This document shows positions 1-42,087 of a stretch of DNA of 42,087 nucleotides, one piece after another. Made by a program: the position numbers and the translations under genes. Position 1 is the first letter of the stretch. The number at the start of each line of letters is the position of its first letter. The stretch is taken from IMG/VR virus record IMGVR_UViG_2565956712_000007; one strand, given 5' to 3'. This DNA comes from a virus. Lineage: Duplodnaviria > Heunggongvirae > Uroviricota > Caudoviricetes. A model generated the notes under the pieces. That model searched no databases. It was not told the DNA's origin and was given only the letters and a program-made list of their open reading frames with translations.

Positions 1-516
1 ATGAAATTAAAAAAATGTCTTCTGCCTGTGGCAATGTTAGCGTCATTTACTCTGGCAGGATGCCAGTCAAATGCTGATGATCATGCCGCCGATGTTTATC
101 AAACCGATCAACTGAATACCAAACAAGAAACTAAAACCGTTAATATTATTTCCATTCTTCCCGCAAAAGTTGCCGTAGACAACGCCCAAAATAAACGGAA
201 CGCACAAGCCTTCGGCGCGCTTATTGGCGCTGTCGCTGGCGGTGTTATCGGCCACAACGTCGGGTCTGGCAGCAATTCCGGAACGACAGCAGGTGCAGTT
301 GGCGGCGGAGCTGTTGGCGCAGCAGCGGGTTCTATGGTGAATGATAAAACCTTAGTGGAAGGTGTTTCTTTAACATATAAGGAAGGCACCAAAGTGTATA
401 CCTCCACCCAGGTGGGTAAAGAGTGCCAGTTTACGACAGGTTTAGCCGTTGTTATTACCACGACGTATAACGAAACGCGTATTCAGCCAAATACCAAATG
501 TCCTGAAAAGAGCTAA
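1..516 (+). CDS. Lipoprotein with glycine-zipper segment (YcfJ / Rick_17kDa-like); host or prophage cargo
   Basis: Signal peptide with LAGC lipobox; Gly-rich GALIGAVAGGVIGHNVGSG block; strong RBS of next gene immediately downstream. Confidence 0.6.
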   Translation: MKLKKCLLPVAMLASFTLAGCQSNADDHAADVYQTDQLNTKQETKTVNIISILPAKVAVDNAQNKRNAQAFGALIGAVAGGVIGHNVGSGSNSGTTAGAVGGGAVGAAAGSMVNDKTLVEGVSLTYKEGTKVYTSTQVGKECQFTTGLAVVITTTYNETRIQPNTKCPEKS

Positions 517-531
517 TAATCAGGAGGAGTC

Positions 532-1071
532 ATGAAGAAAGTTTTTCTTTGCGCCATCTTAGCCTCCTTAAGCTATCCGGCTATCGCCTCATCATTGCAG
601 GATCAACTCTCGGCTGTCGCAGAAGCGGAACAGCAAGGTAAAAATGAAGAGCAAAGGCAGCATGACGAATGGGTCGCGGAGCGCAACAGGGAAATCCAGC
701 AAGAGAAGCAACGTCGCGCAAACGCCCAGGCCGCGGCTAATAAAAGAGCGGCAACGGCAGCAGCGAATAAGAAAGCTCGTCAGGATAAACTGGACGCCGA
801 AGCCACTGCGGACAAAAAACGCGATCAAAGTTATGAAGATGAGCTACGTAGCTTAGAGATTCAGAAGCAAAAACTGGCGCTGGCGAAAGAAGAAGCCCGC
901 GTTAAGCGCGAAAACGAATTTATCGATCAGGAACTGAAGCACAAAGCTGCGCAAACCGATGTGGTGCAATCTGAAGCTGACGCAAACAGAAATATGACTG
1001 AAGGCGGTCGCGATCTGATGAAAAGCGTGGGTAAAGCAGAAGAGAACAAATCGGACAGCTGGTTTAACTAA
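532..1071 (+). CDS. Secreted charged coiled-coil protein, hypothetical
   Basis: AGGAGG RBS 8 nt upstream of ATG; N-terminal signal peptide; K/E/Q/A-rich low-complexity body. Confidence 0.6.
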   Translation: MKKVFLCAILASLSYPAIASSLQDQLSAVAEAEQQGKNEEQRQHDEWVAERNREIQQEKQRRANAQAAANKRAATAAANKKARQDKLDAEATADKKRDQSYEDELRSLEIQKQKLALAKEEARVKRENEFIDQELKHKAAQTDVVQSEADANRNMTEGGRDLMKSVGKAEENKSDSWFN

Positions 1072-1110
1072 GCGATGTCAGTAACTTCAAGCCTATGATT
1101 CGTGAGTATA

Positions 1111-1142
1111 AAAAACCCTCTGTAGTAACAGAGGGTTTTGTT
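1111..1142. terminator. Bidirectional intrinsic terminator between convergent genes
   Basis: Stem CCCTCTG / CAGAGGG with 6-nt loop, A-run before and TTTTGTT after. Confidence 0.7.
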
Positions 1143-1289
1143 CATTCATAGTACAGGGTTCAAATCATTCCCACTCAATTATTTACGGATACCATAACTA
1201 ATTGACTGATAACAACTTCCTGCAACATGATTTTCACCGTACCGTTTTATATACCGTCACCGGAAATCAGTACCATGAAAAATGCCATG

Positions 1290-1772
1290 CTATCTTGTCA
1301 GGGTGTCATACTGTTTTTCGCAGACTCTTCCGGCTTCGGCTGCCCGGTCAGCATACTCTGCCAGTTGTCTGTTTCTCTCGAGAGATTTGCTGAGCACGTC
1401 GGCAAGCAAAACTCCGGTGTCTGCGGCTGACGTCCCAGCGCCGACAATGGCGTTATACTGCCTGAGCTGCTCACGGATGGCAAAGAGTTGTTGCTGCAAC
1501 CTGCCAGCGCGAGCGGCAGCATCAAGAGCATCATTGCGCGCCTGGTCGATTCTCTGCTGCGCTTCACGTTCATTGGTCACTTTCTCCTGTTCGTAGTACT
1601 GACGAACTTTGTCTTCTTCGTCTTTGCGGTCTTCTTCCGCCTGCGCATACCCGGCATCGTACTGGCGACTGCCGTGTATATTCCAGGCAACCACTCCGAC
1701 GATGAACAGAGCAGCAAGCATCACCACGATAATCAGTTGTTTCCAATATGCTTTTACGAATGCCCAGATCAT
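1290..1772 (-). CDS. Rz-like i-spanin
   Basis: N-terminal TM segment then charged coiled coil; ATGA overlap with upstream endolysin; contains embedded lipoprotein ORF. Confidence 0.7.
1298..1573 (-). CDS. Rz1-like o-spanin lipoprotein, embedded in Rz in another frame (true start probably an internal Met)
   Basis: LPLALAGC lipobox, Pro-containing short ORF wholly inside 1290..1772. Confidence 0.55.
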   Translation of the reverse strand: MNVKRSRESTRRAMMLLMLPLALAGCSNNSLPSVSSSGSITPLSALGRQPQTPEFCLPTCSANLSRETDNWQSMLTGQPKPEESAKNSMTP

Positions 1773-2398
1773 ATAGCCAGCACCTTACTGGCAGTGACGT
1801 ACCGCGCGCGCCGGTCGTCGATGCCGTTCCGGCCACCATTGATAATCAGAGTTACACGTGCAATATCACCGGTATACTTCATGCATCCTTTGCTGGCAAA
1901 GAACCACGCCGCGCTACGAGCCGCGTATTCGTCCTGCGCCAGCAGTTCAGGATTCTCCAGCAGGTCAACTTTCAGACCGTTTCCGCAGTCACGATAGTTA
2001 TTCAAACCGGTAATCTGGATAAGCCCGCGCCCACGGTAATTCCAGCCATCACCAGGGGCATTGTTCCCCATGCGTTTGCTGTACACCAGATTTGCGATCG
2101 CGCGCTGGCGCTCGAGTGGCAATGGTGGTTCACCAGCACGGCGACCAAGTGCATTAGCCTGCCCCTGAGTGAGACGCCCAGCCCGAACGAAGTTAGCCAA
2201 TCCGGTTACGCTGTAGTTGAAATTTTCCTGCAACCGGGTGAAGCCTCCAGACTCATGCCCGACCTGAGCAATAAACATTGCCTGATCTTCTGGTTTGCTG
2301 ATACCAAACTCTTTCATCGCAGAAGTTATATGCGAGAACCAGCGAGCGGCCAGTTCCTCGCTGATACCAGCAGCTCGCTGGAATTGTTTAATCTCCAT
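1769..2398 (-). CDS. Endolysin, glycoside hydrolase family 19 (chitinase-like)
   Basis: Motifs QVGHESGGF and [12 protein letters not shown] typical of GH19 catalytic core; sits in lysis cassette. Confidence 0.85.
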
Positions 2399-2696
2399 GT
2401 TTAGACCTCGTTATTTTGAAAATCTGAACTACGTTACCGCGCGTTTTAATGACTGCAGCAAGCATGACAGCGTTGATAATGACCTCAGATAAATCCACAA
2501 CCATTGGCGTGCGTAACCAGATTGCATAAGCGACACGAACTGGAATGCTGGCCGCAGCAACAATCAGGAAATAAGCAAGCCACCCACCCCATCGCCTGTG
2601 TTGAGAACCGTTTCTCCGAAATGTGGCAACTCGAACTGCTATACCGGCGCAAATAACCGCATTGGTGGTAAGCAAAAAAAGCTCATGAGTTACCAT
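2388..2696 (-). CDS. Holin-like small membrane protein
   Basis: About 100 aa, hydrophobic segments, immediately upstream of endolysin with overlap. Confidence 0.5.
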
Positions 2697-3096
2697 CGTC
2701 TTTTCTCCCCGGAATTAACTCGCGTGGATTATCGGAACGGTGATAGAGCCAGATCCCAATTCGCACAGCGACGATTGCTGACACAAATGCACCGGCAGAG
2801 AAAACAATCCCTTTCTCGAAAGAATCCTGTGTGATTGTAGGGATCAGGCTGGCTATGCCGATAAGAATTGATGCTGCTGGTTTGTAGAATAGAAGTCCGC
2901 AGAGAAAGCTAAGCATCGACAAGAGCACGCGACGACGAATGGGATACTCTACCGCAGAGGTAACAAAAATCACCGCCCCAGCCAAAGACCCCAAAGCAAC
3001 CTCAGGAGGAACTCCTGCTATCACTGCCGCCAAAGAACTCATGCTAAGCCACTGATTTAAAGTTTCACTGGTTAGTTGAGCTGACATGTTTTCCAC
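2683..3096 (-). CDS. Holin / antiholin-like multi-TM membrane protein
   Basis: Several hydrophobic helices; first gene of lysis cassette; AT-rich promoter region upstream. Confidence 0.5.
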   Translation of the reverse strand: MENMSAQLTSETLNQWLSMSSLAAVIAGVPPEVALGSLAGAVIFVTSAVEYPIRRRVLLSMLSFLCGLLFYKPAASILIGIASLIPTITQDSFEKGIVFSAGAFVSAIVAVRIGIWLYHRSDNPRELIPGRKDDGNS

Positions 3097-3456
3097 CGTT
3101 TATATGCATAACTACCTCCTGAACAGTAAAGCATTACGCATGATAAACCATTTATGGTTTTTTGTTACCCGATATTATCAATCCAATTCGCGATGGTCAA
3201 AACATATCCACAGCGGTAAGTTTGAGTGTTTTCATTTCCAAAACTTTATACAAAAATATATGCAGTCTGTTATTTTTACGCACAATAAAAACACGATACC
3301 AGCTATTTCGCCATAAATACAATTTCCTTTAATGCTGCCAACAGAGCCTGCAAAACATATAACAGAACACATAAATAACAGGCATAATATAGATTTAATA
3401 ATCTAAGTGCATATAAATATCATTTAAGAAGTTAAGAGCATTATTATAATAACAAT

Positions 3457-3480
3457 AACCCCGCTGTTTTATTCGGGGTT
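3457..3480 (-). terminator. Hairpin terminator just 3' of tailspike
   Basis: Stem AACCCCG / CGGGGTT, T/A-rich flanks, 14 nt after the tailspike stop. Confidence 0.55.
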
Positions 3481-3493
3481 ATTGCATTTATTA

Positions 3494-6469
3494 TTACATT
3501 GACATTAATATAAACATGGCTAATTCATCATAGCGAATTCCGTATCGTCCTCCTGCTTTTTTTACAAGAATCATATTTCCTGTTTTATATTGAGAATAAA
3601 TTTTCTCACCTGTATCAGGATCTGTGCTCTCTTCAGTTATCACCTCTTCATCCCATACGTCAGGCCATTCATCGTAACACCAAAAAGCATATTGCTCAGG
3701 ATTTAAACCATGCTTTCTAAGAATATCCCCTACGGTTTGAGCGCCAACGCCAAAATGATACCTGGACGACTCAATTCCTTTGTGATTAATTGAGTCATTA
3801 AATTTAAATTTATAGATGACTGACTTTATTTCAATAGCGGCATCACGCTCTGCATTAAGAATATCATATCTTGTTTTAAGAGTTTCATCTGATGTATTGA
3901 TTGACCCGGTTCCTGCATAGATAACAGAGCATCTGTTTGATGGCTGTCCAATAGCTTTAACATTATCATCAACAGGAGCTATTTTATTAGCATCTGCCAA
4001 CCACCAGTCTGTTCCATCAGCGTGACCGACTCTTACTCTTATCCCACTTCTAATATTTAAACTTCCGGTATTACTCTGTAAATTACAATCTCCTGACGTT
4101 GGTCCAAGCAGTACAGTTTTACCAACACCACATACTACTCTGGCATTTCCTTTTTGTGATACGAGTCTTGACTCACCTCCCGACTGCTCAGGAAGAGATT
4201 TATGGTCTATAAATGCATCGCGGGGGTTAAATACACCGTCTCCAGAATTATATCTTCCTCCTGTATAGTTGTTAAATACAGGACCCCAGTCAACGCCATT
4301 GCCTTCAGAGCACCCGACCATTCTAAGCACTCGTGTATTCCCTGCTGCATATGGTAATGAGCTTGTTGATTGCCGGGAAGCTATCATACGTGCTCCATAA
4401 CCAATAGCATTACCACCATTTATAGTTACATATGCTTGCTGGCTTTCGAAATATGTACTGTAAAAGTTCATATTTCCACAGTCATGCAGATGAATAAGAA
4501 CATCATCCCATCCCTGAATGGTTCCTGCATGTACCTGTACACCGCGAACTGGTTCCCCTGAAACCTCCATACACTCTGATGGCCGGCTGAATGGCTGAGA
4601 CAGGTATTGCGATGTGGCAAGCAGATGTGTGTGGTGATACAGGCTGGTAATGTAGCAATCGAAAAATTGCGTTCCCGCCATACCAAAGTTATCTATGTCA
4701 TTTCGCCGTATAGTAGAACCTACTGTTGCCTCAGAAGCGTTAGACACTCCAGTAAATACTAACTTATCACCGGATACGGATAATCCTGAATAAGTGAAAT
4801 TCCTGCCTCCAGATCTTAAAACCCCGGACGTTTCGAAGGTGTGGCTTGCTGACCATGGGATTTCGATGGTGCTGGACGTTACCGCTGTAATTCGGAATAC
4901 ATCATGGGCGCGGATCGAAACCCCCTTGAATCCCTGGAATCTACAGTGATAATAGTTTTCATCCTCGCCCTGAGCAGCCAGCGTGCCAGATACAGGAATG
5001 TTCGTTTTTAAAAGTGCCGTCTTGCGCCAGTATCCAACCACCTGCAAATTGCGGTATTCATTGCCAAAAGACGCACGTGACCAAATACCTACATCCCACT
5101 CATCGCCAAGACCGGTATTTGCAATGTCTTTATAACCATCCAGACCATTGAAATATGGAACAATACGAAAGTTCTCAAGGCGAACACATCCTGTCTCTGG
5201 CATCAATATTGCGGCAGAGAATGGTTTAAGCGTGGCTCTTGTAGCCCCATTAGCATCACCGTTAGTAAAATCCAATAAATCATATGATGACGCAGGTGCC
5301 GTTGTTGTATACGGGTCTTCGGAAGATGGATTAGAAACCACACCACCACTAACATCCATATTAGAAACACAATCTACAGTATATTTTTTATTTCCTACCC
5401 CGTACATCAGGAATGTGGTCCCTGTGGTAATATCAGGAGCAAATGTTGCAGTATATCCAGAGACCCATTTGCCCACACCAAGACCAATTATCCCACCACC
5501 AGAAACAGGTGTTAACGTATCCGTTATTACATACGCATTATCAGTACCATAAATAACCTTTCCTGTGTTAAGGGCAGCTTGCCACGCGGCCCAGTCTATT
5601 GACTGAGATAATGAGTCAACAAAAGGATATAAGGATTTTGCTTCAGAAATTGAAGAAAACCTCTCAGATAATGGATGATATTTCCCATCCCCAATTGCTC
5701 CGAATTGTTTTACATTTAAGAAAAGAGCATTGTTTTCATGCTGAGTTATAGTTACAGCCCCGGCAAATGGCTGCCTTACACCAATTAATGCATCACCTTT
5801 TCCTTCTCCTGCGCTAGATAATTGCAGAAGAACATCTGCGGCACTGCCAGAAGGCACAGGTACACCTATAGGTTTACCATTGACGATACCAATGACAGTT
5901 TCTTCCAGTAAATGAACTGGAGGAAGTGGTTCAATAAAATTATCTGGAACCCGTAATGTCCTGTTAATATTCACATTAACAATATTATCAACATAATTCT
6001 TTGTAGCTGCATCTTGAGGCTTGGAAGGATCGCGCAAATTGCGGATGTAATTATTCAAAGCATCGTAATAGTTTGCCACAAATGATGGTTTGCGCAGCGC
6101 CAGGCTAAACCAACTGCGGACTTGCTGTATCAGCATCGTCAGCTTATCTAACGCGTCTTCATGCACCTCAGCGAAAAACTTTCCCTGATTTCGCAGATCA
6201 GTTTCCTGCGTAACCGGTAGCTCTCGTGATATAGAAATCTGATAACCGTTAGCTAACGCCTTCGACAGAATTACATTACCGCCATTATATCCACCAGCCC
6301 CTGTGACAGTGTAATCAGTATCAAGAGCCAGCACAGCGATATTTTCGTCAAGGTCAACCACCTGTACTGCCAGATCAGATTCCTTGAAAACCCTAAAGGT
6401 ATACGGAAATGATGTCGTAACGCCGTTACCTGTGTATTCGTTGTGGTCAACTTCGGTTGAGACCGTCAT
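3494..6469 (-). CDS. Tailspike / tail fibre (991 aa): T7-type N-terminal attachment domain, central depolymerase-like body, C-terminal chaperone-like domain
   Basis: N-terminus GNGVTTSFPYTF...LDTDYTV pattern; C-terminal ...YKFKFND...GIRYDELAMFIL; GGAGA RBS. Confidence 0.8.
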   Translation of the reverse strand: MTVSTEVDHNEYTGNGVTTSFPYTFRVFKESDLAVQVVDLDENIAVLALDTDYTVTGAGGYNGGNVILSKALANGYQISISRELPVTQETDLRNQGKFFAEVHEDALDKLTMLIQQVRSWFSLALRKPSFVANYYDALNNYIRNLRDPSKPQDAATKNYVDNIVNVNINRTLRVPDNFIEPLPPVHLLEETVIGIVNGKPIGVPVPSGSAADVLLQLSSAGEGKGDALIGVRQPFAGAVTITQHENNALFLNVKQFGAIGDGKYHPLSERFSSISEAKSLYPFVDSLSQSIDWAAWQAALNTGKVIYGTDNAYVITDTLTPVSGGGIIGLGVGKWVSGYTATFAPDITTGTTFLMYGVGNKKYTVDCVSNMDVSGGVVSNPSSEDPYTTTAPASSYDLLDFTNGDANGATRATLKPFSAAILMPETGCVRLENFRIVPYFNGLDGYKDIANTGLGDEWDVGIWSRASFGNEYRNLQVVGYWRKTALLKTNIPVSGTLAAQGEDENYYHCRFQGFKGVSIRAHDVFRITAVTSSTIEIPWSASHTFETSGVLRSGGRNFTYSGLSVSGDKLVFTGVSNASEATVGSTIRRNDIDNFGMAGTQFFDCYITSLYHHTHLLATSQYLSQPFSRPSECMEVSGEPVRGVQVHAGTIQGWDDVLIHLHDCGNMNFYSTYFESQQAYVTINGGNAIGYGARMIASRQSTSSLPYAAGNTRVLRMVGCSEGNGVDWGPVFNNYTGGRYNSGDGVFNPRDAFIDHKSLPEQSGGESRLVSQKGNARVVCGVGKTVLLGPTSGDCNLQSNTGSLNIRSGIRVRVGHADGTDWWLADANKIAPVDDNVKAIGQPSNRCSVIYAGTGSINTSDETLKTRYDILNAERDAAIEIKSVIYKFKFNDSINHKGIESSRYHFGVGAQTVGDILRKHGLNPEQYAFWCYDEWPDVWDEEVITEESTDPDTGEKIYSQYKTGNMILVKKAGGRYGIRYDELAMFILMSM

Positions 6470-6572
6470 GTTAAATCTCCAGATAGTCGCAGCACCCGTT
6501 GCGCCGCATATCTGGTTATTCTATTACCTGAAAAACCACATATGGATAGAAAGGATGTGAATACGAACAGAT

Positions 6573-6589
6573 ATTACCTTTCAGGTAAT
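6573..6589. promoter_or_regulatory. Operator-like site ATTACC-TTTCA-GGTAAT
   Basis: Perfect 6-bp inverted half-sites, 5-bp spacer; member of a 14-copy family. Confidence 0.6.
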
Positions 6590-6627
6590 TTGCAAAACGT
6601 GCTGGATAGCAAACAAATTATTTGATA

Positions 6628-6643
6628 CTGTATAAATATACAG
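6628..6643. promoter_or_regulatory. LexA (SOS) box CTGTATAAATATACAG
   Basis: CTGT-N8-ACAG with AT-rich centre, flanked tA...tt, 22 nt upstream of the ATG at 6665. Confidence 0.65.
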
Positions 6644-6664
6644 TTATTGCATGGAGAAGATAAG

Positions 6665-6922
6665 ATGCAGCAGTATCACTATCCACTGGAAGACGGATTT
6701 ACCGAAAGGATTCACACGCCGGGAGGCGTCAGGTCACTGGTGGAGGGATCGCACTTGATGAAATTACTCCGGGATCTCGATAAGGATGGATTTAATGTCG
6801 ATGGCCCACTTGCCGAACTGACTGCACTGATTAACTACGTCACCAGCTCACAGATGTCTATGCGGGATCTGCAAACACATCTCGACTATTGTGCCGAACA
6901 ATTACGAAAACAAACCCGGTAA
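6665..6922 (+). CDS. Small SOS-controlled protein (85 aa) carrying the antirepressor C-terminal module; candidate antirepressor
   Basis: GGAG RBS; C-terminal half aligns with the last 77 aa of both Ant proteins (LM.LL..L..DG..V.G..AELT...Y......RD.QTH..Y). Confidence 0.6.
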   Translation: MQQYHYPLEDGFTERIHTPGGVRSLVEGSHLMKLLRDLDKDGFNVDGPLAELTALINYVTSSQMSMRDLQTHLDYCAEQLRKQTR

Positions 6923-6929
6923 ATTTAAA

Positions 6930-6945
6930 GGCCGCAAGAGCGGCC
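6930..6945. terminator. Hairpin terminator GGCCGC-AAGA-GCGGCC between convergent genes
   Basis: Perfect 6-bp GC stem, 4-nt loop, T-rich flanks. Confidence 0.6.
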
Positions 6946-7673
6946 TATCGTTTCGCTTTGTGCTCATCCCAGCACGTTTTGCACCATGCCATTAAGCCGT
7001 CCGCATTTTGATTATTAGGGTAAAAGCTGGTTCGTTTTCTGCGGACATTACAAATTGGGCACCACTTCATATGGCGTGTATTCTTTGGGCCATCGAGACA
7101 CCTTGCACACCATTTAGTCAATCCATCTGGATTTTTTGACGATTTCCTGAATTTTTCATATGGAAGGTTTATTCTGCATCGCAAGCACTGCTTGCTACCA
7201 CTTGAAACTCTGTTAGCTGATTCTTCTTTTGGCGGCGATACAGAAGGTATTCTTGCTGGCTCTGATATTGCCTGAGGTGCTTTTTTAGATGACTGAGACG
7301 ATATGTCATCACCAGGGAATCTTCCATGATATGCCGGACGCGTTGACACTCCAGGTGGAATCTCAGCTGTAAACGGCTTTGGCTGAATCAGTTGCCTCTC
7401 TTTTGCTAACTCCTGCTGTTTATAATATGTCTGGATTACCGCACTATCATAAGCAGGAGGTGCGGAAATATTAGGCGCATTACCTCCAGTTTTTTGAAAC
7501 TGAGTAGAGGTGTGTTCTATCACCTGTGTACGATTAATCGTTATCTCCCCATCTTCGGTCTTTATCGTTTTGTTATGATTAACGACCGTACGATCAGAGA
7601 TCTTAGTCTTGTTCTGGTTGATAACGTAAATAATCACCGCAACCACACCAACAACTATCCAGAAAACTTCCAT
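6945..7673 (-). CDS. Membrane-anchored protein with duplicated Cys-rich (zinc-finger-like) C-terminal repeats; moron
   Basis: N-terminal TM helix; two C-x2-C ... W-C-x2-C repeats; operator-like site in its upstream region. Confidence 0.55.
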   Translation of the reverse strand: MEVFWIVVGVVAVIIYVINQNKTKISDRTVVNHNKTIKTEDGEITINRTQVIEHTSTQFQKTGGNAPNISAPPAYDSAVIQTYYKQQELAKERQLIQPKPFTAEIPPGVSTRPAYHGRFPGDDISSQSSKKAPQAISEPARIPSVSPPKEESANRVSSGSKQCLRCRINLPYEKFRKSSKNPDGLTKWCARCLDGPKNTRHMKWCPICNVRRKRTSFYPNNQNADGLMAWCKTCWDEHKAKR

Positions 7674-7692
7674 TGCTTTTCCTCACAATAAC

Positions 7693-7709
7693 ATTACCTT
7701 AAAGGTAAT
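7693..7709. promoter_or_regulatory. Operator-like site ATTACC-TTAAA-GGTAAT
   Basis: Perfect inverted half-sites. Confidence 0.6.
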
Positions 7710-7785
7710 ATCTTGCTTTCAGGTGATCAAGCGTTAAACGCAATCAACCAAATACGGTTGATTTTAATGTTTCTTCGCGCTTATC

Positions 7786-7802
7786 ATTACCTTTACGGTA
7801 AA
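7786..7802. promoter_or_regulatory. Operator-like site ATTACC-TTTAC-GGTAAA
   Basis: One mismatch to consensus; next to TTTACA -35-like hexamer. Confidence 0.5.
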
Positions 7803-7894
7803 TTTACATCGCACTCCTCTTGTGCCATAGTAATCGGGCACTGGCAAAATCCAGTGCCGGGATTGGCGTCCCGGATTACTACAGAGGCACATAT

Positions 7895-7915
7895 GCCGCA
7901 TAAGCGGTTTTTTTT
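7895..7915 (+). terminator. Intrinsic terminator in the ant leader
   Basis: Short GC stem GCCGC-ATAA-GCGG followed by T8. Confidence 0.5.
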
Positions 7916-8068
7916 ATGTGTAAAGCGCACCTATTCTATGGTGGGCTGTGTGGGGGCACCGAAAGGTGCGCCGGGTCCTTTGTAGCCGGTTACGCCAACC
8001 CTGCACAGTTCACCACCAACCGATTGGCGTCGGTAGTGGTGATTAACCTAACTACAAAGGTGATCACT

Positions 8069-8755
8069 ATGACTGCTAACGTAACCCCATCTGTTTTTCA
8101 TTTTGAATCAGAAGCAACCATTCGAGCCATTGTTATTGATGGAAATCCTTGGTTTGTTGCCAAAGACGTTATTAAAGCTCTTCAACTGACAAACCCCACT
8201 ATGTCAATAAAATCTCTTGATGATGATGAAAGGGCTAAATTTAACTTAGGCCGTCAAGGCGAAACCAATATTATCAACGAGTCAGGCCTCTACACACTGA
8301 TCCTCCGCTGCCGCGATGCGGTGACACCAGGCACTATCCCATACCGCTTTCGTAAATGGGTTACAGGTGAGGTTCTTCCTCAGATCCGCCGCACCGGAAG
8401 TTACATTAAAAACTCGCTCCCGCAAGAAGAACGCATAAAGATGGTTGCCGACCAGGTAGCCAACGCCACGGCGTCAGCAGTAATGCAGGCAATGAAGGTA
8501 GAGAACAAAACCTACAGCGCCCCACTGAAGCCCGGCTACCGCAGCCTGATTCATTCGCCGTCTGGTGTTCTCGGCCTGACAGAGAACTCACTGCTGATGA
8601 ATCTGCTGAACCAGTTACAGGACGACGGGCACGACGTATCGGGCGCGGCGGCGGAGCTGACCACCATGTTCTGCTACATCGTCGGTGTGAGCAAATGCCT
8701 GCGTGATATCCAGACCCACGCGGAGTACATCAACGACAAGGCAGGGTTCTTCTGA
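8069..8755 (+). CDS. Antirepressor, Bro-N-type N-terminal domain (Ant1)
   Basis: N-terminus FHFESEATIRAIVIDGNPWFVAKDV; RBS AAGGTGA; C-terminal 77 aa near-identical to Ant2. Track start 7916 is likely too far upstream. Confidence 0.8.
   Translation: MTANVTPSVFHFESEATIRAIVIDGNPWFVAKDVIKALQLTNPTMSIKSLDDDERAKFNLGRQGETNIINESGLYTLILRCRDAVTPGTIPYRFRKWVTGEVLPQIRRTGSYIKNSLPQEERIKMVADQVANATASAVMQAMKVENKTYSAPLKPGYRSLIHSPSGVLGLTENSLLMNLLNQLQDDGHDVSGAAAELTTMFCYIVGVSKCLRDIQTHAEYINDKAGFF
8522..8755 (+). repeat. Inverted repeat arm A (234 bp, about 96% identical to arm B)
   Basis: Encodes C-terminal 77 aa of Ant1; about 10 mismatches to the reverse complement of 9618..9851. Confidence 0.85.
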
Positions 8756-8825
8756 CGGCGGCGGCGCAGGGACGTGCCTTTAAATAATTCTGTACAGATT
8801 GCAGACTGGGGGTGAATAGCGTACT

Positions 8826-8842
8826 ATTACCTTAAAGGTAAA
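8826..8842. promoter_or_regulatory. Operator-like site ATTACC-TTAAA-GGTAAA
   Basis: One mismatch; directly upstream of an AAGGAGG RBS. Confidence 0.55.
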
Positions 8843-8853
8843 GGAGGCGCGAT

Positions 8854-9021
8854 ATGACAGCGTTGAAAAATCGTACTCAGCACAATGAACAAGCCAAGCA
8901 ATGCTGGGATGTCATTGGAAAAGTTATGCTTGGCCGCGCAAGCAAAGAGCGCGACAAGGATATGGTTTACCAGACAGGAACATCTTTCAGCGACTTCAAG
9001 GCGGCATTTCGCTCCAAATAG
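8854..9021 (+). CDS. Small protein (55 aa), hypothetical; first gene of cassette
   Basis: AAGGAGG RBS 6 nt before ATG; not in ORF track (under 60 aa); opposite-strand track ORF 8827..9027 has no RBS. Confidence 0.5.
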   Translation: MTALKNRTQHNEQAKQCWDVIGKVMLGRASKERDKDMVYQTGTSFSDFKAAFRSK

Positions 9022-9041
9022 AAGCACATTAGGAGTTTGTC

Positions 9042-9482
9042 TTGAAGTTTAACATTAGAATATCTAATAGTTTTCTAAATGGGGAAAGCAACACCCCTTT
9101 CGCTGTAGACGGACCTTTCCTTACTGACGATGAAATAAAAATCATACAAAGGTTTTTAGAAGATGTTGCCAATGGAAGGGCGCTTGTTGGAAAAAACAAG
9201 CCATCGTGGGTTAATGATAACCATGATAAAATTCCCGGCTCAGACAATTATGAGCAAGAGAATTATTGGCATTATCATTGTGGGCCAACATGGTATCCAA
9301 ACACATTTAAGAATTATACCATTAACTTAAATTTCAACCCTGGCGGAATGCATTCTAATGAATGCATTCATTATGCAAAAAATGATAATGAAATTGTCGT
9401 TGTTGGATTTTCAAGAGAACACATACCTTTCCTTTCATCAGATGGAAACGACAATCCGCTTTTTTATGATGAAGAAGAATAG
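9042..9482 (+). CDS. AT-rich hypothetical protein (146 aa, TTG start); moron, function unknown
   Basis: AGGAG RBS 6 nt before TTG; visibly AT-rich versus flanks; strong terminator after stop. Confidence 0.5.
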   Translation: MKFNIRISNSFLNGESNTPFAVDGPFLTDDEIKIIQRFLEDVANGRALVGKNKPSWVNDNHDKIPGSDNYEQENYWHYHCGPTWYPNTFKNYTINLNFNPGGMHSNECIHYAKNDNEIVVVGFSREHIPFLSSDGNDNPLFYDEEE

Positions 9483-9502
9483 CCCGCGGCGCGGGCTTTT
9501 TT
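9482..9502 (+). terminator. Intrinsic terminator GCCCGC-GGC-GCGGGC + T6
   Basis: Perfect GC stem then TTTTTT. Confidence 0.8.
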
Positions 9503-9540
9503 GTGTCTGCGGATTCCCACCCAGGCGGCGGTGGCATTCG

Positions 9541-9566
9541 TTAAAAACAAGGCCGCGAAAGCGGCC
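9541..9566 (-). terminator. Intrinsic terminator downstream of ant2
   Basis: GGCCGC-GAAA-GCGGCC hairpin followed by a U-run on the minus strand. Confidence 0.7.
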
Positions 9567-9567
9567 T

Positions 9568-9579
9568 GTGACATGTCAC
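9568..9579. repeat. 12-bp perfect palindrome GTGACATGTCAC (copy 1)
   Basis: Exact 12-mer, adjacent to the terminator hairpin. Confidence 0.9.
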
Positions 9580-9617
9580 GATAGTTCAGTTTTGCACATC
9601 CCTGTGCCGCCGTTCTG

Positions 9618-9851
9618 TCAGAAGAACCCTGCCTTGTCGTTGATGTACTCCGCGTGCGTCTGGATATCACGCAGGCATTTGCTCACACCAACGATGTAGC
9701 AGAACATGGTTGTCAGCTCCGCCGCCGCGCCCGATACATCATGCCCGTCTTCCTGTAACTGGTTCAGCAGATTCATCAGCAGTGAGTGCTCCGTCAGGCC
9801 GAGAACACCAGACGGAGAATGAATCAGGCTGCGGTAGCCGGGCTTCAGCGG
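9618..9851 (-). repeat. Inverted repeat arm B (234 bp)
   Basis: Encodes C-terminal 77 aa of Ant2; reverse complement matches 8522..8755. Confidence 0.85.
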
Positions 9852-10556
9852 ATAACCATAACATTTTGTCTGTGTTTTAATTGCCTCACGAAGCGCATCT
9901 AACATCTTGACTGCCACTTCATCATTCTCTGATGCAGATCCAGCAGGGAGATACTCCCCTTCAAGCGGAACCCGAGCAACAAGAGACAACGCTTCGGCGA
10001 ATTGATCTTCATCAATTTCTTTGTACGAACAGCCAAAATGAGATTTCAGTGACGACCACATGGTGATCATCGCCTTAGCCTGTTTTTCTTTTGGCAGAGA
10101 CTGACCGCGACTCATGACGAGTTGTTTAATGGCTTCCTGCTGTTCAGTGGTGATTTTACCCGGCAACGCCTTTTTAGCTTTGCGTGGGTTAACTACATGG
10201 CCTTTAGTCCAGTAATCGTAGAGCACATCGTCACACTCTTCCTGATACTGGATTACCTTGTCGCGGATTTCAGGGCGTACTTTGTTTGGACTGATGCTGT
10301 TCAACCAAGCTGCCAATTTTCGTAAAGCCATACAAATCATGGCTTGCACCCCACCGGCAGAAGGTATGGTGATTTCCACCATACCCTTCGAGAAGCGTTG
10401 AGAAATCTTCTTATGTTGAGATTTCCAGTCTAGCCCCATTCCCTCAACGATAGGTTTCATTGGGGTATACGGTTCACCGTTGTGATTGACAACATAAAGC
10501 TCTGCGCCGTGGAATGGCACGTTGATAGTAGATACCGCTGTTGCTATACTCGTCAT
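9618..10556 (-). CDS. Antirepressor, P22 Ant-type N-terminal domain (Ant2)
   Basis: N-terminus VPFHGAELYVVNHNGEPYTPMKPIVEGMGLDW; downstream of arc-like gene as in P22 immI. Confidence 0.8.
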   Translation of the reverse strand: MTSIATAVSTINVPFHGAELYVVNHNGEPYTPMKPIVEGMGLDWKSQHKKISQRFSKGMVEITIPSAGGVQAMICMALRKLAAWLNSISPNKVRPEIRDKVIQYQEECDDVLYDYWTKGHVVNPRKAKKALPGKITTEQQEAIKQLVMSRGQSLPKEKQAKAMITMWSSLKSHFGCSYKEIDEDQFAEALSLVARVPLEGEYLPAGSASENDEVAVKMLDALREAIKTQTKCYGYPLKPGYRSLIHSPSGVLGLTEHSLLMNLLNQLQEDGHDVSGAAAELTTMFCYIVGVSKCLRDIQTHAEYINDKAGFF

Positions 10557-10628
10557 GTCGTTAATTCCTATACGTAGTTTTACGATACTGAAGCCCTGAC
10601 GGTCTGGCCACCGTTGGGCTTCGCTGTT

Positions 10629-10796
10629 TTATGCCACGCTATTCTTCTCACCAGTGAGTCCATACACTTTCCTCAGCTGATAGATAATCTCTGTATTGAA
10701 CTTTCGGCATTCTTTTTCGCCATTTCTTTCAATAGCTAACTTCACATCGTCCGGAAAACGAACTCGTCGTTGACACATCTCTTTTGCTTTTTGCAT
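10629..10796 (-). CDS. Arc-like ribbon-helix-helix repressor (56 aa)
   Basis: RVRFPDDVKLAIERNGEK..FNTEIIYQL resembles P22 Arc; AAGGAG RBS 7 nt before the ATG at 10796. Confidence 0.7.
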   Translation of the reverse strand: MQKAKEMCQRRVRFPDDVKLAIERNGEKECRKFNTEIIYQLRKVYGLTGEKNSVA

Positions 10797-10810
10797 TTCA
10801 TATCTCCTTA

Positions 10811-10825
10811 GCCCCACGGTGGGGC
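10811..10825. promoter_or_regulatory. 15-bp palindrome GCCCCAC-G-GTGGGGC, candidate Arc/Mnt operator
   Basis: Perfect 7-bp arms; between divergent arc-like and mnt-like genes, beside a TTGACA hexamer on the minus strand. Confidence 0.5.
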
Positions 10826-10916
10826 AAAACAATTGTCACACCGTGCGTCATTGATGTCAAGCACACGGTGAGGCATACTTCAATCATTGCAAGTAACTCA
10901 ATATTTGGTGAAGAAC

Positions 10917-11348
10917 ATGAGCAGAGAAGATCCACAACTAAGGATCAGACTTCCCGTTGAAGTAAAAGAAAAAATAGAAATTTCTGCAAAAGCCAATAAG
11001 CGATCAATGAACGCTGAAATAGTACAACGTCTTGACACCAGCTTTCTGAAAGATATTCATGAAGATGACGTAATTTCTGCTTATGAAGCAAAAATTATTG
11101 CAAACAATGCACGGCATGAAATATCAAATATTATTTTCAAAAGAACCTTTAATGAAATTAATAAGAAAATAACACTTGGACATACAAGTTTTTATATAAA
11201 CCTTAATGACCTTGAACTGGAATCACTTGCAGATAATGATTACCAGATCATCTTTGAAAAAACATTTAATAAGCTCAATGAACTAGGTTACATCATCTGT
11301 GAAAACTCATGGGATGCAGATGGTTTTGGAATTGAAATACCTGAATAG
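10917..11348 (+). CDS. Mnt-like RHH repressor fused to an AT-rich C-terminal extension
   Basis: N-terminus DPQLRIRLPVEVKEKIEISAKANKRSMNAEIVQRL matches P22 Mnt; about 60 aa longer than Mnt. Confidence 0.65.
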   Translation: MSREDPQLRIRLPVEVKEKIEISAKANKRSMNAEIVQRLDTSFLKDIHEDDVISAYEAKIIANNARHEISNIIFKRTFNEINKKITLGHTSFYINLNDLELESLADNDYQIIFEKTFNKLNELGYIICENSWDADGFGIEIPE

Positions 11349-11390
11349 GAAGAACAAAAGGCGTGTACATATTACACGTCTTTAATACAA

Positions 11391-12002
11391 TTGAAAAACG
11401 CCACATTACTGATGTATGTTACAACAAGGAGCGATATTTTGAAAACCATATCTATATTAAAGGTTGCATTAGGCGTCGCTATTATTTTGACTCTCTCAAT
11501 ATTGTTTTATTTTTACCACAAAAAAAATGCTATTGCTCTTGATGGTCACGCGGCAAACTCATTTTTCTCAGAGTACATAGTGCCGCTATCAGGAAGCGGT
11601 ATAACAAATAAATATACTGACTATGACATCAAATATGGAATTGATGATGGGGAGACTATTGTATTACATGTAATCATTAAAAACCTAATGACAGTAAATA
11701 AAAATACAGACTTCAACGATAAAAATACAATACATCACAACAACAGCAAAACATTAATTTCTTATAGTAGCAACATCTATACGGATAAATACCTAAAATA
11801 CATCTCAGAAGATACAATAAAAGCAACCAGCGAAAAGTTAAAAAACATATATTGTGCATCCGGCAGTTTTCACAAATTATCGCCGCAGGAGCGTTTATTC
11901 TACGAAGCAAGAAAACAACGTAAGTCAATAATATTACATTATTATGCTGATTCAGGGGAGTCACTCATATTTAATATTGGGGTTTCCCCTGAATCATGCT
12001 AA
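11391..12002 (+). CDS. AT-rich membrane-anchored hypothetical protein; candidate superinfection-exclusion moron
   Basis: N-terminal TM helix (ILKVALGVAIILTLSILFYFY); between ejection-protein gene and mnt-like gene; start uncertain. Confidence 0.45.
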   Translation: MKNATLLMYVTTRSDILKTISILKVALGVAIILTLSILFYFYHKKNAIALDGHAANSFFSEYIVPLSGSGITNKYTDYDIKYGIDDGETIVLHVIIKNLMTVNKNTDFNDKNTIHHNNSKTLISYSSNIYTDKYLKYISEDTIKATSEKLKNIYCASGSFHKLSPQERLFYEARKQRKSIILHYYADSGESLIFNIGVSPESC

Positions 12003-12013
12003 AGGCGTTTAAC

Positions 12014-15000
12014 TCACCGCATCACCGGATCCACCTGGTTTATTAGTGGCGCAATCCAGAACAGGTTATTGCCTGGTATCAGAGTTCGGACATTATGCGC
12101 AATACGATCACCGGCATCACCATTCAACACTCCTGCGGTCACATCAATGATGCTATCCGCAAGACCAAATGACGGTCCGAATAGAGATCCTACGAATCCA
12201 CGACTGGCATACCTAGACTGTGTGCCAGTGCCAAATAAAGCCCCCAGCCCAACAGCACCACCAGTAGCCTTTTCAGCCATGTTGTTATATTCTATCAATG
12301 GCCCAAGAATACCGGATCTATCTATACCCTCAAGCACCAGCTTCTCTGGTGACCAGTCAACATTTTTCCCTTTCGATGCTTCTTTTAGCGCATAGACCAG
12401 TGAGCCAAGAGCAATCTGAAATGCAGTGCCATAATAAAATTGCGCAGTTCCTTCCTGTAACCCACCAAGTAGCGCACGGTTGTATGAAGCCGTTGTGAAT
12501 GATTTAAACTGAAATATCGTTCGCCCCATTGGAGTACTCGCCCATAAAGGTGTGTCACCAATACCGGGGGTGATGATAGTGTTATTAACGTCTTTCAGAA
12601 CCGCTGACTGGAATACTCCGGCAACGTACTGATCGTCCCATTTATCAAAGTTACCAATGTGCCATCCATCAATTACCTCACCATGTTTCTCGAACTCACT
12701 GCGAATACGCGCAGCCATATTGTCGTTGATACCGAGTTTTGCCATGCGACGTGCAGAAAACGCACCGGACAAAATACCGTCTGACGTGAGCATTCCGTTC
12801 ATGGATTTGTTTATGTCATTAAATCGATCCATGAGTGTCAGCTTGCCGAAGGCATCAGTAATTCGCTCCATTCCTGCTTCGACTGCTGTTGTCCTGGAAG
12901 AACTGTCAACAAGATCACCAATTGCACGAGAACGTGAATGTAGTACAGCTTCCAATCCAATCCCCATCTTCAACATATCTTCTTTGCTGGCCTTAAATGC
13001 CGGTGATTGGGATATCTGAGAAGCATAGCCTTTCATGGTGTTACGGAAACCATTAACCATAACCCCTCTGGCCAGATCTGGAATAGCTGATACTGTCATT
13101 CCACCGAGTTTGGTCGTGAAGTTCACATCCCGCAGAAAAGCGCCAGCACGAACAAAAAACGAAGACGGATCATCAGGCATCCCATATGTACCAACAAGAC
13201 GATCGCGTAATGCTGTTATGTCTCTGAGATCATTTGCTCTTGATTTTGAAAGTCTGGACTGTTCTTTCCGTAATTCCTTTTCGTACTTTCGCATTAATGA
13301 ATCGAGTTTACCCTGAGGAACAACTTCACCATTGCTCTCATAACGTGCTTTCAGATTTGCCACACTTTCGTCATATTTCGCCTTTATTTTTTCAGGCACT
13401 TCCCGTAACAGACTGTCATATTCGTCCTCAATTAATTGCAGACGCTCAGTCATAGTTCGTTTGCCAAATGTTCTCGTCAACTCAATTTCTGCTGCCGCTT
13501 CACGGATATGACGTTGCAGCACGTAATTCACATCACTTTCAAGATAATCCCTGATAAGACTATCAGGAACATTTAATGTTCTTTCTTTCGTACTACCTGC
13601 GGCTTTTACAGAAAATACGCTGACAAAATCCTGTGGAACCTTAGCACCAGTAATTTTATTAATTACGATATCCGCTGCAATTTCAGCATCCTCAGGATCC
13701 AGTGTTTTATTTCCTCTCGACCACCAGTCAACCAAAATACGTCGAAATTTATCGCGTTCACTGATTATTTTTCCAACTTTATATATGCGTGGGAAATAGC
13801 TTGCCTGGCCTAATGCTTTCAGTTCTTCATCTGGCGGCAATAAACCAAGCTTTTGCATTTCAACTTTCACCCGATTTAATACAGTTCGCATCGCCTGCGC
13901 CGTTTCCTGAACAACAGGATTAGCATGCACATCACCGCTTCGCATAGCATTCCCAACCTGCTGACGAAATGAATCAAAACTCATGTCACCACCATCAGCT
14001 TTATACTTTGCGTATGCCTGTTTATTTCCGACAACAACAGCAGCTTCTTCACGCTGCCATCCACGTGTACGGGTTTCTACAGCTACCGGTGTTTCAATCC
14101 CCCTTTCATTTCCTTTAAGGGTGAAATTATTTTCGGCTAACTCCAGCGTTGTTTTTCGCACCGTCTTGGACGGAGACTCCATTAACCTTGTCAAAGGAGT
14201 AAGATAGCTCCCTGCTTTCCATGCAGCCTTTCCAACCCACCCACCGGAAACAGGGGTTAAATCATCCAGAGTCGCTGTATCAATTTTCATAGCACCAACA
14301 CTACCACCATCGGAAAGCGAAGCGGCAGCCCTGTCAGTCACTGATGTAATGCTCATATTATCAAGAGCATCAGCAACCTCACGTGTGGCTGCAGCCCGGA
14401 CGGATGGCGAAAGCGCAACACCAGCACTGGCAAACACGCCGCTCATCATCGCACCCGCTGCAACGTGAGCGGCACTTTCACCCCATGAGCGTGTTATTTG
14501 CTGATTATTCAGTACAACCTCGCTTAATGCTGTACCGGCAGCACCAATCGCAATCTGTGAGCCAATACGCGCCAGTGCCCCTCCTTGAGCACCGGGAATA
14601 AACATTGACGCAACAGTAACCGGATCCATTCCCGCAGCAATACTGGCAAGGGTTCCAACTACGCCAGCATCAGACAATAAACGTCTGTCTTCATTTTCAT
14701 CATCTATCTGCTGCTTAATCCACGCCGTTTCCTCTGGCGATCGGGAATCTGCAAATTTCGCCCCCCAGTATTCATAACCGTGCAACTCATTTTTATCAGC
14801 ATATGGGTTATAACCCTCGACCGGTTCAAACTGTCTGGCTGGGCGGAAAAAACCAGACAGAATATTGTTCTGTCGCATTGCAGCCCCCCATACGGAAGGC
14901 TCAGGTGGCAATGGCTCAGGATTAGCCCCTTCCGGAAGGGCAACATCAAACCCAGTTTGTTCCGGCAAAACATTACCTGACGGGATCAGTCCGTTATTAA

Positions 15001-15028
15001 GATCTTCAGCTTGTGCATAAACTGGCAT
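12014..15028 (-). CDS. Large internal virion / ejection protein (1004 aa)
   Basis: Long late-operon ORF after the other internal core proteins; Gly/Ala-rich segments. Confidence 0.7.
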   Translation of the reverse strand: MPVYAQAEDLNNGLIPSGNVLPEQTGFDVALPEGANPEPLPPEPSVWGAAMRQNNILSGFFRPARQFEPVEGYNPYADKNELHGYEYWGAKFADSRSPEETAWIKQQIDDENEDRRLLSDAGVVGTLASIAAGMDPVTVASMFIPGAQGGALARIGSQIAIGAAGTALSEVVLNNQQITRSWGESAAHVAAGAMMSGVFASAGVALSPSVRAAATREVADALDNMSITSVTDRAAASLSDGGSVGAMKIDTATLDDLTPVSGGWVGKAAWKAGSYLTPLTRLMESPSKTVRKTTLELAENNFTLKGNERGIETPVAVETRTRGWQREEAAVVVGNKQAYAKYKADGGDMSFDSFRQQVGNAMRSGDVHANPVVQETAQAMRTVLNRVKVEMQKLGLLPPDEELKALGQASYFPRIYKVGKIISERDKFRRILVDWWSRGNKTLDPEDAEIAADIVINKITGAKVPQDFVSVFSVKAAGSTKERTLNVPDSLIRDYLESDVNYVLQRHIREAAAEIELTRTFGKRTMTERLQLIEDEYDSLLREVPEKIKAKYDESVANLKARYESNGEVVPQGKLDSLMRKYEKELRKEQSRLSKSRANDLRDITALRDRLVGTYGMPDDPSSFFVRAGAFLRDVNFTTKLGGMTVSAIPDLARGVMVNGFRNTMKGYASQISQSPAFKASKEDMLKMGIGLEAVLHSRSRAIGDLVDSSSRTTAVEAGMERITDAFGKLTLMDRFNDINKSMNGMLTSDGILSGAFSARRMAKLGINDNMAARIRSEFEKHGEVIDGWHIGNFDKWDDQYVAGVFQSAVLKDVNNTIITPGIGDTPLWASTPMGRTIFQFKSFTTASYNRALLGGLQEGTAQFYYGTAFQIALGSLVYALKEASKGKNVDWSPEKLVLEGIDRSGILGPLIEYNNMAEKATGGAVGLGALFGTGTQSRYASRGFVGSLFGPSFGLADSIIDVTAGVLNGDAGDRIAHNVRTLIPGNNLFWIAPLINQVDPVMR

Positions 15029-17745
15029 TATTTAGATCCCCACGAAAAGTAATCTTTAAATTTGTCCATACGTTCGTTATGCAGGCGCTGATACTGCTCA
15101 TCCAGAGCGCGATGCTTGTCTTTGAAGTTTCGTATAGCCTGTCCACGCATAATTTCTTCCTGCTCGTACTGCTCCCGTTCCTGCTGCATTTTCTTATAAG
15201 GTTCCCAATCTTCTAGTGATGGTTCCCAACGCATAGGACGCCCATGTTTGTTATAAAACGGCTGGACCCGATCGATGCCATTTTCATCCTTAGTTCTTAC
15301 CATAATGGCGTAATCACCATTACGGGGTGTTAACACGTCAGGGGTTATGAATAATTCTCCATTAATACGACTCTCAGGGGTTTTTGTCTCAACTACAGGA
15401 GCATTACCTGACGTGATCCCAAGCAACGTCGGACTGGTTGTTATAATCTCTTTGCGCTCACCGTACATCAGCCGTTCTTTTTCAGCTTTCCACTGCGCCG
15501 CCTGCCAGCCTGACGGCCCATATTGATAAAGCGCCTCCGGTGCATATTTCATAAACTGCGCTTCTCCGTTAACCTCGCTGATACTCCAAGTGCGGGCTAT
15601 CTGCTGGTTGGTCATTTGCTTCGCTACGTCAGCGTTACCACCAGCAACGCGGTAGTTAATGTCATACATCGTCTGATAGTCATTACGGAATCTAGCTGCT
15701 TCCGGCGTCTGGTCATCCGCAGACGGATCCCAACGGAACCACTGCGCCATATTGCTGACAGCAGAATTCATCGCCTTGCTGCGATCATTTTTGTACTCTT
15801 TTGAACTCTGCGTTGATGCCAATTGAGCTTTAAGTGCATCGGTCTGGTTGTACGTAAGGTTCTGCGCCTGCTCGATAGCCGCATCAGCAGACATGCCAGA
15901 ATCAGTTAGTTGCTTAACAGTCAGATAAAAACCCTGCATATCCTTCGGCATATTTCCAATAGATGCATTGTCTGTTTCATATAACCGACTAAACAGTTCC
16001 GCCGCATTTTTAACCACTTCCTGATTGCTGGATCGGGATACTGCTGAAAGCTGCGTGATGACCTGCGAAGGCATTATGCCAGTCTGAGCCACAAGCCGAA
16101 CAACCCCATCATGAGTGGAGACATCATTAATACGAAAGTTCTGCGCCATTTCTGTGTAATCAGCAGCTTTCTGCATTGACTTGTTGCTTGGGTCTAATTT
16201 TTCACCTATTGTCAGCGCCTCATTGAATCTGCGTGAATCCCGTTGCGCCTGAATTGCTTCATTTGATCTCTGAAGCAATGCAGACAATTTTCCGTAAGCA
16301 TCGAGTTTTAACGCATAGTGAGGATCGTTAACCTCAGGCTTCACTTTCTGCATTTCTTCTTGCTGCTGAGAAGGAGGCAAATACTGAATTGCCTGGAATA
16401 TTCTCGCGTTATCAATCGCTATATCCAGTTGATTGATTATTTTATCTGCGTTTTTTCCATACCCCCTGATGATGGTCTCCTGAGCCGGTATATAATCTGG
16501 AACCTCACCGTTATATAGCTGGGCCATGGTGTTATTAATAGCTGGCTCAAGCTGTTCTAATATTAACTTCCTTTGCTTTTCTATCTGACTATTAGCAAGG
16601 TTATCTATTTGATAAATAGTCAGTGGATCCATTCCAGTTTTATTTTTTCTATATCGGGAAAGCCACCCTTGTGTTTCTGATGGAAGATTTCGGATAAATT
16701 CTTCTTCTGATATTTCACCTTTACGTGGATCACCGACTTTGGCGATCAGTTTATCCACGTTACCCATCCCCCAGTTATATGCTGCTCCGGTCAATATTTC
16801 TGAGCCGTACTTACCATACAGTTGATTTACATAGTCACTGGCAAGCATTTCATGCTGTTGTTCGTCCGTAGGGTTGTATTCAACGCCACGTTTGGCCGCC
16901 AGTTCTTTCCCTGTGCCCGGCATTAACTGGTATTTCCCCTGGGCCCTCTCTCCAGAAGATGTTTTCGGTCCTTCAAGAATACTACCATCAGGATTAAAAT
17001 GACGATCACCTGATTCAACAAGGCGTATGGCACGCATGTCCATGCCTCCAGAATCATTTTTCTGAAACTGACCATTTAACCATCCTTCCGGATTAGCAGC
17101 GGCATAATTCTTCGCCCGCATTTCTGTGGCACTGCGATCATCACTTTCTATTTCTTCCAGAATGCGTTCTTGTGACCATCCCCTGGCTGCTCCATATCTG
17201 GCAATGGCTACCATTCTGGAATTTCTGGCTAAAGTGGCAGTTTGCGGGTCATTCCAGGCATCCGCTTCATTTTGTATCCATAATTTTCTCGTTGCCTGAT
17301 ATTGCTCATCTTCATAGGCATTTGTCTGCCCTATCTCATGTCTGAGAACTCCAGTACTGAACTGAATTTTCTGTGTTCTGGCTTGTTGCAAAAACATATT
17401 TCTTGCTGCTTCATCAGTCAATGAAGCAGCTATTTCTTCCACATCCTGATCAAATCCAGATATGTACTCTTGCCCCTTACCAATCGCATTTTTGCCTTGT
17501 TGTGCATAAAAACCGGTTTGAGGGTTATAAAGACGTTCATTGCTGCGCTGATTAAGCTGAAGGATGGCATCCTGAGACAATGCAACATTCGCTTTCTGCC
17601 TGGCTTCACCATATGCCACCGCATACTGATCTGCGACATTCGCCAGCACCTGACCTGCTTGAGGAACATCGAAGGTTTGAAAACCACCGGTTTGCACACC
17701 ACGACTTTGCACCTGGCGTCCGGATGTAGTAGGAACAACAGGCAT
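15028..17745 (-). CDS. Internal virion protein with lytic transglycosylase domain (905 aa)
   Basis: SLT-like block RLVESGDRHFNPDG...AQGKYQLMPGTG...YNWGMGNV. Confidence 0.8.
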   Translation of the reverse strand: MPVVPTTSGRQVQSRGVQTGGFQTFDVPQAGQVLANVADQYAVAYGEARQKANVALSQDAILQLNQRSNERLYNPQTGFYAQQGKNAIGKGQEYISGFDQDVEEIAASLTDEAARNMFLQQARTQKIQFSTGVLRHEIGQTNAYEDEQYQATRKLWIQNEADAWNDPQTATLARNSRMVAIARYGAARGWSQERILEEIESDDRSATEMRAKNYAAANPEGWLNGQFQKNDSGGMDMRAIRLVESGDRHFNPDGSILEGPKTSSGERAQGKYQLMPGTGKELAAKRGVEYNPTDEQQHEMLASDYVNQLYGKYGSEILTGAAYNWGMGNVDKLIAKVGDPRKGEISEEEFIRNLPSETQGWLSRYRKNKTGMDPLTIYQIDNLANSQIEKQRKLILEQLEPAINNTMAQLYNGEVPDYIPAQETIIRGYGKNADKIINQLDIAIDNARIFQAIQYLPPSQQQEEMQKVKPEVNDPHYALKLDAYGKLSALLQRSNEAIQAQRDSRRFNEALTIGEKLDPSNKSMQKAADYTEMAQNFRINDVSTHDGVVRLVAQTGIMPSQVITQLSAVSRSSNQEVVKNAAELFSRLYETDNASIGNMPKDMQGFYLTVKQLTDSGMSADAAIEQAQNLTYNQTDALKAQLASTQSSKEYKNDRSKAMNSAVSNMAQWFRWDPSADDQTPEAARFRNDYQTMYDINYRVAGGNADVAKQMTNQQIARTWSISEVNGEAQFMKYAPEALYQYGPSGWQAAQWKAEKERLMYGERKEIITTSPTLLGITSGNAPVVETKTPESRINGELFITPDVLTPRNGDYAIMVRTKDENGIDRVQPFYNKHGRPMRWEPSLEDWEPYKKMQQEREQYEQEEIMRGQAIRNFKDKHRALDEQYQRLHNERMDKFKDYFSWGSK

Positions 17746-18323
17746 CAGTAACCTCCTATTTTGAATCGGGAGTCAGAATTCATAAAACCTGAGTTAGATA
17801 ACATTGGCGTCCCACCACTAGATGTACTTCCTTTAGAGAACGGGCTCCACGTTCCGCCGCCCATCTGGTATGCACCGTATGCTTTTAGTGGTGCCGTTAA
17901 CAAAGTGCTGGTCATCGATGATTTAGCAGCCGACTGAGCAGCAGCCCCCTGTGCCTGAGCATTCATTCCCTGAACCTGATACCCATATGCCTCACGCTGA
18001 GCATTATTCACTGTCGTTAACGCATCAAGAGTGCCGAACTGAGCATTATCCGCAAAAACGTCAAGAGCTGTTCCGCTACTTAATTCCGCACCGGTAGCCC
18101 CCATAGTAGCCGCCGCAGTGCCTGAGCGTTGACGCATTTCACGACGACGCTGATCCGCTTCAATATTCCCACGATTGATTGAATCCTGTGCCTGAGCTTC
18201 AGCAATTTCAGCATTCCGATCTGCTATGGCTGACTGGTATTTTGCCTGCTTGCTCTGGCTGTACATTGACGCTGCTGTGGATGCCACTGTGACGGCAACC
18301 AAAGCGATGGCTGGGTTACACAT
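17745..18323 (-). CDS. Internal virion protein (192 aa)
   Basis: Position and size; hydrophobic N-terminus, Ala/Gln-rich. Confidence 0.55.
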   Translation of the reverse strand: MCNPAIALVAVTVASTAASMYSQSKQAKYQSAIADRNAEIAEAQAQDSINRGNIEADQRRREMRQRSGTAAATMGATGAELSSGTALDVFADNAQFGTLDALTTVNNAQREAYGYQVQGMNAQAQGAAAQSAAKSSMTSTLLTAPLKAYGAYQMGGGTWSPFSKGSTSSGGTPMLSNSGFMNSDSRFKIGGY

Positions 18324-18787
18324 TATTTTCTCTCCATGTGAAATCTGTGGAAATTAAGACCAAGAGCACCATAAGGCGCGGCTTCTTCAAGCCTGAATCC
18401 AAGCCAGTGCAGCCATGCTTTGGCAACATGGTTTCGCTCGTCGACGTAGTTTTCCAGGCGCGGATAAACTGCCAGCATCTGCTGCAATACAGGTCGGCAG
18501 TGGCGAAGAAATGTCTTCTGATATTTTTCAATACGGCTGGTTCCGACCAGCCAGGGTGTACCATTGCCACCGATCATTGACGCCGGAGATACACCAAACA
18601 TGGTTACCAGTTCTCCGTTCGCGAACCCTGACCAGGCCATAGTCGCAGTGCGAAGACCAACACGCAGCGCATCTTCGGTAGTCATCAGCGATACCGCATA
18701 CAGTTCGTCAATATCAGCCTGACGAACATCCGGCAAAATCATCTGAAGATGCTCTTCGGTGGCGGGAATAATTCGAACATCGATCAT
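18323..18787 (-). CDS. Virion-associated protein (154 aa)
   Basis: Position in structural operon, overlapping stop/start with neighbours. Confidence 0.5.
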   Translation of the reverse strand: MIDVRIIPATEEHLQMILPDVRQADIDELYAVSLMTTEDALRVGLRTATMAWSGFANGELVTMFGVSPASMIGGNGTPWLVGTSRIEKYQKTFLRHCRPVLQQMLAVYPRLENYVDERNHVAKAWLHWLGFRLEEAAPYGALGLNFHRFHMERK

Positions 18788-21252
18788 CAGAATCCCCCAA
18801 CAGTAAGACGAGGAATAACGGCAAGAACAGACAGCGGCAACGGGTCAAGCTGACGGATTCTTACACGTCCGTTTTTGCCCCAGTTACTGTCCAGTTTCAC
18901 TTCTACTTTTCCGGTAGCGTCATCAACAGGATCATCGTAGAACTCGAATTCACGCTGTGGATATTCGTACCATTTACCGCCGGGCGTAGTCGCCCAGATG
19001 CCACGACTGGCATTCACAACCAGAGTAACGGACGGGATCACCTGTTTTTTGTCCAGCAGCGTTTCCTGTCCGTTAATGTTGATATCCAGTGTTTCGAATT
19101 CAGCAGTTATTGGCAGGCCGATGTGCACTACAGCCCCAGGTGATTCCAGCGTGACGGCACCTCCGGAAACCACTTTCTGTGGTTCCACGTTCGCATCAGA
19201 GAGAATGTTTACGGTCTGGCCTTCAAGATGAGACAGGCCTCCAAATGTCCGGCGCGCCATCTGCCAGTTCGTGGTGGCCACATTCCTGAGGGATGGCGGG
19301 ACGTTCCTGTTAGCACGAACCACTACAGCGGTATTGCTGGTTACAGAAATAATGTCGCAACGTAATTCTTTTGACACTTCAGTATCAGGATCAGTTCCGG
19401 TATAAGGGAACTGTAGTTGCGCGCCGACATCACTACTGGTGAAGTACGCACCACCAGAAACACTGATTGTATATTCCGCACGGTAATCCCATTCACCAGA
19501 ACCACCAGTGATGGTCATCGTTCTGTCAGACGTATTTCTTCCATCATAGCTAAGGCCAGAATCAACAAAGAAAGCATCTTCATCGCTGGTAAATAAACGG
19601 CTGGACAGTCGCTCTATGTATCTCACTGTTTGCCCGTTAACGGTTCGGTTAACGACGAAATACACCGCATCTTCATTGCCTTCGCTGATACTGCATGTGC
19701 TTTCATATTTTCCGGTACTGGATTGTGGTGCCCATGCAAAAACCTGCTGATCACGCAAATAGGTCATCACCAGTAATTTACCGTCATCACGAATGCAGAA
19801 GGCGCTGGAGTAAGGGACAATCGAGAAGCACCAGTCAACAATGCTGTGCTTCTGAAAAAGATGATTGGCAAGGATGGTCAGGTCGTTCCCCTGATAGCCG
19901 TCAACATCGAATGAGTAGGCCAGATCACGGACAACACTGCCTTTCTCCTGGACGAACAGAGCAATATTCGCCACGGCAATTGGTGGGACATTGCTCGAGC
20001 CATTTGATCCCTGAGAGCTGAATGCAAATGATGATGGGGTAAGCACTTTGTTCTGGTCGCCAGTGATGACGTACTCACCTCCGGAAGTCAGCGCCACCAG
20101 CGAACCAACATCAATCAGGTGACGGATCTCATTAACCTGACGCCCGGCATAGGTGTAGATAATTCTGTCGTCATCCTGCGTAGGATTGCTTTTGCCAAAA
20201 TCCTTATAATCCCCGGTACGGCTGGCCCAGATAGTCTGAGGGAACGCAGTCGATGCGGCGAAGTAAAGGCGTTGTTGATAATAAACAACAGTGCCAGGAT
20301 AACCGTTAATACTGTTCCAGGCATATTTAGCCCATTTATAGCTGGCATTATCCTCGCCAACTACCTGCGAAGGGATATAGGAAATCACCTCGGCAGTTGC
20401 AGTAGTTCCATTTGCAGCAGAGATACGGGCAATGCCAAAACCACTGTGCAGATACTCCCACTCAATGCCGGTATCATCATCACCGGATCCGCCCCAGCCA
20501 TCCCATGATGTGCCTTCTGTATGCGAAGGGCGCAAAGTGCCTGTTTTGCCTGCTGTAACGGCGCGATAGTAGTTACTGTCTGCACGGCGAATATCGCCAA
20601 TCGACGTACTCTTACTGGTTTCCCATACCGGCACAGAATCCACTGCAGGCTGTTCCAGATAGAACAATTTGCCTACCTGCTCCGCGCCAAAAATTGAGGC
20701 GCTTGCCGTTAACGTAATTGTCCCGGTGCTGGCGCTGGCATAAACCGTCACTGACTCGTCAATATTGATATCTTCAAATGGCCCGTTCTTCGTTACCACA
20801 TCAACCAGTTGCCAGTTGTCATGCGCATAGCGGCGCAACTCTTTCGGCGGGTATGCCGGATGAACCAGCGTAAGCACGTCTGCGCTTTGCGTGAATTTAA
20901 TTCGGAACAGATCGGCTTCAGTATATGGCGTGGCAATTTCATAAATAACATTGCTGCTGTTCAGCACCAACGCACCATCTTTGATAACGCGCATGTACTG
21001 GTGTCCGAACTCCAGAGCATAAGTCTGAACCGTCGAGAACTGGAACGGGATCAGGCGGCATTTCCGATTTGGGTATTTGGCGGCACCGACAAAACGCGTA
21101 CCAGGTCGATTCTCAACGCCGCCATACTGCCGCACGATAAAGTTATCGCACTTGCGCAATGCCACCTGGTACTTCGCCATGTCGATACGACCGTACAACG
21201 ACGGTCCAATCTCACCACCGGCAAAGCTGGGCTGGATCCAACTGATAGCCAT
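18787..21252 (-). CDS. Tail tubular protein B-like / nozzle protein (821 aa)
   Basis: Size and position after a roughly 200-aa tube-A-like gene in a T7-like order. Confidence 0.65.
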   Translation of the reverse strand: MAISWIQPSFAGGEIGPSLYGRIDMAKYQVALRKCDNFIVRQYGGVENRPGTRFVGAAKYPNRKCRLIPFQFSTVQTYALEFGHQYMRVIKDGALVLNSSNVIYEIATPYTEADLFRIKFTQSADVLTLVHPAYPPKELRRYAHDNWQLVDVVTKNGPFEDINIDESVTVYASASTGTITLTASASIFGAEQVGKLFYLEQPAVDSVPVWETSKSTSIGDIRRADSNYYRAVTAGKTGTLRPSHTEGTSWDGWGGSGDDDTGIEWEYLHSGFGIARISAANGTTATAEVISYIPSQVVGEDNASYKWAKYAWNSINGYPGTVVYYQQRLYFAASTAFPQTIWASRTGDYKDFGKSNPTQDDDRIIYTYAGRQVNEIRHLIDVGSLVALTSGGEYVITGDQNKVLTPSSFAFSSQGSNGSSNVPPIAVANIALFVQEKGSVVRDLAYSFDVDGYQGNDLTILANHLFQKHSIVDWCFSIVPYSSAFCIRDDGKLLVMTYLRDQQVFAWAPQSSTGKYESTCSISEGNEDAVYFVVNRTVNGQTVRYIERLSSRLFTSDEDAFFVDSGLSYDGRNTSDRTMTITGGSGEWDYRAEYTISVSGGAYFTSSDVGAQLQFPYTGTDPDTEVSKELRCDIISVTSNTAVVVRANRNVPPSLRNVATTNWQMARRTFGGLSHLEGQTVNILSDANVEPQKVVSGGAVTLESPGAVVHIGLPITAEFETLDININGQETLLDKKQVIPSVTLVVNASRGIWATTPGGKWYEYPQREFEFYDDPVDDATGKVEVKLDSNWGKNGRVRIRQLDPLPLSVLAVIPRLTVGGF

Positions 21253-21860
21253 CAGGACAACCTCGCAATGGTAAACTCGTCAACCGGTGGCTGTGGTTCC
21301 TGTGATTCATTCTGGCTATGCGAGCCAGCACTAAGAATCACGCGATTGTACATATTGAGGGCAAACGTACCGAGGTCTGCATTCCCAGTGAGCGCCATGT
21401 TAATAGCTGCCGCAAGACGCCAGGCCAACGCCTCCATAAAAATGGCATCAAACATGTTCACATCTGAAACGCGAGAGACATACTTGAGCCATGCCTGCGG
21501 CTGGTCTGTGTAGATCAACTTTCCTGTTCCGTTGGTGTCTGCACCAACTTCGTACTGAACGCGCATTGCTGCTGTTGGATTGCGTACACCAGGAAGCATA
21601 ATTTCAGTAATGCGCAGACAATCGGACGGGTACTGGTACGCATATTCCCAGTCAGGCGGTGGATTGCTCGTATCTGCAAGCGCCACGCGTTTGGTAGCAA
21701 AGTTCCAGTCAAAATCAGAAAGAACAGCATCACGGCAGGCCTCAAAGTGCAGCGAACATTCCCCCGCTTCCTTGCTGGCTTCCGTCAGGCTGTTAATACT
21801 GCGGCTGTTGCCAATATTGGACAGCGCACGATTACAGATCTCTACTACAGAGGCCATCAC
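21252..21860 (-). CDS. Tail tubular protein A-like / adaptor (202 aa)
   Basis: Size and position. Confidence 0.55.
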   Translation of the reverse strand: MMASVVEICNRALSNIGNSRSINSLTEASKEAGECSLHFEACRDAVLSDFDWNFATKRVALADTSNPPPDWEYAYQYPSDCLRITEIMLPGVRNPTAAMRVQYEVGADTNGTGKLIYTDQPQAWLKYVSRVSDVNMFDAIFMEALAWRLAAAINMALTGNADLGTFALNMYNRVILSAGSHSQNESQEPQPPVDEFTIARLS

Positions 21861-22186
21861 TCACCTCCGTTACCGTACAGAGTTTCAGCCGCTGATTTTT
21901 CTACATCCCTGGAAACAGGAGCGATCGCCATATCAGTGATCTGCAGATCGGCGCTGCGATTAACACCATCGTCAGTTTCTCTGGCAGACAGGCCTCGAAT
22001 AACAGCCTTTGCAGTTATCATCACTTCTGTTCCGACGCCCTGAGGTTGCGCCTTCAGCTTATTCAATGTGTCGTTATTAAGAGTGATGCACAGCCCCCAC
22101 GGGTATTCATCGCGAGTTCTGGTTTCTCCGCTCTCATCCTGGTAGCTGTCAGTGCCGGTTTTGAGGTTTACGAGTTCCATATACAC
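21857..22186 (-). CDS. Structural protein, hypothetical (109 aa)
   Basis: Late-operon position, RBS AGGAGTG. Confidence 0.55.
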   Translation of the reverse strand: MYMELVNLKTGTDSYQDESGETRTRDEYPWGLCITLNNDTLNKLKAQPQGVGTEVMITAKAVIRGLSARETDDGVNRSADLQITDMAIAPVSRDVEKSAAETLYGNGGE

Positions 22187-22230
22187 TCCTGCAATAAAGG
22201 GGCCGAAGCCCCTTGTCGGATTCGCGAGGC

Positions 22231-22575
22231 TTACACGCCCAGTTCTTTACGCTTATCTGCGATCTTCTCTCGGAGCGTTTCGGCTTTAGCGTTATGGTGT
22301 GGCTTCTCGTTAAAGAGCAATTCGTACTCTTCACGGAGCTTATCCAGTTCACCATCATCTGACACATCGTTGATGATTTTGGTGCTGGTTGCTGCCATAG
22401 ACACCTTTCCTGCTACCTTTGCTTTTGCCTGTCTGGCTGCATCGTTAACAGGTTCCAGTGCGCTACCAGGCTCACCTTCGTATTCGATTTCTGCCCCCTC
22501 CGGCCACAGTGTGTTATGGATATGAGAGAGGCGCAGAACGCGGTATCTTGGTTTCTCACCTGACATCGATATCAC
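22231..22575 (-). CDS. Structural protein, hypothetical (114 aa)
   Basis: Late-operon position; followed by an intercistronic hairpin. Confidence 0.55.
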   Translation of the reverse strand: MISMSGEKPRYRVLRLSHIHNTLWPEGAEIEYEGEPGSALEPVNDAARQAKAKVAGKVSMAATSTKIINDVSDDGELDKLREEYELLFNEKPHHNAKAETLREKIADKRKELGV

Positions 22576-22576
22576 C

Positions 22577-23014
22577 TTAACCAGTTACTTTTGAGCGGAT
22601 CGGGTACGGCGTATTGGCATCAACATCCAGACTGATACCCGCAGTGAATTTGCCGGCCGTTAGTGGGCCAGTTGCGACGGAGTAGTTAACACGCAGATAT
22701 CGCTGAACACCGGCTGGCACCTTTGCAGAAACAACTCGCTTACCTGCTGTCAGGGTGGCCTTTGCCAACGCACCACTATCATAAATAGTGGTCCAAGAGC
22801 TGTTATTCTCACTCGTCTGCAACTGGATGTTTACAGTTGCCTCACCACTTGCCGTGGCGGCTTCGTTAACCAGCACCCAAAACTCAAGCGGGTAACCCAC
22901 ACCGATATCGCGACGGTTTCCATCAATTGGACCGAGATCGATTACGTCAGTAGAAGCCGCGGTATTCGTAACCGCCTGAGCTTCGGAGAACATCAACAGT
23001 TTGTCGGTGATCAT
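22577..23014 (-). CDS. Head-associated protein, hypothetical (145 aa)
   Basis: Immediately downstream of capsid gene, GGAGA RBS. Confidence 0.55.
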   Translation of the reverse strand: MITDKLLMFSEAQAVTNTAASTDVIDLGPIDGNRRDIGVGYPLEFWVLVNEAATASGEATVNIQLQTSENNSSWTTIYDSGALAKATLTAGKRVVSAKVPAGVQRYLRVNYSVATGPLTAGKFTAGISLDVDANTPYPIRSKVTG

Positions 23015-23065
23015 CTTCTTTCTCCATTAGTGGGTCTGTTACGACCCACAGGTTAATAACAGGCG

Positions 23066-24058
23066 TTACACCACGCGGGCTTCTGTTTCCAGAAGCGCAT
23101 CAGTTTCACGGATTGGTACACCACGGAATGACGTCCACCACTCGCCTTCAGTCTCTTTTACGCTAATCGCCAGAGATGTTTTCTCCAGAGACTGCAGATC
23201 AAGAGCCTGGCCTACAGTGCGGTTCATGTAGAACACCGGGCGACCCATGCCACGGTTTGGAATGCGATGCAGTGCTTTAACCATCAACTTCGCAATATTT
23301 GCGGCAGAGGAAGGTTCTGAAAGATTGCTGACATCGATGTTTGCAATGCGAACAACATAACGCCAGTCACGCAGAGCAAGTCCGTTGTCCCATTTGTAAT
23401 GGGTACGGTAGCCTTCGTACTTGCCGCCATTAGCATCTTCCAGTGTCACCTGGCCTTTATCTTCCATCTGAATGCCAGCCTTCTGCCCTTTCGGGAAGAT
23501 GCCATGCACGGTGTTTTCGCCCCACACCACTAACCAGATTGAGGTGTTATCTGTGCCCGTGCCACCAGCATCAATGATGTTCTGAGCATTACCTGCAGAC
23601 AGGCTGGAATAGCGGGAGGACAGTCCCATAAACTGCTGAGGGTTAACGCTGGAATCACCATAAAACAGCGTCTGCGCCATCTGCTGATTCATCGCTTCAA
23701 TAAATGCGCGGTCTTCAGACAGGCGGAATTCGGCGGTATTGCCGTTCAGATCAGCCAGTGACTTATCGACTTCAGCATAGGTTTCCAGCATGCCAACGGA
23801 ATCGGTTACCTGCACTGTGGTTGATTTGCTTGGCTGTACGCCATAGTTCAGCAAACGCCAGGTAGCTGAAGGTAAACCAGAACGAATGGTGGTTCGGTGT
23901 CCGGTAGGAAGGTTCCCTTCGACAAAAGGCATATCCTGAAGGATCGGGTTAGTTTGACCGAGAAGCTCGATAATCTTATCGACTTTCCCGTTTGGATCGA
24001 CGCGCTTACCCCAGTCAGCCAGCGTTAGCGCAGTTAAGCCTTTAACAGCCATTGTCAT
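23066..24058 (-). CDS. Major capsid protein (330 aa)
   Basis: Position after the scaffold-like gene; size; followed by an intercistronic hairpin. Confidence 0.75.
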   Translation of the reverse strand: MTMAVKGLTALTLADWGKRVDPNGKVDKIIELLGQTNPILQDMPFVEGNLPTGHRTTIRSGLPSATWRLLNYGVQPSKSTTVQVTDSVGMLETYAEVDKSLADLNGNTAEFRLSEDRAFIEAMNQQMAQTLFYGDSSVNPQQFMGLSSRYSSLSAGNAQNIIDAGGTGTDNTSIWLVVWGENTVHGIFPKGQKAGIQMEDKGQVTLEDANGGKYEGYRTHYKWDNGLALRDWRYVVRIANIDVSNLSEPSSAANIAKLMVKALHRIPNRGMGRPVFYMNRTVGQALDLQSLEKTSLAISVKETEGEWWTSFRGVPIRETDALLETEARVV

Positions 24059-24066
24059 TTCCTCTC

Positions 24067-24768
24067 TTATTTGCCATAGAGCACTTCGGCCGCACTACGC
24101 TGGCCTTCATTACCACCGGTGACCATGCCATCTTCAGACATCGCCTTTCCGATTTTCACGAACGTTTTGACCAGGTCAGGGTGATTACCCAGTCCGGTGG
24201 TGTTCAGATATTCTTTGAGTTCAGGTGTCCCGAACTGGTCAAGCGCACGCTGTGCGGCGCTAAGGTTAGAAATCAACTTGTCGCCACCGATTTCTTTGTC
24301 AGCTTTTACATCCGCAGCCCACTGCTCGGTTGTTTTCTGCCAGGCTTCTGCCTGGCGCTGCTGAACACCTGCCAGAATCTTCGGATAAGCATCAACCAGC
24401 TTTTGCGCTTGCTCGTTGGTCAGGTTTAGTTCTCGCGCCACCGGCTCGAATTCCTTCAACGCTTCTGTATCCAGCTCTACGCCTTCGGCAGCCTGAAACT
24501 CGTACTTCTCAGGCGCACCCTCTGGTTTATCGCCGCCCTTTTTTTCATCCTGCTTATCGTTTTCAGGCTTTTTGTCATCAGCAGGTTTATCGCCATCAGA
24601 AACAGGTTGTGGCTTATCACCTTCCTGTTGTGATGGATCACCAACTGGAGCAGGGTTATCATCTGCATGCGCTGACGGTTCTGACGCAGCCGGAGCTGCC
24701 CCACCATCGACTTGTTGCTCATTGCAAAGACGGCGATACAGCAAACGCTCAAATAAACTCATGATCAC
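24067..24768 (-). CDS. Scaffolding protein (acidic, low complexity)
   Basis: Acidic, Pro/Asp/Lys-rich N-terminus with helical C-terminus; between portal and capsid. Confidence 0.65.
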   Translation of the reverse strand: MIMSLFERLLYRRLCNEQQVDGGAAPAASEPSAHADDNPAPVGDPSQQEGDKPQPVSDGDKPADDKKPENDKQDEKKGGDKPEGAPEKYEFQAAEGVELDTEALKEFEPVARELNLTNEQAQKLVDAYPKILAGVQQRQAEAWQKTTEQWAADVKADKEIGGDKLISNLSAAQRALDQFGTPELKEYLNTTGLGNHPDLVKTFVKIGKAMSEDGMVTGGNEGQRSAAEVLYGK

Positions 24769-25061
24769 TCCTGTTCACTGGCCTCTTTGGCCATCTTCAA
24801 ATACTGTTCAGGGCAATGCGCCATAACGCGCTGAAACAGTTCCAGCGCCAGATTGCGTTGCCCCTCATTAAATGCCATTGCCATAGCATCCATCGGAGAG
24901 ATAGCGGAAAACACCCGGCCTTTCTCCAGCACCGACCAGACAACGCGACGCCCCTGTTCACTGCTCATGACAAAGCGAATGTCATCAATTTCACGCTGTG
25001 CCATGTCACGTTGCTTACGGGCGTTTTCTTCTTTCAGTTGATCGTCTTCGTAATCTGTCAT
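24765..25061 (-). CDS. Hypothetical protein (98 aa) between portal and scaffold
   Basis: Overlapping start/stop coupling with neighbours. Confidence 0.5.
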   Translation of the reverse strand: MTDYEDDQLKEENARKQRDMAQREIDDIRFVMSSEQGRRVVWSVLEKGRVFSAISPMDAMAMAFNEGQRNLALELFQRVMAHCPEQYLKMAKEASEQE

Positions 25062-26737
25062 TGTGATTGCCCACCCTGACCACTAACTGCATTCGCCATA
25101 GCTGACAACACACTCGGATCCGAAGTTTTAGCTTCGCTTAGCGTCTTGGCCCCCTGTGCCGCCGCCATCCCCATCGCCATCATTTGTTGCTGCTGTTGTT
25201 GCTGTGCCCGTTGCTGGCGAGCCTGCTCAACCTGTTCCTGCGGAACAATGACGGTTGGAGACACTCCGGACATATCAGCGAATGCATCGATCGCCTGATC
25301 AACGTTGAGTTTGTCGAGAGCTTCTGGTTTCGCTTGCGCAAGTTGACCAATGAAGTTAACCGTGGACGCCAGACTGGACAGGCCGATAGACTTCTGCGCC
25401 TGAGCCATGACGGAAATGTATTCGACCTTCAGGGGCATGCCTTCCATCGCGTCAGGCGGTGGCGGCAGCATGTTTTTGCGCACCATCATCGAGAAAGCGC
25501 GGTCAATGAGAGGATTAAGACATTCGTCGTTCAGACGCTCCAGAACCGGCCCCAACATCAGAAGTTTTTCTTCTTTCATTTCGATCACCGCTTCAACAGG
25601 CATCGAGCGGGTATTGATGTTCTGCAACATCATGAACAGATCGACAAAGTAGGCGCTGTTAATGATTTGACGAGTGTCCTGAATGTCTGCCACCAAATCT
25701 GCTGTACTGGGGTTAACCAGATAAGCAGGCCTGAAGCCATCCTGACCAGTAATCTGATCGATATACGTGATGTCGCCAGGAAGAAGGGAGGCGCGCTGAT
25801 TCTTGAGGGAATTCGGAGCAACCATCGGCGGATTGGTGGCTTTATCAATCAACTGCGACTTGCGCTTCTGGAGAAGCTGCAATGCCTTAACAGGTCCAAG
25901 CGCCAGCATACCCGGGCATGATGATCCATAAACATCTTCGCCGTTAACTTCCCAGCGCGGAGCCATAATTGGAAACTCATCGAATCCGGACTCACGCAAC
26001 AACTTGTCGTTATCTCCACCAACCTCGTAATAAACCGATTTGAATGGCTTGTTCTTGCTATCCAGCTTCGATGTATCGCGGTCAATGTTCGGGTAAACCG
26101 AATGCATCACTTCGATCCACTTCTCGTAGGTGCCGCTTTCCCACATGCTTTTTACGGATTCGCTGACGTTATTTAGCCCGAACTCCTGAACAAGCTGACG
26201 AACAGTCATAGAGAACTTGCGAAAACAGGTGTCAACACTGCCACGAGGTGAGTTAGCCAGGTAGTAACTGCCTATCGGGAATGGCATTGTGCGAATGATG
26301 TCCTCGTCATCCTCCAGCACTGCCATTGCACCAGTGCTGTATGTGCCGAGGCTTCCGTATAACTGCGGAAGAGACTGGTAGAGATTCGACTTATTGAACA
26401 TATCGTTCATGCGGTTCTGAACTGCCTCAAGCCACAACTTAACAGGGCCATAATCCATCATTTCAGGATCTGGCGTAGCCAGGCGAAACCACGGACGCGC
26501 GGGGCTTGTGATGCCTGACATCATGCCGCTGGCGAGAGTGCGCGCCGCCATAGTCCCGGTCGAATCAATAATGCGTGTATTGCGCCGATCGTTACGGTTG
26601 GCCTCAGAAGTCAGAAAGCGGGAACCACGCGGGTTGATGTAATCACTCAACTCGCGCCAGTGCGGCTCGAACGACTGACGCTCGCTTTCAAGTTGTGCGA
26701 ACTGTTTGTTCAATCGCTCTTTAGTTGTTTCCGCCAT
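25058..26737 (-). CDS. Portal (head-tail connector), T7-like type
   Basis: 559 aa; Gln/Ala/Met-rich C-terminal tail (QQQQQQQMMAMGMAAAQG) like podovirus connectors. Confidence 0.8.
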   Translation of the reverse strand: MAETTKERLNKQFAQLESERQSFEPHWRELSDYINPRGSRFLTSEANRNDRRNTRIIDSTGTMAARTLASGMMSGITSPARPWFRLATPDPEMMDYGPVKLWLEAVQNRMNDMFNKSNLYQSLPQLYGSLGTYSTGAMAVLEDDEDIIRTMPFPIGSYYLANSPRGSVDTCFRKFSMTVRQLVQEFGLNNVSESVKSMWESGTYEKWIEVMHSVYPNIDRDTSKLDSKNKPFKSVYYEVGGDNDKLLRESGFDEFPIMAPRWEVNGEDVYGSSCPGMLALGPVKALQLLQKRKSQLIDKATNPPMVAPNSLKNQRASLLPGDITYIDQITGQDGFRPAYLVNPSTADLVADIQDTRQIINSAYFVDLFMMLQNINTRSMPVEAVIEMKEEKLLMLGPVLERLNDECLNPLIDRAFSMMVRKNMLPPPPDAMEGMPLKVEYISVMAQAQKSIGLSSLASTVNFIGQLAQAKPEALDKLNVDQAIDAFADMSGVSPTVIVPQEQVEQARQQRAQQQQQQQMMAMGMAAAQGAKTLSEAKTSDPSVLSAMANAVSGQGGQSQ

Positions 26738-26751
26738 TTCAATGACTCCGG

Positions 26752-26958
26752 TTACTGACCAAGCAGCGTTTTACCGCTGGTATTAGCGGTTGATGTGTCG
26801 CCCTGAGAACCGGTAAGCAGCGTAGAACTACGACCAGCAGCAGCGCGACGGCGACGTGTTTCTTCGTCGCGGGCATCAACAACGGCAGCATCCTGCTCCT
26901 GTGGTGCTGCCTGAACTTCTGGTGTTGCAGGCACTGATGGTGAGCTACCCATGCACAT
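26752..26958 (-). CDS. Small hypothetical protein upstream of portal (68 aa)
   Basis: GGAG RBS; low-complexity sequence; could be spurious. Confidence 0.35.
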   Translation of the reverse strand: MCMGSSPSVPATPEVQAAPQEQDAAVVDARDEETRRRRAAAGRSSTLLTGSQGDTSTANTSGKTLLGQ

Positions 26959-27047
26959 ATCAATGACTCCGTACGCAATTAAATTATTACCAATTTAACC
27001 ACATATGATTTATTTATCGTAGATAGTTGACATTTAACGCGCGAATT

Positions 27048-27064
27048 ATTACCTTTCAGGTAAC
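27048..27064. promoter_or_regulatory. Operator-like site ATTACC-TTTCA-GGTAAC
   Basis: Same half-sites and same spacer as the 6573 site. Confidence 0.55.
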
Positions 27065-27385
27065 TAAAGAGTTCATTCCGGTTACTAACCTGACTGGCTT
27101 GTCGTTAAATTGAACAGGTGGAGTGAGCTTTTATTTTGAGCAGTACGGCGTATGGCACATGCGACGATAGCGGTCTGGATACGTTTAAGGGGCACCCTCC
27201 CTTGCTCGGGCAAACGAACCAGGTAGCCGGAATGTGCAAGTCGAGCGGTTTTATTCCGCGCACGGGGATTCACCATCCCGGCGATTCGGTGTGACGCCTC
27301 GGAAGAGACGAGGGTACAACGATGAGAGCATTTATGGAGCCGCGACAAAGTGTGGTGCCTTAACAGGCTAAGTGCTCTCAGCGTT

Positions 27386-27462
27386 GTGGCATTAGCTCAG
27401 TTGGACAGAGCAACCGCCTTCTAAGCGGTTGGTCGCAGGTTCGAATCCTGCATGCCACGCCA
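27386..27462 (+). tRNA. tRNA-Arg (anticodon UCU)
   Basis: Hand-folded cloverleaf: 7-bp acceptor GTGGCAT/ATGCCAC, D-stem GCTC/GAGC, anticodon stem ACCGC/GCGGT with loop CTTCTAA, T-arm GCAGG-TTCGAAT-CCTGC, discriminator G, encoded CCA. Confidence 0.85.
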
Positions 27463-27505
27463 GAATCACGCCTAAGGACCGTGATGCCAGAAGTTCCAGG
27501 GGCTT

Positions 27506-27547
27506 GGCGGTGATGGTTTCCCTTGAAGGACTATCACCGCCCTTTTT
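27506..27547 (+). terminator. Hairpin + T5 downstream of the tRNA
   Basis: 9-bp stem GGCGGTGAT / ATCACCGCC with large loop, then CTTTTT. Confidence 0.5.
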
Positions 27548-27625
27548 ACAGCAGGACGCCATTGCGATGACTTCATGCTGTAAACCAGTACAGCCACGGA
27601 AGGCATAACTCATTGCTTCCAGTTC

Positions 27626-27650
27626 GCCCGGTTCGCCGGGCATTTTTTTA
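27626..27650 (+). terminator. Intrinsic terminator GCCCGG-TTCG-CCGGGC + T7
   Basis: Perfect stem with tetraloop followed by ATTTTTTTA, 10 nt before the moron RBS. Confidence 0.7.
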
Positions 27651-27660
27651 AGGTGAGATT

Positions 27661-28083
27661 ATGAAGACAATTGATATGTTGGCTAAGTATCTAAATGAAT
27701 GGCCATTAAAATATTCTCGTATCGTTCAGGCTGAAGACTGCGTTTTTTATGGCGTTTTTGCTGGTAATGAAATGCATTACGAAGTAATTCAGAGTGAGGG
27801 ACTGACCGGGTTAACTCTTAGCGAAGACCATGGTACTAGCGTTACGTTCCATGACTGGATAACAGCACAACGTTCTGAAATGGAAAAAGGCGATGTGTTT
27901 GATATTTCTCGCGCTGTATACGCCAAAGAAAAAAGTGATGATGATTACATGCGCGAAAACTTATACAACATGAAGTTACAATGCCTGGCTGAAGTGCTTA
28001 GTAAAAGATCTTTACTTGATGTGGTTGGTGCTGAGCAGGACGCCAAGGCAATCAACGCCGCATTCGATAAAATAACCTTCTAA
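27661..28083 (+). CDS. Moron protein (140 aa), function unknown
   Basis: RBS AAGGTGAG; antisense to late operon; own terminator. Confidence 0.6.
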   Translation: MKTIDMLAKYLNEWPLKYSRIVQAEDCVFYGVFAGNEMHYEVIQSEGLTGLTLSEDHGTSVTFHDWITAQRSEMEKGDVFDISRAVYAKEKSDDDYMRENLYNMKLQCLAEVLSKRSLLDVVGAEQDAKAINAAFDKITF

Positions 28084-28087
28084 CGCA

Positions 28088-28099
28088 GTGACATGTCAC
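28088..28099. repeat. 12-bp perfect palindrome GTGACATGTCAC (copy 2)
   Basis: Exact 12-mer, 4 nt after the moron stop, 4 nt before the terminator hairpin. Confidence 0.9.
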
Positions 28100-28103
28100 A
28101 AAC

Positions 28104-28130
28104 AGCCAGCCGATGAGCTGGCTTTGTTTT
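28104..28130 (+). terminator. Intrinsic terminator AGCCAGC-CGATGA-GCTGGCT + TTGTTTT
   Basis: 7-bp perfect stem and T-rich tail. Confidence 0.75.
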
Positions 28131-28173
28131 ATCCTCATCAGAGGATATCAACGACATTATCCCCACCAGCGGA

Positions 28174-29649
28174 TTAAGCATAGGGATCGTAATCTGTGAT
28201 GGCCTTGCCTTGCTGGTTCTGCTGACCGGGAATTCGCAGACGCTTCGACACAGGGAACGCAAACGTCAGCAGTAGCGCATCGCCTTTACCAGGAGAACGC
28301 CCAAGCCGCTCCTTGATATCTTCCTTCTGTTCGATAATGATTTTACCGTCCACGCGAACTTTGTACTCTGCCGCCGACAGGTCGTCCGCTGTTTCCTGGT
28401 CATCCAGCATGCCGCCCAGCCTCAGCCATGTCTTGCATGAATTGAACATCTCCCCACGCTTGTTGAGCATCTGCGGGTCAGTAGACGCGCCACCGAACGG
28501 AACAAGTTGCCATGTACGACCCCATCCGTCACCGATTGACTTCAAACCGGTTCCGTAACCGAAGTCGATGAACACCGCGTCAGCCTGATACTGGTCTTCA
28601 AAGTCAGCGATACGCTTTGCCATAATCAGATCGTCAGTGGTCTTGTTGCCAGTCCACAGCACCTTACTGTGCAGCCCCTGCCGCAGGTATATCACAGCGT
28701 CATCAACGCCTGAGTATGCCGGGTCAACGCCGATTATCACCGGAGCATGTGCAACCTGCGCAGCGGTGACCACCCGTTTCATTGCCTCGTCAGTAAGTCC
28801 GGTAGGGATAAACTGCAATTCAGATGCATCCGGGAATATGCCGCGCACACGGATTTTAACGAAGTCGCTGTCTTCCCCGTAGTCATCAACCCATTTCTGC
28901 AACTGCTGTTTGTTGGTGCCTTCCACCGTCCGGCTGTCAATCTGCGCAGTTTTCCAGCGGTGTTTATATTTGCGGAAACATTCGCGGAAACGTCCGGTAT
29001 TACGCGTCGGGTTTCCGAACGCCACCCAGATAATCTCAGTGTCTTCGTCCGTTAGCGCACCCTCGGCAACTTCCCACACCAGATCCGCAATGTTCGACGC
29101 TTCATCGAATACCACGATGATGCGTTTGCGCTCGTTGTGTAGTCCGGCGAATGCCTCAGTGTTGTGCTCAGACCAGGGTATTGCGTCAGCTCGCCACCGC
29201 TTGTCGTGTCCAGGATCATTGCTGTACATCGCGGTAGCGGTACAGGTAAACCAGTCTTTCGTGATAGCAAGGTTCGACCACTTGATAATTTCCGGCCAGG
29301 TCTTCGTTCGTAGCTGGTTGTCGGTGTTGGCGGTCACCACAACCTTACAATCCTCGCAAGTGGACATGCCCCAGTTGATCAGCATTGAGATGAATGCGGA
29401 TTTACCAATACCGTGACCCGAAGCGCGTGCCAGCATAAGCGGCTGATAGCGCGTCTCTGGATTCTGCAGGTGATCACGTATCTCTCGGAACGCATCAGCC
29501 TGCCACTGACGTGGACCGGTGGCATGTGCCAGTTCAGTCCCATCTTCCCCCCACGGGAACGCATAGAGGGCATAGCCAAGCGGATCGTGAGTGAACCCTG
29601 CAATATCCTCGATTAACTGCTCTTCAGGAGATAACGCTGTATCTGTCAC
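28174..29649 (-). CDS. Terminase large subunit
   Basis: Walker A-like SGHGIGKS; 491 aa; overlaps small-subunit gene by 4 nt. Confidence 0.85.
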   Translation of the reverse strand: MTDTALSPEEQLIEDIAGFTHDPLGYALYAFPWGEDGTELAHATGPRQWQADAFREIRDHLQNPETRYQPLMLARASGHGIGKSAFISMLINWGMSTCEDCKVVVTANTDNQLRTKTWPEIIKWSNLAITKDWFTCTATAMYSNDPGHDKRWRADAIPWSEHNTEAFAGLHNERKRIIVVFDEASNIADLVWEVAEGALTDEDTEIIWVAFGNPTRNTGRFRECFRKYKHRWKTAQIDSRTVEGTNKQQLQKWVDDYGEDSDFVKIRVRGIFPDASELQFIPTGLTDEAMKRVVTAAQVAHAPVIIGVDPAYSGVDDAVIYLRQGLHSKVLWTGNKTTDDLIMAKRIADFEDQYQADAVFIDFGYGTGLKSIGDGWGRTWQLVPFGGASTDPQMLNKRGEMFNSCKTWLRLGGMLDDQETADDLSAAEYKVRVDGKIIIEQKEDIKERLGRSPGKGDALLLTFAFPVSKRLRIPGQQNQQGKAITDYDPYA

Positions 29650-30242
29650 TGATTACCATCCTGACGTTCTTTGAGTCGCTTCCTGGCTGCTGCTATGCGA
29701 TCAGCAATTGTCACATTCACATTAACATCCAGACGTTCTTTGAATGCGTTGACATCAACATGCTTACCAATCAGCTCAAGGTTCTTCACCTTGTCAGGCC
29801 ATTTAATTTTTTTGAGGATTGTCTCTATTGAATCCTCGTTCATGTTCATGATGGTCGATGACAGATCAAAGCCACTAAGCGTAGTGCGCCAGATTTTCGG
29901 CCACTCACGGATTGGTTTAAGGCTCCCATCGTCGTTGAGGATGTCGATCACGTCCATCTGGTCGATCTCCACCAGGCGCATGAGAACGTAATCAGCACTG
30001 ACACGCATTCGTTTGTTGCGCTCCTCCATCAACTCGGCAATCCGTTTCTGAATGCGTTCATCGCGCATCATGACACTGGCTTTAACTGCCGCTGTATTTG
30101 GGGAGAATCCTGCGTTAATCGCAGCCTGAGTCTGGTTTTCAGGCGTTTTGATGTATGACTGGCAATAAGCCTCCTGCATTGCTGTGAGCGGCTTAAATTG
30201 CGTTGATTTGCGTTTATAGGTTTTAGGTTCAGCAGGCATCAT
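29646..30242 (-). CDS. Terminase small subunit (start probably the ATG-ATG at 30242/30239, not the track TTG at 30320)
   Basis: Terminase_2-like region LTAMQEAYCQSYI...AAINAGFS; upstream 78 nt hold an operator-like site and a terminator hairpin. Confidence 0.7.
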   Translation of the reverse strand: MMPAEPKTYKRKSTQFKPLTAMQEAYCQSYIKTPENQTQAAINAGFSPNTAAVKASVMMRDERIQKRIAELMEERNKRMRVSADYVLMRLVEIDQMDVIDILNDDGSLKPIREWPKIWRTTLSGFDLSSTIMNMNEDSIETILKKIKWPDKVKNLELIGKHVDVNAFKERLDVNVNVTIADRIAAARKRLKERQDGNQ

Positions 30243-30258
30243 AACCACCGTGGTAATT

Positions 30259-30275
30259 GTTACCGTTGTGGTAAT
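30259..30275. promoter_or_regulatory. Operator-like site GTTACC-GTTGT-GGTAAT in the terminase leader
   Basis: Inverted half-sites, 5-bp spacer. Confidence 0.5.
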
Positions 30276-30280
30276 AGTAC

Positions 30281-30311
30281 CATGCAAAATAAAGCCGCCA
30301 TAGTTGGCGGC
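30281..30311 (-). terminator. Hairpin terminator upstream of the late operon (tR'-like)
   Basis: GCCGCC-N6-GGCGGC followed on the minus strand by UUUAUUUUG. Confidence 0.55.
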
Positions 30312-30352
30312 AGTATTCAAAATCCATCAAATTCATCATGCATAATCTACTC

Positions 30353-30364
30353 GTGACATGTCAC
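30353..30364. repeat. 12-bp perfect palindrome GTGACATGTCAC (copy 3)
   Basis: Exact 12-mer overlapping the stop of gene 30361..30702, about 40 nt before the hairpin. Confidence 0.9.
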
Positions 30365-30702
30365 ACTATTAATTTCGTTTCATGCCAGCCTTTAGTCACC
30401 CAGCATTGCGAGTCACCATTACACGGGCATGAATTAACTGGAACTCTCTCGCCGCACTTACCGCAACGTTTTCTGCTGATCGATTTTATACGCCCGCGCA
30501 CGCGTGCATCATCCTGGCGGATCAGTAACGCTATATACTCACCAAATTCGTAAGGCGCACGCCCGGGGCGACGCGTGGCACAGTTACGCTCCAGCATTTC
30601 AATTTCCTGAGCATCAAGCACAATCTCCAGCTTACGCACACCAGATGCAGCTTGTCTGGCTCTCTGAGCGGCTTTGCGCTCTGCTGCTGATTTAGCCATC
30701 AA
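30361..30702 (-). CDS. Small basic protein with C-terminal Cys cluster (zinc-ribbon-like); candidate late regulator
   Basis: CGKCGERVPVNSCPCNGDSQC; last gene before the late operon. Confidence 0.5.
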   Translation of the reverse strand: MMAKSAAERKAAQRARQAASGVRKLEIVLDAQEIEMLERNCATRRPGRAPYEFGEYIALLIRQDDARVRGRIKSISRKRCGKCGERVPVNSCPCNGDSQCWVTKGWHETKLIV

Positions 30703-30973
30703 TATTTACCTTTATCGCGAACACCTTTACCGGTTTATCACCGAAGTGCGGATGTGTGATTGTCTTGATTTCATATCCGTCATACGGAATATCAATTCTG
30801 CGGCTGGAATCGTCGCGCTTCGGATATCCCTTTGTGATAATCAGGCGGTCATACTTACGATTAACGAGGCGTTTATTCCAGTAGTCATTGCACAGGCGAT
30901 ACTCTTCCGTTTTCTCCCCGCGAATCATGGCATCGAAGTATTCACCTTTGACGGCAAGTTGCAGGTTAGTCAC
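30692..30973 (-). CDS. ASCH / DUF3850-like small protein
   Basis: KGEYFDAMIRGEKTEEYR resembles PUA-like ASCH fold proteins. Confidence 0.5.
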   Translation of the reverse strand: MTNLQLAVKGEYFDAMIRGEKTEEYRLCNDYWNKRLVNRKYDRLIITKGYPKRDDSSRRIDIPYDGYEIKTITHPHFGDKPVKVFAIKVNIDG

Positions 30974-31640
30974 GGTTAACCTCCTGCGGCGGCTCCGGTA
31001 GCGGCATCCAGAACAAGGCGTTCCCTAACCACGATAAAGTGCCGTCGCTCAACTCCACGTATTCCCCTTGTACCTGTCCTGCCATATACTCGCCGTGCTT
31101 TGAATAAATTAAAATCCAATCATCTTGAGGGGGCATTCGCTCACTACAGCTTATCCAACCATCCGGAGTTACCGGATAGTTGCCAGCCAGTCTACGCAAA
31201 ACAGCCTTAACAGCCTCAATACGGTCATCATCGCAATTTTCCAGCGTATCTATGCGGTCGAGCATGATGATGGCGTTATCAATATCAGGATTGCCGGTCC
31301 ACTCATTACCGCGATTGGATTCGGCAGCCTGGTTGCGCATAATCTCAGGCGTAAGCTCTTTGTAAGCATAAGCAAGAGGCTCTGATGCATTATCCGGCAC
31401 AACCGACGCAGGCGCGGCAGCATAAACAGGAATAACGTCCGGTTGCTCTTTATTGCTTTCATCCGTTAAAGCCCAGAATAATTTTCCAGCCGGATGTTTG
31501 AAAATATAAGCAACTGGATCTGCTTCCAGCGATGCCAGTGCAATTTCATAAGCCCGGCGTTCAATATTGTCTCGAACGTCCAGGCTGCTGATACGCTCTT
31601 TGATTTCTTTAATCAGTTCTTTGTCGGTGAAAGTGGTCAT
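30966..31640 (-). CDS. Hypothetical phage protein with DUF551-like C-terminus
   Basis: AAAGGAGA RBS 6 nt before the ATG at 31640; C-terminal ...WMPLPEPP; track start 31766 likely too far upstream. Confidence 0.55.
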   Translation of the reverse strand: MTTFTDKELIKEIKERISSLDVRDNIERRAYEIALASLEADPVAYIFKHPAGKLFWALTDESNKEQPDVIPVYAAAPASVVPDNASEPLAYAYKELTPEIMRNQAAESNRGNEWTGNPDIDNAIIMLDRIDTLENCDDDRIEAVKAVLRRLAGNYPVTPDGWISCSERMPPQDDWILIYSKHGEYMAGQVQGEYVELSDGTLSWLGNALFWMPLPEPPQEVNRD

Positions 31641-31641
31641 A

Positions 31642-31833
31642 TCACTCTCCTTTAGTGCGAAAGTGGTTTTTCCTGCGGTTTTGTGCTGCGCTTCTGTTTC
31701 GCCAGACACCGTAAAAACGAATAGAGGAACACCCCCTAAAACCCAGATATCTATAGTAAATAACAAGCCGATTTGAGATACGGATACGCTGCCCGGGCTT
31801 TGCTATCAGCATCTTTGCCTTACGGTTTTTCAT
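31642..31833 (-). CDS. Small basic ORF (63 aa), paralogous N-terminus MKNRKAK
   Basis: ATGA overlap with upstream ORF; shares 19-bp 5' end with the 32006 ORF. Confidence 0.35.
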   Translation of the reverse strand: MKNRKAKMLIAKPGQRIRISNRLVIYYRYLGFRGCSSIRFYGVWRNRSAAQNRRKNHFRTKGE

Positions 31834-32006
31834 CGCACTGCGTACCCCTTCTCTCGTCTGTTCCGCGACGCGGTGGGTTTATAGTTAAATGCGAATACCA
31901 CCCTACCAAACATGCCGATCACCGCCCGTTTGTGATTGCTGATTGGTAGCTTCTCGTACCCCGTCGAACGCGATAAAAGAAGTAATTTTGCTTTACGGTT
32001 TTTCAT
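31830..32006 (-). CDS. Small basic ORF (58 aa), N-terminus MKNRKAK
   Basis: AGGAGA RBS 8 nt before ATG. Confidence 0.4.
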   Translation of the reverse strand: MKNRKAKLLLLSRSTGYEKLPISNHKRAVIGMFGRVVFAFNYKPTASRNRREKGYAVR

Positions 32007-32628
32007 CGTTTTGTTCTCCTGCGTCTCCTTTGATGCGAATGCCAGTAGCGCGGATTGCATCGATGACTTCAGAAACTTTGTATGCCATTACCGTTTGGTA
32101 ATCATCGTGAAAATCTGTTCGATGAAGCATGCTGCTACGTTCCGGGAGCAGTATTTCCCGCTCCTCCAGTTCTGCTATGCGCTTCTCTGCGGCTCCCAGC
32201 TTCTCGCGCATATCGTCAACGTACTCGACCAGAGAACCGCCAGCAGGAATTTCGCACTCCTCGACCAGTTGGAAGTAGATATCAGCTGCGGCCCGTGTGT
32301 TGCTATGCCTAGCGTCGCCCATCTCACCTTCACGAAGAGCATCGCGTTCGGCGGTAAGATTGGCTATTTTGCTGTCTTTGCCTTCCAGCTCAACACGCAG
32401 CTTCCCTACCGTTAGCGCAATATCCTCGTTCTCCTGGTCGCGGCGTTTGATGTATTGCTGGTTTCTTTCCCGTTCATCCAACAATACCAGCGCGATATCT
32501 GGCGAAAAGTGCTTCATAAAATCGTTAAGCGCATTAATTCGCTGATCGAAAGGCATTACAGGTGCTTCACCAGCAATTTTTGTTTTTTCAGCGATTTCAC
32601 GAAGCTTTTGATAATCAATCTTGCTCAC
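31993..32628 (-). CDS. Hypothetical coiled-coil phage protein (211 aa)
   Basis: Charged, heptad-like repeats; nin-like region. Confidence 0.5.
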   Translation of the reverse strand: MSKIDYQKLREIAEKTKIAGEAPVMPFDQRINALNDFMKHFSPDIALVLLDERERNQQYIKRRDQENEDIALTVGKLRVELEGKDSKIANLTAERDALREGEMGDARHSNTRAAADIYFQLVEECEIPAGGSLVEYVDDMREKLGAAEKRIAELEEREILLPERSSMLHRTDFHDDYQTVMAYKVSEVIDAIRATGIRIKGDAGEQNDEKP

Positions 32629-32929
32629 TGGTTGCCTCCTTTGCTGGGCTTTCTATCTTCTGAGTGGTTGTATCAAACTCAAACAACTTAACCACGTCAT
32701 CAAACAGGACATAATCGCCATCAGAATCTTCTGTCATGTCAGCGCCACAATCCTGACCGCACGAGTCACAACCACCCATATCAAGCTCGTATCGCTTGAG
32801 GTTTGCGATATTTGATAAATTCAGCGCCAGTACAGCCAGGTCATAAACCTCTTCGGCAGTGACATCGCTGTTCAGTCCCATTTCATGGCGATATATGATT
32901 TTTTCTACTCGTTGTTTTGTGATTGTCAT
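32615..32929 (-). CDS. Hypothetical protein (104 aa)
   Basis: Operon position, overlapping coupling. Confidence 0.45.
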   Translation of the reverse strand: MTITKQRVEKIIYRHEMGLNSDVTAEEVYDLAVLALNLSNIANLKRYELDMGGCDSCGQDCGADMTEDSDGDYVLFDDVVKLFEFDTTTQKIESPAKEATSEQD

Positions 32930-33471
32930 TTTTGCTCGCCTCCCTGTTCTTCCAGAAAAATGCGCATAGTCTCAAGCATCTCTTCGGTGTCATACGGTGA
33001 CAACTTGTCACGCAGGATGTGTTCAATGCTGTTAATGAACTTTCGGATTGCTTTGCGTTCAATTTCAGTCAGGAAAGCATCGGTGGCTGGAATGGGCTTT
33101 TGTGGTGATATAGCAATGCGAATTGTCTCAAGGTCTGGATCTGTTTCCGCTGCTGGCACCTTGATATAACCCATCTGCACCCCATTCATGATGAATCTGC
33201 GACGGTCATCACATATCGCCTTTAGCCCCGCATTCTCCGCTGCCAGCGTCGAAAACTTCTCGTGTGCCAACTTAACAGCTGCATCAGCCTGCTTAATTGA
33301 CTCAATCGCTCTCTGGTGGTCTTCGGCCAGCTCATTAGCACGCACCAACTGAACTTCCAGTTGCGCTGCCAAACAGCGAACAAGCACGGATGGTGCGCCT
33401 GTCATGTCGTCAGCTAACGCATGCCCTGATGCCACTAAATCTTTGATCATACCTTCAGCCATACTTTCCAT
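32926..33471 (-). CDS. Hypothetical protein (181 aa)
   Basis: Operon position. Confidence 0.5.
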   Translation of the reverse strand: MESMAEGMIKDLVASGHALADDMTGAPSVLVRCLAAQLEVQLVRANELAEDHQRAIESIKQADAAVKLAHEKFSTLAAENAGLKAICDDRRRFIMNGVQMGYIKVPAAETDPDLETIRIAISPQKPIPATDAFLTEIERKAIRKFINSIEHILRDKLSPYDTEEMLETMRIFLEEQGGEQK

Positions 33472-33532
33472 CTTTACCCTCGCTTATCCACATAACTTAT
33501 TGATTACATTGATAACTAAAAAGATCGTCGAT

Positions 33533-33877
33533 TCAGAACTCTTCGATGTTCCAGCCACCACCTGCTTTCTTTGGTTTAACCGTTACCCCGATGATTCGGA
33601 ACGGATACTGATCTGCGGCGACTTTGGTTTTCACCCTGGCGTCGTCGGTCCAGAAACCTTTCACTTCGTGCAGTTCCATCTCTCCGGTGGCGAGCATCAC
33701 AGCGAAATCTGGCGTATAGAACGTGTTGTCAGCTAACCGCAGCTTGATACCCTCGAATCGATACCATGCGATTTCCCCTGCACGTTTACGCAGCTCAAGG
33801 TGCTGGCAATACGCAGATTCTGTTTTGTTCATCTGGCCTGTTTTGAGCCGACCAAGAGCCTGTATCTGTTTTCTCAT
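33533..33877 (-). CDS. DUF1064-like small phage protein (114 aa)
   Basis: Pattern YTPDFAV...HEVKG.W resembles small nuclease-fold phage proteins. Confidence 0.5.
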   Translation of the reverse strand: MRKQIQALGRLKTGQMNKTESAYCQHLELRKRAGEIAWYRFEGIKLRLADNTFYTPDFAVMLATGEMELHEVKGFWTDDARVKTKVAADQYPFRIIGVTVKPKKAGGGWNIEEF

Positions 33878-33879
33878 GA

Positions 33880-33896
33880 TTTACCCCTTAGGTAAT
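33880..33896. promoter_or_regulatory. Operator-like site TTTACC-CCTTA-GGTAAT
   Basis: Between P-like gene stop and next gene start. Confidence 0.5.
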
Positions 33897-33941
33897 TAAA
33901 AACCACATAAGACATGAAATCAATAGATACTAGAATATTTT

Positions 33942-33958
33942 ATTACCCATCAGGTAAT
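33942..33958. promoter_or_regulatory. Operator-like site ATTACC-CATCA-GGTAAT
   Basis: Perfect half-sites. Confidence 0.6.
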
Positions 33959-33994
33959 CATGTGGGCGTAAAAAAATGCGCTATCGCGCTGGTA

Positions 33995-34795
33995 TTACTT
34001 GATAAATCCTGCCGCCTTTCCCCGCCTGTATTCCTCCATCAGCCACTGCGCCGGTGTTATTCCCCCCAGGGTGGCGGCGTTAGGCATACACCCGAAACTT
34101 CGCCCTGGTGGATGGTAAACGTCTCTCCCTGTGTCCGGAGGCGTACTCATGGGTTCTGGCTTTGCCTGTATGCTGATCACCGGATCGGGTATCTGCTGTC
34201 CGGAAGCCACCTTTTTCGCCCAATCATCGAGCAGCCTGCGCGCGTGTTTCTCAACCTCAATCTCGCTAAGCTGGCGCTGATACATTGCACGGCGGGTATC
34301 ACATACGACCCAGTACATAACCGGATGTCGCCACGGGAATCTTTCGGGACCACCAGGATATAAACTTTTTTCCTTGCTGTACCGGTGAAACTCCGCCATC
34401 ACATCGTCAATGGTGACGCCAAGAACCATCTTGCTGTCTTTGCACCACTTGATAAATTGCCCTGGCGACGGCCAGAACGGAGATTCACTGGCGCGGGCGT
34501 GGCGCATACCAGCAGAAACCTGTTCACGGGTTCGGATCCCACCTTCGGCAAACGCAGCAATCCACTGCTGTTTTGCAGCAACTTCCTGCTCTGGCGTCTT
34601 CAGGTTGGTTACCACTGCCGCCGGAAACAGCTGTTTCAGCTGTTTGAAAAGAGCATCAACAAGCCTCTCTGCTGACATGTTCACCACATTGTCATTGTTG
34701 ACGTACTGATGCTCATAACCTGACATGCGAGAAAGGGCTTCTCCGTCACGGTTTTGTATCGCGGTAAAAACGTTGTTCACAAGAAATCCTCCCAT
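33995..34795 (-). CDS. Replication protein, lambda P-like helicase loader
   Basis: Blocks QWIAAF.EGGI.T.EQV.AGMR.AR....PF.PSPGQF..WC, LYP, YW match my recollection of lambda P. Confidence 0.7.
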   Translation of the reverse strand: MGGFLVNNVFTAIQNRDGEALSRMSGYEHQYVNNDNVVNMSAERLVDALFKQLKQLFPAAVVTNLKTPEQEVAAKQQWIAAFAEGGIRTREQVSAGMRHARASESPFWPSPGQFIKWCKDSKMVLGVTIDDVMAEFHRYSKEKSLYPGGPERFPWRHPVMYWVVCDTRRAMYQRQLSEIEVEKHARRLLDDWAKKVASGQQIPDPVISIQAKPEPMSTPPDTGRDVYHPPGRSFGCMPNAATLGGITPAQWLMEEYRRGKAAGFIK

Positions 34796-35592
34796 GCTTC
34801 AGGGCTGTTCCAGTGCGGAACGTTGTTATCAGGTAATGTTGATTGCTTCTGTCTGCTAATCTGCAGCCGCCTTGCCAGCTTCTGCTCCCACTGTGCCTGA
34901 TGGTATGCCTTACCCTCAGCCATCCAGTAAATTCTGAACTCTGCAAGTTCCTGTGCCGTTGGCAGACTGTCCAGGTAGATCCCCTGCAATGAGCTTTTCC
35001 GAAGAAAGTCATCTGATGGCTGCCATTGTTCATGCATGACAAATTTGCCTAATTGCCCTGGCCCACCAGGAGGAACAAAGTTATTCATCACGGCGTTGTT
35101 TGCGCCGGGGTCATGAGGCACAGAATCCCCGCTTTTTGTCCTGCTCTCCCTCTCTTGGTTAAATGACTGGTTATATGACTGGTTCTGGATCCCGTTTTTG
35201 GGATCATTCAACATCCCGTTTTTGGGATCATTCAACATCCCGTTTTTGGGTATATTCCCGTTTCCGGTAACATTACCGTTTTCGGGTTCATTACCCCCTT
35301 CCCGGTTGCCTTTAATGTTCCCGTTTTTGGTTATATTAAGAGAGAAAACCCGTACTCTTTTCGTCGCCCCCTTTCTCTCTCCGGTATCTGAAATAAGCCC
35401 CATTTTCATGAGCGATATAAGCCCGGCCTGCACGGTTTTTTTATTCAGGCAAGTGTCTTTAACGAGGCGTTCTATGCTGGGGTAGCAGAGGTTATATTCA
35501 TCGGCTCTGTCAGCCATCGAGAGCAGTATGAGCTTTAATGACGAGCTACCTGGATCTGTCTCCCAGGCCCAATCTGTTGCATGTCTGCTCAT
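34777..35592 (-). CDS. Replication initiator, O-like, with N-terminal HTH; contains origin iterons
   Basis: N-terminal HTH-like LKLILLSMADRADEYNLCYPSIERL; central Asn/Gly repeats encoded by iterons. Confidence 0.7.
   Translation of the reverse strand: MSRHATDWAWETDPGSSSLKLILLSMADRADEYNLCYPSIERLVKDTCLNKKTVQAGLISLMKMGLISDTGERKGATKRVRVFSLNITKNGNIKGNREGGNEPENGNVTGNGNIPKNGMLNDPKNGMLNDPKNGIQNQSYNQSFNQERESRTKSGDSVPHDPGANNAVMNNFVPPGGPGQLGKFVMHEQWQPSDDFLRKSSLQGIYLDSLPTAQELAEFRIYWMAEGKAYHQAQWEQKLARRLQISRQKQSTLPDNNVPHWNSPEAWEDFL
35189..35337. repeat. Origin iterons: about 7 direct repeats with core CCCGTTTTTGG
   Basis: Two identical 24-bp units ATCCCGTTTTTGGGATCATTCAAC then degenerate units at 19-24 bp spacing. 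Confidence 0.75.
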
Positions 35593-35607
35593 GATTAATC
35601 TCCGCTA

Positions 35608-35877
35608 TCAGCTTGAATGTTGTGGGGAGGAATTAATCATGATCTGCTTAATCTCAGCCCTGATGCGACGGTTTGATTCCATGGTGCACTCAACACAGTG
35701 TCCGTTGTAAACCCAGCGTTCACTGTCATGTCCGTGCTTACATGGTTTTCCGGTGTAGTAGCGTTTAAGTCCGCGCTTTGCGGCATCAATACGTGTAATG
35801 ATTTCCATGGTAAGCCCTGTTATTAGTATTGGGATTACGGTCATTTTGTGCTGACACAAAAAAAAGATCAACCACAT
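35608..35877 (-). CDS. Small Cys/His-containing protein at the cII-equivalent position (start uncertain)
   Basis: KPCKHGH...NGHCVEC; between tR1-like terminator and O-like gene. Confidence 0.45.
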   Translation of the reverse strand: MWLIFFLCQHKMTVIPILITGLTMEIITRIDAAKRGLKRYYTGKPCKHGHDSERWVYNGHCVECTMESNRRIRAEIKQIMINSSPQHSS

Positions 35878-35887
35878 TTGGTTTTTT

Positions 35888-35904
35888 ATTACCCTTAAGG
35901 TGCT
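35888..35904. promoter_or_regulatory. Operator-like site ATTACC-CTTAA-GGTGCT (degenerate right half)
   Basis: Upstream of gene 35608..35877. Confidence 0.4.
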
Positions 35905-35910
35905 AATAGA

Positions 35911-35936
35911 TATTAAAAGACCGCCGGATGGCGGTC
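35911..35936 (-). terminator. tR1-like intrinsic terminator after the cro-like gene
   Basis: GACCGCC-GGAT-GGCGGTC hairpin followed on the minus strand by UUUUAAUA. Confidence 0.7.
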
Positions 35937-35958
35937 TACAGAGGGTTGTAGCTGGATA

Positions 35959-36189
35959 TCATGAGTAGAAGAAGTATGCCAGTTCTGCTTTTGAGCGCAG
36001 CCATTGTCTTGTTTTACAGGCTTTAAAAAGCCCATTCATCAATACTTTACCTGGCATTTTGCGCTTACCTGTTAAGTGAGTCTGGATATAGTGACTCGTC
36101 GTTCCGGCTTCCTGTGCGAAGGCTTCACGCTCATCCGGAGTAAGTGCAAGCCAGTGCTTTTTGAAATCGAAATGTCCGTTATCGCTCAT
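35959..36189 (-). CDS. Cro-like HTH regulator (YdaS-type)
   Basis: Small HTH protein divergent from the repressor gene across an operator cluster. Confidence 0.65.
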   Translation of the reverse strand: MSDNGHFDFKKHWLALTPDEREAFAQEAGTTSHYIQTHLTGKRKMPGKVLMNGLFKACKTRQWLRSKAELAYFFYS

Positions 36190-36224
36190 AGCTATTGCCT
36201 GATATTTATTTCAGATAATAAATA

Positions 36225-36289
36225 TTCACCCATAAGGTAACAAAAATCAAGGATAGTTACCCATGAGGTGCATTTACCTGTTGGGTAAT
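36225..36289. promoter_or_regulatory. OR-like operator cluster of three 17-bp sites (36225-36241, 36256-36272, 36273-36289)
   Basis: TTCACC-CATAA-GGTAAC, GTTACC-CATGA-GGTGCA, TTTACC-TGTTG-GGTAAT between divergent cro-like and cI-like genes. Confidence 0.7.
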
Positions 36290-36343
36290 ATTGCTTTAAA
36301 TTGAATCATCTACTGATTCATATATGAGGCGATTTTCCAGAAA

Positions 36344-36928
36344 ATGAAAAGTATCCAGGACGTCCGCAGGCAAAATCTCAACGACTTGATCGACCGTGAA
36401 TTCAATGGTGTTCAGACGCGGATGGCTGAAAAACTTGGAACTCAGGCAAATCTGGTAAACCGCTGGGCTCTTGGTAAGAAGGTTATCGGCGATCAGGTTG
36501 CGCGAAAAATTGAAGCTGCCGCCAATAAACCCCGTAACTGGCTTGATATCGATCGCTCGCTTTCTCAGGAAGGTTTTCAGCCTGTCGGCCCAAGCGACAT
36601 TGGCCAGCTGGCGGCTCACAACCTGGAACGCTGGATGAGCGAAAGCCGCGACCTTTCAACACAGGGAAAACTTCACCGCGCATCCGGCGTCGCCCAGGTG
36701 ACAATCAGCCGCCTGTTAAACAATGAGGTCAGCGTTTCCATTTCCACCCTGGAGAATGTTGCATCCGCATTCGGGCGTCACGGCTATGAATTACTGATTC
36801 ACCCGCACGACCCTGCGACCATCAACTATGATCGCTCGCGCTACGCATTGTTACCCGAAACCGAGAAAGCAAAGATCGAAAGTTACATTGAATTTGTCAT
36901 CAACCAGAACGAAAAAAACAAACAATAA
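36344..36928 (+). CDS. Prophage repressor, cI-position, HTH (XRE-type) without recognisable S24 autocleavage domain
   Basis: HTH motif TRMAEKLGTQANLVNRWALGKK plus second HTH-like segment; flanked by OR-like and OL-like operator clusters. Confidence 0.7.
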   Translation: MKSIQDVRRQNLNDLIDREFNGVQTRMAEKLGTQANLVNRWALGKKVIGDQVARKIEAAANKPRNWLDIDRSLSQEGFQPVGPSDIGQLAAHNLERWMSESRDLSTQGKLHRASGVAQVTISRLLNNEVSVSISTLENVASAFGRHGYELLIHPHDPATINYDRSRYALLPETEKAKIESYIEFVINQNEKNKQ

Positions 36929-36950
36929 AACCATATTTTTCAGTAAGTAA

Positions 36951-36972
36951 GCCGCCTTATGGCGGCTTTTTT
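36951..36972 (+). terminator. Intrinsic terminator GCCGCC-TTAT-GGCGGC + T6
   Basis: Perfect stem and T-run after the repressor gene. Confidence 0.85.
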
Positions 36973-36984
36973 ATTGCCTATTCG

Positions 36985-37063
36985 ATTACCTAACGGGTAA
37001 TTTTTTTAACTCATATCTATTGACATCAAACCATATACGCATAATTATTACCTCAACGGTAAC
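36985..37063. promoter_or_regulatory. OL/pL-like region: two 17-bp operators (36985-37001, 37047-37063) flanking a TTGACA -35 hexamer (37020-37025)
   Basis: ATTACC-TAACG-GGTAAT and ATTACC-TCAAC-GGTAAC; promoter points into the early-left operon. Confidence 0.65.
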
Positions 37064-37081
37064 AGACCGAGGTAACAAGTT

Positions 37082-37234
37082 ATGCAGTGGAAAATCATCA
37101 ACGGTTGGTACTGCGTTACTGCATGCGGATTCATGAGCTGGAAGTTCCGCACCTTACAGGAAGGCATTAAGTGGGCTTTCGTCAGCAAAGAAGCTCGCGA
37201 TGTGGCCAACGATAACGAGATATGGGAGGGCTGA
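37082..37234 (+). CDS. Small Trp-rich ORF (50 aa), first gene of early-left operon
   Basis: GAGGT RBS 8 nt upstream; not in track. Confidence 0.35.
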   Translation: MQWKIINGWYCVTACGFMSWKFRTLQEGIKWAFVSKEARDVANDNEIWEG

Positions 37235-37236
37235 TA

Positions 37237-37536
37237 ATGAACGTTAATCAGCAGAAAAATCTTCAAAAAATCATGCTGGCATTCGACAAGGACTACCGTC
37301 TGTCAGAACAGCTATATGACCGACAAGTTGAACTGATTGAGAGTATCCGGCTTCATCAACTGGCATCAACTTTCGACGTTGTAACAGTTAAAGGCGTTCG
37401 CCAGGAAGTACTGGAGGCCGCTAAAGACAGCCCTGAGTTCGAAGAACTAATGGATGCCTACCGGCGCGAGGCAATGGCAATTATCGCCCGCTGGGATCTG
37501 GCTGATCAGCTTGATGGGCAGAGGGACGCGGCATGA
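37237..37536 (+). CDS. Hypothetical early protein (99 aa)
   Basis: GGAGGG RBS 7 nt before ATG. Confidence 0.55.
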   Translation: MNVNQQKNLQKIMLAFDKDYRLSEQLYDRQVELIESIRLHQLASTFDVVTVKGVRQEVLEAAKDSPEFEELMDAYRREAMAIIARWDLADQLDGQRDAA

Positions 37537-38354
37537 AACCGGGAATTTATTTCGACATCAGCAACGAAGACTACCACGCCGGTGACGGCGTGAGTAAGTC
37601 GCAACTGGACATGGTTGCCAAGAATCCGGCGCTTCTTAAATGGGTTCAGGCAGCACCAGAAGACGAAGAGAAAAAGTCTGCACTGGATATGGGAACCGCA
37701 TTGCACTGTCTGCTTCTGGAGCCTGGAGAGTTCGACAAACGCTTCATTGTTTCACCGAAATTCGATCGTCGGACGAAACAAGGTAAAGCTGACGAAGAGG
37801 AATTTCTTCGTGATGTGGCGGATATGGGGATTACGGTACTTGATGCCGAGCAGTGGCGGAAACTGGAGCTGATGCGTGATAGCGCAATGGCTCACCCGGC
37901 GGCACGCTGGATGCTGGAAGCACCTGGTTACTGCGAAGCATCAATGTACTGGAACGATGAAGAGACGGGGGAGTTGTGCCGAATTCGTCCAGACAAATGG
38001 CTGAACGAGCACAACGTGATCGTCGACGTGAAAAAGGTTGCAGATATGGACCGTTTTGCACGCCACATCGAGGAATTCCGCTACCACGTGCAGGACGCAA
38101 TGTACCGCGAAGGCGCAATGAGGGTTACTGGTCAGCCGCATGGTTTTTTCTTTCTTGCCGTGAGCGAAAGCATTGATTGTGGTCGGTATCCGGTACGCGT
38201 GTTCGAGCTGGATGCGCAGGATGTCGATGCCGGGCACGCTCTGTTCCGCCGGGATCTGAATACCTATCACGAATGCCGCATCAATGATGAATGGGGCGGT
38301 GTGGAAATCATTAAACGCCCTGAGTGGGCACGCAAACAGGATATGTACATATGA
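37533..38354 (+). CDS. PD-(D/E)XK exonuclease (recombination exonuclease partner)
   Basis: Motif IRPDKW...VIVDVKKV; ATGA-coupled to the annealing-protein gene. Confidence 0.7.
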   Translation: MKPGIYFDISNEDYHAGDGVSKSQLDMVAKNPALLKWVQAAPEDEEKKSALDMGTALHCLLLEPGEFDKRFIVSPKFDRRTKQGKADEEEFLRDVADMGITVLDAEQWRKLELMRDSAMAHPAARWMLEAPGYCEASMYWNDEETGELCRIRPDKWLNEHNVIVDVKKVADMDRFARHIEEFRYHVQDAMYREGAMRVTGQPHGFFFLAVSESIDCGRYPVRVFELDAQDVDAGHALFRRDLNTYHECRINDEWGGVEIIKRPEWARKQDMYI

Positions 38355-39292
38355 GCAACGACATCGCAAACATCAACGCACCAGTAGACACAGCAATCGC
38401 TGGAACTGCTGCAACTATTTTCAGCCCAGACGGCTTGAACCAACTGATGAAATTCGCCGAGGTAATGGCGCAAAGCCGCGTAACGGTACCGGCGCACCTC
38501 GCCGGGAAACCAGCTGATTGCATGGCCGTGGCAATGCAGGCTGCGCAGTGGGGAATGAACCCGTTTGCCGTGGCTCAGAAAACCCATGTTGTGAACGGCA
38601 CGCTAGGTTATGAAGCCCAATTAGTAAACGCAGTTATCTCAACGATGTCGCCAACAAAAGATCGCATCAACTACGAGTGGTTCGGGCCGTGGGAACGCGT
38701 GATCGGTAAGTTTGTTGAGAAAACATCCAAAAACGGCAATCCATATATCGCACCAGGCTGGACTCTAAAAGACGAAGAAGGCTGCGGTGTTCGCGTATGG
38801 GCAACCATGAAGGGCGAGGATCAACCTCGAGTGCTTGAGTTAATGCTGTCTCAAGCACAGGTAAGAAACTCCACACTTTGGGCCAGTGATCCGAAACAAC
38901 AACTCGCATACCTTGCGACAAAACGCTGGTCTCGCCTGCACTGTCCTGACGTAATCATGGGCGTCTACACCCCAGACGAATTACAGGAAACGGCACCGCG
39001 CGTTGAGCGAGACATTACTCCGCAAACGACCACTGCTGCGGGAATGAACAGTCTGATCAACGCTAAACCAGCGAAAAAGCCTGATGAGCAAACGCGTAAA
39101 TCGGACAGCCGTGATCCAGAAGAAATGCTGATGGCCTTTACCAGCGCAGCGATGAATTACAGCACTGTCTCCGAACTGGATAAGGCTTACAAATACATTG
39201 CACAAAAACTTTCAGATGATGACGAACTGCTGGCAAAAGCCACCGACGTTTACAGCGTTCGTCGGGAAGAATTAAACGAAACATCTATGTAA
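38351..39292 (+). CDS. RecT/Red-beta family single-strand annealing protein
   Basis: QWGMNPF...PKQQLAYLATKRWSRL pattern; paired with exonuclease. Confidence 0.75.
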   Translation: MSNDIANINAPVDTAIAGTAATIFSPDGLNQLMKFAEVMAQSRVTVPAHLAGKPADCMAVAMQAAQWGMNPFAVAQKTHVVNGTLGYEAQLVNAVISTMSPTKDRINYEWFGPWERVIGKFVEKTSKNGNPYIAPGWTLKDEEGCGVRVWATMKGEDQPRVLELMLSQAQVRNSTLWASDPKQQLAYLATKRWSRLHCPDVIMGVYTPDELQETAPRVERDITPQTTTAAGMNSLINAKPAKKPDEQTRKSDSRDPEEMLMAFTSAAMNYSTVSELDKAYKYIAQKLSDDDELLAKATDVYSVRREELNETSM

Positions 39293-39341
39293 CCACCACC
39301 GCGGCGCCACGCGCGCCGCACTGCAACCAAGAGAGGTATTT

Positions 39342-39590
39342 ATGAAAGGTGCATTAGGTAAGAAGGAACTCCTGGCGGTGGTTCCACTGTCATGGAGCAC
39401 TATCGACCGTATGGAGCGCGCAGGGGAATTTCCTAAACGCTGGTATATCACCGATAAACGCTGCGCATGGAACCGTGATGAAGTTGAGCGTTGGCTTGAT
39501 GAACGTCAGGCAGCAAGCCCGGCAGAGTTCCAGGGTAAAAAACCTCCTGTTCAGCAACGTGTATATCGTCCCGTGAGCAACGCGGCATGA
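39342..39590 (+). CDS. AlpA-like excisionase / prophage regulatory protein
   Basis: PLSWSTIDRMERAGEFPKRWY...WNRDEVERWL matches AlpA/Xis-type HTH. Confidence 0.65.
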   Translation: MKGALGKKELLAVVPLSWSTIDRMERAGEFPKRWYITDKRCAWNRDEVERWLDERQAASPAEFQGKKPPVQQRVYRPVSNAA

Positions 39591-39699
39591 GTGTGCTGCT
39601 AAGGCACTGGAGCAAATGGTCAGGATGGTACTTATTCCTGGCCTCTGTTTCAGCATGGCTTTATCTGCTGGCATTAATTTTCAGAGAGGGTTGGATTAA

Positions 39700-39999
39700 G
39701 TGAGAAAGTTAAGCCGACTTGAAAAATATCACATGAACAAGGTTTCAATGCGCAGTCCGTCAAAGATTGTCGCCGTTACTCCTGCGGCGATAGAGATCGA
39801 AAAACGCGCGATTGAAAGAGAGAAAAAAGGGCAGTTCCGCATTGCCGCTCACCTTTGGCTTCAGTGTATGGATGTTGCTTCTGGTGATGTTGAGCGTGCA
39901 AGGATCGCGGTTCGCAGGGACCAATGTATCACAAAAGGTAACGGCCTTCGCCGTGGCGACTATAGCGGCATAGGATGTTGTGGGGTGGTTTATGACTAA
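39700..39999 (+). CDS. Hypothetical protein
   Basis: ORF only; start uncertain. Confidence 0.4.
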   Translation: MRKLSRLEKYHMNKVSMRSPSKIVAVTPAAIEIEKRAIEREKKGQFRIAAHLWLQCMDVASGDVERARIAVRRDQCITKGNGLRRGDYSGIGCCGVVYD

Positions 40000-40642
40000 G
40001 AAATACACACTAATCTATGCAGATCCACCCTGGGTATACCGGGACAAAGCCGCAGATGGTAATCGCGGTGCCGGTTTTAAATATCCGGTTATGAGTGTGC
40101 TGGATATCTGCCGCCTTCCTGTGTGGGATTTGGCCGATGAAAACTGTCTGTTGGCCATGTGGTGGGTGCCAACACAACCACTCGAAGCACTAAAAGTTGT
40201 TGAGGCCTGGGGATTCCGTCTGATGACCATGAAGGGATTCACGTGGATAAAATGTGGTAGTCGACAACCAGATAAACTGGTTATGGGTATGGGTCACATG
40301 ACTCGCGCCAATAGTGAAGATTGCCTGTTTGCAGTAAAGGGAAAACTACCTACGCGCATTAATGCAGGGATCGTTCAGTCATTTACCGCACCGCGGCTTG
40401 AGCATTCAAGAAAACCAGATATCGTTCGTGAAAAACTTGTGCAATTGTTAGGCGATGTTTCTCGCATTGAACTGTTCGCCCGCCAGTCGTCTCATGGTTT
40501 CGATGTTTGGGGTAATCAGTGCGAAGACCCGGCAGTGCAACTACACCCTGGATACGCGTTGGATATTGCCAGATTAACAAATGCATTCAGCAATGCTCCG
40601 CTGTCACCAACAGACAACCAGGGGCGGGAGCGTGCAGCATGA
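39992..40642 (+). CDS. MT-A70 family DNA N6-adenine methyltransferase
   Basis: Catalytic DPPW motif in LIYADPPWVY; start ATG 39992 or GTG 39980. Confidence 0.8.
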   Translation: MTKKYTLIYADPPWVYRDKAADGNRGAGFKYPVMSVLDICRLPVWDLADENCLLAMWWVPTQPLEALKVVEAWGFRLMTMKGFTWIKCGSRQPDKLVMGMGHMTRANSEDCLFAVKGKLPTRINAGIVQSFTAPRLEHSRKPDIVREKLVQLLGDVSRIELFARQSSHGFDVWGNQCEDPAVQLHPGYALDIARLTNAFSNAPLSPTDNQGRERAA

Positions 40643-40833
40643 ACAGGGCATCACCATCAGATTTAAGGAAATGCCTTGAAACTGCAAACATGCTTGCACA
40701 CAGCGGGATCAGGTTTGTTCCAATTCCCGCTGTCACTGATGCTGAATTTGCAACACTGTCAGCAATATTCACAGATAAAATTGAATCACTGGCAGCAGAA
40801 GCCGAGATGGAAGAAAATCAGCAGAATAATTAA
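40639..40833 (+). CDS. Small hypothetical protein (64 aa), ATGA-coupled to the methylase
   Basis: Start overlaps methylase stop. Confidence 0.45.
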   Translation: MNRASPSDLRKCLETANMLAHSGIRFVPIPAVTDAEFATLSAIFTDKIESLAAEAEMEENQQNN

Positions 40834-40836
40834 ACG

Positions 40837-42087
40837 TTATTCCCCCGCCATCCACTTCTCAAACTTCGACGGGGAGAACGGAATCAGATCCGTATGCTCC
40901 CCGTTAATCCAGGAATCAATCATATCGGCCCACTGCTGCAACATGTAGGCGCGCTGTCTGGCGTATTCCGCTTTGTTATATACGGCGCGCACACCTTTCT
41001 GCTCATGTGCCAGAGCCTTTTCAATCCAGTCTGAAGGATAACCAGCCTCATGCAACAACGTACTGGCTGTACGGCGCATATCGTGTACGGTGAAATCCTG
41101 AATATGCTCACCATCTTCATTTATTATTTTCACCGTTCTGTCGATCAGAGAGTTCAGCGCGGCATTAGATAATGGCTTCCGGAAATTGTAACGACCAGGA
41201 ACCAGATATTCACTTCCACCAGCGCACATCTGCAACCCGACCAATATATCCTGAGCCTGTTTAGGCAGGTAAATAACATGCGCCCGGCTTCCCTTCATGC
41301 GGTCTGAAGGAATTGTCCATGTCCATTTTTTAAAATCTATTTCATCCCACGTTGCATTGGTGAATTCGCCCTTACGAACCATAGTGATAAGCACCAGTTT
41401 TAAAGCCATTTTCATAGTGCCCATAGCACCAATGGCATCCAACGTGCGGAAGAACAGGCCAATTTCTTCTGGTGTCAGTGTTCGCTCTCGTGGTTTAAAT
41501 ATGGCGATAGACGAAGGCTTAATGTCAGCCGCAGGATTAAACAAACCATGACCACGGTCATTGGCGTGACGGTATACGCTGCTGATGATCTCCCTGGCCT
41601 GCACTGCTGTTGCCCGGCCACCGCGTTCGACAATCCGGTCACACAAATCACGAACCATCGATGTGGTAATTTCAGCCATCATTTTGTTGCCAAGAACCGG
41701 AAGTATGTCACGGTCGATCACTGCCTGCTTCATTGCGCGGGTACTTTCAGCCAGGATGACGTGTTTCATATAACTGTCGGTATGTACCGCAAACGTTTCG
41801 GCACCACGAATCTTTTTGATACCGTCACGTTTAGCCGCAGCCGGTGACTGGCCTGCTTTAAGCAGCTTCTTTGCAGCAATCAGTTCTTCCCGCGCTTCTG
41901 CCAGGCTGATACCGTCACGCCCATACTGCCCGATTACCAGTGTTTCGCGGCGACCGTTGATACGGTAGTCATAACGAAATGAGACCGTGCCTGACGTAAG
42001 CACAGCTACATACAGCCCGTCACGATCGGAGACCTTGTACAGTTTGTCCTGCGGCTTGAGGTTTTTTAATTTTGTATCGGTAAGCAC
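40837..42087 (-). CDS. Tyrosine integrase (P4-type); GTG start at window edge, may be truncated
   Basis: C-terminal catalytic residues HDMRRT...LAH...Y; N-terminal arm-binding-like domain. Confidence 0.9.
   Translation of the reverse strand: MLTDTKLKNLKPQDKLYKVSDRDGLYVAVLTSGTVSFRYDYRINGRRETLVIGQYGRDGISLAEAREELIAAKKLLKAGQSPAAAKRDGIKKIRGAETFAVHTDSYMKHVILAESTRAMKQAVIDRDILPVLGNKMMAEITTSMVRDLCDRIVERGGRATAVQAREIISSVYRHANDRGHGLFNPAADIKPSSIAIFKPRERTLTPEEIGLFFRTLDAIGAMGTMKMALKLVLITMVRKGEFTNATWDEIDFKKWTWTIPSDRMKGSRAHVIYLPKQAQDILVGLQMCAGGSEYLVPGRYNFRKPLSNAALNSLIDRTVKIINEDGEHIQDFTVHDMRRTASTLLHEAGYPSDWIEKALAHEQKGVRAVYNKAEYARQRAYMLQQWADMIDSWINGEHTDLIPFSPSKFEKWMAGE

Follow-up and report, generated by a model that had tools for sequence, protein, structure and literature searches.

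The window, by which we mean the whole stretch of 42,087 nucleotides that was analyzed, almost certainly contains at positions 1163-42087 one intact-looking temperate prophage of the epsilon15-like podoviruses (Uetakevirus and close relatives), where "intact-looking" covers the content of the window only, as neither the left copy of att nor the junction with guaA falls within it. There is little doubt that this prophage is a recombinant of already sequenced lineages, combining a TL-2011b-type late region with a phiV10-type early region and a YDC107_2-type receptor-binding part, and the TL-2011b-type portion very probably includes the ejection proteins and the immI island. An earlier note had described the same DNA as a mosaic of a T7-like virion module under lambdoid/P22-like regulation, with the lysis genes displaced to the far end. 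The genes on which this description drew are all present on the minus strand at the coordinates given there, and comparison with whole genomes of temperate podoviruses recovers the layout, but as the invariant plan of epsilon15, phiV10 and TL-2011b. The mosaic architecture is thus, with high confidence, the standard and already known genome plan of the epsilon15-like group.

Integration site and relatives

Genes are given on the minus strand unless marked (+). Positions 1..1162 (+) are host chromosome with yfgH and yfgI and lie outside the prophage; ORF 1-516 in this flank carries glycine-zipper lipoprotein domains, and a query of positions 1-1300, which is mostly host DNA, has a counterpart, annotated as yfgH/yfgI, in 5422 of the 5426 complete E. 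coli genomes. Similarity to phiV10-type phages begins at position 1163, together with the att core ATTGAGTGGGAATGATT (1163..1179, minus strand) at the prophage end adjoining the lysis genes. This single att copy within the window is an exact match, with 0.03 expected by chance, to the sequence given for phiV10, epsilon15 and ZX5 as their attP/attB core, located at the guaA 3' end (PMC9782041). Together with the yfgH/yfgI flank, it makes us confident that the prophage is integrated there beside yfgI, at the attachment site used by these three phages. A tyrosine integrase is encoded at 40837..42087.

In its late part the prophage is closest to TL-2011b (NC_019445), a prophage of EHEC O103:H25, with 98.1% identity over 94% of positions 12000-30320 and 96.9% identity across 9506-27649, which holds Ant, Arc, Mnt, the four internal proteins, nozzle, adaptor, head genes and portal; the likeness also takes in the terminase genes, the lysis genes and the integration flank. 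phiV10 matches at 97.8% identity over 82% of positions 30321-42087, and at 97-98% across 17969-30984 and 33462-42087. For the whole prophage, similarity comes to ~60% with phiV10 and ~78% with TL-2011b, which are rough sums of aligned fraction times identity and no formal intergenomic scores, membership in the group being judged by identity and collinearity. TL-2011b itself is listed as "unclassified Caudoviricetes" in the NCBI taxonomy and treated as a Uetakevirus elsewhere (PMC11522302). Gene order is identical in TL-2011b, epsilon15 and phiV10, and with the latter two the window shares the run from terS to Rz/Rz1, followed by attP-int, recombination genes, rep/cro and replication genes, as well as the att core. 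Differences concern parts of the early region of TL-2011b and an O-acetyltransferase that TL-2011b carries between tailspike and lysis genes and the window does not; phiV10 and epsilon15 both carry O-antigen modification genes and both lack the P22-type Mnt/Arc/Ant island that the window has.

GC content varies from 0.38 to 0.52 along the window and opposite-strand islands lie at 6600-12000, which could suggest an artefact in which two adjacent prophage remnants, one podovirus structural and one lambdoid regulatory, are read as a single element. We consider this exceedingly unlikely: the stretch that begins with the att core and ends with the integrase runs collinear to the complete genomes of phiV10 and TL-2011b, both isolated phages, sites of one operator motif occur in both the "regulatory" and the "structural" part, and no second att pair or integrase was seen inside the window. 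Moreover, the relative ZX5 lysogenizes and is released (PMC9782041). The single epsilon15-like prophage is also of a common type, since at least 80% of the portal-to-nozzle block is present in 505 of the 5426 complete E. coli genomes (~9%), and the value of the analysis lies mainly in its correct annotation.

Virion genes and their relation to T7

The terminase genes stand at the front of the late region, unlike in T7. TerS (29646-30320; PF03592) probably has its true start at the ATG at 30239, and TerL (28174-29649; phrog_2) found no match in a sequence search of the PDB. The portal (25058-26737) belongs to the T7 gp8 family (PF12236, E 1.4e-187), the only Pfam family that it matched, and is followed by a Bbp19-like protein (24765-25061) and a protein in scaffold position (24067-24768). 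The latter is labelled "protease" in databases but looks like a scaffold, and a PDB sequence search returned no match for it. The major capsid protein (23066-24058) is of the BPP-1/epsilon15 GP7 type, with PF20911 as its only Pfam family and 3J4U (E 1e-128) and 3J40 (E 2e-85) as PDB matches. A Bbp16-like cement protein (22577-23014), a small ORF among the capsid accessory genes (22231-22575) and a gp10-like staple (21857-22186) accompany it, so that the combination of GP7-type capsid, staple and cement typical of the epsilon15 group is complete. For epsilon15, terminase and capsid have been grouped with siphoviruses (PMC4819975). The likeness to T7 is limited to portal, tail and ejection proteins; the capsid is of BPP-1/epsilon15 type, and the terminase is excluded by the literature.

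Within the tail, the AF2 model (pLDDT 83) of the tube A-like adaptor (21252-21860) has the T7 gp11 fold, matching gp11 in 7BOX (TM ~0.6, E 7e-6) and also tail tubular protein A of KP32. The tube B-like nozzle in T7 gp12 position (18787-21252) matches 8CK1, a "Tail Nozzle" (E 5e-218) for which a literature search gave no paper; its link to T7 rests on 8CK1 and PMC4819975, the nozzle having no direct match to T7. Where its tblastn relatives are recognizable they are podoviruses, several of them annotated as tail tubular protein B. No tail family of siphoviruses or myoviruses was found, and by fold the adaptor and the spike anchor match tail proteins of phages with short tails, among them T7, which agrees with the podovirus assignment in the earlier note. 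Relatives are podoviruses as well (PMC9782041), and a short-tailed virion would be expected.

Four internal virion proteins follow. Protein A (18323-18787; phrog_308) lies in gp13 position and matches T7 Gp13 weakly (E 0.088), while protein B (17745-18323) is a T7 gp14 family member (PF24072 T7_gp14, E 1.5e-8, above the cutoff) and is named "virion core protein, T7 gp14 family" by RefSeq in E. coli genomes. Protein C (15028-17745, 905 aa) resembles gp15 by position only and carries a lytic transglycosylase (SLT) domain at aa 260-342, a domain that T7 has on gp16. Protein D (12014-15028, 1004 aa; phrog_342, E 3e-209), in gp16 position, is weakly similar to gp16-like proteins of Autographiviridae phages and had no match in a PDB sequence search. 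The gene order of portal, scaffold-position gene, capsid, adaptor, nozzle, four internal proteins and spike parallels T7 genes 8-17, and counterparts of the gp8 portal, gp11 adaptor, gp12 nozzle, gp14-16 core and gp17 anchor stand in T7 order, the portal and gp14 linked by Pfam family and gp11 and the gp17 N-terminus by fold. Of the T7-like virion module that had been proposed, the portal, the adaptor, the gp14-like protein, the gp13-16 synteny and the spike anchor hold, and the capsid shell does not.

These profile and fold matches to T7 proteins could be taken as traces of a recent and unusual chimera, formed when a lambdoid or P22-like temperate backbone captured the virion module of a lytic phage of the T7 family (Autographiviridae). 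Accessory genes of the ea/nin type at 30700-33300, with 90-98% DNA identity to Stx and P22-like phages, and a P22-type antirepressor whose N-terminus resembles those of Stx phages and P22 would fit such a capture. Nevertheless, we regard it as very improbable. T7 itself is remote, with 12-18% identity in the fold alignments of spike anchor and adaptor; nozzle and adaptor searches gave no PDB sequence match to T7, and the adaptor and spike-anchor profiles reached T7 by fold only. The window holds no candidate ORF for a phage RNA polymerase, every ORF >400 aa being otherwise assigned, and departs from the strictly lytic T7 plan by its integrase and repressor. In their DNA, the core genes for immunity and replication resemble phiV10 and not lambdoid phages. 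The arrangement as a whole recurs in epsilon15, phiV10 and TL-2011b, which marks it as an old trait that characterizes the group. The tail and internal proteins of epsilon15 are already related to those of T7 (PMC4819975, PMC8954989); a 2025 cryo-EM paper on epsilon15 contains no T7 comparison. The T7-related tail and ejection genes, like the lysis cassette at the end of the genome, are family traits of epsilon15-like phages and not the outcome of fresh recombination.

Exchange inside the group is seen in the ejection proteins. After the gp14-like protein, phiV10 and epsilon15 have three large internal proteins (837, 600 and 824 aa in phiV10) and the window two, with partial similarity between the sets, and proteins B, C and D are unlike those of epsilon15 and phiV10. 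To judge from these alignments, this cassette is swapped relative to phiV10 inside an otherwise 97-98% identical virion module.

By analogy with studied relatives, the virion would have a capsid of T=7 geometry, furnished with cement and staple proteins; the virion also includes the T7-type portal, the gp11-like adaptor and the gp12-like nozzle. Judging from T7 and epsilon15, the internal core of the proteins in gp13, gp14, gp15 and gp16 position would be ejected and form a bridge across the cell envelope, and its SLT domain would cut peptidoglycan.

Tailspike and lysis genes

The tailspike gene (3494-6469) is the only gene for a receptor-binding protein. Its product joins an N-terminal anchor of T7 gp17 type (aa 1-~165) to a beta-helix body and, at the C-terminus, an S74 chaperone domain. 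A tail fiber with a T7-type N-terminal domain and a tailspike had been listed in the earlier note; the T7-type anchor is confirmed, but both names refer to one single ORF, with an enzyme-like body where T7 has a fiber. Two further ORFs considered as a second fiber were rejected, namely 9618-10556, which encodes the P22-type antirepressor Ant, and 6945-7673, which encodes a zinc-finger accessory protein. The N-terminus itself scores 17 bits against PF03906, below the Pfam cutoff, and its sequence profile did not reach T7 in the PDB. In spite of this, the anchor can be accepted as T7-type, because homologues at 63-66% identity carry PF03906 and because its AF2 model, whose well-folded part spans aa 5-87, agrees with the N-terminal part of T7 gp17 in 7BOZ (probability 1.0, E 1e-4). 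This gp17-like domain would anchor the spikes to the virion.

The anchor DNA (~5986 to 6469) aligns with all three relatives, in line with its conservation in all Uetakeviruses (PMC11522302), whereas the receptor-binding part (3103-5985) does not: it is absent from phiV10 and TL-2011b, the latter having an unrelated one, and is 99% identical to prophage YDC107_2. A conserved anchor with an exchangeable receptor-binding part is a property of the epsilon15 group, and this swap, as well as that of the ejection cassette, represents modular exchange already documented for it.

Beyond the tailspike lie two holin-like membrane proteins (2683-3096, Phage_holin_8; 2388-2696, Phage_holin_3_7), a GH19 endolysin (1769-2398; PF00182, E 1.9e-9, above the Pfam cutoff) and the Rz i-spanin (1290-1772; DUF2514) with an embedded Rz1 o-spanin (ORF 1298-1573, lipobox LALAGC), a spanin arrangement annotated likewise in epsilon15 and phiV10. 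The position after the tailspike was correctly noted before, and epsilon15, phiV10 and TL-2011b share it. In T7, the holin gene 17.5 and the spanin genes 18.5/18.7 likewise follow the fiber gene. Lysis would proceed through the holin(s), the GH19 endolysin and the Rz/Rz1 spanin, encoded at the distal end of the late region beside attP.

Repressor, antirepressors and the immI island

The immunity region comprises a cro-like gene (35959-36189), operator-like OR sites at 36226 and 36274, an HTH repressor of 194 aa (36344-36928, +), a terminator-like hairpin (36949-36968) and operator-like OL sites at 36986 and 37048, which flank a promoter-like site (37020-37048). The replication genes include a lambda P family member (E 1.5e-56) and a DnaT/HTH initiator. 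Lambda-like regulation, as it had been suggested, holds for the map order (int, recombination, OL-repressor-OR-cro, O-P replication) and for nothing else: the repressor has HTH domains only and no S24 peptidase or self-cleavage domain that would make it RecA-cleavable, and the ORFs that separate the replication genes from terS yielded no N or Q family (profile families, to which NCBIfam added nothing). Nor does a Q-type antiterminator precede a lysis-terminase operon, the lysis genes being elsewhere. A divergent regulator of 113 aa (phrog_536) may conceivably serve as a functional Q analogue.

The control logic should instead be read as the repressor-antirepressor type of SPC32H and epsilon15. 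A LexA box CTGTATAAATATACAG (6628..6643, +) lies 22 nt upstream of a gene for a small antirepressor of 85 aa (6665..6922, +), which is 86.7% identical to the "ant: anti-repressor protein" of Salmonella phage SPC32H (KC911856). With the HTH repressor lacking a cleavage domain, as in SPC32H, these elements are consistent with a putative SPC32H-type switch. Kim and Ryu reportedly placed ant under LexA control in SPC32H in 2013. In that phage, Ant breaks up the Rep tetramer (PMC9638917). The same LexA-boxed ant and the same operator motif occur in phiV10 and epsilon15, the box also in TL-2011b, and a RefSeq note ties the epsilon15 repressor to the SPC32H Rep structure 5D50. The window has the phiV10 repressor allele, which is ~42% identical to that of epsilon15 (PMC9782041).

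The predicted operator TTACC-N5-GGTAA occurs at 14 sites against 0.69 expected. Palindromes resembling this operator are found upstream of the terminase, portal and tailspike genes: two (30242..30274) stand directly upstream of the TerS ATG, preceded by a terminator-like hairpin (30311-30294), and one (6574..6588) lies between ant and the tailspike gene, where the epsilon15 record marks the equivalent site as "repressor" binding. Further sites at 7694 and 7787 lie upstream of the Bro-N gene. Since the scans for promoters and terminators did not clearly exceed what shuffled controls gave, individual promoter- and terminator-like sites are to be read as weak hints only. The two-HTH repressor would hold lysogeny by binding this motif at OR, OL and upstream of late units, and induction would occur via the small Ant behind its LexA box, as in SPC32H, and not by repressor self-cleavage. 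Whether the repressor silences the late genes directly, without a lambda-style Q cascade, we consider an evenly balanced question; as the epsilon15 record already lists the operator sites as predictions, such silencing would be an experimental confirmation rather than a discovery.

Three antirepressor-type genes coexist, the others being a phiV10-type "anti-repressor" with a Bro-N domain (7916-8755, +; PF02498) and the P22-type Ant (9618-10556; P22_AR_N, E 2.5e-45), putatively under Mnt/Arc. Ant is 39.6% identical to P22 Ant over aa 1-212 (E 4e-30), but its C-terminal 100 aa are of another type, like those of phiV10, Tyrion and epsilon15 gp19. It is accompanied by an Arc-like ribbon-helix-helix repressor (10629-10832; E 6e-5 to P22 Arc), with a promoter-like site close by (10860-10832) where site counts are at chance level, and by a divergent Mnt-like repressor with an Arc/Mnt RHH N-terminus (10887-11348, +; PF03869), which is 32% identical to P22 Mnt (E 4e-14) and has 153 aa against 83 in P22. 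Judged by these matches and by the layout of mnt against arc-ant, the island is homologous to P22 immI and in the same position, as had been claimed: with the last ejection-protein gene on one side and the tailspike gene on the other, it follows an opposite-strand gene for a membrane-anchored protein in low-GC DNA (11391-12002, +), which corresponds to P22 sieA by position only. Unlike in P22, several accessory genes separate ant from the tailspike gene. The island and the Bro-N protein would add antirepressor capacity.

P22-like phages (Lederbergvirus), too, are temperate podoviruses that combine lambdoid control with an immI region, and this island, together with Ead/Ea22-like accessory genes, might place the prophage among them. 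Such an assignment has hardly any probability, as the portal and capsid families are those of T7 and epsilon15, adaptor and nozzle match Carin-1, LME-1 and T7-type tails, the lysis genes do not precede those for the terminase, an S24 domain is missing from the repressor, and DNA identity is to Uetakevirus phages. The epsilon15-like prophage carries a P22-type island in its late region. Among its remaining genes are the zinc-finger accessory protein at 6945-7673 (242 aa; phrog_6762, phrog_5558), which has a Lar/endonuclease VII-like C-terminus, and a tRNA-Arg (TCT) at 27386..27462 (+), which is annotated in related phages too.

Identity, ends and relatives of the prophage

The architecture described here is long known for epsilon15-like phages and the prophage is nearly identical to published sequences. 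Using window 12000-30320 as megablast query, we found 98.1% identity to Escherichia phage TL-2011b with 94% of the query covered, about 98% over 63-66% for phiV10, HEMP4, PAS61 and ZX5, and about 78% for Salmonella phage epsilon15. For the early region (30321-42087), phiV10 is 97.8% identical over 82%. In a segment map, TL-2011b matches at 9506-27649 (96.9%) and phiV10 at 17969-30984 and 33462-42087 (97-98%), while the receptor-binding part of the tailspike (3103-5985) is missing from both and 99% identical in prophage YDC107_2. The map shows a recombinant of known lineages.

The prophage spans 1163 to past the integrase gene (40837-42087), because the att core ATTGAGTGGGAATGATT is located at 1163-1179 and 1-1162 is host flank. 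This flank consists of host yfgH and yfgI and is present in 5422 of 5426 complete E. coli genomes; of these 5426, 505 carry the portal-to-nozzle block at a coverage of at least 80%. PMC9782041 gives the same att core, at the guaA 3' end, for phiV10, epsilon15 and ZX5. The GenBank record of TL-2011b also reaches into the host flank, where the yfgH homologue carries the RefSeq label 'DNA methyltransferase'.

A T7-like tail and an epsilon15-type head

All genes named in the earlier note were found, on the minus strand. Its claim of a T7-like virion module holds for tail, portal and internal proteins, but not for the head shell, which has a BPP-1/epsilon15-type capsid with cement and staple proteins. 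The portal (25058-26737) belongs to the T7 gp8 family (PF12236, E 1.4e-187). For the tube A-like adaptor (21252-21860), an AlphaFold model (pLDDT 83) gave 25 fold matches at E ≤ 0.001, all of them tail-complex chains of short-tailed phages; T7 gp11 (7BOX) was matched with a TM of ~0.6 and E 7e-6, and KP32 tail tubular protein A was matched as well. The tube B-like nozzle (18787-21252) has its tblastn-recognisable relatives in podoviruses, and not in siphoviruses or myoviruses: Carin1 "tail nozzle" (44%), Pseudomonas phages Ab31 and AF, Pelagibacter podophages "tail tube B", BPP-1-type phages, BcepC6B and Liberibacter SC1. It is followed by internal proteins A (18323-18787, phrog_308), B (17745-18323, PF24072 T7_gp14, E 1.5e-8), C (15028-17745, with an SLT domain at aa 260-342) and D (12014-15028, phrog_342). 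For the epsilon15 group, homology to T7 had already been shown for tubular tail proteins A and B and for the internal virion proteins except C, which was assigned by position (PMC4819975); synteny of gp14, gp15 and gp16 has been shown as well (PMC8954989). The window has no phage RNA polymerase gene.

The earlier note names a tail fibre and a tailspike; since there is only one receptor-binding gene, both names refer to the same ORF (3494-6469, minus). We modelled its N-terminal 170 aa, of which aa 5-87 are well folded, and the model matches the anchors of Carin-1, LME-1 and T7 gp17 (7BOZ, probability 1.0, E 1e-4). PF03906 is present in homologues of this anchor (63-66% identity), and the anchor itself scores under the Pfam cutoff. 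Structural proteins grouping with siphoviruses or myoviruses, the condition under which the earlier note would have been refuted, did not come true, and the reading of a T7-like tail on a temperate backbone is broadly right.

The capsid (23066-24058, minus, PF20911) is of the BPP-1/epsilon15 type and nearer to Bordetella phage BPP-1 (3J4U, E 1e-128) than to epsilon15 gp7 (3J40, E 2e-85); Bbp16 cement, gp10 staple and Bbp19-like proteins are encoded beside it. For epsilon15, terminase and capsid were grouped with siphoviruses (PMC4819975). The large terminase gene lies at 28174-29649 (minus, phrog_2) and the small one, terS, at 29646-30320 (minus, PF03592). The longest terS ORF starts with TTG 30320; the likely start is ATG 30239 (197 aa), as in the TL-2011b annotation, and the stretch between the two codons contains a terminator-like hairpin as well as two operator-like sites. 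The 24067-24768 product, a 'protease' or 'endoprotease' in PHROGs and GenBank, matched no protease family. With an acidic low-complexity N-terminal half, a C-terminal half that is helical by eye, and the position of T7 gp9, it is more suggestive of a scaffolding protein. A plus-strand tRNA-Arg(TCT) at 27386-27462 and a minus-strand ORF of 83 aa (27392-27643), which is an annotated CDS in TL-2011b and phiV10, overlap at the 3' end of the latter.

The cassette for ejection proteins B, C and D (12014-18323) is of the TL-2011b type and a divergent replacement of that in phiV10 and epsilon15, which have three large internal proteins at this place instead of two. In comparison with phiV10, B has 63% identity to gp17, C resembles gp18 only in its first 250 aa (44%) and D resembles gp20 only in a C-terminal stretch (22%). 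The next-nearest relatives of D are in Klebsiella phage Kp4865-1 (36%) and Vibrio podophages (~32%), with weak similarity to gp16-like proteins of Autographiviridae phages. At a coverage of at least 80%, this variant occurs in 45 complete E. coli genomes, once at 100% identity. On either side of the cassette, the virion genes share 97-98% identity with phiV10.

Lysis genes and the immI island

The lysis cassette, all minus strand, comprises holin-like genes (2683-3096 and 2388-2696), a GH19 endolysin (1769-2398, PF00182) and Rz with embedded Rz1 (1290-1772, lipobox LALAGC). Its position at the far end is confirmed, but "displaced" fits in comparison with lambda and P22 only; epsilon15, phiV10 and TL-2011b, the members examined, all have the layout tailspike, O-antigen modification genes, holin, endolysin, Rz/Rz1, attP and int. 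In T7, holin and spanin genes likewise follow the fibre gene. Between tailspike and lysis cassette (3097-3493; ~400 bp, no ORF >76 aa) there is no O-antigen modification gene, whereas epsilon15 has a polymerase and an inhibitor here and phiV10 and TL-2011b an O-acetyltransferase.

The immI island is P22-like, as had been proposed, by its Mnt, Arc and Ant homologues and by its placement. The ORF 10887-11348 (plus) encodes a protein with 32% identity to P22 Mnt (E 4e-14) and an N-terminal ribbon-helix-helix of the Arc/Mnt type. Divergent from it lies an Arc-like ORF (10629-10832; P22 Arc, E 6e-5), and downstream of the latter the P22-type Ant (9618-10556; P22_AR_N, E 2.5e-45), with 39.6% identity to P22 Ant over aa 1-212. 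As in P22, with its order gene 16, sieA, mnt, then arc, ant and gene 9, the island comes after the last ejection-protein gene and ahead of the tailspike gene, and is preceded by a membrane-protein gene on the opposite strand. It is present in TL-2011b, but not in epsilon15 or phiV10. The P22-type Ant is a chimera of two parts, one (residues 1-212) like the Ant of P22 and Stx phages and the other (residues 212-312) similar to the C-terminus of phiV10-type and Tyrion antirepressors and the small Ant (epsilon15 gp19). A region of low GC (0.38; 10000-12000) contains the Mnt-like gene and, at 11391-12002 (plus, phrog_8033), the gene for a single-pass membrane protein of 203 aa. This protein, at the sieA position, may be a superinfection-exclusion gene product.

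Early region and repressor-antirepressor switch

Lambda-like regulation, the further claim of the earlier note, applies to the map order but not to the switch. From the integrase, the map continues with an MT-A70 methylase and a PerC-like activator, RecT and an exonuclease, a repressor between operator clusters, and a cro-like gene; then come a DnaT/HTH initiator and a protein of the lambda P family, accessory genes of the ea/nin type, and a small regulator ahead of terS. The 194-aa repressor contains HTH domains only, without an S24 peptidase domain, and the ORFs at the places expected for N or Q gave no match to either family. A small antirepressor of 85 aa (6665-6922) shares 86.7% identity with the protein so annotated in SPC32H, whose ant gene is reportedly under LexA control. 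A perfect LexA box, CTGTATAAATATACAG, lies upstream at 6628-6643 and is kept in epsilon15, phiV10 and TL-2011b, where the small ant gene is annotated as 'hypothetical protein' only. The SPC32H Ant breaks up the Rep tetramer (PMC9638917). The "lambda-like" label needs to be replaced by the SPC32H/epsilon15 repressor-antirepressor model.

The palindrome TTACC-N5-GGTAA, the same as the sites annotated as repressor-binding in the epsilon15 record, occurs 14 times in the window with at most one mismatch (0.69 expected, a 20-fold excess). Beside the repressor, operator-like sites form OR (36226, 36274) and OL (36986, 37048), the latter flanking a promoter-like site (37020-37048), and two more lie at 33881 and 33943. 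Others are found directly upstream of the probable terS ATG, after the hairpin (30242, 30260), upstream of the portal operon (27049), between small ant and tailspike gene (6574-6588) and around the Bro-N gene (7694, 7787, 8827). These positions suggest that the prophage repressor would silence late units directly. A further site with one mismatch lies within a holin-like gene (2949).

The ea/nin-type genes at 30700-33300 (DUF551, Ead/Ea22, EaA/EaE-like) have 90-98% DNA identity to Stx-converting and P22-like phages; within the early region, recent lambdoid exchange is confined to this stretch.

Follow-up and report, generated by a model that had tools for sequence, protein, structure and literature searches.

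The Salmonella phage SPC32H carries a LexA-controlled antirepressor, Ant, which after cleavage of LexA takes the non-cleavable phage repressor off DNA, inactivating it by protein–protein interaction, according to the account of Kim and Ryu (2013) given in PMC7380047; the summary of Kim et al. (2016) in PMC9638917 adds that the Ant tetramer binds two dimers of the repressor, Rep, and breaks up the Rep tetramer. A first-pass annotation of the locus described here had predicted a LexA-repressed small antirepressor directed against a repressor with no autocleavage domain, and this arrangement has been established experimentally in the orthologous SPC32H (PDB 5D50, which contains Ant and Rep chains; summaries in PMC7380047 and PMC9638917). 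The core of the locus is the published LexA–Ant–Rep switch (Kim and Ryu, 2013, J Virol 87:11775; Kim et al., 2016, PNAS 113:E2480), already known and here correctly rediscovered in an unannotated E. coli ortholog; this core mechanism is of textbook level for the phage group, and no open question is resolved by it. No statement of a modular reuse of the Ant fold or of a three-input wiring was found in the literature searched, and these constitute modest additions.

The stretch of DNA analysed (42,087 nucleotides, referred to as the window) is identified by its megablast matches to phiV10, TL-2011b, ZX5 and epsilon15 relatives as an epsilon15-like (Uetakevirus) prophage of the phiV10/TL-2011b type, close to vB_EcoP_ZX5. 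This Uetakevirus prophage very probably possesses an SPC32H-type LexA–Ant–Rep switch, with two larger antirepressors, Ant1 and Ant2, reusing the Ant module under other controls. Homology, synteny and conservation of the LexA box were observed here, and the prophage would be expected to behave as its ortholog does with respect to Ant–Rep binding and LexA control. Lysogeny would be held by Rep, a protein with two helix-turn-helix (HTH) domains and no autocleavage domain, acting on TTACC-N5-GGTAA operators. In uninduced cells, host LexA would occupy the SOS box at 6628-6643, overlapping the ant core promoter. DNA damage would activate RecA, LexA would cleave itself and Ant would be made; Ant would then assemble (it is a tetramer in SPC32H), bind Rep and split the DNA-binding Rep tetramer into dimers, and the loss of Rep from the DNA would release all the Rep-controlled promoters. 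The first-pass annotation had described this as RecA-independent induction, which is a misnomer, because LexA autocleavage requires activated RecA; the step bypassed is cleavage of the phage repressor. Ant1 and Ant2 most probably bind the same Rep through a C-terminal module of about 80 aa. The features of the window are listed in Table 1.

The small ant gene and its LexA box

The small protein matches PDB 5D50_E (“Anti-repressor protein”) over residues 2-84 of its 85 (E=1.4e-46), this being its sole match to a solved structure, and it is 86.7% identical to the product of the annotated ant gene of SPC32H (KC911856; tblastn). It also matches phrog_450 (E=7e-48), a family labelled “unknown function” in PHROG. 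The Pfam search assigned it to no family, a match to DUF724 being noise (17 bits vs a cut-off of 38). On sequence grounds, the protein is the E. coli-prophage ortholog of SPC32H Ant. Its gene has a ribosome-binding site, GGAG, 8 nt 5' of the ATG at 6665, and a listed TTG start at 6647 was dropped in favour of this ATG on the basis of the ribosome-binding site and of the orthologs. The neighbouring tailspike gene is transcribed away from ant and the tail genes towards it, and the gene order is identical in SPC32H, epsilon15, phiV10, Tyrion, BUCT554 and two Klebsiella phages. In E. coli records, ant is nearly always labelled “hypothetical protein”; despite such labels, it would act as the SOS trigger in a prophage type that is very common in E. 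coli, Salmonella and Klebsiella.

Table 1. Features recognized or predicted in the window, in order of position
Feature	Coordinates	Strand	Basis or remarks
Tailspike gene	3494-6469	-	divergent from ant
Rep-type operator TTACC-N5-GGTAA	6574-6588		exact motif match, between divergent tailspike and ant genes
Putative ant promoter TGGATA-17 nt-TACTGT	6603-6631	+	-35 at 6603-6608, -10 at 6626-6631; predicted from conservation
Alternative candidate ant promoter	TTGATA 6622-6627, TATTGC 6645-6650	+	predicted
LexA (SOS) box CTGTATAAATATACAG	6628-6643		CTGT-N8-ACAG scan and conservation
ant, small antirepressor, SPC32H Ant ortholog	6665-6922	+	85 aa; matches to 5D50_E, SPC32H ant and phrog_450
GC-rich hairpin, terminator-like	6929-6946		between convergent ant and 242-aa gene
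Two Rep-type operators (7694-7708, 7787-7801)	7694-7801		around promoter-like sites upstream of isrK/C4/Ant1
isrK-type RNA	7838-7914	+	Rfam RF01394, 76.8 bits vs gathering 50
C4 antisense RNA (P1-type immI)	7934-8020	+	Rfam RF01695, 79.5 bits vs gathering 45
Ant1: Bro-N and C-terminal SPC32H-Ant-like module	8069-8755	+	module 8501-8752; Pfam Bro-N E=5.6e-20
Ant2: P22_AR_N and C-terminal SPC32H-Ant-like module	9618-10556	-	module 9621-9869; Pfam P22_AR_N E=2.5e-45
sar antisense RNA (P22-type immI)	10558-10625	+	Rfam RF00262, 45.2 bits, barely above gathering 43
Arc-like small repressor upstream of Ant2	10629-10832	-	PHROG Arc-like matches; position as in P22 arc-ant
Mnt-position regulator, Arc-type ribbon-helix-helix domain	10887-11348	+	Pfam Arc E=1.2e-14; divergent from arc/Ant2
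Rep operators, OR-like, rep/cro intergenic	36226-36288		sites at 36226 and 36274
rep, 194-aa repressor, SPC32H Rep homolog	36344-36928	+	PDB 5D50_A “Repressor”, E=4e-42
Two Rep operators, OL-like	36986-37062		sites at 36986 and 37048; downstream of rep, upstream of recombination/early operon

The SOS box that the first-pass annotation had placed near the 85-aa ORF, CTGTATAAATATACAG, was correct as given; it is a perfect palindrome and is separated from the ATG by 21 nt. The E. coli LexA-box consensus is TACTGTATATATATACAGTA, and the box with its flanks, TACTGTATAAATATACAGTT, agrees with this consensus at 18 of 20 positions. Three copies of CTGT-N8-ACAG are present in the 42 kb window, where 0.48 would be expected, and only that at 6628-6643 has the AT-rich spacer usual for LexA sites of E. 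coli. The copies at 23036 and 27578 were set aside as matches due to chance, because they have GC-rich spacers and are not conserved in SPC32H. The same scan of the window associated no LexA box with Ant1 or Ant2.

The box is kept at an equal position in all nine aligned phages, two Klebsiella phages having ATGT for CTGT. Of 17 diverse loci, 14 have it 18-31 nt 5' of the start codon, a set including metagenomic and genomic homologs with proteins 30-45% identical and flanking DNA that cannot be aligned. IMG/VR contains 441 loci of the small ant gene, the best 80 of which are E. coli loci at 98-100% identity; among these 80 near-identical loci, the CTGT and ACAG arms are intact and the spacer variable in the 76 in which the box is readable, and diversity was drawn instead from contigs carrying distant homologs. 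Phylogenetic footprinting says that the LexA box is under selection. Between the deposited genomes of SPC32H and its variant SPC32N, only two bases differ: one is a G>T change in the CTGT arm of the box orthologous to this one, the other a single tailspike base. SPC32N is reportedly a LexA-box mutant with constitutive Ant synthesis and lytic growth, and the difference observed in the box agrees with this description.

Both hexamers of the putative ant promoter at 6603-6631 (an alternative candidate is given in Table 1) are invariant across seven E. coli, Salmonella and Enterobacter phages, and a simple promoter scan called no ant promoter. The LexA box aligns with that of SPC32H, and its overlap with the promoter is read from the conserved hexamers only. 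By analogy with SPC32H, LexA would control ant in this prophage.

Rep and the module shared by three antirepressors

The first-pass annotation was right in stating that the repressor in the cI position has no recognizable S24 domain: the protein encoded at 36344-36928 gives HTH-type matches only in Pfam, with none to Peptidase_S24. Phages phiV10 and ZX5 encode repressors 100% identical to this Rep. Conservation of the Ant–Rep interface with SPC32H is assumed, because Rep is only 41.8% identical to SPC32H Rep, versus 86.7% for Ant. The core TTACC-N5-GGTAA has 14 matches in the window at no more than one mismatch, 11 of them exact, versus 0.69 expected. In SPC32H, it clusters at equivalent places (the rep/cro intergenic region and downstream of rep). 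Predicted Rep operators are found at almost every transcription unit of the window, among them those of the terminase and head genes, one early gene, the operon of isrK and Ant1, and a small operon at 8854.

The small protein is related to the C-termini of both large antirepressors. BLASTP aligned its residues 2-79 with the Ant1 C-terminus (41% identity, E=3e-16) and its residues 4-79 with that of Ant2 (43% identity, E=1e-16). The alignment with both proteins reported in the first-pass annotation is confirmed by these values, but the extent given for it, about 60 aa, was an understatement, as nearly the whole small protein corresponds to the module. Ant1 and Ant2 are 82% identical to each other across their last 101 aa, and the last 210 nt of their genes are 96% identical, the similarity ending exactly at the stop codon and so marking a recombination boundary. 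Both modules match phrog_450 (E about 1e-35), and 5D50_E is the sole significant PDB match of both proteins (E about 1e-13, chain residues 3-79), through residues 147-223 of Ant1 (E=1.9e-13) and 231-307 of Ant2 (E=1.3e-13). Ant2 has no Pfam match to P22_AR_C (PF10548), its C-terminus matching 5D50_E instead. The fold of the module is settled by these sequence matches to 5D50. The N-terminal domains of the two large proteins had been called unrelated; they do belong to distinct Pfam families, Bro-N versus P22_AR_N, but both match phrog_245 and phrog_7940 at equivalent profile positions, and “unrelated” may be too strong a term.

When 1.84 billion representative proteins were searched exhaustively with a profile, the module was identified in only 64 clusters, mostly as free-standing proteins of 80-96 aa; a word-indexed protein search returned close free-standing relatives only, whereas fusions became visible in the exhaustive search. 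The module is C-terminal in every fusion, and its N-terminal partners are Bro-N, AntA, Rha (Phage_pRha), ORF6N and, in this window, P22_AR_N. The pairing of a small LexA-boxed ant adjoining a larger fused Ant is repeated in distant loci. In the GenBank phage collection, 35 records contain the module and 36 contain a full-length Rep homolog; the two sets consist of essentially the same Uetakevirus records, and the module, fused or free, was found only in records with this type of Rep. In SPC32H, the 86-aa Ant is the entire Rep-binding unit. Repressor binding by the shared module, as proposed in the first-pass annotation, is, thus, well supported by the 5D50_E match, the co-occurrence with Rep and the effect of ZX5 ORF4 described below, although this support falls short of proof; the module is likely to be the Rep-binding part of Ant1 and Ant2.

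A broader interpretation may be offered tentatively, as a real possibility short of a probable one: the SPC32H-Ant fold of about 80 aa may be a portable Rep-binding effector domain that recombination has placed, as a discrete cassette, behind at least five families of antirepressor N-terminal domains, its three copies here bringing three independent inputs (LexA; Rep operators with IsrK/C4; Mnt/Arc/sar) to bear on one repressor surface. If true, this would provide the first structure-based account of the variable C-terminal halves of Bro-N/KilA-N-type antirepressors, and would add a feed-forward layer to a non-lambda lytic switch. The homology of the free Ant with the C-termini of the larger antirepressors also suggests a general rule for modular antirepressors, in which N-terminal parts can be exchanged and specificity is conferred by the C-terminal part.

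The main alternative would be that the module of the large proteins is an oligomerization scaffold only, with Bro-N or P22_AR_N recognizing the target. SPC32H Ant is indeed a tetramer, as summarized in PMC9638917, the module is always preceded by N-terminal domains that are usual in antirepressors (Bro-N, AntA, Rha, ORF6N and P22_AR_N), and the fused clade shares only about 40% identity with the small Ant, all of which would suit a scaffold. However, a generic oligomerization domain would be expected to be distributed more widely than a module seen only with this type of Rep and in so few clusters, 22 columns are invariant across its free and fused forms, and the combination of five N-terminal families with one module suggests a constant part matched to a constant partner. 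A role restricted to oligomerization is, on this evidence, unlikely, and Rep binding by the module remains the preferred interpretation.

Control of the large antirepressors and the operator beside the LexA box

The three ant genes are, judging from the elements recognized around them, under three controls: LexA for the small ant, Rep operators with IsrK/C4 RNA for Ant1, and Mnt/Arc/sar for Ant2. At the Ant1 locus, the c4-a1b1 target model scored 45.1, slightly under its gathering value of 46.7. An isrK/C4 cassette precedes a large Ant in eight other loci. In seven of nine loci, drawn from E. coli, Enterobacter, Klebsiella and metagenomic sequences, a predicted Rep operator lies 33-36 nt 5' of isrK, at 36 nt in six of them and at 33 nt in phiV10; its arms are invariant and its centre varies. 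Ant1, lying behind Rep operators and IsrK/C4 in an arrangement following P1 immI logic, would be derepressed after Rep inactivation or expressed transiently on infection. The Rep operator 5' of isrK suggests that Ant1 would be freed once Rep is inactivated, with possible positive feedback; in the portable-domain interpretation, this input would form a positive-feedback or commitment loop once Rep falls, or would serve for transient expression during infection. The surroundings of Ant2 are those of a P22-type immI region, with P22_AR_N, arc-like and mnt-position genes and a sar RNA. Ant2 would, in this mnt-arc-sar-ant cassette, receive a Mnt/Arc/sar input acting in superinfection.

Ant1 is 81% identical to ZX5 ORF4 overall, and the C-terminal 110 aa of the two proteins are almost identical. 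Overexpression of this ORF4 anti-repressor decreased lysogens from 1e9 to 1e6, a 1000-fold reduction (PMC9782041). The ZX5 paper reports the Bro-N domain only for ORF4, with no mention of LexA, SPC32H, the small ant or the C-terminal homology, and the small ant gene of ZX5 is annotated as hypothetical (PMC9782041). The homology between free Ant and the C-terminus of the large Ants ties this unexplained anti-repressor phenotype (PMC9782041) to the solved complex 5D50.

The immI cassettes of P22 and P1 act in superinfection and heteroimmunity, and Ant1 and Ant2 might, in keeping with this established role, be aimed at the repressors of other resident or superinfected prophages rather than at their own Rep. 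Trans-acting antirepressors couple Gifsy prophages (PMC3121763), and the much stronger conservation of the small Ant than of Rep across hosts (87% vs 42%) would be compatible with broad targets. However, ZX5 ORF4, the ortholog of Ant1, pushes ZX5 itself to lysis, the Ant1 operon bears the Rep operators of its own phage, and no second Rep-like gene came to light in an incidental reading of the window. It is, therefore, rather improbable that Ant1 and Ant2 are directed at foreign repressors rather than at the Rep of this prophage.

The first-pass annotation had also described a repressor-type operator at 6573-6589, upstream of the LexA box. The sequence spanning these positions, ATTACCTTTCAGGTAAT, contains a genuine site, an exact match to the motif clustering around rep. 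This operator is conserved in all nine aligned Uetakevirus phages, with a constant spacing of about 54 bp between its centre and that of the LexA box, and the equivalent site of epsilon15, upstream of gp19, is annotated “protein_bind repressor; lysogeny” in the GenBank record. It ends 14 bp 5' of the best-conserved -35 candidate, and its centre lies about 57-76 bp 5' of either predicted transcription start; it is, thus, located outside both candidate ant core promoters and faces the divergent tailspike gene, which is otherwise without obvious silencing. The equivalent operator is intact in SPC32N. Since the operator stops 14 bp short of the -35 candidate and faces the tailspike gene, control of the tailspike promoter is more likely than dual repression of ant. 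The dual control of ant proposed earlier, in which Rep at 6574-6588 and LexA would both repress the ant promoter and Ant synthesis would require relief of both, is very doubtful despite the fixed spacing of a genuine operator beside the LexA box in all nine phages, given its position outside the core promoters, the presence of Rep operators at nearly every transcription unit, the inability of an antirepressor tightly repressed by its own target to start induction, and the reportedly constitutive Ant of SPC32N, in which only the LexA box and one tailspike base are changed.

Comparison with known systems

SPC32H (PDB 5D50 and 5D4Z) is the closest relative of the switch described here, having an orthologous Ant, a Rep without an S24 domain, the same position of the LexA box, the same synteny and the same operator motif. 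It differs from the window in having no large fused Ant and no immI-type cassettes, and its Rep is 42% identical. The interval between ant and the tail genes contains only one small membrane protein gene in SPC32H, whereas in the window an insertion adds about 4.5 kb of regulatory cargo there.

Antirepressors of the Tum and Gifsy types are reportedly structurally distinct from SPC32H Ant, and no Tum/GfoA-type family appears among the Pfam, PHROG and PDB matches of the small protein. Coliphage 186 Tum and GfoA and GfhA of Gifsy-1/Gifsy-3 (Shearwin, 1998; Lemire, 2011, PMC3121763) follow the same logic, in which a LexA-repressed small antirepressor binds a non-cleavable repressor; they belong to phages of other types than the window, and the resemblance is functional only.

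The large antirepressors have counterparts of their own. vB_EcoP_ZX5 (PMC9782041) resembles the window closely, its ORF4 being 81% identical to Ant1 and its cognate Rep 100% identical. The Ant1 locus resembles P1/P7 immI (c4-icd-ant) and the Gifsy-1 isrK-orf45-anrP locus (PMC4825925) in having isrK and C4 RNAs 5' of an antirepressor and an operator for the primary repressor, but the C-terminal domain of Ant1, unlike theirs, is the SPC32H-Ant module. The Ant2 locus is similarly comparable to P22 immI (mnt-arc-ant, sar), with P22_AR_N, an Arc-like gene, a divergent gene encoding an Arc-fold protein and a sar RNA, whereas Ant2 itself differs from P22 Ant in carrying the SPC32H-Ant module in place of P22_AR_C.

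Repressor operators across the prophage and adjacent small genes

The operator motif predicted for Rep, the 194-aa repressor, is TTACC-N5-GGTAA, and its matches in the window are not confined to the rep/cro region: nearly all of the transcription units of the prophage carry it (see table). This distribution implies that a single repressor would directly repress all of the prophage promoters.

Between the full operator at 6574 and the start of the tailspike gene, a block is conserved in all nine Uetakevirus phages aligned (TTCTATTACC..AAACC..ATATG.AT). This block contains a lone operator half-site and may form part of the tailspike promoter or leader. The gene encoding a 242-aa protein is preceded by the operator at 7694; this protein has a hydrophobic N-terminal segment and two C-terminal zinc-ribbon-like motifs, and its matches to Stc1 and endonuclease VII/Lar-like proteins are all sub-threshold. 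In a small unit lying between the two large antirepressor genes and predicted to be Rep-controlled, the operator at 8827 comes immediately after a promoter-like sequence (TTGCAG-16-TACTAT) and ahead of two ORFs.

Features in the window
Feature	Position	Strand	Remark
Conserved tailspike-ant block	6517-6546		
242-aa protein	6945-7673	minus	phrog_6762 (unknown function)
RNA cassette upstream of Ant1	7825-8020		
Small unit	8799-9482		
55-aa ORF	8854-9021		in small unit
146-aa ORF	9042-9482		in small unit; phrog_5954 (unknown function)
immI cassette	10558-11348		P22-type
Rep operator, exact	6574, 7694, 7787, 8827, 27049, 30260, 33881, 33943, 36274, 36986, 37048		motif match (starts)
Rep operator, one mismatch	30242, 36226		motif match (starts)

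Large antirepressors and their cassettes

The large antirepressor Ant2 lies in a P22-type immI cassette that also holds the sar RNA, a 67-aa Arc-like gene and, in divergent orientation, a gene for a 153-aa Arc-domain protein; in Ant2 the SPC32H-Ant module has taken the place of the P22_AR_C domain. The final ~270 nt of Ant1 (8486-8755) and Ant2 (9618-9887, minus strand) display 91-96% DNA identity, and this similarity stops exactly at the stop codon, a pattern suggestive of recent cassette exchange, or of gene conversion, involving two genes of a single prophage. Ahead of Ant1 itself lie isrK RNA, C4 antisense RNA and a c4-a1b1 target element that scores near the threshold, and the isrK/C4 cassette is also kept ahead of the large Ant in eight other loci.

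In phiV10 (2059-2747), a frameshift splits the Bro-N antirepressor, leaving the module in its own 64-codon frame; the large Ant of this phage is probably inactive.

The small antirepressor and comparison with SPC32H

The canonical LexA box is absent at three distant small-Ant loci (L090, L094 and L095); this may be a sign of decay, or of control by another regulator. L090, in a 4.5-Mb bacterial chromosome (CP009997.1), has TTGT-N7-ACAG instead, a one-base deletion shortening the spacer.

The small Ant (6665-6922) of this E. coli phage is 86.7% identical to that of Salmonella phage SPC32H, whereas its partner, Rep (36344-36928), is only 41.8% identical to SPC32H Rep; a broad target range of Ant is one possible explanation for this asymmetry. 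Despite the divergence of Rep, the operator half-sites are identical in the window and SPC32H, and the motif is spread in the same pattern in both.

Follow-up and report, generated by a model that had tools for sequence, protein, structure and literature searches.

Does the immunity repressor of a temperate phage act only next to its own gene, or does it hold promoters along the whole genome? The question is raised by a phiV10-like Uetakevirus prophage (phiV10/epsilon15-type), the 42,087-nucleotide stretch of DNA analysed here (the window), in which about ten promoter regions are marked by a 17-bp palindrome, ATTACC-N5-GGTAAT. An earlier note on this sequence had reported 14 occurrences of the motif and proposed that a single regulator is wired directly to many promoters. 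We consider it very probable that the dyads are operators of the prophage immunity repressor, a protein of the SPC32H-Rep type without an autocleavage domain, which presumably binds each of them. The idea of dispersed operators is not new, as the ε15 RefSeq record labels seven sites and P1 C1 is the classical analogue.

The repressor

Rep matches SPC32H Rep (PDB 5D50) over its full length (phmmer E=4e-42), with Pfam matches to HTH_3 at residues 106-147 and, weakly, to an HTH at 21-61. The Pfam scan of Rep revealed no S24 peptidase/autocleavage domain, and the former description of the gene as cI-like thus has to be replaced: it encodes an SPC32H-Rep-type tetramer, a class inactivated by Ant antirepressors (PMC9638917, PMC9986798). 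SPC32H Rep itself is a tetramer that binds palindromic DNA (PMC9638917) and carries a DNA-loop-type tetramerisation domain (PMC9986798). With domain roles assigned after the latter study, Rep is predicted to consist of an N-terminal DNA-binding HTH domain, a middle dimerisation domain of HTH_3 fold and a C-terminal domain for tetramerisation and Ant binding. This Rep is ~42% identical overall to Salmonella-phage Reps, and the helix NLVNRW is invariant among Reps merely 43% identical overall. Over-expression of an identical Rep in phage ZX5 blocked lytic growth and lowered holin and endolysin mRNA by >99.9% (PMC9782041).

A 17-bp palindrome in probably non-coding DNA

In the whole window, ATTACCNNNNNGGTAAT is matched exactly four times (6573, 7693, 33942, 36985; 0 expected). 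Allowing up to two mismatches to ATTACC-N5-GGTAAT yields 14 matches against 1.11 expected, a number reached in 0/100 shuffles, which bears out the earlier count. The full PWM scan, a check proposed together with that count, returned 15 positions at ≥13.5 bits, the next best (8.5 bits) being the middle OR site at 36256, and a half-site PWM set the 15 family sites apart from background. Two conserved elements at 6523 and 26986 come in addition; they do share a longer element, as had been noted, but are hybrid half-sites and not full sites. The OR sites 36225 and 36256, with 3–4 mismatches, are recognisable solely via PWM score, position and conservation, while 35888 is weak (2 mismatches), yet its position is kept in relatives. 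Two further matches, both in coding DNA, appear chance-like: 2728 (2 mismatches, 7.6 bits) and 2948 (~13 bits), which is not kept in relatives. All 15 family sites are non-coding provided that ATG 30239 is the TerS start, the position that ε15, Tyrion and SPC32H share, and not TTG 30320, the phiV10-style alternative. The terminase leader, previously credited with a site at 30259, does contain it, but as one of two abutting sites (Table 1).

Table 1. Repressor gene, operator-like sites and hybrid elements in the window
Feature	Coordinates	Strand	Context
Repressor gene (rep)	36344..36928	+	tblastn 100% identity to phiV10 gp40 (p40)
OR cluster, three sites	36225..36289		between rep and divergent cro-like gene (35959-36189, −)
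OR site TTCACCCATAAGGTAAC	36225-36241		15.4 bits
OR site GTTACCCATGAGGTGCA, weak	36256-36272		8.5 bits
OR site TTTACCTGTTGGGTAAT	36273-36289		21.7 bits
OL pair, 62 bp apart	36985-37001 (perfect), 37047-37063	+	exact and ≤2-mismatch scans
Perfect site, divergent region	6573..6589		between tail-spike gene (3494-6469, −) and ant (6665-6922, +)
Hybrid element ATTACC-N5-AACCACATATG	6523..6544	−	50 bp from site 6573
Perfect site	7693..7709		adjoins start of 242-aa Zn-ribbon gene (6945-7673, −; phrog_6762 match)
Site centred at +1 of predicted promoter	7786..7802	+	promoter TTGATT-18-TATCAT (7758-7787)
Site overlapping −10-like TACTAT (8822-8827)	8826..8842	+	55-aa ORF downstream (8854-9021; phrog_8607)
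Hybrid element ATTACC-N5-AACCACATATG	26986..27007	−	upstream of head-gene block
Full site, divergent region	27048..27064		motif scan; between 26752-26958 (−) and + strand unit
Two abutting sites, 18 bp apart	30259-30275, 30241-30257	−	between terminator and probable TerS start ATG 30239
Operator pair, 62 bp apart	33880-33896, 33942-33958	−	motif scan; immediately upstream of DUF1064 gene (ATG 33877)
Weak site ATTACCCTTAAGGTGCT	35888..35904	−	15.6 bits; after cro terminator, upstream of p42 gene (35608-35808, −)

The 66 unique sites give the consensus TTACC-N5-GGTAA, in which the centre is free and ACC/GGT is essentially invariant, with a single exception at position 6. Deviations are one-sided in 53 cases and compensatory in 2, which points to half-sites being read by a protein on DNA. 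Among 27 spacings of neighbouring sites below 200 bp, 12 measure 62/63 bp and another 8 measure 17/18 bp; paired sites lie almost always 62 bp apart, their centres near +1 and −62 relative to predicted promoters. These promoters are consensus matches only, and scans give equally many promoter-like sites in shuffled sequence.

Sites around the repressor gene

The two clusters originally described around the repressor gene, three sites in OR and two in OL, were both confirmed, with site 36256 being weak. The OR sites are spaced 31 and 17 bp apart; a three-site OR with 17+30/31 spacing is visible in 6/6 genomes, with all three sites above the 12-bit threshold only in ε15 and SPC32H. A predicted PR (TTGTTA-17-TATTAT, − strand, 36243-36215) overlaps site 36225, whereas the strongest site, 36273, overlaps the putative PRM −35 and not PR, an order that differs from that of λ. 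The OL pair flanks a predicted PL (−35 TTGACA, 37020-37025; −10 AATTAT, 37043-37048), its centres falling at ~−62 and +1. The pair is likewise 62 bp apart in phiV10 and Tyrion and 63 bp apart in Klebsiella BUCT711, and in ε15 and SPC32H a 62-bp pair is followed by a third site 76 bp further on.

Sites dispersed along the genome

At the divergent ant/tail-spike region, site 6573 adjoins TTGCAA, a candidate −35 for the ant promoter, and a LexA box follows at 6626-6645 (2/20 mismatches; 0 expected). The operator here lies upstream of the −35 and not over −10/+1, so simple occlusion would not apply at this promoter. The site is kept in 6/6 genomes, its ε15 counterpart (19895-19911) being annotated as a repressor site, and the Ant encoded downstream is 87% identical to SPC32H Ant. 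The hybrid at 6523 immediately precedes a −10-like hexamer, TAGAAT, that points towards the tail-spike gene, and it retains the pattern CATATR-GGTT-N5-GGTAATAGAAT in 6/6 genomes.

Next to the Zn-ribbon gene, TTGATC-17-TACCTT on the − strand at 7693 has the same geometry as the arrangement at 27048. The predicted promoter at 7758-7787 heads an isrK-like RNA (7838-7914; Rfam, 76.8 bits), a C4 antisense RNA (7934-8020; 79.5 bits) and a BroN-Ant gene (7916-8755), a module that resembles P1 immI. Site 8826 is immediately followed by the RBS and ATG that belong to the 55-aa ORF.

Site 27048 separates the small gene preceding portal from a + strand unit of tRNA-Arg (27386-27462) and a 140-aa ORF, and the −10 of TTGACA(27028-27033)-17-TACCTT on the + strand falls within it. 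Both this site and the TTGAC element are kept in 6/6 genomes; the ε15 counterpart (2931-2947) is annotated as a repressor site. The hybrid at 26986, which starts exactly 62 bp from the full site, has, like that at 6523, the form ATTACC-N5-AACCAC(ATATG), one Rep half-site fused to a different dyad, and its block CATATGTGGTTAAATTGGTAATAATTTAA is essentially invariant in 6/6 genomes.

In the TerS leader, site 30259 overlaps a conserved extended −10, TGgTACTAT (30282-30274). Both leader sites are kept in phiV10, Tyrion and ε15, where 12-27 is annotated as a repressor site; in SPC32H only the first exceeds the 12-bit threshold and the second copy is degenerate. The replication genes are followed by a terminator; downstream of it, the pair 33880/33942 brackets a predicted − strand promoter (−35 TTGATT, 33923-33918; −10 TTTAAT, 33900-33895) with centres at ~+1 and −62; the spacing is exactly 62 bp in 6/6 genomes, and the upstream member in ε15 (35906-35922) is annotated as a repressor site. 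Site 35888 adjoins a second dyad, AACCACATTTGGTT (35870-35883), and keeps its position in phiV10, Tyrion, ε15 and SPC32H.

Conservation and the link to the Rep DNA-binding domain

Each of five relatives, which are phages of E. coli, Enterobacter, Salmonella and Klebsiella, has 12–16 sites. Over all six genomes and four host genera, PWM hits number 12-16 per genome against 0.25-0.72 expected; a background frequency in relatives, which the earlier note had named as speaking against its proposal, was not observed. The loci at which relatives carry sites are OR (3 sites), OL (2–3), the post-replication promoter, the TerS leader, the region upstream of the head-gene block, the divergent ant/tail-fibre region, int and the lysis cassette. 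Synteny holds for the site classes, and flanking promoter-like blocks are kept across phages of the four genera. All 14 ε15 sites fall inside the intergenic 6.6% of that genome, and RefSeq annotates seven dispersed ones as 'repressor / lysogeny', that is, as repressor-binding. ε15, which had been intended as a heteroimmune control, carries the same motif as this prophage and so offers no within-genus contrast for covariation of repressor and site.

A Rep homologue is encoded within the locus in 99 of 120 viral contigs with a 62-bp pair. In unrelated Pseudomonas phages whose cI shares only the Rep N-terminal domain, ATTACC-N4-GGTAAT or TWACC-N4-GGTAA dyads flank cI and are confined to OL/OR, and altered half-sites accompany more divergent recognition helices. 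The half-site thus appears to travel with the N-terminal HTH domain of Rep into unrelated phages.

What reads the palindrome?

In λ-type switches, repressor and Cro share operators. The dispersed sites could accordingly serve mainly the Cro-like protein, or Rep and Cro together, and then tune the lytic phase instead of, or besides, maintaining lysogeny; we regard this as possible, though unlikely. The cro-like gene matches phrog_35 ('transcriptional repressor') and diverges from rep across OR, and the highest-scoring site of OR lies over the putative PRM, where Cro might be expected to act. Against this, the half-site accompanies the N-terminal domain of Rep even in phages whose neighbouring genes are unrelated, the ε15 curators credit the sites to the repressor, and SPC32H Rep has been reported on palindromic sites (PMC9638917). 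Cro may still be a second binder.

It seems less likely still that some sites are transcription roadblocks that stop read-through into packaging and delayed-early genes, as in mycobacteriophages, whose repressors end elongation at many scattered sites (PMC9283540). Intrinsic terminators do immediately precede the TerS sites and the 33880/33942 pair, and 30241 and 33880 adjoin start codons and overlap SD-like sequences. However, palindromes are orientation-independent, unlike roadblock stoperators, the upstream pair members sit upstream of predicted −35 elements, and at five loci the AT of ATTACC forms the end of a conserved −10-like hexamer, a geometry in keeping with promoter occlusion. Both modes could operate side by side.

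We give almost no credence to the dyads acting as RNA hairpins (6-bp stem, 5-nt loop), for instance as boxB-like anti-termination signals or as processing signals of the RNase III type: every site could form one, several lie in 5′ leaders and some of these intergenic regions also bear RNase III sites in the ε15 annotation, but the one-sided deviations break pairs, half-site sequence is kept rather than pairing, the loop is not conserved, and the upstream members of 62-bp pairs, lying upstream of predicted promoters, would be untranscribed. Equally improbable is a host factor or a non-regulatory repeated boundary sequence, since the ACCT-N3-AGGT dyad that we take to resemble that of MqsA is found in four sites (6573, 7693, 8826, 27048) but not in most, and the motif, although several copies mark junctions of conserved and variable modules, is kept across four host genera, co-occurs with Rep homologues and has a stereotyped geometry relative to −10 elements.

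Proposed mode of repression

The proposal of one regulator acting on many promoters is thus supported as a reading by the sites on both sides of the repressor gene, their kept positions in six genomes from four host genera, the confinement of the ε15 sites to intergenic DNA, the stereotyped overlap with predicted −10/+1 elements and the association of the half-site with the Rep HTH domain. From sequence we infer the promoters, the occupancy of each site and looping alike.

A pair of Rep N-terminal domains would read each palindrome. At most loci, one operator would be centred on the −10/+1 of a σ70-type promoter (PL, the post-replication promoter, the TerS leader, the C4-ant promoter and the 8826 promoter), where bound Rep would occlude RNA polymerase. 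A second operator exactly 62 bp upstream of the first at PL and the post-replication promoter would, at about six helical turns, lie on the same helix face, and the head-gene promoter carries its half-site hybrid at the equivalent position. One Rep tetramer might bind both sites at once and so clamp the promoter, or several tetramers might do so in cooperation. With Rep at all these operators, one protein would directly silence nearly every phage operon in the lysogen: early-left, early-right, delayed-early, packaging/head, tail-fibre and, in relatives, lysis and int transcription, together with two of the three antirepressor genes. SOS-induced Ant, behind its LexA box, or the other Ants may then disassemble Rep and release all operons at once.

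Comparison with known systems

The closest likeness is to SPC32H and ε15, which share the Rep homology, the small Ant behind a LexA box and the same motif at the same genome positions. This prophage adds two Ant-domain antirepressors and P1-type C4/isrK plus P22-type sar/Arc/Mnt control, and it is without the site that relatives have upstream of the lysis cassette. Phage P1 similarly combines one immunity repressor with many operators that serve a large number of separate operons, one of them an ant operon that contains a C4 antisense RNA. Like Rep, P1 C1 is inactivated by protein antagonists (Coi/Ant) and not by cleavage. Its operators, 22 in number, are dispersed over the genome (PMC8546580). 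They are asymmetric 17-mers (ATTGCTCTAATAAATTT) bound by a monomer, whereas those described here are palindromes for a tetrameric HTH protein.

Cluster A mycobacteriophages (L5/Bxb1-type) also have many genome-wide sites, mostly in short intergenic gaps, that silence the lysogen (PMC9283540). Their stoperators, however, are asymmetric and orientation-dependent, with a monomeric repressor blocking elongation, while symmetry and, in most cases, a position on predicted −10/+1 elements mark the sites of this prophage. With λ-type phages and Pseudomonas phage PseuP_224 this prophage has in common a tripartite OR between divergent repressor and cro-like genes and an OL of 2–3 sites downstream of the repressor gene; in PseuP_224 the cI also has the same N-terminal HTH domain, together with the ATTACC half-site. 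Both differ in operators confined to OL/OR and in the S24 autocleavage domain, whereas this phage has ~10 extra sites at 7 further loci, antirepressors and, as spacer, N5 instead of N4.

Rco of Bacillus plasmid pLS20 (TetDloop) resembles Rep in combining an N-terminal HTH with a p53-like tetramerisation domain and in having a partner-protein antagonist, but its targets are arrays of 8-bp direct repeats confined to one locus. Repression by Rco depends on a bridge between two operators ~75 bp apart (PMC9986798), a distance comparable to that of the 62-bp pairs, and by this analogy Rep may loop DNA as well. Bare DNA would have to bend very tightly to form a 62-bp loop.

Distribution and conservation of the dyad

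In the window, ATTACC-N5-GGTAAT, a 17-bp dyad and putative operator of the immunity repressor (Rep; gene 36344..36928, +), occurs four times exactly (none expected) and 14 times at up to two mismatches (1.11 expected); the pattern described in the earlier note is real and highly non-random. The scan with a position weight matrix (PWM) that the note had proposed, here in symmetrised form, separated two score classes, with 15 positions at 13.5 bits or more and the next best, the middle site of OR (the three-site cluster at 36225..36289 between rep and the cro-like gene at 35959-36189, −), at 8.5 bits. The final family of 15 full sites, to which the middle OR site belongs, falls into about ten regulatory regions, and ten of the sites lie outside OR and OL (the pair 36985/37047), at seven other loci. 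Positions 6523 and 26986, which the note had listed among the sites, are hybrids of the form ATTACC-N5-AACCAC(ATATG), in which one Rep half-site is fused to a different dyad, and are not full sites. Two further candidates in coding DNA were rejected, one reaching only 7.6 bits (2728) and one having no conserved copy in the relatives (2948).

A perfect ATTACC-N4-GGTAAT is present at 32087-32102 (none expected by chance), with a spacer 1 bp below that of the family and equal to the one used in Pseudomonas homologues of the Rep N-terminal domain. The gene that contains it is ead/Ea22-like and belongs to a segment with 97% identity to HK620 and Stx phages; because the phages sharing this segment have no Rep, we rejected it as a Rep site and regard it as probably a coding coincidence.

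Coordinates and predicted features in and around the putative Rep regulon of the window
Feature	Position	Strand	Remarks
Rep operator family, 15 full sites	6573, 7693, 7786, 8826, 27048, 30241, 30259, 33880, 33942, 35888, 36225, 36256, 36273, 36985, 37047		2728 and 2948 not included
Second dyad	3146, 6534, 7746, 26997, 35870		AACCAYATRTGGTT; half copy near 33901
PL (at OL)			predicted, TTGACA-17-AATTAT
Promoter after replication genes		−	predicted, TTGATT-17-TTTAAT
Promoter in TerS (small terminase gene) leader			predicted, extended −10 TGgTACTAT
C4/ant promoter			predicted, TTGATT-18-TATCAT
Promoter at 8826			predicted, −10-like TACTAT
LexA box ahead of stand-alone Ant	6626-6645		TACTGTATAAATATACAGTT; none expected by chance
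Stand-alone Ant (antirepressor)	6647-6922 (gene 6665-6922)	+	87% identical to SPC32H Ant
BroN-Ant fusion	7916-8755	+	behind isrK-like and C4 antisense RNAs, as in P1 immI
Third Ant	9618-10556	−	with sar antisense RNA and Arc-like and Arc/Mnt ORFs, as in P22 immI
sar antisense RNA	10558-10625
Arc-like ORF	about 10629-10800	−
Arc/Mnt-domain ORF	10887-11348	+
tRNA-Arg(TCT)	27386-27462	+	within the 27065-28083 unit
140-aa ORF	within 27065-28083	+	phrog_4846
Two ORFs	1-1071	+	glycine-zipper/TraT-like lipoprotein; DUF5384 protein

A BLAST search with the immunity region and the phiV10 gene set transferred by tblastn identify the window as a temperate podophage of the phiV10/ε15 type (genus Uetakevirus), reversed in orientation relative to the phiV10 record; such phages are very common among E. 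coli, Salmonella, Klebsiella and Enterobacter. Five relatives (phiV10, Enterobacter phage Tyrion, Salmonella phages ε15 and SPC32H, and Klebsiella phage BUCT711) were scanned with a PWM ignoring the central 5 bp, and each yielded 12–16 matches against 0.25–0.47 expected, well away from the background frequency that the note had considered for related genomes. The sites are syntenic: two abut each other in the TerS leader, three form OR, two or three form OL, a pair follows the replication genes and a single weak site follows the cro terminator, while one site each is located upstream of the small gene preceding the portal gene, in the divergent region between ant and the tail-fibre gene, and upstream of the BroN-type ant, the lysis cassette and int. 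The lysis-cassette site is missing from the window because the neighbouring oac region has been replaced, and the int site because the window stops at the int start codon; in phiV10, the conserved Rep-like site upstream of int is at 26869 (ATTACCTTAAAGGTATA). All 14 sites of ε15 are intergenic, in a genome of which intergenic DNA makes up 6.6%, and alignments of the site neighbourhoods in the relatives revealed that flanking promoter-like blocks are also conserved. Scanning IMG/VR for two dyads 62 bp apart returned at least 120 stretches, and among those listed, a Rep homologue with 40–100% identity is encoded within the locus in 99 of 120.

In the ε15 RefSeq record, seven protein_bind features are described as 'repressor / lysogeny', all of which are ATTACC-N5-GGTAAT when extracted, and the idea of dispersed operators is therefore already on record from the ε15 annotators; the P1 and L5 paradigms anticipate it as well. 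One of these features lies in the TerS leader, one ahead of gp3, one in the gap separating gp19 (ant) from the tail-fibre gene, three at OL and one after the replication genes, and they correspond by homology to window positions 30259, 27048, 6573, 36985/37047 and 33942; the annotation omits the OR sites, the pair partners, the lysis site and the int site. The strictly kept 62-bp pairs, the hybrid elements with a single half-site, the second dyad found alongside the Rep sites and the proposed convergence of three antirepressors, each under its own control, on a single repressor may be unpublished.

The repressor and the reading of the motif

The product of 36344..36928 is 100% identical to phiV10 gp40 (tblastn) and homologous over its full length to the Rep of SPC32H (PDB 5D50; phmmer, E=4e-42, residues 1-190). 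A Pfam search of the protein found HTH families only and no Peptidase_S24 domain, so the cI-like label given to it in the note has to be abandoned, as this is not a cI/LexA-type repressor. SPC32H Rep is reported to bind palindromic DNA as a tetramer and to be disassembled by the tetrameric antirepressor Ant (PMC9638917, secondary literature); its N-terminal DBD is followed by an HTH-fold domain for dimerisation and a C-terminal, Ant-binding domain of the p53-like 'TetDloop' type for tetramerisation, with ~100 Å between its two pairs of dimerisation domains (PMC9986798). In phage ZX5, over-expression of an identical repressor abolished free phage and reduced the mRNAs of holin and endolysin by over 99.9%; operators were not defined in that paper (PMC9782041). 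Our search confirmed 324 relatives of Rep, and the 80 of these that were kept are all 100% identical.

Across 66 unique sites, ACC/GGT is essentially invariant (with one exception at position 6), the central base is A or T in 92%, and one-sided deviations outnumber compensatory ones by 53 to 2, which argues for sequence-specific reading of half-sites in DNA rather than for an RNA stem. The motif is common to divergent Reps because the NLVNRW recognition helix is invariant among proteins only ~43% identical overall. For this reason ε15 failed as a heteroimmune control: with its Rep only 42% identical, a different motif was expected, and the same motif was found together with the invariant helix.

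A search of homologous proteins with the Rep N-terminal domain returned close fragments only, and the distant relatives of this domain were obtained by tblastn against phage records. In the Pseudomonas siphophage PseuP_224, the domain is fused to an S24 peptidase domain in cI, and ATTACC-N4-GGTAAT dyads stand on both sides of this gene, two of them downstream and three upstream (positions 10905-10946 and 11767-11821), with no convincing copies in the genome outside these flanks. The corresponding dyads are TWACC-N4-GGTAA in JBD68, TTAACC-N5-GGTTAA in Turba and TTTAGTA-N3-TACTAAA in an Acinetobacter prophage, the half-sites of these unrelated Pseudomonas and Acinetobacter phages grading from ATTACC (N4) through TTAACC (N5) to TTAGTA (N3) with divergence of the recognition helix. 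Because the half-site drifts with the helix in these further relatives, the motif, as judged from sequence, tracks the N-terminal HTH domain of Rep, and the Pseudomonas and Acinetobacter repressors form a small natural specificity series that could be used to decode helix-to-base contacts. That the Cro-like protein also binds the sites is plausible; a host factor as the reader is unlikely, and RNA hairpins, unlikely as well, were rejected in view of the almost wholly non-compensatory variation.

Operator–promoter geometry and proposed mode of repression

Each of the five predicted promoters in the table has a −10-like hexamer whose last two bases are the 'AT' of ATTACC, so that the operator centre would fall at about +1, and at 27048 (+) and 7693 (−) the arrangement TTGAYN-17-TACCTT puts the −10 within the operator. 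Generic promoter scans gave an overall count no better than that of shuffles, and it is only the stereotyped geometry relative to the operators that speaks for the predicted promoters. Among the 27 spacings below 200 bp between neighbouring sites in the six genomes (the window and its five relatives), a distance of 62/63 bp occurs 12 times, 17/18 bp 8 times and 30/31 bp 3 times. In a 62-bp pair, the centre of the partner falls near −62, some six helical turns away from the +1 site, and at the head-gene promoter the partner is the hybrid half-site, exactly 62 bp away in all six genomes.

Because Rep is tetrameric and the dimerisation-domain pairs are ~100 Å apart in SPC32H Rep, the simplest model would be that one tetramer, or several cooperating tetramers, bridges the 62-bp pair and thereby clamps the promoter, by analogy with Rco of pLS20, which bridges operators 75 bp apart (PMC9986798). 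In its full form, which we put forward tentatively and regard as less likely than not, Rep tetramers would clamp promoters via phased pairs (~+1 and −62) at PL, after the replication genes (33880/33942) and, through the hybrid half-site fused to AACCAYATRTGGTT, at the head genes; in this genus, direct genome-wide repression would have replaced the λ-style antitermination cascade, three antirepressors would converge on Rep, and the AACCAYATRTGGTT dyad would belong to a separate regulator intercepted by Rep at late promoters. The sites that follow a terminator and abut a start codon (TerS and 33880) may act as roadblocks. At the ant promoter, which faces away from a putative tail-fibre promoter, the operator is upstream of the −35, and a LexA box covers the core promoter.

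The reading put forward in the earlier note, of one regulator acting directly on many promoters, is supported by this comparative evidence. In these phages, a single tetramer sensitive to antirepressors appears to maintain lysogeny by repressing nearly all operons directly, in place of a λ-style two-operator switch with a cascade, and this would explain how a single Ant could switch on the whole genome. The ~15 natural putative operators with their conserved 62-bp geometry provide a set on which DNA binding by the structurally unusual SPC32H-type Rep could be studied.

The best OR match (36273-36289) overlaps the putative −35 of the rep promoter (TTTACC-17-TTAAAT, conserved in ε15). PR, the promoter predicted at OR, is overlapped by the weaker site 36225; this is the reverse of the OR1>OR3 order in λ and suggests either strong negative autoregulation or a target for Cro.

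Comparison with known systems

On every testable feature the phage belongs to the SPC32H/ε15 Rep–Ant system, as it shares full-length Rep homology without an S24 domain, a small ant under a LexA box between the late operon and the tail-spike gene, and dyads at the positions annotated for the ε15 repressor. In the λ-type cI/Cro switch, by contrast, operators are confined to OL and OR, whereas two-thirds of the sites (10/15, at 7 loci) lie elsewhere here, and RecA-stimulated autocleavage requires an S24/LexA-like domain, whereas the homologue here is the non-cleavable SPC32H Rep. The contrast with the two-operator scheme drawn in the earlier note is borne out by PseuP_224, where the same HTH domain serves a classical two-cluster layout in a λ-like genome.

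Functionally, the closest paradigm is, by analogy and not homology, C1 of P1, a single repressor with more than ten operators (22, dispersed and asymmetric; PMC8546580) in separate operons that include an ant operon with C4 RNA. Site 7786 heads, with a predicted promoter, an isrK-like RNA, a C4 antisense RNA and an ant gene, in direct parallel to the C1-controlled immI operon of P1. However, C1 reads an asymmetric 17-bp operator as a monomer, whereas the window sites are symmetric dyads, and the P1 consensus ATTGCTCTAATAAATTT (PMC8546580) is unrelated to the window motif. Mycobacteriophage stoperators, a second analogue of dispersed sites (PMC9283540), are asymmetric, follow the direction in which transcription runs and block elongation, unlike the palindromic, orientation-free sites described here. 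Because both systems use asymmetric sites and monomeric repressors, the phage would work like them without belonging to either.

Antirepressors, the second dyad and neighbouring genes

Three proteins with the SPC32H-Ant domain (phrog_450) are encoded in the window, each under different control; Rep sites are present upstream of the stand-alone Ant and the BroN-Ant fusion, and none upstream of the third Ant. The second conserved dyad adjoins Rep sites ahead of the C4/ant leader, the p42 gene, the lysis cassette, the head-gene block and the tail-spike gene. It is kept at the same places in the relatives and probably either is recognised by another regulator or serves as a late-promoter element.

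The most likely start of TerS is ATG 30239 (−), which immediately follows the second operator and agrees with the annotation of ε15, Tyrion and SPC32H; with the phiV10-style TTG start at 30320, a terminator and both operators would fall within the TerS ORF. The unit at 27065-28083 (+) is antisense to the late operon and begins at a predicted TTGACA promoter overlapped by a Rep site; no significant fold was detected in its ~320-nt leader (z = −1.5). The phiV10 'p04' ORF overlaps the tRNA of this unit on the opposite strand and is probably spurious. On the prophage map, the two ORFs at 1-1071 separate the int end from the lysis end, and the attP of phiV10 is at the matching position.

Follow-up and report, generated by a model that had tools for sequence, protein, structure and literature searches.

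The immI region of phages P1 and P7 is among the closest described systems to the locus analysed here. It comprises the operator Oc4/Op51, the promoters P51a/b, the sites a1 and b1, c4, a second pair of sites (a2 and b2), icd, and ant1/2 (Citron and Schuster, 1990; NC_005856). Another is the isrK-orf45-anrP-isrJ locus of Salmonella Gifsy-1, where IsrK has been detected by Northern blot, its terminator is read through, and a processed RNA of ~80 nt (STnc1160) is located where C4 lies (Hershko-Shalev et al., 2016; PMC4825925). Translation of anrP rises ~140-fold when IsrK is supplied in trans, and the pairing of IsrK with the C4 region has been confirmed by compensatory mutations (PMC4825925). 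Expression of both IsrK and STnc1160 is high in lysogens of Gifsy-1 (PMC7067206). In the literature searched, the functional papers found on the Gifsy-1 locus do not describe it as a P1-type c4 system.

In phage P4, whose immunity region comprises seqA, the CI RNA and seqC, CI acts through premature transcription termination and controls replication genes. P4 seqA has been regarded as a structural homologue of IsrK by the Gifsy-1 authors (PMC4825925). In the APSE phages of Hamiltonella defensa, the GenBank record of APSE-7 (LR794151) annotates isrK, C4, a′, b′ and BRO in that order, and its authors suggest that C4 has a further target, within the DNA polymerase gene (Rouil et al., 2020; PMC7313666). 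The sar RNA of phage P22 (RF00262), like C4, is a temperate-phage antisense RNA that restricts antirepressor production, but the two differ in fold and family.

The ant1 leader compared with described systems

The stretch of DNA analysed here (IMG/VR record IMGVR_UViG_2565956712_000007; 42,087 nt, hereafter the window) is an integrated prophage of a TL-2011b/phiV10-like podovirus. The 350-bp leader of its ant1 gene contains genes for the IsrK and C4 antisense RNAs, both already catalogued, and holds no new attenuator. We consider it highly probable (roughly 85%) that an antisense circuit of the P1 immI type is present here as an unannotated copy, in the version represented by the Gifsy-1 isrK locus. 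A first-pass annotation had suggested an RNA-level switch ahead of ant1. The stretch is indeed non-coding and RNA-structured, with IsrK and C4 both above their Rfam gathering scores, in keeping with control of ant1 at the RNA level. It is a real RNA switch but a copy of a known system, and our analysis leaves the kind of system unchanged. The features of the region, whose family membership, structures, box complementarity and co-variation were established computationally for the window, are as follows:

7694..7708, no strand assigned: operator-like palindrome TTACCTTAAAGGTAA, an exact TTACC-N5-GGTAA in the divergent promoter region adjoining the minus-strand gene at 6945-7673
7787..7801, no strand assigned: operator-like palindrome TTACCTTTACGGTAA (TTACC-N5-GGTAA), separated by a single base from the downstream -35 hexamer of the IsrK promoter
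7803..7831, plus strand: predicted sigma-70-type promoter, with TTTACA (7803-7808), a 17-nt spacer, CATAGT (7826-7831) and a TG (TG-c) before the -10
7838..7915, plus strand: IsrK-family small RNA, the a1/b1 leader of the C4 system (Rfam RF01394, fold and covariation)
7863..7869, plus strand: box a1 (TTGGCGT), within IsrK hairpin 2 (loop and 3′ side), complementary to a′
7879..7887, plus strand: box b1 (CTACAGAGG), in the IsrK linker, 9 nt complementary to loop b′ including one G-U
7887..7921, plus strand: predicted terminator-clamping helix in read-through transcripts, 7887-7893 with 7915-7921 (CACAU/AUGUG)
7934..8020, plus strand: C4 antisense RNA gene (Rfam RF01695, fold and covariation)
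7977..7985, plus strand: box b′ (CCTTTGTAG), in the loop of C4 hairpin b, the specificity determinant
7992..7998, plus strand: box a′ (ACGCCAA), in the single-stranded junction of C4, unpaired in the Rfam consensus and complementary to a1 and a2
8010..8042, plus strand: leader hairpin, 8010-8016 with 8036-8042 and 8020-8023 with 8030-8033, a2 in its loop
8024..8030, plus strand: box a2 (TTGGCGT), in the loop of the leader hairpin, complementary to a′
8052..8060, plus strand: box b2 (CTACAAAGG), overlapping the ant1 Shine-Dalgarno AAGGTGA (8057-8063), the predicted site of translational repression by C4
8069..8755, plus strand: ant1, the regulated gene, encoding a 228-aa Bro-N domain antirepressor-type protein

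The ant1 product matches Pfam Bro-N (E = 5.6e-20), and in RefSeq the same CDS, starting at 8069, is a BRO-N domain-containing protein. Related phages have homologues that are listed as anti-repressor or anti-immunity proteins, which suggests that the product is an antirepressor.

The order of elements in the window (operator, promoter, a1/b1, c4, a2/b2 and antirepressor gene) is that of P1 immI. In both, C4 has the same fold, with b′ in a hairpin loop and a′ in a junction, and an RNA of 77-78 nt lies between two copies of the target boxes, which are separated by 7 nt (a1-b1) and 22 nt (a2-b2) in P1 and by 9 and 21 nt in the window. Both also place b2 on the ribosome-binding site of the first downstream gene, have an antirepressor as the regulated product, and carry a terminator-like hairpin and U-run between b1 and c4, together with a clamping helix (CGGACA/TGTCCG in P1). 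A repressor operator stands at the promoter in P1 and an operator-like palindrome (7787-7801) does so in the window, at the position of Oc4 (Op51). The two regions differ in box a′, which is CUGUCAA in P1 (target TTGACAG) and ACGCCAA in the window. There is no icd in the window, so that b2 lies directly on the ant1 Shine-Dalgarno, unlike in P1. The antirepressor is a Bro-N protein rather than Ant1/2, one promoter is predicted rather than two, and the operator-like site is a TTACC-N5-GGTAA palindrome, whereas the C1 site of P1 is asymmetric. The window phage is an integrated podovirus prophage and P1 a plasmid prophage. The a1b1 region of P1 scores 51 bits against the c4-a1b1 model (RF03163; Weinberg et al., 2010) and 35 bits against isrK, while the Gifsy-1 locus matches isrK, c4-a1b1 (48.1 bits) and C4 together.

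The window shares with Gifsy-1 the same Rfam families and the same order of IsrK, C4 (orf45/STnc1160 in Gifsy-1) and antirepressor gene. In both, the 3′ half of C4 has its complement in hairpin 2 and the linker of IsrK, and the operon runs from the IsrK promoter and requires read-through of the terminator. IsrK heads an operon that continues through the C4 region into the antirepressor gene, with order and strand as in Gifsy-1. The two have different b boxes (with UCGGUGAU in the Gifsy-1 loop), isrJ follows downstream only in Gifsy-1, and the upstream neighbour is a minus-strand gene in the window and the Q-like antQ in Gifsy-1. APSE phages, which belong to another phage type (Sendosyvirus) with another host and in which the system is known from annotation, share ~70% identity with the window over the RNA genes, and there too a BRO-N protein gene follows. 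With P4 immunity the window shares a processed small RNA (predicted here) flanked by upstream and downstream target copies on the same transcript. Unlike in P4, the conserved target in the window overlaps the Shine-Dalgarno before an antirepressor gene, and the region matched the C4 model.

The promoter, IsrK and C4

The two operator-like sites and the TTTACA hexamer of the first-pass annotation are present, the site at 7694-7708 lying just outside the range that it had given. TTACC-N5-GGTAA occurs 14 times across the window, against 0.69 sites expected by chance, and the palindrome at 7787-7801 is kept as TTACCGCAAAGGTAA in phiV10 and as TTACCAAAATGGTAA in a further locus (L106). An HTH protein encoded at 36344-36928 is a candidate to bind this palindrome. 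The promoter scan gave a hexamer match of 9/12, and TTGAC/TATA-type hexamers line up across the aligned loci (alignment A1). From the promoter geometry the transcription start is placed at ~7838, the base to which position 1 of the Rfam isrK model aligns. A terminator-like inverted repeat was also observed at 7742-7763, upstream of the promoter and within the divergent control region.

IsrK (RF01394) reaches 76.8 bits, where the gathering score is 50, and the match is full-length, with model positions 1-77 aligned to 7838-7914 on the plus strand. The c4-a1b1 model scores 45.1 bits at 7825-7877, where the gathering score is 46.7 (E = 2.8e-10 in a 501-nt search); both hairpins and the a1 box align fully. 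Hfq binding by IsrK and its activation of antirepressor translation in trans are known only for Gifsy-1. The fold of 7838-7915 has an energy of -27.4 kcal/mol (z = -3.06), and none of 200 shuffles was as good. An intrinsic terminator, recovered by the terminator scan, consists of the stem GCCGC/GCGGU (7895-7908) and a T8 tract (7908-7915) whose U-tract is invariant across the alignment. An RNA of ~78 nt (7838-7915) is thus predicted exactly where an RNA of roughly 80 nt ending at the T8 had been proposed.

Conservation was assessed in a sample of 44 phage loci with different b′ loops, mostly enterobacterial; the pattern used to collect them fixes the hairpin-b stem and the a′ core, so those parts are invariant by construction. 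IsrK helices 1-3 covary among these loci, the terminator helix being 73% paired because of register shifts in the alignment. The arms of the clamping helix also change together, with at least 5 Watson-Crick pairs in 31 of the 44 cognate combinations and in 22% of non-cognate ones.

Hairpin 1 (7837-7844 with 7851-7858, 8 perfect bp, loop CAAAAU), hairpin 2 (7857-7862 with 7869-7874, 6 bp, loop UUGGCG), their 2-nt overlap (7857-7858) and the stem with its T8 tract are all where the first-pass annotation had placed them. It had taken the two hairpins to be mutually exclusive, and a cis-acting attenuator could be built on that reading, in which the hairpins are alternatives that decide whether the terminator at 7895-7915 forms. 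The overlap is real, the terminator does lie between promoter and ant1, and read-through in Gifsy-1 is partial, rising ~8-fold under some conditions (PMC4825925). The hairpins nevertheless coexist as 7 + 6 bp in both the MFE fold and the Rfam consensus, hairpin 1 then spanning 7838-7857 and hairpin 2 7858-7873, followed by a single-stranded linker and the terminator. They are kept at once in the 44 loci (91.5% and 100% paired) with compensatory changes, and neither has a conserved alternative partner in the terminator. Such an attenuator is therefore very unlikely; mutual exclusion over-read the overlap, and a switch built on it was rejected. What stands of the attenuator proposal is the terminator itself: downstream expression needs read-through, so an attenuator-like element is present, but the 5′ hairpins are not the switch.

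C4 (RF01695) has a score of 79.5 bits (gathering score 45), again over the full model (1-87 = 7934-8020, plus strand). Its predicted fold (-45.2 kcal/mol, z = -3.6), in which the MFE structure agrees with the Rfam consensus, comprises a long closing stem, hairpin a (7956-7969, GCACC-GAAA-GGUGC) and hairpin b (7970-7990). The GNRA-capped stems that had been noted downstream of the terminator are thus present (the GAAA stem at 7956-7969), not as accessory structures but as part of the C4 gene. Among the 44 loci both sides change in 9 of the 17 pairs of C4 helix 4 and in all 5 of helix 5; helix 6 is fixed by the search pattern and is hence uninformative for covariation. The structural conservation in related phages that had been named as a check on the RNA proposal is accordingly strong, and it comes with covariation. 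By alignment to the annotated 77-nt c4 RNA of P1, the mature C4 is predicted at ~7940-8017 (78 nt). Possible signs of processing are the conserved 5′ context AUUAU|GGUGGG and a stem that ends in an acceptor-like CCACC, as in P1.

A protein-coding explanation for the same stretch would extend Ant1 at its N-terminus from ATG 7916, giving a 279-aa form, or would involve a 90-aa ORF at 7713-7985. Both ORFs exist, the 7916 frame runs into ant1 without a stop, and some translation of orf45 has been detected in Gifsy-1 (PMC4825925). ATG 7916, however, directly follows the U-tract and has no Shine-Dalgarno, the substitutions between loci are base-pair compensatory rather than codon-like, the frames over the region are not conserved among loci, and the RefSeq CDS starts at 8069. 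A coding function is extremely unlikely, and both candidates were rejected. The earlier judgement that the leader has no credible ORF also holds for ATG 7938, whose frame meets TAG 7983-7985 after 15 codons, inside loop b′ and 86 nt before ant1.

This frame also bears on whether the window follows the Gifsy-1 model to the letter, with the long transcript locked in an inactive form, IsrK opening the orf45 ribosome-binding site in trans, and ant1 translated only by coupling. The model has experimental support in Gifsy-1 (PMC4825925), and the window shares the pairing between the middle of IsrK and the 3′ half of C4 that forms ‘structure A’. In Gifsy-1, however, orf45 runs from the AUGG of the C4 5′ strand to an AUGA at anrP, to which it is coupled; no such AUGA-coupled upstream ORF was found in the window, where the frame ends in loop b′. 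Among the 37 loci with a locatable C4 AUGG plus Gifsy-1, the AUGA-coupled layout occurs only in Gifsy-1 and two loci (L028 and L116). It is a feature of the Gifsy-1 mechanism rather than of the RNA family. As b2 in the window also lies directly on the ant1 Shine-Dalgarno, we regard strict adherence to the Gifsy-1 model as distinctly improbable.

The first-pass annotation drew its analogy from P22 sar, which would imply a convergent antisense RNA on the opposite strand across the ant1 ribosome-binding site. A sar-family match does exist in the window, but its sole position is 10558-10625, where it adjoins, and would accompany, the other antirepressor gene (P22_AR_N, 9618-10556, minus strand) and not ant1. 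RF00262 gave no match in 7650-8150 on either strand at E <= 1, and no match rose above background on the minus strand of that interval. We see next to no likelihood in a sar-like RNA here and rejected the candidate; sar was the wrong family for the analogy, the P1/P7 c4 type being co-transcribed with its target and trans-acting, not encoded opposite it. A lysM-TM7 match on the minus strand (7667-7803) scored 19.7 bits (gathering score 61.5; E = 0.34) and was discarded as noise.

Target boxes and their co-variation

Loop b′ (CCUUUGUAG) is complementary both to b2 (CUACAAAGG) and to b1 of IsrK (CUACAGAGG), and b1 therefore mimics the ant1 ribosome-binding site. In the window the b1-b′ pairing amounts to 5 contiguous Watson-Crick pairs, or 9 including G-U, and in the MFE fold of the long transcript b1 is paired with loop b′. 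Because b1 contains one G-U here, its strength as a decoy is uncertain.

Among phage loci there are 44 distinct b′ loop sequences, each with its own b2 and mostly also with its own b1. The cognate b2 matches b′ over at least 7 Watson-Crick nt in 39 of the 44 loci, as against 54 of 1892 non-cognate combinations (2.9%); for b1 the same holds in 31 of 44, as against 49 of 1892 (2.6%). Boxes a′, a1 and a2 show three-way co-variation, with ACGCCAA/TTGGCGT/TTGGCGT in 34 loci and TCGCCAA/TTGGCGA/TTGGCGA in 9. The 3′ end of b2 is 7-11 nt upstream of the start codon in most loci, and b2 overlaps the Shine-Dalgarno in nearly all. These comparative data give modest support for selection on the upstream a1/b1 (IsrK) target copy to pair with C4; the one system in which that pairing has experimental support is Gifsy-1 (PMC4825925).

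The leader hairpin, which shares its outer 5′ arm with the C4 closing stem (as the 3′ strand of the latter), is paired in 93.8% of cells, with changes on both sides in 10 of its 11 pairs across the 44 loci. Its covariation score is 0.62 versus 0.21 for shuffles, and slid controls are 31-60% paired. When all helices are taken together, 93.6% of cells are paired and 28 of 45 pairs have changed on both sides, slid controls being ~40% paired. Cofolding of C4 with IsrK or with the leader gave a ddG of ~0, favouring neither complex, since the method has no way of representing loop-loop contacts while C4 stays folded. The energies of whole-molecule duplexes were better than those of mononucleotide-shuffled targets except in 4 of 300 cases for IsrK and 13 of 300 for the leader; they describe complete unfolding of C4 and were thus set aside as evidence.

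Proposed control of ant1 and distribution of the module

By homology, IsrK and C4 would keep the antirepressor gene silent in the prophage, as in P1 and Salmonella Gifsy-1, and C4 is, by analogy, the actual repressor of ant1. The experimental basis lies entirely in these homologues, with C4 repression from P1 and IsrK activation, read-through and processing from Gifsy-1; for the window prophage we infer the transcripts, their start, termination at 7915, processing, repression and decoy action. We propose that the operator-flanked promoter initiates at ~7838 and that most transcripts would end at the U8 terminator (7908-7915), yielding a 78-nt IsrK with the decoy boxes a1 and b1. Read-through transcripts would extend through the C4 gene into ant1, and a C4 of ~78 nt would be excised from them, a cut that RNase P makes in P1. 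Box a′ of C4 would pair with a2 in the leader hairpin and b′ with b2 on the ant1 Shine-Dalgarno, blocking ribosome binding, so that the Bro-N antirepressor would not be made and lysogeny would be kept. IsrK, which carries the same two boxes, may bind C4 either while still part of the precursor (in cis) or as a separate small RNA (in trans); this would relieve the block, and the ratio of IsrK to C4 would thereby set ant1 expression.

C4 could instead act mainly on transcription, as in P4, by pairing with the nascent a1/b1 and a2/b2 and promoting termination at the IsrK terminator or downstream, which would limit its own synthesis as well as transcription of ant1. Rfam clan CL00128 holds both C4 and c4-a1b1, and b1 ends 7 nt short of the terminator stem. 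C4 of P1 reportedly also causes premature termination downstream, as a consequence of its translational block (Biere et al., 1992). The Gifsy-1 authors, who compare IsrK with P4 seqA, raise the same idea for STnc1160, yet constitutive STnc1160 enhanced rather than reduced the IsrK-mediated effect in Gifsy-1 (PMC4825925). The position of b2 over the Shine-Dalgarno in nearly all loci points to translation as the primary target, and no structure that would make termination C4-dependent was identified. A mainly transcriptional role is accordingly unlikely, and we prefer translational repression of ant1 by C4, relieved by IsrK.

A wider reading, which we put forward tentatively as possible but short of probable, joins these elements. 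In every C4 circuit of the P1 type, the a1/b1 half would be released as an IsrK-type RNA and serve as a dedicated anti-antisense decoy, and the b1/b′/b2 triplet would co-evolve as an immunity ‘address’, of which there are at least 44 here. C4 bound at b1, beside the terminator and clamping helix, may feed back on termination and read-through. The whole would form a self-contained RNA toggle for induction that acts directly on the ant1 Shine-Dalgarno, without the upstream-ORF step of Gifsy-1. If true, the decoy and address reading would unify the P1 c4, P4 CI and Gifsy-1 IsrK literatures, and would give a function to the a1/b1 sites of P1, which are labelled ‘putative’ in the P1 GenBank record.

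In RefSeq and the phage GenBank records, the RNA stretch upstream of the Bro-N gene carries no annotation; the two RNA genes and their target sites merit annotation ahead of the antirepressor gene in this genome. Of 5426 complete E. coli genomes, 956 carry the module, as do 159-235 phage records, many of which come from Stx-converting phages. With the module this common in E. coli genomes and phages, its control of the antirepressor probably matters for how prophages are induced in pathogenic E. coli.

An IsrK–C4 module ahead of ant1

The stretch at 7720–8068 carries a real RNA-level switch on the antirepressor gene ant1, and it is an instance of a known, curated system. An Rfam scan of the whole window at gathering threshold detected IsrK (RF01394) at 7838–7914 (+), scoring 76.8 bits (gathering score 50), and the C4 antisense RNA (RF01695) at 7934–8020 (+), scoring 79.5 bits (gathering score 45). 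A further, permissive scan found the c4-a1b1 motif (RF03163, ‘a1, b1 targets of C4 antisense RNA’) at 7825–7877, overlapping the 5′ half of IsrK and slightly below its gathering score (45.1 vs. 46.7 bits). Against dinucleotide shuffles, the fold z-scores are −3.06 for 7838–7915 and −3.6 for 7934–8020. Alignment to the annotated P1 c4 predicts mature C4 at about 7940–8017. The exposed boxes of C4 (a′, b′) and their targets inside IsrK (a1, b1) and ahead of ant1 (a2, b2) are listed below.

Elements of the module
7787–7801: operator palindrome of the TTACC-N5-GGTAA type, TTACCTTTACGGTAA
7803–7831 (+): predicted promoter, TTTACA, 17-nt spacer, TG-preceded CATAGT
7863–7869: a1 box TTGGCGT, within IsrK hairpin 2
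7879–7887: b1 box CTACAGAGG, within IsrK linker
7895–7915: terminator, stem plus T8
7977–7985: b′ box CCTTTGTAG, loop of C4 hairpin b
7992–7998: a′ box ACGCCAA, C4 junction
8024–8030: a2 box TTGGCGT, leader-hairpin loop
8052–8060: b2 box CTACAAAGG, overlapping the Shine-Dalgarno sequence AAGGTGA
8069–8755: ant1, ATG at 8069, Bro-N protein (Pfam)

The features listed in the first-pass annotation were confirmed, except for its claim of mutually exclusive hairpins. The 8-bp (7837–7858) and 6-bp (7857–7874) hairpins, with two bases in common, and the terminator (5-bp GC-rich stem 7895–7908, then T8 at 7908–7915, also detected by a terminator scan) are the three stem-loops of IsrK. Its −35-like TTTACA (7803–7808) is part of the promoter, and its two operator-like sites are the palindrome abutting that hexamer and a second copy at 7694–7708. 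What it described only as further GNRA-capped stems is the C4 RNA by Rfam match, with a GAAA-capped stem present at 7956–7969.

Several E. coli chromosomes carry the module at 99.9% identity, and 956 of 5426 complete E. coli genomes contain it. A near-mode search matched 159 phage records and a distant-mode search 235, among them phiV10, TL-2011b, Enterobacter phage Tyrion, many Stx-converting phages, Moraxella and Actinobacillus phages, and APSE. The window itself is a TL-2011b-like prophage (96.8% identity over 83% of the first 25 kb). The RNAs are unannotated in RefSeq and in the phiV10 record; the APSE-7 record annotates IsrK and C4 RNAs with a′ and b′ marked (PMC7313666). The c4 and c4-a1b1 motifs were both defined by Weinberg et al. 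2010 (PMC2864571), and a 2025 review handles IsrK and c4 as unrelated items. The databases make their unification visible, but the functional papers searched do not state it outright.

Covariation and box pairing across phage loci

An IMG/VR pattern scan, with the hairpin-b stem and a′ core fixed and the b′ loop free, yielded at least 120 loci; 44 loci with distinct b′ loops among the matches listed were aligned. The sampled loci are enterobacterial and share descent, and the search pattern itself makes their helix-6 and a′ cores invariant. Structural conservation in related phages, which the first-pass annotation had named as a check, is strong: pairing in the IsrK and C4 helices reaches 93.6%, with compensatory changes, against 38–45% in slid controls, which, like non-cognate controls, partly account for phylogeny. 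Both sides have changed in 28 of 45 base pairs, and the covariation score is 0.48 vs. 0.18 in shuffles, which ignore phylogeny. Together with the Rfam families and the box pairing described below, this covariation bears out the suggested RNA-level switch. IsrK hairpins 1 (91.5% paired) and 2 (100%) are both maintained, which rules out the mutually exclusive model as an over-reading.

The loop of IsrK hairpin 1, CAAAAU (7845–7850; CAAAUU in P1), is near-invariant across loci while the stem below covaries freely. No complementary partner for this loop was found, and it may serve to bind Hfq or another protein.

A leader hairpin (8010–8016/8036–8042 and 8020–8023/8030–8033; 93.8% paired, 10 of 11 pairs compensatory) displays a2 in its loop, just as IsrK hairpin 2 displays a1. 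Its outer 5′ arm doubles as the 3′ side of the stem that closes C4, and precursor and processed RNA must therefore fold differently there.

The b′ loops are each complementary to a site that lies, in most loci, 7–11 nt upstream of the downstream gene's start codon. Runs of at least seven contiguous Watson-Crick pairs join loop and b2 in 39 of 44 cognate pairs vs. 54 of 1892 non-cognate pairs, and loop and b1 in 31 of 44 vs. 49 of 1892. The a boxes co-vary three ways (a′/a1/a2), as ACGCCAA/TTGGCGT/TTGGCGT in 34 loci and TCGCCAA/TTGGCGA/TTGGCGA in nine; P1 has CUGUCAA/TTGACAG. These sequence comparisons are strong evidence that C4 pairs with both the Shine-Dalgarno region and the IsrK copy of the target.

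Two viral contigs contain two C4 matches each. In L036 they lie a few kb apart (4099–4128 and 7358–7387) with different b′ loops (TTTCCGTAC vs. ATGTTTCGA); a single phage can thus carry two C4 RNAs of independent specificity. In L081 they lie at 5323–5355 and 6189–6221.

In read-through RNA, a further helix clamps the IsrK terminator, pairing 7887–7893 (just after b1) with 7915–7921 (just after the U-tract). It lies outside the Rfam isrK model and also occurs in P1 (L124, ~3269–3275 with 3314–3320). From locus to locus its two arms vary in concert (CACAU/AUGUG, GCGCA/UGCGC, CGGAC/GUCCG, CGAUAUG/CAUAUCG), with at least five Watson-Crick pairs in 31 of 44 cognate pairs vs. 22% of non-cognate pairs. 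Candidate roles are a processing site or precursor folding.

Comparison with P1 and Gifsy-1, and proposed regulation

The GenBank record of P1 gives the order Oc4 (Op51), P2c4 and P1c4 promoters, a1, b1, 77-nt c4 RNA, a2, b2, icd, ant1/2, the same order of elements (operator, promoter, a1, b1, C4, a2, b2, antirepressor gene) as in the window. In P1, the a1/b1 region scores 51 bits with c4-a1b1 and a sub-threshold 35 bits with isrK, and the isrK match extends over a terminator-like hairpin that has a U-run and lies between b1 and c4. The Salmonella prophage Gifsy-1 matches isrK, c4-a1b1 and C4 together. By these Rfam matches, IsrK is the a1/b1 leader of a P1-type C4 system.

According to the P1 annotation and reviews, C4 of P1/P7 represses icd/ant translation via a2/b2 (Citron & Schuster 1990). 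In Gifsy-1, the IsrK terminator is partially read through, the long transcript is translationally silent, and an ~80-nt RNA, STnc1160, is processed from it (PMC4825925); its source region is C4 by Rfam match. IsrK in trans raises translation of the antirepressor gene anrP ~140-fold, and its pairing with the STnc1160/C4 region is confirmed by compensatory mutations (PMC4825925). IsrK and STnc1160 are abundant in lysogens (PMC7067206).

By analogy with these homologues, transcription from ~7838 would mostly end at 7915, giving IsrK, and read-through would give C4, to be excised from the longer RNA. The C4-excising enzyme of P1 is said to have been identified as RNase P by Hartmann et al. in 1995. 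C4 would then block the ant1 Shine-Dalgarno sequence, and IsrK, or the a1/b1 segment in cis, would compete for C4 and relieve the block. More tentatively, with perhaps one chance in three of being right, IsrK may serve in general as a C4 decoy, co-evolving with C4 and feeding back on the IsrK terminator.

Upstream-ORF coupling is an alternative to direct occlusion. Gifsy-1 orf45 runs from the AUGG in the 5′ strand of C4 to an AUGA at anrP; in the window this frame halts after 15 codons at TAG 7983–7985, inside loop b′, so that such coupling cannot operate. The AUGA-coupled layout occurs only in Gifsy-1, L028 and L116 among the loci compared, and it is simpler to suppose that the ant1 Shine-Dalgarno sequence is occluded directly. 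When the long transcript is folded, b1 is paired with loop b′ in the minimum-free-energy structure, as in ‘structure A’ of Gifsy-1.

An ATG at 7916, directly 3′ of the U8 tract, is in frame with ant1 without an intervening stop (+51 codons through the C4 gene). It was rejected as the ant1 start, having no Shine-Dalgarno sequence and a frame that varies among loci, and the extension is probably meaningless.

Other features of the prophage

The TTACC-N5-GGTAA palindrome occurs 14 times in the window (11 exact) vs. 0.69 expected, with sites at 6574, 7694, 7787, 8827, 27049, 30242/30260, 33881/33943, 36226/36274 and 36986/37048. Scattered and often paired, they are reminiscent of P1 with its dispersed C1 operators. 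A candidate repressor is the HTH_3 protein encoded between two operator pairs (36344–36928, +). The exact operator TTACCTTAAAGGTAA (8827–8841) stands ahead of two small ORFs between the antirepressor genes, 8854–9021 (55 aa) and 9042–9482 (146 aa), neither with a Pfam match. The divergent neighbour of the IsrK promoter, 6945–7673 (minus strand), is a 242-aa ORF with an N-terminal hydrophobic segment and a Cys-rich C-terminus; its product has a weak, sub-threshold Stc1 match (Pfam) and is hypothetical in the TL-2011b annotation.

The Rfam scan of the window gave no match to isrJ, which is present in Gifsy-1. A tRNA-Arg gene (anticodon tct) lies inside the prophage at 27386–27462; Gifsy-1 has one too, ~0.3 kb past isrJ, where the isrK-anrP operon has its 3′ end.

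A second antirepressor gene (9618–10556, minus strand; Pfam P22_AR_N) has its start codon abutted by an Rfam sar match (10558–10625, +; 45.2 bits vs. a gathering score of 43). The prophage thus has two convergent antirepressor genes, ant1 with P1-type C4 control and the other with P22-type sar control. Their proteins differ in their N-terminal domains and have a common C-terminal stretch of 101 aa that is 82% identical.

Follow-up and report, generated by a model that had tools for sequence, protein, structure and literature searches.

The window, by which we mean the entire 42,087-nucleotide stretch of viral DNA analysed here, belongs to a phiV10/TL-2011b-like (epsilon15-type) temperate podophage with a non-lambdoid repressor, Rep. 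This prophage encodes three copies of a protein module of the type found in Ant, the antirepressor of the Salmonella epsilon15-like phage SPC32H (PDB 5D50/5D4Z). The copies reside in the genes ant0, ant1 and ant2, and each is under separate control (Table 1). Rep is of the same family as the SPC32H repressor (E = 4e-42). According to a secondary description (PMC9638917), SPC32H Ant binds Rep and breaks the Rep tetramer through an Ant tetramer/Rep dimer mechanism, and Rep is the presumed target of all three modules in the present phage.

Table 1. Features of the antirepressor region and associated loci, in window coordinates.
Feature	Position	Strand	Description
ant0, standalone, 91 aa	6647-6922	+	Third, diverged copy of the arm-encoded module; SPC32H Ant ortholog
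ant0 control region	6573-6645	+	ATTACC-N5-GGTAAT palindrome (6573-6589) and perfect LexA box TACTGTATAAATATACAGT (6626-6645)
ant1 operon promoter palindromes	7693-7709, 7786-7802	+	Second palindrome overlaps a -10-like TATCAT
ant1 leader RNAs	7838-8020	+	isrK-like sRNA 7838-7914 (terminator 7895-7908); C4 antisense RNA 7934-8020
ant1, chimeric antirepressor, 228 aa	8069-8755	+	Bro-N (aa 18-104) and SPC32H-Ant-like module (aa 147-223)
Left arm	8522-8777	+	Coding core 8522-8755, non-coding tail of about 22 nt
Cassette promoter/operator region	8756-8853	+	Candidate promoter TTGCAG-17-TACTAT with overlapping palindrome ATTACCTTAAAGGTAAA (8826-8842), then RBS
ORF55	8854-9021	+	phrog_8607; small upstream partner, putative antitoxin or regulator
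ORF146, AT-rich	9042-9482	+	phrog_5954; putative toxin with predicted RelE/ParE-superfamily fold
Back-to-back intrinsic terminators	9481-9567	both	Cassette terminator 9481-9497 (bidirectional hairpin); ant2 terminator 9567-9550 (minus strand)
Right arm	9594-9851	-	Coding core 9618-9851, non-coding tail 9594-9617
ant2, chimeric antirepressor, 312 aa	9618-10556	-	P22_AR_N (aa 12-121) and SPC32H-Ant-like module (aa 231-307)
ant2 immI control set, P22-type	10558-11348	both	sar 10558-10625 (+), Arc-like 10629-10832 (-), Mnt-like RHH 10887-11348 (+)
Rep, SPC32H-type repressor	36344-36928	+	5D50_A, E = 4e-42, full length; probable palindromic operators at 35888, 36985, 37047
Phage recombination pair	37533-39292	+	PDDEXK exonuclease 37533-38354 (DUF3799, E = 1e-22); RecT 38324-39292 (E = 2e-44)

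The product of ant0 matched both 5D50_E, the 86-aa SPC32H Ant (E = 2e-46), and phrog_450 (E = 4e-48), with an amino acid identity to SPC32H ant of about 85-90% (84.6% to the annotated ant). The palindrome and LexA box upstream of ant0 are laid out as they are upstream of SPC32H ant, and the two phages also share the position of the standalone gene beside the tailspike. When one mismatch was allowed, neither the ant1 and ant2 promoters nor the cassette that separates these genes yielded a LexA box, only ant0 having one; the two arm-bearing genes thus use other controls. The ATTACC-N5-GGTAAT palindrome surrounds rep and ant in both phages. We counted 14 strand-wise matches in the window, corresponding to about nine distinct sites, against 0.06 expected, and no palindrome recurs more often than this one in the SPC32H genome, where it lies on both sides of rep and upstream of ant.

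Translation of ant1 begins at the ATG at 8069, not at 7916, and ends at 8755. The N-terminal part of the protein is a Bro-N domain (Pfam, E = 6e-20) and the C-terminal part matches 5D50_E (E = 1.9e-13); the protein also falls into PHROG anti-repressor families, phrog_450 being matched by ant1 and ant2 alike. Both leader RNAs reached the Rfam gathering threshold, the isrK-like RNA with 76.8 bits and the C4 RNA with 79.5 bits, in an arrangement that resembles P1-type immI control. The P1/P7 system, in which C4 controls icd-ant, has in common with ant1 a C4-family RNA in the antirepressor leader, but the gene regulated here is a Bro-N/SPC32H-Ant chimera and not P1 Ant1/2, and an isrK-like RNA precedes C4. 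In the related phage vB_EcoP_ZX5, overexpression of a Bro-N antirepressor promotes lytic growth (PMC9782041).

The other chimera, ant2, carries P22_AR_N (PF10547, E = 2.5e-45) at its N-terminus and matches 5D50_E at its C-terminus (E = 1.3e-13). Residues 1-222 are common to P22-like phages and prophages such as CUS-3, at 82-90% identity, and some homologs match these residues alone. No Pfam match to P22_AR_C (PF10548) was obtained in ant2, which has the SPC32H-Ant-like module in its place. As in the P22 immI region (mnt-arc-sar-ant), a sar-family RNA (45.2 bits against a gathering score of 43) and an Arc-like gene precede ant2, with a divergent gene for a Mnt-like RHH protein; the Pfam Arc domain (E = 1e-14) sits in the Mnt-like ORF, while the Arc-like ORF has only a weak PHROG match (2e-5). 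Unlike in P22, this set belongs to an epsilon15-type podophage and is optional, as is ant2, being present in about 7 of 81 loci of the ant1-anchored set.

In SPC32H there is one ant gene, which stands alone, and the cassette is absent. The present phage adds two fusions of a diverged paralog of that module (about 1e-13) to unrelated N-terminal domains, places them under C4/isrK RNA and Mnt/Arc/sar control, respectively, and arranges them as an inverted repeat around a cargo slot. The arm-encoded module would be the Rep-binding part of ant1 and ant2, as judged from its similarity to SPC32H Ant. These data resolve, at the level of sequence, a set of modular antirepressors within a single prophage, in which one SPC32H-Ant-like module is set on different N-terminal domains and control circuits, with the possible result that the lysis-lysogeny decision draws on three inputs, namely SOS, RNA and Mnt/Arc. 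In the literature searched, we found no earlier description of this architecture.

The stretch that ant1 and ant2 share at their 3' ends is a 234-bp inverted repeat, since the two genes converge. A repeat search returned one long inverted repeat (8487-8756 and 9617-9886; 270 nt, 90% identity, 860 nt between the arms), and base-by-base comparison of the arm core, 8522-8755 on the plus strand with 9618-9851 on the minus strand, showed 224 of 234 positions to be identical (95.7%). The borders are sharp: in ungapped alignment, identity falls to the random level on either side of the core, 23% over the 87 nt upstream and 30% over the 44 nt downstream. If a 2-nt indel is allowed, the repeat runs about 20 nt beyond both stop codons (TGACGG--CGGCGGCGCAGGGACGTGC versus TGACAGAACGGCGGCACAGGGATGTGC). 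The arms make up the final 78 codons of each gene, and of their ten nucleotide differences two alter an amino acid and eight are silent. A first-pass annotation had claimed near-identical inverted repeats at the ends of otherwise unrelated genes, and we confirm both points, the N-terminal parts of ant1 and ant2 belonging to different Pfam families (Bro-N versus P22_AR_N). The longest perfectly identical runs between the two arms measure just 32-39 nt, from which a low recombination efficiency is predicted. No DNA-level similarity between ant0 and the arms was detectable, and the arm probe never matched ant0.

The DNA between the arms was also proposed to be a self-contained cassette, and it does hold an operator-like palindrome, an RBS, ORF55, ORF146 and a terminator, plus a second terminator for ant2. 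Reading by eye suggests a weak sigma-70-like promoter, which lies below the threshold of a consensus promoter scan. The ATTACC-N5-GGTAAT palindrome at the start of the cassette is most likely a Rep operator, given its recurrence around rep and ant. It is found 65-85 nt (mostly 65-73 nt) past the stop codon in 48 unique arm contexts; the palindrome context (48 unique) and the terminator context (31 unique) are mutually exclusive after arms. The promoter/operator region is kept across different cargos, and the terminator feature is kept in relatives.

The GC content of ORF146 is 35-40%, against 54-58% for the arms, and its invariant motifs are GKNKPSW, WHYHCG and HxPF. The predicted structure (pLDDT 92.5) has a RelE/ParE-superfamily fold, a placement made by fold search only, in which about 80 residues align. 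Canonical RelE is about 90 aa long, and ORF146, at 146 aa, is far larger. Among Pfam models, no credible family was obtained for ORF146 or its 27 homologs, and nothing useful came from scanning the cassette proteins and the alternative cargos with NCBIfam and PADLOC. A link to YafO, suspected from the G-K-D/N...HxH motif layout, was confirmed by no sequence tool. Directly upstream of ORF146 homologs in unrelated contexts, an Erwinia chromosome and Proteus contigs, lies an ORF of 58-62 aa. The Erwinia partner is 41% identical to ORF55 and the Proteus partner 20%, so that in Proteus position and size alone are conserved. On the strength of the modelled fold and of this pairing, ORF146 is a putative toxin and ORF55 a putative antitoxin or regulator. 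With the YafO-family toxins found among the alternative cargos, this RelE-fold protein and its conserved small upstream partner recall type II RelE/YafO-like toxin-antitoxin systems.

Comparison with related prophages showed that the cassette is variable. Homology with TL-2011b stops at 8842 and restarts at 9459/9506, and 98 arm-cassette instances yielded at least 13 cargo types, one of them empty, with YafO, DUF4760, TacA and hypothetical proteins among the E. coli annotations. The slot is thus a hypervariable prophage accessory-gene hotspot, in which a conserved promoter/operator-terminator frame holds unrelated cargos. Of 5,426 complete E. coli genomes, about 470 carry arm-bearing loci, often several per genome and in up to three places. 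Prophage moron and defence hotspots likewise have conserved flanks and many alternative small gene sets, but this slot is bounded by antirepressor 3' ends, and no cargo in it matched PADLOC defence models. Unlike classical morons, the genes in the slot are expected, because of the probable Rep operator at its start, to stay off in the lysogen and to come on when the phage is induced or infects, and as induction-activated genes they would be candidates for host shut-off, inter-phage competition and abortive functions. The slot is widespread and its gene sets are mostly uncharacterised; among them are YafO-like toxins and a hitherto undescribed family of RelE fold.

The arms themselves behave as alleles of one population. 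In relatives, at least five different antirepressor N-terminal types are followed by this arm, at 95-99% identity. No fixed differences were found between ant2-type and Bro-type arms, polymorphisms being shared between the gene classes, and allele-frequency differentiation peaked at 0.55 at the 5' junction and did not exceed 0.38 along the remaining arm. All four gametes were present in 346 of 946 site pairs. Arm pairs from one genome differed at 8.5 positions and pairs from different genomes at 9.0 (permutation p = 0.096, not significant). Since arms within a genome are not significantly more alike than arms from different genomes, the 96% identity reflects the standing diversity of one recombining allele pool. 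The proposal of recent gene conversion or module exchange therefore holds for exchange at the population level, as the N-terminal types and the four-gamete test show, and an especially recent conversion in this genome was dropped.

It had further been predicted that recombination between the arms would invert the cassette, and natural isomers of this kind exist. Among 36 complete E. coli genomes in which ant2 bears an arm, a junction census found the normal orientation in 33 and the flipped one in three; the non-redundant double-arm loci comprised 24 normal, four flipped and one with both. A separate test based on Bro-N-partner junctions was non-discriminating, since Bro-type genes normally lie on both sides. 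The clearest case is the near-isogenic pair UTAK-6 and ETEC4085, in which a 1.5-kb segment is inverted between flanks of 99.7-99.8% identity. When the ETEC4085 locus was flipped in silico, it became collinear with UTAK-6 over 100% of its length at 99.2% identity. The breakpoints fall within the arms, where SNPs show that the unique flanks go with the gene and the 3' end of the ant2 arm, with its tail, goes with the cassette side. A second pair, locus L093 and TL-2011b, is an exact flip with flanks 99.97% identical and a crossover at about arm positions 165-220; as the L093 contig stops within the next arm, short-read assembly across the repeat may have produced this second case. Clonal groups keep a single orientation, all members of the 2013C_xxxx and OkiPb016xx series, for example, being normal, and flipping must accordingly be rare. 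Isomers have been seen between genomes only and not in one culture, and the stability within lineages makes inversion look like occasional recombination rather than a demonstrated switch.

As to the enzymes involved, the absence of an invertase gene, claimed at the outset, was upheld: the best match of a Hin tblastn probe in the window had E = 9.3, no resolvase domain was found in ORFs near the locus, and the sole site-specific recombinase detected was a tyrosine integrase at the far end. The first-pass annotation had also taken inversion to be RecA-dependent. Since a PDDEXK exonuclease and RecT are encoded by the phage itself, RecA is one candidate catalyst and this pair another.

Taken together, these results suggest, with a probability that we put at roughly three in four, that the shared Ant module at the convergent 3' ends serves as a homologous-recombination substrate through which cargo is flipped and exchanged. 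The arms would be acted on by general homologous recombination, via host RecA or phage Exo/RecT, with no need of an invertase. A crossover would flip the segment between them, bringing the cassette behind the other ant gene and the terminator to the opposite one, and would leave the Ant proteins essentially unchanged, with two amino-acid differences. Non-crossover conversion would hold all arm copies in one shared allele pool, and the same frame would double as the hotspot for alternative gene sets. A module that is shared between two antirepressors may in this way also provide the homology for cargo turnover and orientation change without a dedicated recombinase.

Whole modules might instead pass between co-infecting or co-resident phages through the combined homology of arm and terminator, with no intramolecular inversion, which we regard as unlikely. 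Such exchange would suit the rampant mosaicism of the region in N-terminal types, cargos and the optional ant2, as well as the frequent presence of several arm-bearing loci in one E. coli genome. It would also suit ETEC1749, where both ant genes are followed by a cassette and the two cassettes converge, an arrangement that a simple flip cannot produce, and the loci L042 and L050, which differ by inversion of the entire double-ant module. Even in UTAK-6 and ETEC4085 the arms form a patchy mosaic over their whole length with no single clean crossover, a pattern that may reflect several events or exchange between phages. However, a collinear double crossover cannot flip a cassette between the same ant genes, the arm and terminator homologies of a donor being wrongly oriented, and the near-isogenic pairs need one intramolecular event only. 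The arms are the substrate on both routes, and exchange between phages differs from inversion in topology rather than in principle.

It is more improbable still that the repeat is a by-product of purifying selection on two antirepressors that need the same Rep-binding domain, in which case the arms would have no recombinational role and the flipped database cases would be assembly artefacts. The arms are indeed coding and differ by two amino acids only, the L093 contig ends inside the repeat, clonal lineages keep one orientation, and arm pairs of one genome are not closer than pairs between genomes. Selection on the protein does not, however, account for identity at the DNA level, which includes synonymous sites (eight of ten differences silent) and reaches about 20 nt into non-coding DNA, and ant0 is a paralog at the protein level that has no detectable DNA similarity to the arms. 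Polymorphisms are common to the gene classes, linkage being strongest at the 5' junction, and the flipped junction is present in three independent complete genomes, one of which has a near-isogenic partner of opposite orientation. Finally, a programmed site-specific element of the Hin/Gin/Cin or shufflon-like type, with a dedicated recombinase and short sites in the arms, would share the geometry of inverted repeats around a promoter-bearing cassette between two genes, but it is highly improbable, since the window has no serine invertase and only a distant tyrosine integrase, crossover positions vary between L093 and the whole-arm mosaic of ETEC4085 with no fixed short site, the arms are 234 bp of coding sequence with polymorphisms shared throughout, and orientation is stable within lineages.

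Homologous recombination between the arms would place this locus beside known cases of segment inversion. The isomers formed by plastid inverted repeats and the segment inversion of herpesviruses are flip-flops by general homologous recombination between inverted repeats, while the G segment of Mu and the C segment of P1 are site-specific invertible phage segments. This locus has in common with them a segment found in both orientations between inverted repeats, which on inversion exchanges the 3' ends of the genes beside it. Here, by contrast, a dedicated invertase is lacking, the exchanged ends are equivalent in function, isomers have been seen between genomes only, and what changes is which antirepressor operon the cargo follows. 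A reversible flip-flop might go further and move Rep-gated cargo between C4-controlled ant1 and Mnt/Arc/sar-controlled ant2, producing heterogeneity among lysogens as a form of bet-hedging, with the same handles driving cargo exchange and the concerted evolution of a three-input hub (SOS, RNA, Mnt/Arc); we hold this extended proposal to be doubtful. If true, a phage immunity region would here hold a recombinase-free phase-variation device, and the timing of co-expression of cargo and antirepressor would be altered. Contig breaks and orientation errors are likely at this repeat, which matters for genome assembly and annotation.

The repeat search returned a single long inverted pair (8487-8756 and 9617-9886; 270 nt, 90% identity, 860 nt between the arms), a real repeat that far exceeds chance expectation. 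Base-by-base comparison showed that 8522-8755 and the reverse complement of 9618-9851 are identical at 224 of 234 positions (95.7%), and that ungapped identity falls sharply outside this core, to 23% upstream and 30% downstream. The first-pass annotation had described near-identical 234-bp arms at the 3' ends of two otherwise unrelated convergent antirepressor genes, ant1 and ant2; both points hold, as the borders are abrupt, the N-terminal domains belong to the Bro-N and P22_AR_N families and identity upstream of the arms is random-like. The arms encode the final 78 codons of each gene, only 2 of their 10 nucleotide differences alter an amino acid, and the longest runs of perfect identity are 39, 37, 32 and 32 nt. 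When a 2-nt indel was allowed, the repeat reached about 20 nt into non-coding DNA beyond each stop codon, and cross-matches with Escherichia phage TL-2011b revealed the same extension.

Features of the window that bear on the antirepressor region
Feature	Position	Strand	Remarks
ant0	6647-6922		third, diverged standalone module copy; SPC32H Ant ortholog, E = 2e-46
isrK-like sRNA	7838-7914		ant1 leader; Rfam
C4 antisense RNA	7934-8020		ant1 leader; Rfam
ant1	true start ATG 8069	+	N-terminal Bro-N domain
ant2	9618-10556	-	N-terminal P22_AR_N domain
sar antisense RNA	10558-10625		between ant2 and Arc-like gene; Rfam
Mnt-like RHH gene	10887-11348		divergent, next to sar/Arc-like set
Rep, SPC32H-type repressor	36344-36928		5D50_A match, E = 4e-42
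PDDEXK exonuclease and RecT	37533-39292		phage-encoded
ATTACC-N5-GGTAAT palindrome	6573		upstream of ant0
ATTACC-N5-GGTAAT palindromes	7693, 7786		ant1 promoter
ATTACC-N5-GGTAAT palindrome	8826		cassette
ATTACC-N5-GGTAAT palindromes	35888, 36985, 37047		around rep
ATTACC-N5-GGTAAT palindromes	27048, 33942		outside ant region
Bidirectional terminator	9481-9497		cassette end
Second terminator	9567-9550	-	ends ant2
tRNA gene	27386-27459
MT-A70 family DNA methyltransferase	39980-40642

The C-termini of ant1 and ant2 both match PDB 5D50 chain E (E about 1e-13), the 86-aa antirepressor of Salmonella phage SPC32H. Since the phage also encodes the cognate Rep, we infer that the arms are the Rep-binding part of two chimeric antirepressors. 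The chimeric nature of ant2 was confirmed by CUS-3 and many IMG/VR contigs, P22-like prophages in which its residues 1-222 carry other C-termini. ant0 is 84.6% identical to the annotated SPC32H ant and has a perfect LexA box directly upstream (6626-6645), together with a Rep-type palindrome, so that gene and control elements span 6573-6922. Each of the three Ant modules of the phage is thus controlled in a different way, whereas SPC32H has the ant0-type gene only. In the relative vB_EcoP_ZX5, overexpression of a Bro-N antirepressor pushes the phage towards lysis (PMC9782041).

The palindrome of the cassette (8826-8842, ATTACCTTAAAGGTAAA) belongs to a family with 14 strand-wise matches at about 9 distinct sites in the window, compared to 0.06 expected. 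The identical ATTACC-N5-GGTAAT is the most recurrent palindrome of the SPC32H genome, where it lies on both sides of rep and also adjoins the LexA box of ant. Because the same palindrome recurs around rep and ant in both phages, it is probably the Rep operator. Five palindromes are located away from the ant region: around rep, ahead of the exo/recT operon and of the replication genes, and close to the tRNA region. They would delimit a Rep regulon. In the cassette, the -10/operator block (TACTATTACCTTAAAGGTAAA) is a copy of the block at the ant1 promoter (TATCATTACCTTTACGGTAAA); the -35 of the cassette is weak, and a consensus promoter scan did not call the cassette promoter.

The window belongs to an epsilon15/phiV10-like temperate podophage, with TL-2011b as its nearest relative (95.5% identity across 83% of the 5.1-kb region). 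Rfam models at the gathering threshold identified three RNAs, and with isrK/C4 at ant1 and sar/Arc/Mnt at ant2, P1-style and P22-style immI circuits face one another, the two types of RNA control standing side by side in one epsilon15-like podophage. At 153 aa, the Mnt-like protein (phrog_1388) is unusually long, with an extension of roughly 100 aa in addition to its RHH domain. It is followed, within 10887-12002, by a very AT-rich 203-aa ORF (26-37% GC; phrog_8033), which looks like a further accessory insertion beside the immI set. Between ant0 and the ant1 leader lies a 242-aa ORF (6945-7673, minus strand; phrog_6762) with an N-terminal membrane segment, C-terminal Cys-rich Zn-ribbon/HNH-EndoVII-like repeats and weak matches to endonuclease VII and Lar-like families. 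The ant0-to-isrK spacing in relatives is about 83 nt at some loci and 900-1,200 nt at others, and the gene therefore seems to be an optional insert, which, if it encodes a nuclease, could stimulate recombination nearby.

The cassette proved self-contained, as proposed, with palindrome, ORFs and terminator present. Homology with TL-2011b spans ant1, the arm and the operator up to 8842, is lost over the ORFs and returns at 9459/9506; at this position TL-2011b has an analogous YafO-family cassette. Neither ORF55 nor ORF146, the two cargo genes, had a Pfam, NCBIfam or PADLOC match. On an Erwinia chromosome and small Proteus contigs, a 58-62-aa ORF (41% identical to ORF55 in Erwinia, only 20% in Proteus) always lies 5' of the ORF146 homolog, which points to a putative toxin-antitoxin-like pair. 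These non-phage modules (L166-L171) form an insertion between housekeeping genes (accA and mtnA-like) in Erwinia persicina and, in Proteus terrae, occur with a DnaD/HTH_36 replication-initiator-like gene on 2-5-kb contigs, probably small plasmids.

Comparison of related prophages showed that the slot is hypervariable: 98 arm-cassette instances held 13 cargo types, including two kinds of YafO-like toxins, DUF4760, DUF2335, membrane-protein pairs, several unknowns and an empty slot, and cargo annotations in E. coli genomes were equally varied. Most relatives have ant1 followed by the cassette without a second arm-bearing gene. About 20% of loci have such a convergent gene, which is P22-type ant2, a gene of AntA/AntB type or a further Bro-N gene preceded by an isrK/C4 leader of its own. 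Among 93 unique arm contexts, the arm led into the operator region in 48, into the terminator hairpin in 31 and into both in none.

The first-pass annotation had predicted that recombination between the arms would invert the cassette, and both orientations were indeed found in relatives. Probes for the normal junction (ant2, arm and terminator side) and the flipped junction (100 nt of ant2, arm and operator region) were run against 5,426 complete E. coli genomes. The full-length normal junction occurred in 33 genomes and the flipped junction in three, ETEC1749, SCU-387 and ETEC4085. ETEC4085 is 98.2% identical to the window over mnt-arc-sar-ant2 and carries the same cargo, pointing away from ant2. 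When flipped in silico, its locus was collinear with that of E. coli UTAK-6 over 100% of its length (99.2% identity); compared directly, the two share flanks of 99.7-99.8% identity around a 1.5-kb inverted segment that ends within the arms. The SNP map showed that DNA upstream of each arm tracks the gene, that the ant2-arm 3' end and tail track the cassette side, and that the arms are a conversion-like mosaic. The IMG/VR contig L093 and TL-2011b share 99.97% identity as far as the arm, beyond which L093 has the cassette exactly inverted, with the crossover between two arm SNPs; as this contig terminates in the next arm, it could reflect an assembly path through the repeat.

Non-redundant double-arm loci with visible backbone comprised 24 normal, 4 flipped and one with cassettes at both ant genes. 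In the last, ETEC1749 (L161, NZ_CP122712, 6101-8157), the arms enclose two convergent cassettes: ant2 is followed by the ORF55/ORF146 pair and the Bro-N ant by a YafO-like cassette, an arrangement that a single flip cannot explain. Each clonal series was uniform in orientation, and flipping thus seems to be infrequent relative to the divergence of strains. As noted previously, the window lacks a Hin-like invertase; a tyrosine integrase at 40837-42087, cut by the window end, was the sole site-specific recombinase identified. Since the phage brings its own PDDEXK exonuclease and RecT, RecA dependence of arm recombination is only one possibility.

The inter-arm segment would be functionally symmetric, one end holding operator, cargo and terminator and the opposite end a terminator that serves the facing gene. 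A flip would leave the module intact in both ant genes (2 conservative amino-acid changes), bring a terminator to ant1 and place the cassette immediately 3' of ant2 without a terminator between them. Any read-through into the cargo would then move from a Rep/C4-controlled to a Mnt/Arc/sar-controlled operon. Modular antirepressors, the SPC32H Rep-Ant system, immI circuits, toxin-antitoxin-like cargo hotspots and homologous recombination at inverted repeats are of known kinds. Our literature search found no earlier description of their combination, in which a shared antirepressor module provides the inverted repeats that act as the handle for flipping and swapping a cassette, itself behind a putative Rep operator and between two differently wired antirepressor operons. 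Taken together, these results confirm the original observation and sharpen its interpretation, which is largely supported.

One part of that interpretation, recent gene conversion or module exchange, holds at the population level only. The 106 distinct arm alleles showed all four gametes at 346 of 946 site pairs, no difference was fixed between ant2-type arms and the rest, and arms differed on average as much within a genome as between genomes (means of 8.5 and 9.0 differences, p = 0.10). We conclude that all arm copies form one recombining pool, regardless of the gene that they end. Differentiation was maximal at the 5' junction (0.55) and lower elsewhere. The 96% arm identity of the window is therefore the ordinary diversity of the pool and not a particularly recent event. 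In another contig, L009 (IMGVR_UViG_3300045988_096329), two arms are 100% identical; its segment 1711-6743 holds three ant genes of the Bro-N type, which have isrK/C4 leaders. Between two further loci, L042 and L050, the entire double-ant module is inverted relative to ant0, which suggests that the inverted isrK/C4 leaders provide a second pair of handles for recombination.

Follow-up and report, generated by a model that had tools for sequence, protein, structure and literature searches.

In toxin–antitoxin (TA) pairs of the RelE/ParE superfamily, in which the mRNA interferases RelE, YoeB, YafQ and HigB are encoded with RelB, YefM, DinJ and HigA, respectively, a small gene comes first and a larger toxin-like gene follows it at tight spacing. 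The same layout is found in the phage cassette that we describe here. Antitoxins of such type II modules are expected to carry a DNA-binding domain and to regulate their own operon, whereas in three-component TA systems a regulator is co-transcribed with antitoxin and toxin. One system of the latter kind is paaR2-paaA2-parE2 of prophage CP-933P (E. coli O157:H7), in which a lambda-CI-like regulator governs transcription within the prophage immunity network (PMC8630535). Another system for comparison is RegB, an endoribonuclease that phage T4 expresses early; its fold is RelE/YoeB-like and includes an extra helix, and two of its histidines are catalytic (PMC3014915). Our subject is a pair of adjacent genes, ORF55 and ORF146, in a 42,087-nucleotide stretch of viral DNA (IMG/VR record IMGVR_UViG_2565956712_000007; hereafter the window). 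We consider it probable that they form a TA-like pair of the RelE superfamily that is transcribed under the control of the prophage repressor rather than of the antitoxin.

As a whole, the window represents an E. coli prophage of the phiV10/epsilon15 type (Uetakevirus). Over the cassette region it is 97.5% identical to phage phiv142-3 (96% coverage), and HEMP4 also matches; the match to phiV10 is limited to the right flank, and the cassette itself is absent from that phage. At a coverage of at least 80%, the cassette occurs in 77 of 5,426 complete E. coli genomes (approximately 1.4%) and its flanks in 522 of them. The pair is seated between two antirepressor genes, which carry a leader of the C4/isrK type together with the antisense RNA Sar, and Arc-family genes adjoin; a search against Rfam gave no RNA family within the cassette. 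On its left lies ant1 (Bro-N antirepressor, phrog_450) and on its right the convergent ant2 (P22_AR_N antirepressor). The two have a C-terminal domain in common, encoded by the arms of an inverted repeat (270 nt, 90%) at 8487–8756 on the plus strand (ant1) and 9617–9886 on the minus strand (ant2). The idea that this repeat turns the cassette into an invertible switch was rejected: in TUM9803, which was found with a synthetic inverted junction as query, the cassette lies between two Bro-N antirepressor genes, and this layout and that of E. coli ETEC1749 (see below) represent recombinational shuffling of cargo.

ORF55 (8854–9021, plus strand) runs from ATG to TAG and has an AGGAGG at 8842–8847, 6 nt 5′ of its start codon. 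Twenty nucleotides past its stop, ORF146 begins (9042–9482, plus strand; TTG to TAG), with TAGGAG at 9030–9035, again 6 nt upstream. RefSeq lists both products as “hypothetical protein” (WP_000125783.1 and WP_000671199.1). Compared with homologues of 75% identity, dN/dS is 0.13–0.16 for ORF55 and 0.05–0.06 for ORF146, which indicates purifying selection on both. ORF55 and ORF146 are real genes, and the first-pass annotation of this DNA, which had proposed them from the letters and their ribosome-binding sites, placed both correctly. It was also right about a strong terminator behind the pair. The terminator scan finds a stem-loop, AGCCCGCGGCGCGGGCT, with a T-run at 9481–9505 (plus strand), overlapping the ORF146 stop codon; the stem (9481–9497) has 7 bp, of which six are G-C, is followed by TTTTTTGTG, and is kept in phiv142-3. 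ORF146 is AT-rich: GC content is 0.36–0.39 across 9000–9499 (300-nt windows) as against 0.55–0.57 in the left and right flanks. ORF55 on its own is not notably low in GC. Matches in two pieces had raised the possibility that ORF146 is disrupted in phiv142-3 and in many E. coli genomes. This was rejected on alignment, which shows an intact gene; in phiv142-3 the extra sequence (approximately 192 bp) lies 3′ of the cassette terminator and the ORF146 homologue is whole.

By sequence, the sole family match of ORF146 is phrog_5954, which carries no functional annotation (E = 5.8e-73). Pfam has no match for ORF146 or for any of 96 homologues, and NCBIfam, PADLOC, and sequence and profile searches of the PDB returned nothing for ORF146; a cytochrome c555 construct that came up as a PDB profile match was discarded as a spurious helix match. 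None of the curated RelE/ParE family models (ParE_toxin, YafQ_toxin, YoeB_toxin, HigB-like, Gp49 and the NCBIfam equivalents) matches it, alignments to YoeB and YafQ with hhalign were not significant, and a fold search of BFVD gave no meaningful match. The family comprises 116 representatives (E ≤ 1e-3) among 1.84 billion proteins and 32 clusters among 5.8 billion proteins. An AlphaFold2 model with 26 homologues as input is nevertheless confident (pLDDT 92.4, pTM 0.87), and it has the arrangement that defines the RelE/ParE superfamily, with N-terminal helices on an antiparallel sheet of three to five strands. The Foldseek E-values for this model are not significant; the top-ranked proteins have target-normalised TM scores of 0.5–0.6. 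The earlier remark that no family could be recognised for these proteins is thus true of the sequence and fails for the fold of ORF146, and of the checks then suggested, remote homology came back empty for ORF146 while structure prediction revealed the RelE/ParE fold.

In ORF146, His77, His79 and His127 are invariant across the 96 homologues, down to approximately 22% identity, and in the same set conservation is 90% or higher for Asn52, Lys53, Ser55, Tyr78 and Tyr111. They belong to the motifs GKNKPSW and YWHYHCGP and to the segment ECIHY...IVVVGFSREH, and in the model they fall on predicted strands or just past the last strand; the protein ends in a conserved NPLF-acidic tail. Residues of catalytic type were mapped by the order of motifs and by secondary structure. 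The K-x-K strand and the C-terminal histidine of ORF146 recall K52/K54 of RelE, H83 of YoeB and H87 of YafQ. According to the model, ORF146 has a RelE-type fold with approximately 55 extra residues of insertions. We infer from it homology to the RNase-type proteins of the RelE superfamily, and catalysis; ORF146 would be an mRNA endoribonuclease, probably associated with the ribosome.

ORF55 matches phrog_8607 (E = 3.6e-39) and has no match in Pfam, NCBIfam or PADLOC. Its AlphaFold model consists of a helix (residues 2–30), a loop and a second helix (residues 45–54) with no globular fold (pLDDT 77.8, pTM 0.39), and neither Pfam nor this predicted structure reveals a DNA-binding domain. What ORF55 stands for becomes clear from the loci of ORF146 homologues, which were collected with the narrower of two homologue alignments, the broader one being too diverse. 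At some 40 diverse loci a same-strand ORF abuts the RelE-like gene on its upstream side (gap −4 to +31 nt). These partners range from 55 to 211 amino acids, with conservation confined to the C-terminal 45 residues or so, where [W/Y]-x7-L-x-R is followed by a variable loop, then by a strand of alternating hydrophobic residues and finally by [S/T]-h-[D/E]-[D/E]-h-x2-A. ORF55 is the minimal form of this helix-loop-helix module of approximately 45 residues. A hidden Markov model of the module has a match immediately before the RelE-like gene at 93 of 97 loci. Of the remaining four, three (Aeromonas-type loci) have the module motif in an overlapping 69–71-aa ORF, as found by eye, which brings the count to 96 of 97. 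The 121-aa partner in a lambdoid prophage (L055) has a C-terminus that matches phrog_8607. The partners in Pasteurellaceae are 160–211 amino acids long and have a hydrophobic N-terminal segment, which is atypical for antitoxins; the longer partners of ORF146 homologues contain no Pfam domain. Candidate natural fusions of partner and toxin among the longer family members (P0114, P0120, P0095 and P0116) were set aside, as hhalign with the partner profile gave them no support.

Linked pairs occur in prophages of Enterobacterales, Pasteurellaceae, Neisseriaceae and Aeromonas. Given the upstream linkage and the C-terminal conservation, ORF55 is the smallest version of a partner module that evolves together with the RelE-like protein, as would be expected of a putative toxin-binding peptide. 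Adjacent, co-oriented small genes whose pairing is kept across hosts and contexts are what a type II TA module should show; the DNA-binding domain and autoregulation of a type II antitoxin are missing from ORF55. The proposal of a toxin–antitoxin module made in the first-pass annotation is backed by three lines of evidence: the RelE/ParE fold, the near-invariant partner linkage and a YafO-family toxin in an equivalent slot. The alternative proposed there, a role in defence or exclusion, is unsupported, with zero PADLOC matches for either protein.

How, then, is the pair regulated? A putative sigma-70 promoter lies at 8799–8827 (plus strand), with TTGCAG at 8799–8804, a 17-nt spacer and TACTAT at 8822–8827. 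It is weak, and was missed by the promoter scan because only 7 of 12 consensus positions match; we read it from the sequence, inferring it from conservation and geometry. A putative operator, TTACCTTAAAGGTAA, at 8827–8841 abuts the −10 hexamer and spans the expected transcription start. Its motif, TTACC-N5-GGTAA (TTACCTNNNAGGTAA, with up to two mismatches), has 14 copies in the window as compared with 1.05 expected. Copies at 36226 and 36274, plus a degenerate one, lie between the repressor gene and a divergent cro-like gene; those at 36986 and 37048 flank the TTGACA promoter (37021–37047) of the opposite early operon; and single copies precede ant1, a 242-aa gene, a 91-aa gene and the cassette. 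For the cassette, the ant1 promoter (TTGATT-18-TATCAT, 7758–7787, found by the promoter scan) and the early promoter alike, the final base of the −10 hexamer is also the first base of the operator. In phiv142-3 there are 15 operator sites as against 0.6 expected, one of them (6153–6167) just 5′ of Orf9, the counterpart of ORF55.

The main prophage repressor (194 aa; 36344–36928, plus strand) is divergent from the cro-like gene, with operators between the two, and is 100% identical to Orf43 of phiv142-3. According to PMC9782041, phiV10 and ZX5 have the same repressor protein, and lytic transcription is shut off when it is overexpressed. The only operator found at the cassette has the motif of this repressor, and binding of the repressor at 8827 is predicted. 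Its gene is approximately 27 kb from the cassette, so that control would be in trans, and a regulator co-transcribed with antitoxin and toxin, as in three-component systems, is not what we see. The operator motif is that at OR and OL, and therefore one would expect a stable lysogen to keep the cassette under repression. This overturns the earlier description of the palindrome as a lysogen-type regulatory site. Since ORF55 is without a DNA-binding domain, the pair is not expected to be self-regulated, unlike classic type II modules. There is no terminator between ant1 and the cassette promoter, and read-through may therefore add to cassette transcription.

Nor is the operator the property of the cassette, as had been supposed. 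A conserved promoter/operator element of approximately 90 nt sits behind antirepressor genes with varying cargo. In Phi05_2388 B the element is kept up to the left half-site of the operator and is followed by unrelated 124-aa and 63-aa ORFs. In ETEC1749 it is duplicated, with one copy behind each of the convergent antirepressor genes: the first carries a 59-aa ORF and a YafO-family toxin (PF13957, 26.3 bits; also the RefSeq name), and the second carries ORF55–ORF146, on the ant2 side rather than the ant1 side. The YafO-like cargo and ORF146 are unrelated in sequence (hhalign probability 0.2%). Because the cargo in Phi05_2388 B and ETEC1749 differs behind one element, the slot hosts exchangeable modules of a small gene followed by a larger one. 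The pair itself is found in at least three phage contexts. In Uetakevirus it lies between antirepressor genes; in a lambdoid prophage (L055) it is part of the nin region, next to NinG and Q; and in Haemophilus myovirus-type prophages it has the tape-measure gene on one side and baseplate genes on the other. It behaves as a self-contained mobile module. Patchy presence, deviant GC content and a terminator of its own are the marks of a phage moron, and the first-pass label of moron suits the two genes, which are absent from phiV10 and swapped for other cargo elsewhere, but does not extend to promoter and operator, which belong to the backbone slot and not to the insert (as the copies in Phi05_2388 B and ETEC1749 show).

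Published data on phiv142-3 bear directly on ORF146. The GenBank annotation of that phage missed ORF146 and called out-of-frame fragments instead, among them “orf10” (QGF19616.1), a 52-aa ORF embedded in the gene of the ORF146 homologue but read in a different frame, one that has stop codons in diverged homologues. The lambda-Red primers for Δorf10 (PMC7724020) map to a deletion equivalent to 9172–9330 of the window. This deletion takes out residues approximately 44–97 of ORF146, including GKNKPSW and WHYHCG, and leaves ORF55 intact. The mutant grew normally in LB, survived serum less well (approximately 60% survival in 50% serum), had kps transcripts approximately 2-fold down in LB-grown cells, and reached lower loads in chicken blood and heart (PMC7724020). 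ORF146 is the real gene behind this mis-annotated virulence phenotype, and the phenotype implies some expression of the cassette in lysogen cultures. In RNA-seq of cells in serum, induction among prophage genes was strongest for orf41 (log2 4.56), orf10 (4.12) and orf40 (3.68), while early-left genes rose by 1.3–1.8 (PMC7724020). Genes orf40 and orf41 are early-operon genes next to cro. The upstream ant gene rose by log2 1.31 (2.5-fold), compared with 17-fold for orf10 (PMC7724020), which argues for a separate cassette promoter. The pattern fits derepression of repressor-controlled promoters, with the cassette under a promoter of its own.

Taken at face value, these observations suggest the following scheme. 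In a stable lysogen the cassette would be held low by the main repressor. When repression is lifted, by antirepressor-mediated induction or upon fresh infection, it would be transcribed alongside the early genes as a bicistronic mRNA. Translation of ORF55 has the stronger initiation signals (AGGAGG and ATG, as against TAGGAG and TTG for ORF146), and an excess of the partner is therefore expected. By analogy with the C-terminal parts of RelB, YefM and PaaA2, ORF55 would bind and neutralise ORF146, and ORF146 that is free would cleave mRNA, acting, to judge from the model, through the strand with the invariant His77 and His79, through His127 and through the Lys51-x-Lys53 strand. RNase activity, toxicity, neutralisation by ORF55 and the physiological purpose are all putative. 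As to purpose, our guess is that host translation would be rapidly reprogrammed or shut off upon derepression, with side effects of an addiction-like kind; lytic commitment, addiction-like stabilisation or leaky effects on host expression are other candidates. It is tempting to go further and see the repressor as a “third component” for interchangeable cassettes of RNase toxins, the RelE-like pair and YafO among them, which would be silent under the repressor and fire when repression collapses, an extension that we consider possible but doubtful. If it were true, derepression would become irreversible or lethal to the host, and the cassette would be a device for commitment, host shut-off or abortive induction; leaky firing would explain the capsule-expression and serum-resistance phenotypes; and ORF55 would found a new antitoxin family and ORF146 a new, histidine-based branch of ribosome-dependent RNases.

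Four other explanations can be weighed against the TA-like pair under repressor control. One is that ORF146 is a lytic-cycle RNase in the manner of T4 RegB, which cuts host or early phage mRNAs after derepression, with ORF55 as a timer or inhibitor; such cutting would speed host takeover or the switch from early to late genes. The repressor-controlled slot and the co-induction with early genes are in keeping with it, as are the invariant H-x-H strand and the similar size of ORF146. We think it unlikely, since in other prophages the pair is found among late (tail) genes or in the nin region, so that its timing is not conserved, and since TA modules are marked by a strictly linked neutraliser, a part that ORF55 would play, whereas none is known for RegB.

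Another explanation takes the cassette as a moron that is expressed in the lysogen and guards it, be it through anti-phage defence, superinfection exclusion or abortive infection; an invading phage that disturbs the cell would set the toxin free. A TA-like pair with a RelE fold, the moron features with patchy presence (77 of the 5,426 complete E. coli genomes), locations in other prophages that are typical of morons, and some transcript and phenotype in lysogen cultures could all be cited for it. The sole regulatory site, however, is a main-repressor operator over the −10 and +1 positions, which predicts repression just when defence is needed, and none of 5,027 PADLOC models (PADLOC-DB v2, E up to 1) matched ORF55 or ORF146; we hold this role to be quite improbable.

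We see little chance for a third possibility, a non-toxic lysogenic-conversion factor in which a RelE-fold protein and its adaptor tune host genes (e.g., those for the K1 capsule) and raise serum resistance. It would account for the serum, kps and chicken-load phenotypes of Δorf10, an internal deletion of ORF146, and for the long variable N-terminal domains of the Pasteurellaceae partners, but catalysis is suggested by an invariant set of His, Lys and Tyr residues located on the sheet of a fold known from RNase toxins. Moreover, the effects are modest and could be indirect, through RNase action or altered prophage induction, and the complementation construct in PMC7724020 is too loosely defined to tell which frame complements. 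Finally, the possibility that the ORFs arose by chance in an AT-rich stretch separating the two antirepressor genes, suggested by the shortness of ORF55 and by the omission of ORF146 from the phiv142-3 GenBank annotation, is refuted by dN/dS of 0.05–0.16 in the proposed frames with stops in the “orf10” frame of diverged homologues, and by 116 family representatives, a confident AlphaFold model and conserved gene pairing.

Returning to the TA-like pair, the analysis gives phrog_5954 and phrog_8607, so far “hypothetical,” a predicted fold and a testable mechanism. The two families reach beyond this phage: approximately 1.4% of the complete E. coli genomes carry them, as do prophages of other Enterobacterales and of Haemophilus, Actinobacillus, Neisseria/Kingella and Aeromonas. 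The virulence result for phiv142-3 of avian pathogenic E. coli (APEC) can be re-read, in that the deletion hit the RelE-like core, which suggests an RNase route to the serum-resistance and capsule phenotype. The repressor-controlled cargo slot behind Uetakevirus antirepressor genes emerges as a place where toxin modules are exchanged, and it offers a system for asking why temperate phages couple toxins to the lysis–lysogeny switch.

The comparison with known systems places the cassette more closely. ORF146 has conserved basic and His residues on the predicted sheet and past its last strand, which recall those of the RelE-type toxins; in contrast to these toxins (approximately 85–100 amino acids), it has 146 amino acids, long insertions between strands and the NPLF-acidic tail, and there is no detectable sequence relationship. 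ORF55 differs from antitoxins of the RelB/YefM type in that it belongs to no known antitoxin family, lacks a DNA-binding domain and is not a regulator. The closest parallel in regulation is paaR2-paaA2-parE2, which likewise combines a toxin of the RelE/ParE superfamily, a small antitoxin without DNA-binding domain, and control by a prophage regulator (predicted in our case). There the regulator is the first gene of the operon, while here the repressor is encoded 27 kb away and also serves the early and antirepressor promoters; ParE2 is of ParE type, whereas ORF146, with its conserved histidines, has the look of an RNase; and, in comparison with paaA2, ORF55 is without sequence similarity to known families. 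T4 RegB resembles ORF146 in being phage-encoded, in its early-type promoter and in a RelE/YoeB-like fold with extra elements. The YafO cargo of ETEC1749 uses the same element of approximately 90 nt, lies directly behind an antirepressor gene and shows the order of small ORF then larger; YafO is a recognised type II toxin family, unrelated to ORF146 in sequence. The antirepressor surroundings are like those of immI in P22 (ant, sar, arc, mnt) and in P1/P7 (c4, icd, ant), but the classical immI regions are without the ORF55–ORF146 pair, and in the window the operator found at the antirepressor promoters and at the cassette is that of the main repressor and not of Mnt or Arc. Most likely, then, the ORF55–ORF146 cassette is a module of a well-known kind that is new in its sequence family, which is classified in no database, and that varies in its regulation.

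Around the two antirepressor genes that lie on either side of the cassette, we find RNAs of the immI type. Upstream of the Bro-N antirepressor gene, Rfam models match an isrK Hfq-binding RNA (7838-7914, +; 76.8 bits), a C4 antisense RNA (7934-8020, +; 79.5 bits) and c4 a1b1 targets (7825-7877, +; 45.1 bits, slightly below the gathering score). A P22-type sar antisense RNA (10558-10625, +; 45.2 bits) is matched on the strand complementary to the 5' end of the P22_AR_N antirepressor gene. This prophage thus has immI controls of both the P1/P7 type and the P22 type.

Well away from the immunity region there are further copies of the palindromic repressor operator: one (27049-27063) lies in an intergenic stretch near 27 kb, and two (33881-33895, 33943-33957) are upstream of a gene for a 114-aa protein (33533-33877). 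Many scattered promoters seem to be under the control of the prophage repressor.

The C-terminal domain of the antirepressors (approximately 85 aa; phrog_450) is present three times in the window. One copy (6647-6922, +) forms a 91-aa ORF by itself, and this ORF has a separate repressor operator at 6574. The other two (8487-8756, +; 9617-9886, -) flank the cassette as a 270-nt inverted repeat (90%). We considered this repeat as an inversion switch and found no evidence that it works as one.

What other genes stand out? A two-gene unit at 10887-12002 (+), with a GC content of about 0.30, is more AT-rich than the cassette. Its first gene encodes 153 aa with an Arc/ribbon-helix-helix domain at the N-terminus (PF03869, E 1.2e-14; phrog_1388), and its second encodes 203 aa (phrog_8033) with a weak PADLOC match to the TIR-like ThsB (E 0.0058). 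This unit may be a further toxin-antitoxin or defence candidate. A gene at 6945-7673 (-), with a repressor operator (7694-7708) directly 5' of its RBS, encodes a protein of 242 aa. This protein has a hydrophobic segment near its N-terminus, and its C-terminal part contains two zinc-ribbon-like repeats, which give Stc1, endonuclease VII or Lar-like matches. In phiv142-3 and many E. coli prophages, approximately 192 bp of extra DNA 3' of the cassette terminator encode a protein of approximately 53 aa with a signal peptide (MKKAFAALFVLLSLVASTQAFAGRCQHD...), named "transmembrane anchored protein" (phiv142-3 L001, 5760-5980); the window retains just a 3' remnant of this gene (9508-9546). In E. coli ETEC1749 (L105, 3104-3803), the slot equivalent to that of the cassette is occupied by a YafO-family toxin. 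An unannotated 59-aa ORF precedes this toxin, overlapping its start, and may be its antitoxin.

Outside the RelE-like core of ORF146, a conserved N-P-L-F motif leads into an acidic tail, DEEE (residues 135-146, window 9444-9479). This end, modelled with low confidence, might act as a signal for docking or for degradation. In a few loci, namely L010/L065/L067 (Canicola haemoglobinophilus), L021 (a Neisseria MAG) and L097, the RelE-like frame is broken or shortened while the partner module is intact, as one would predict were the larger protein the harmful member of the pair.

The partners in Pasteurellaceae prophages (L006-L019, L064-L100) and in Kingella/Neisseria (L020/L021) are 160-211 aa long. 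They have a hydrophobic segment at the N-terminus and, in the middle, a long helical region (phrog_18778); their likeness to ORF55 is confined to the final approximately 45 residues. Compared with antitoxins in general, such an extra domain is unusual.
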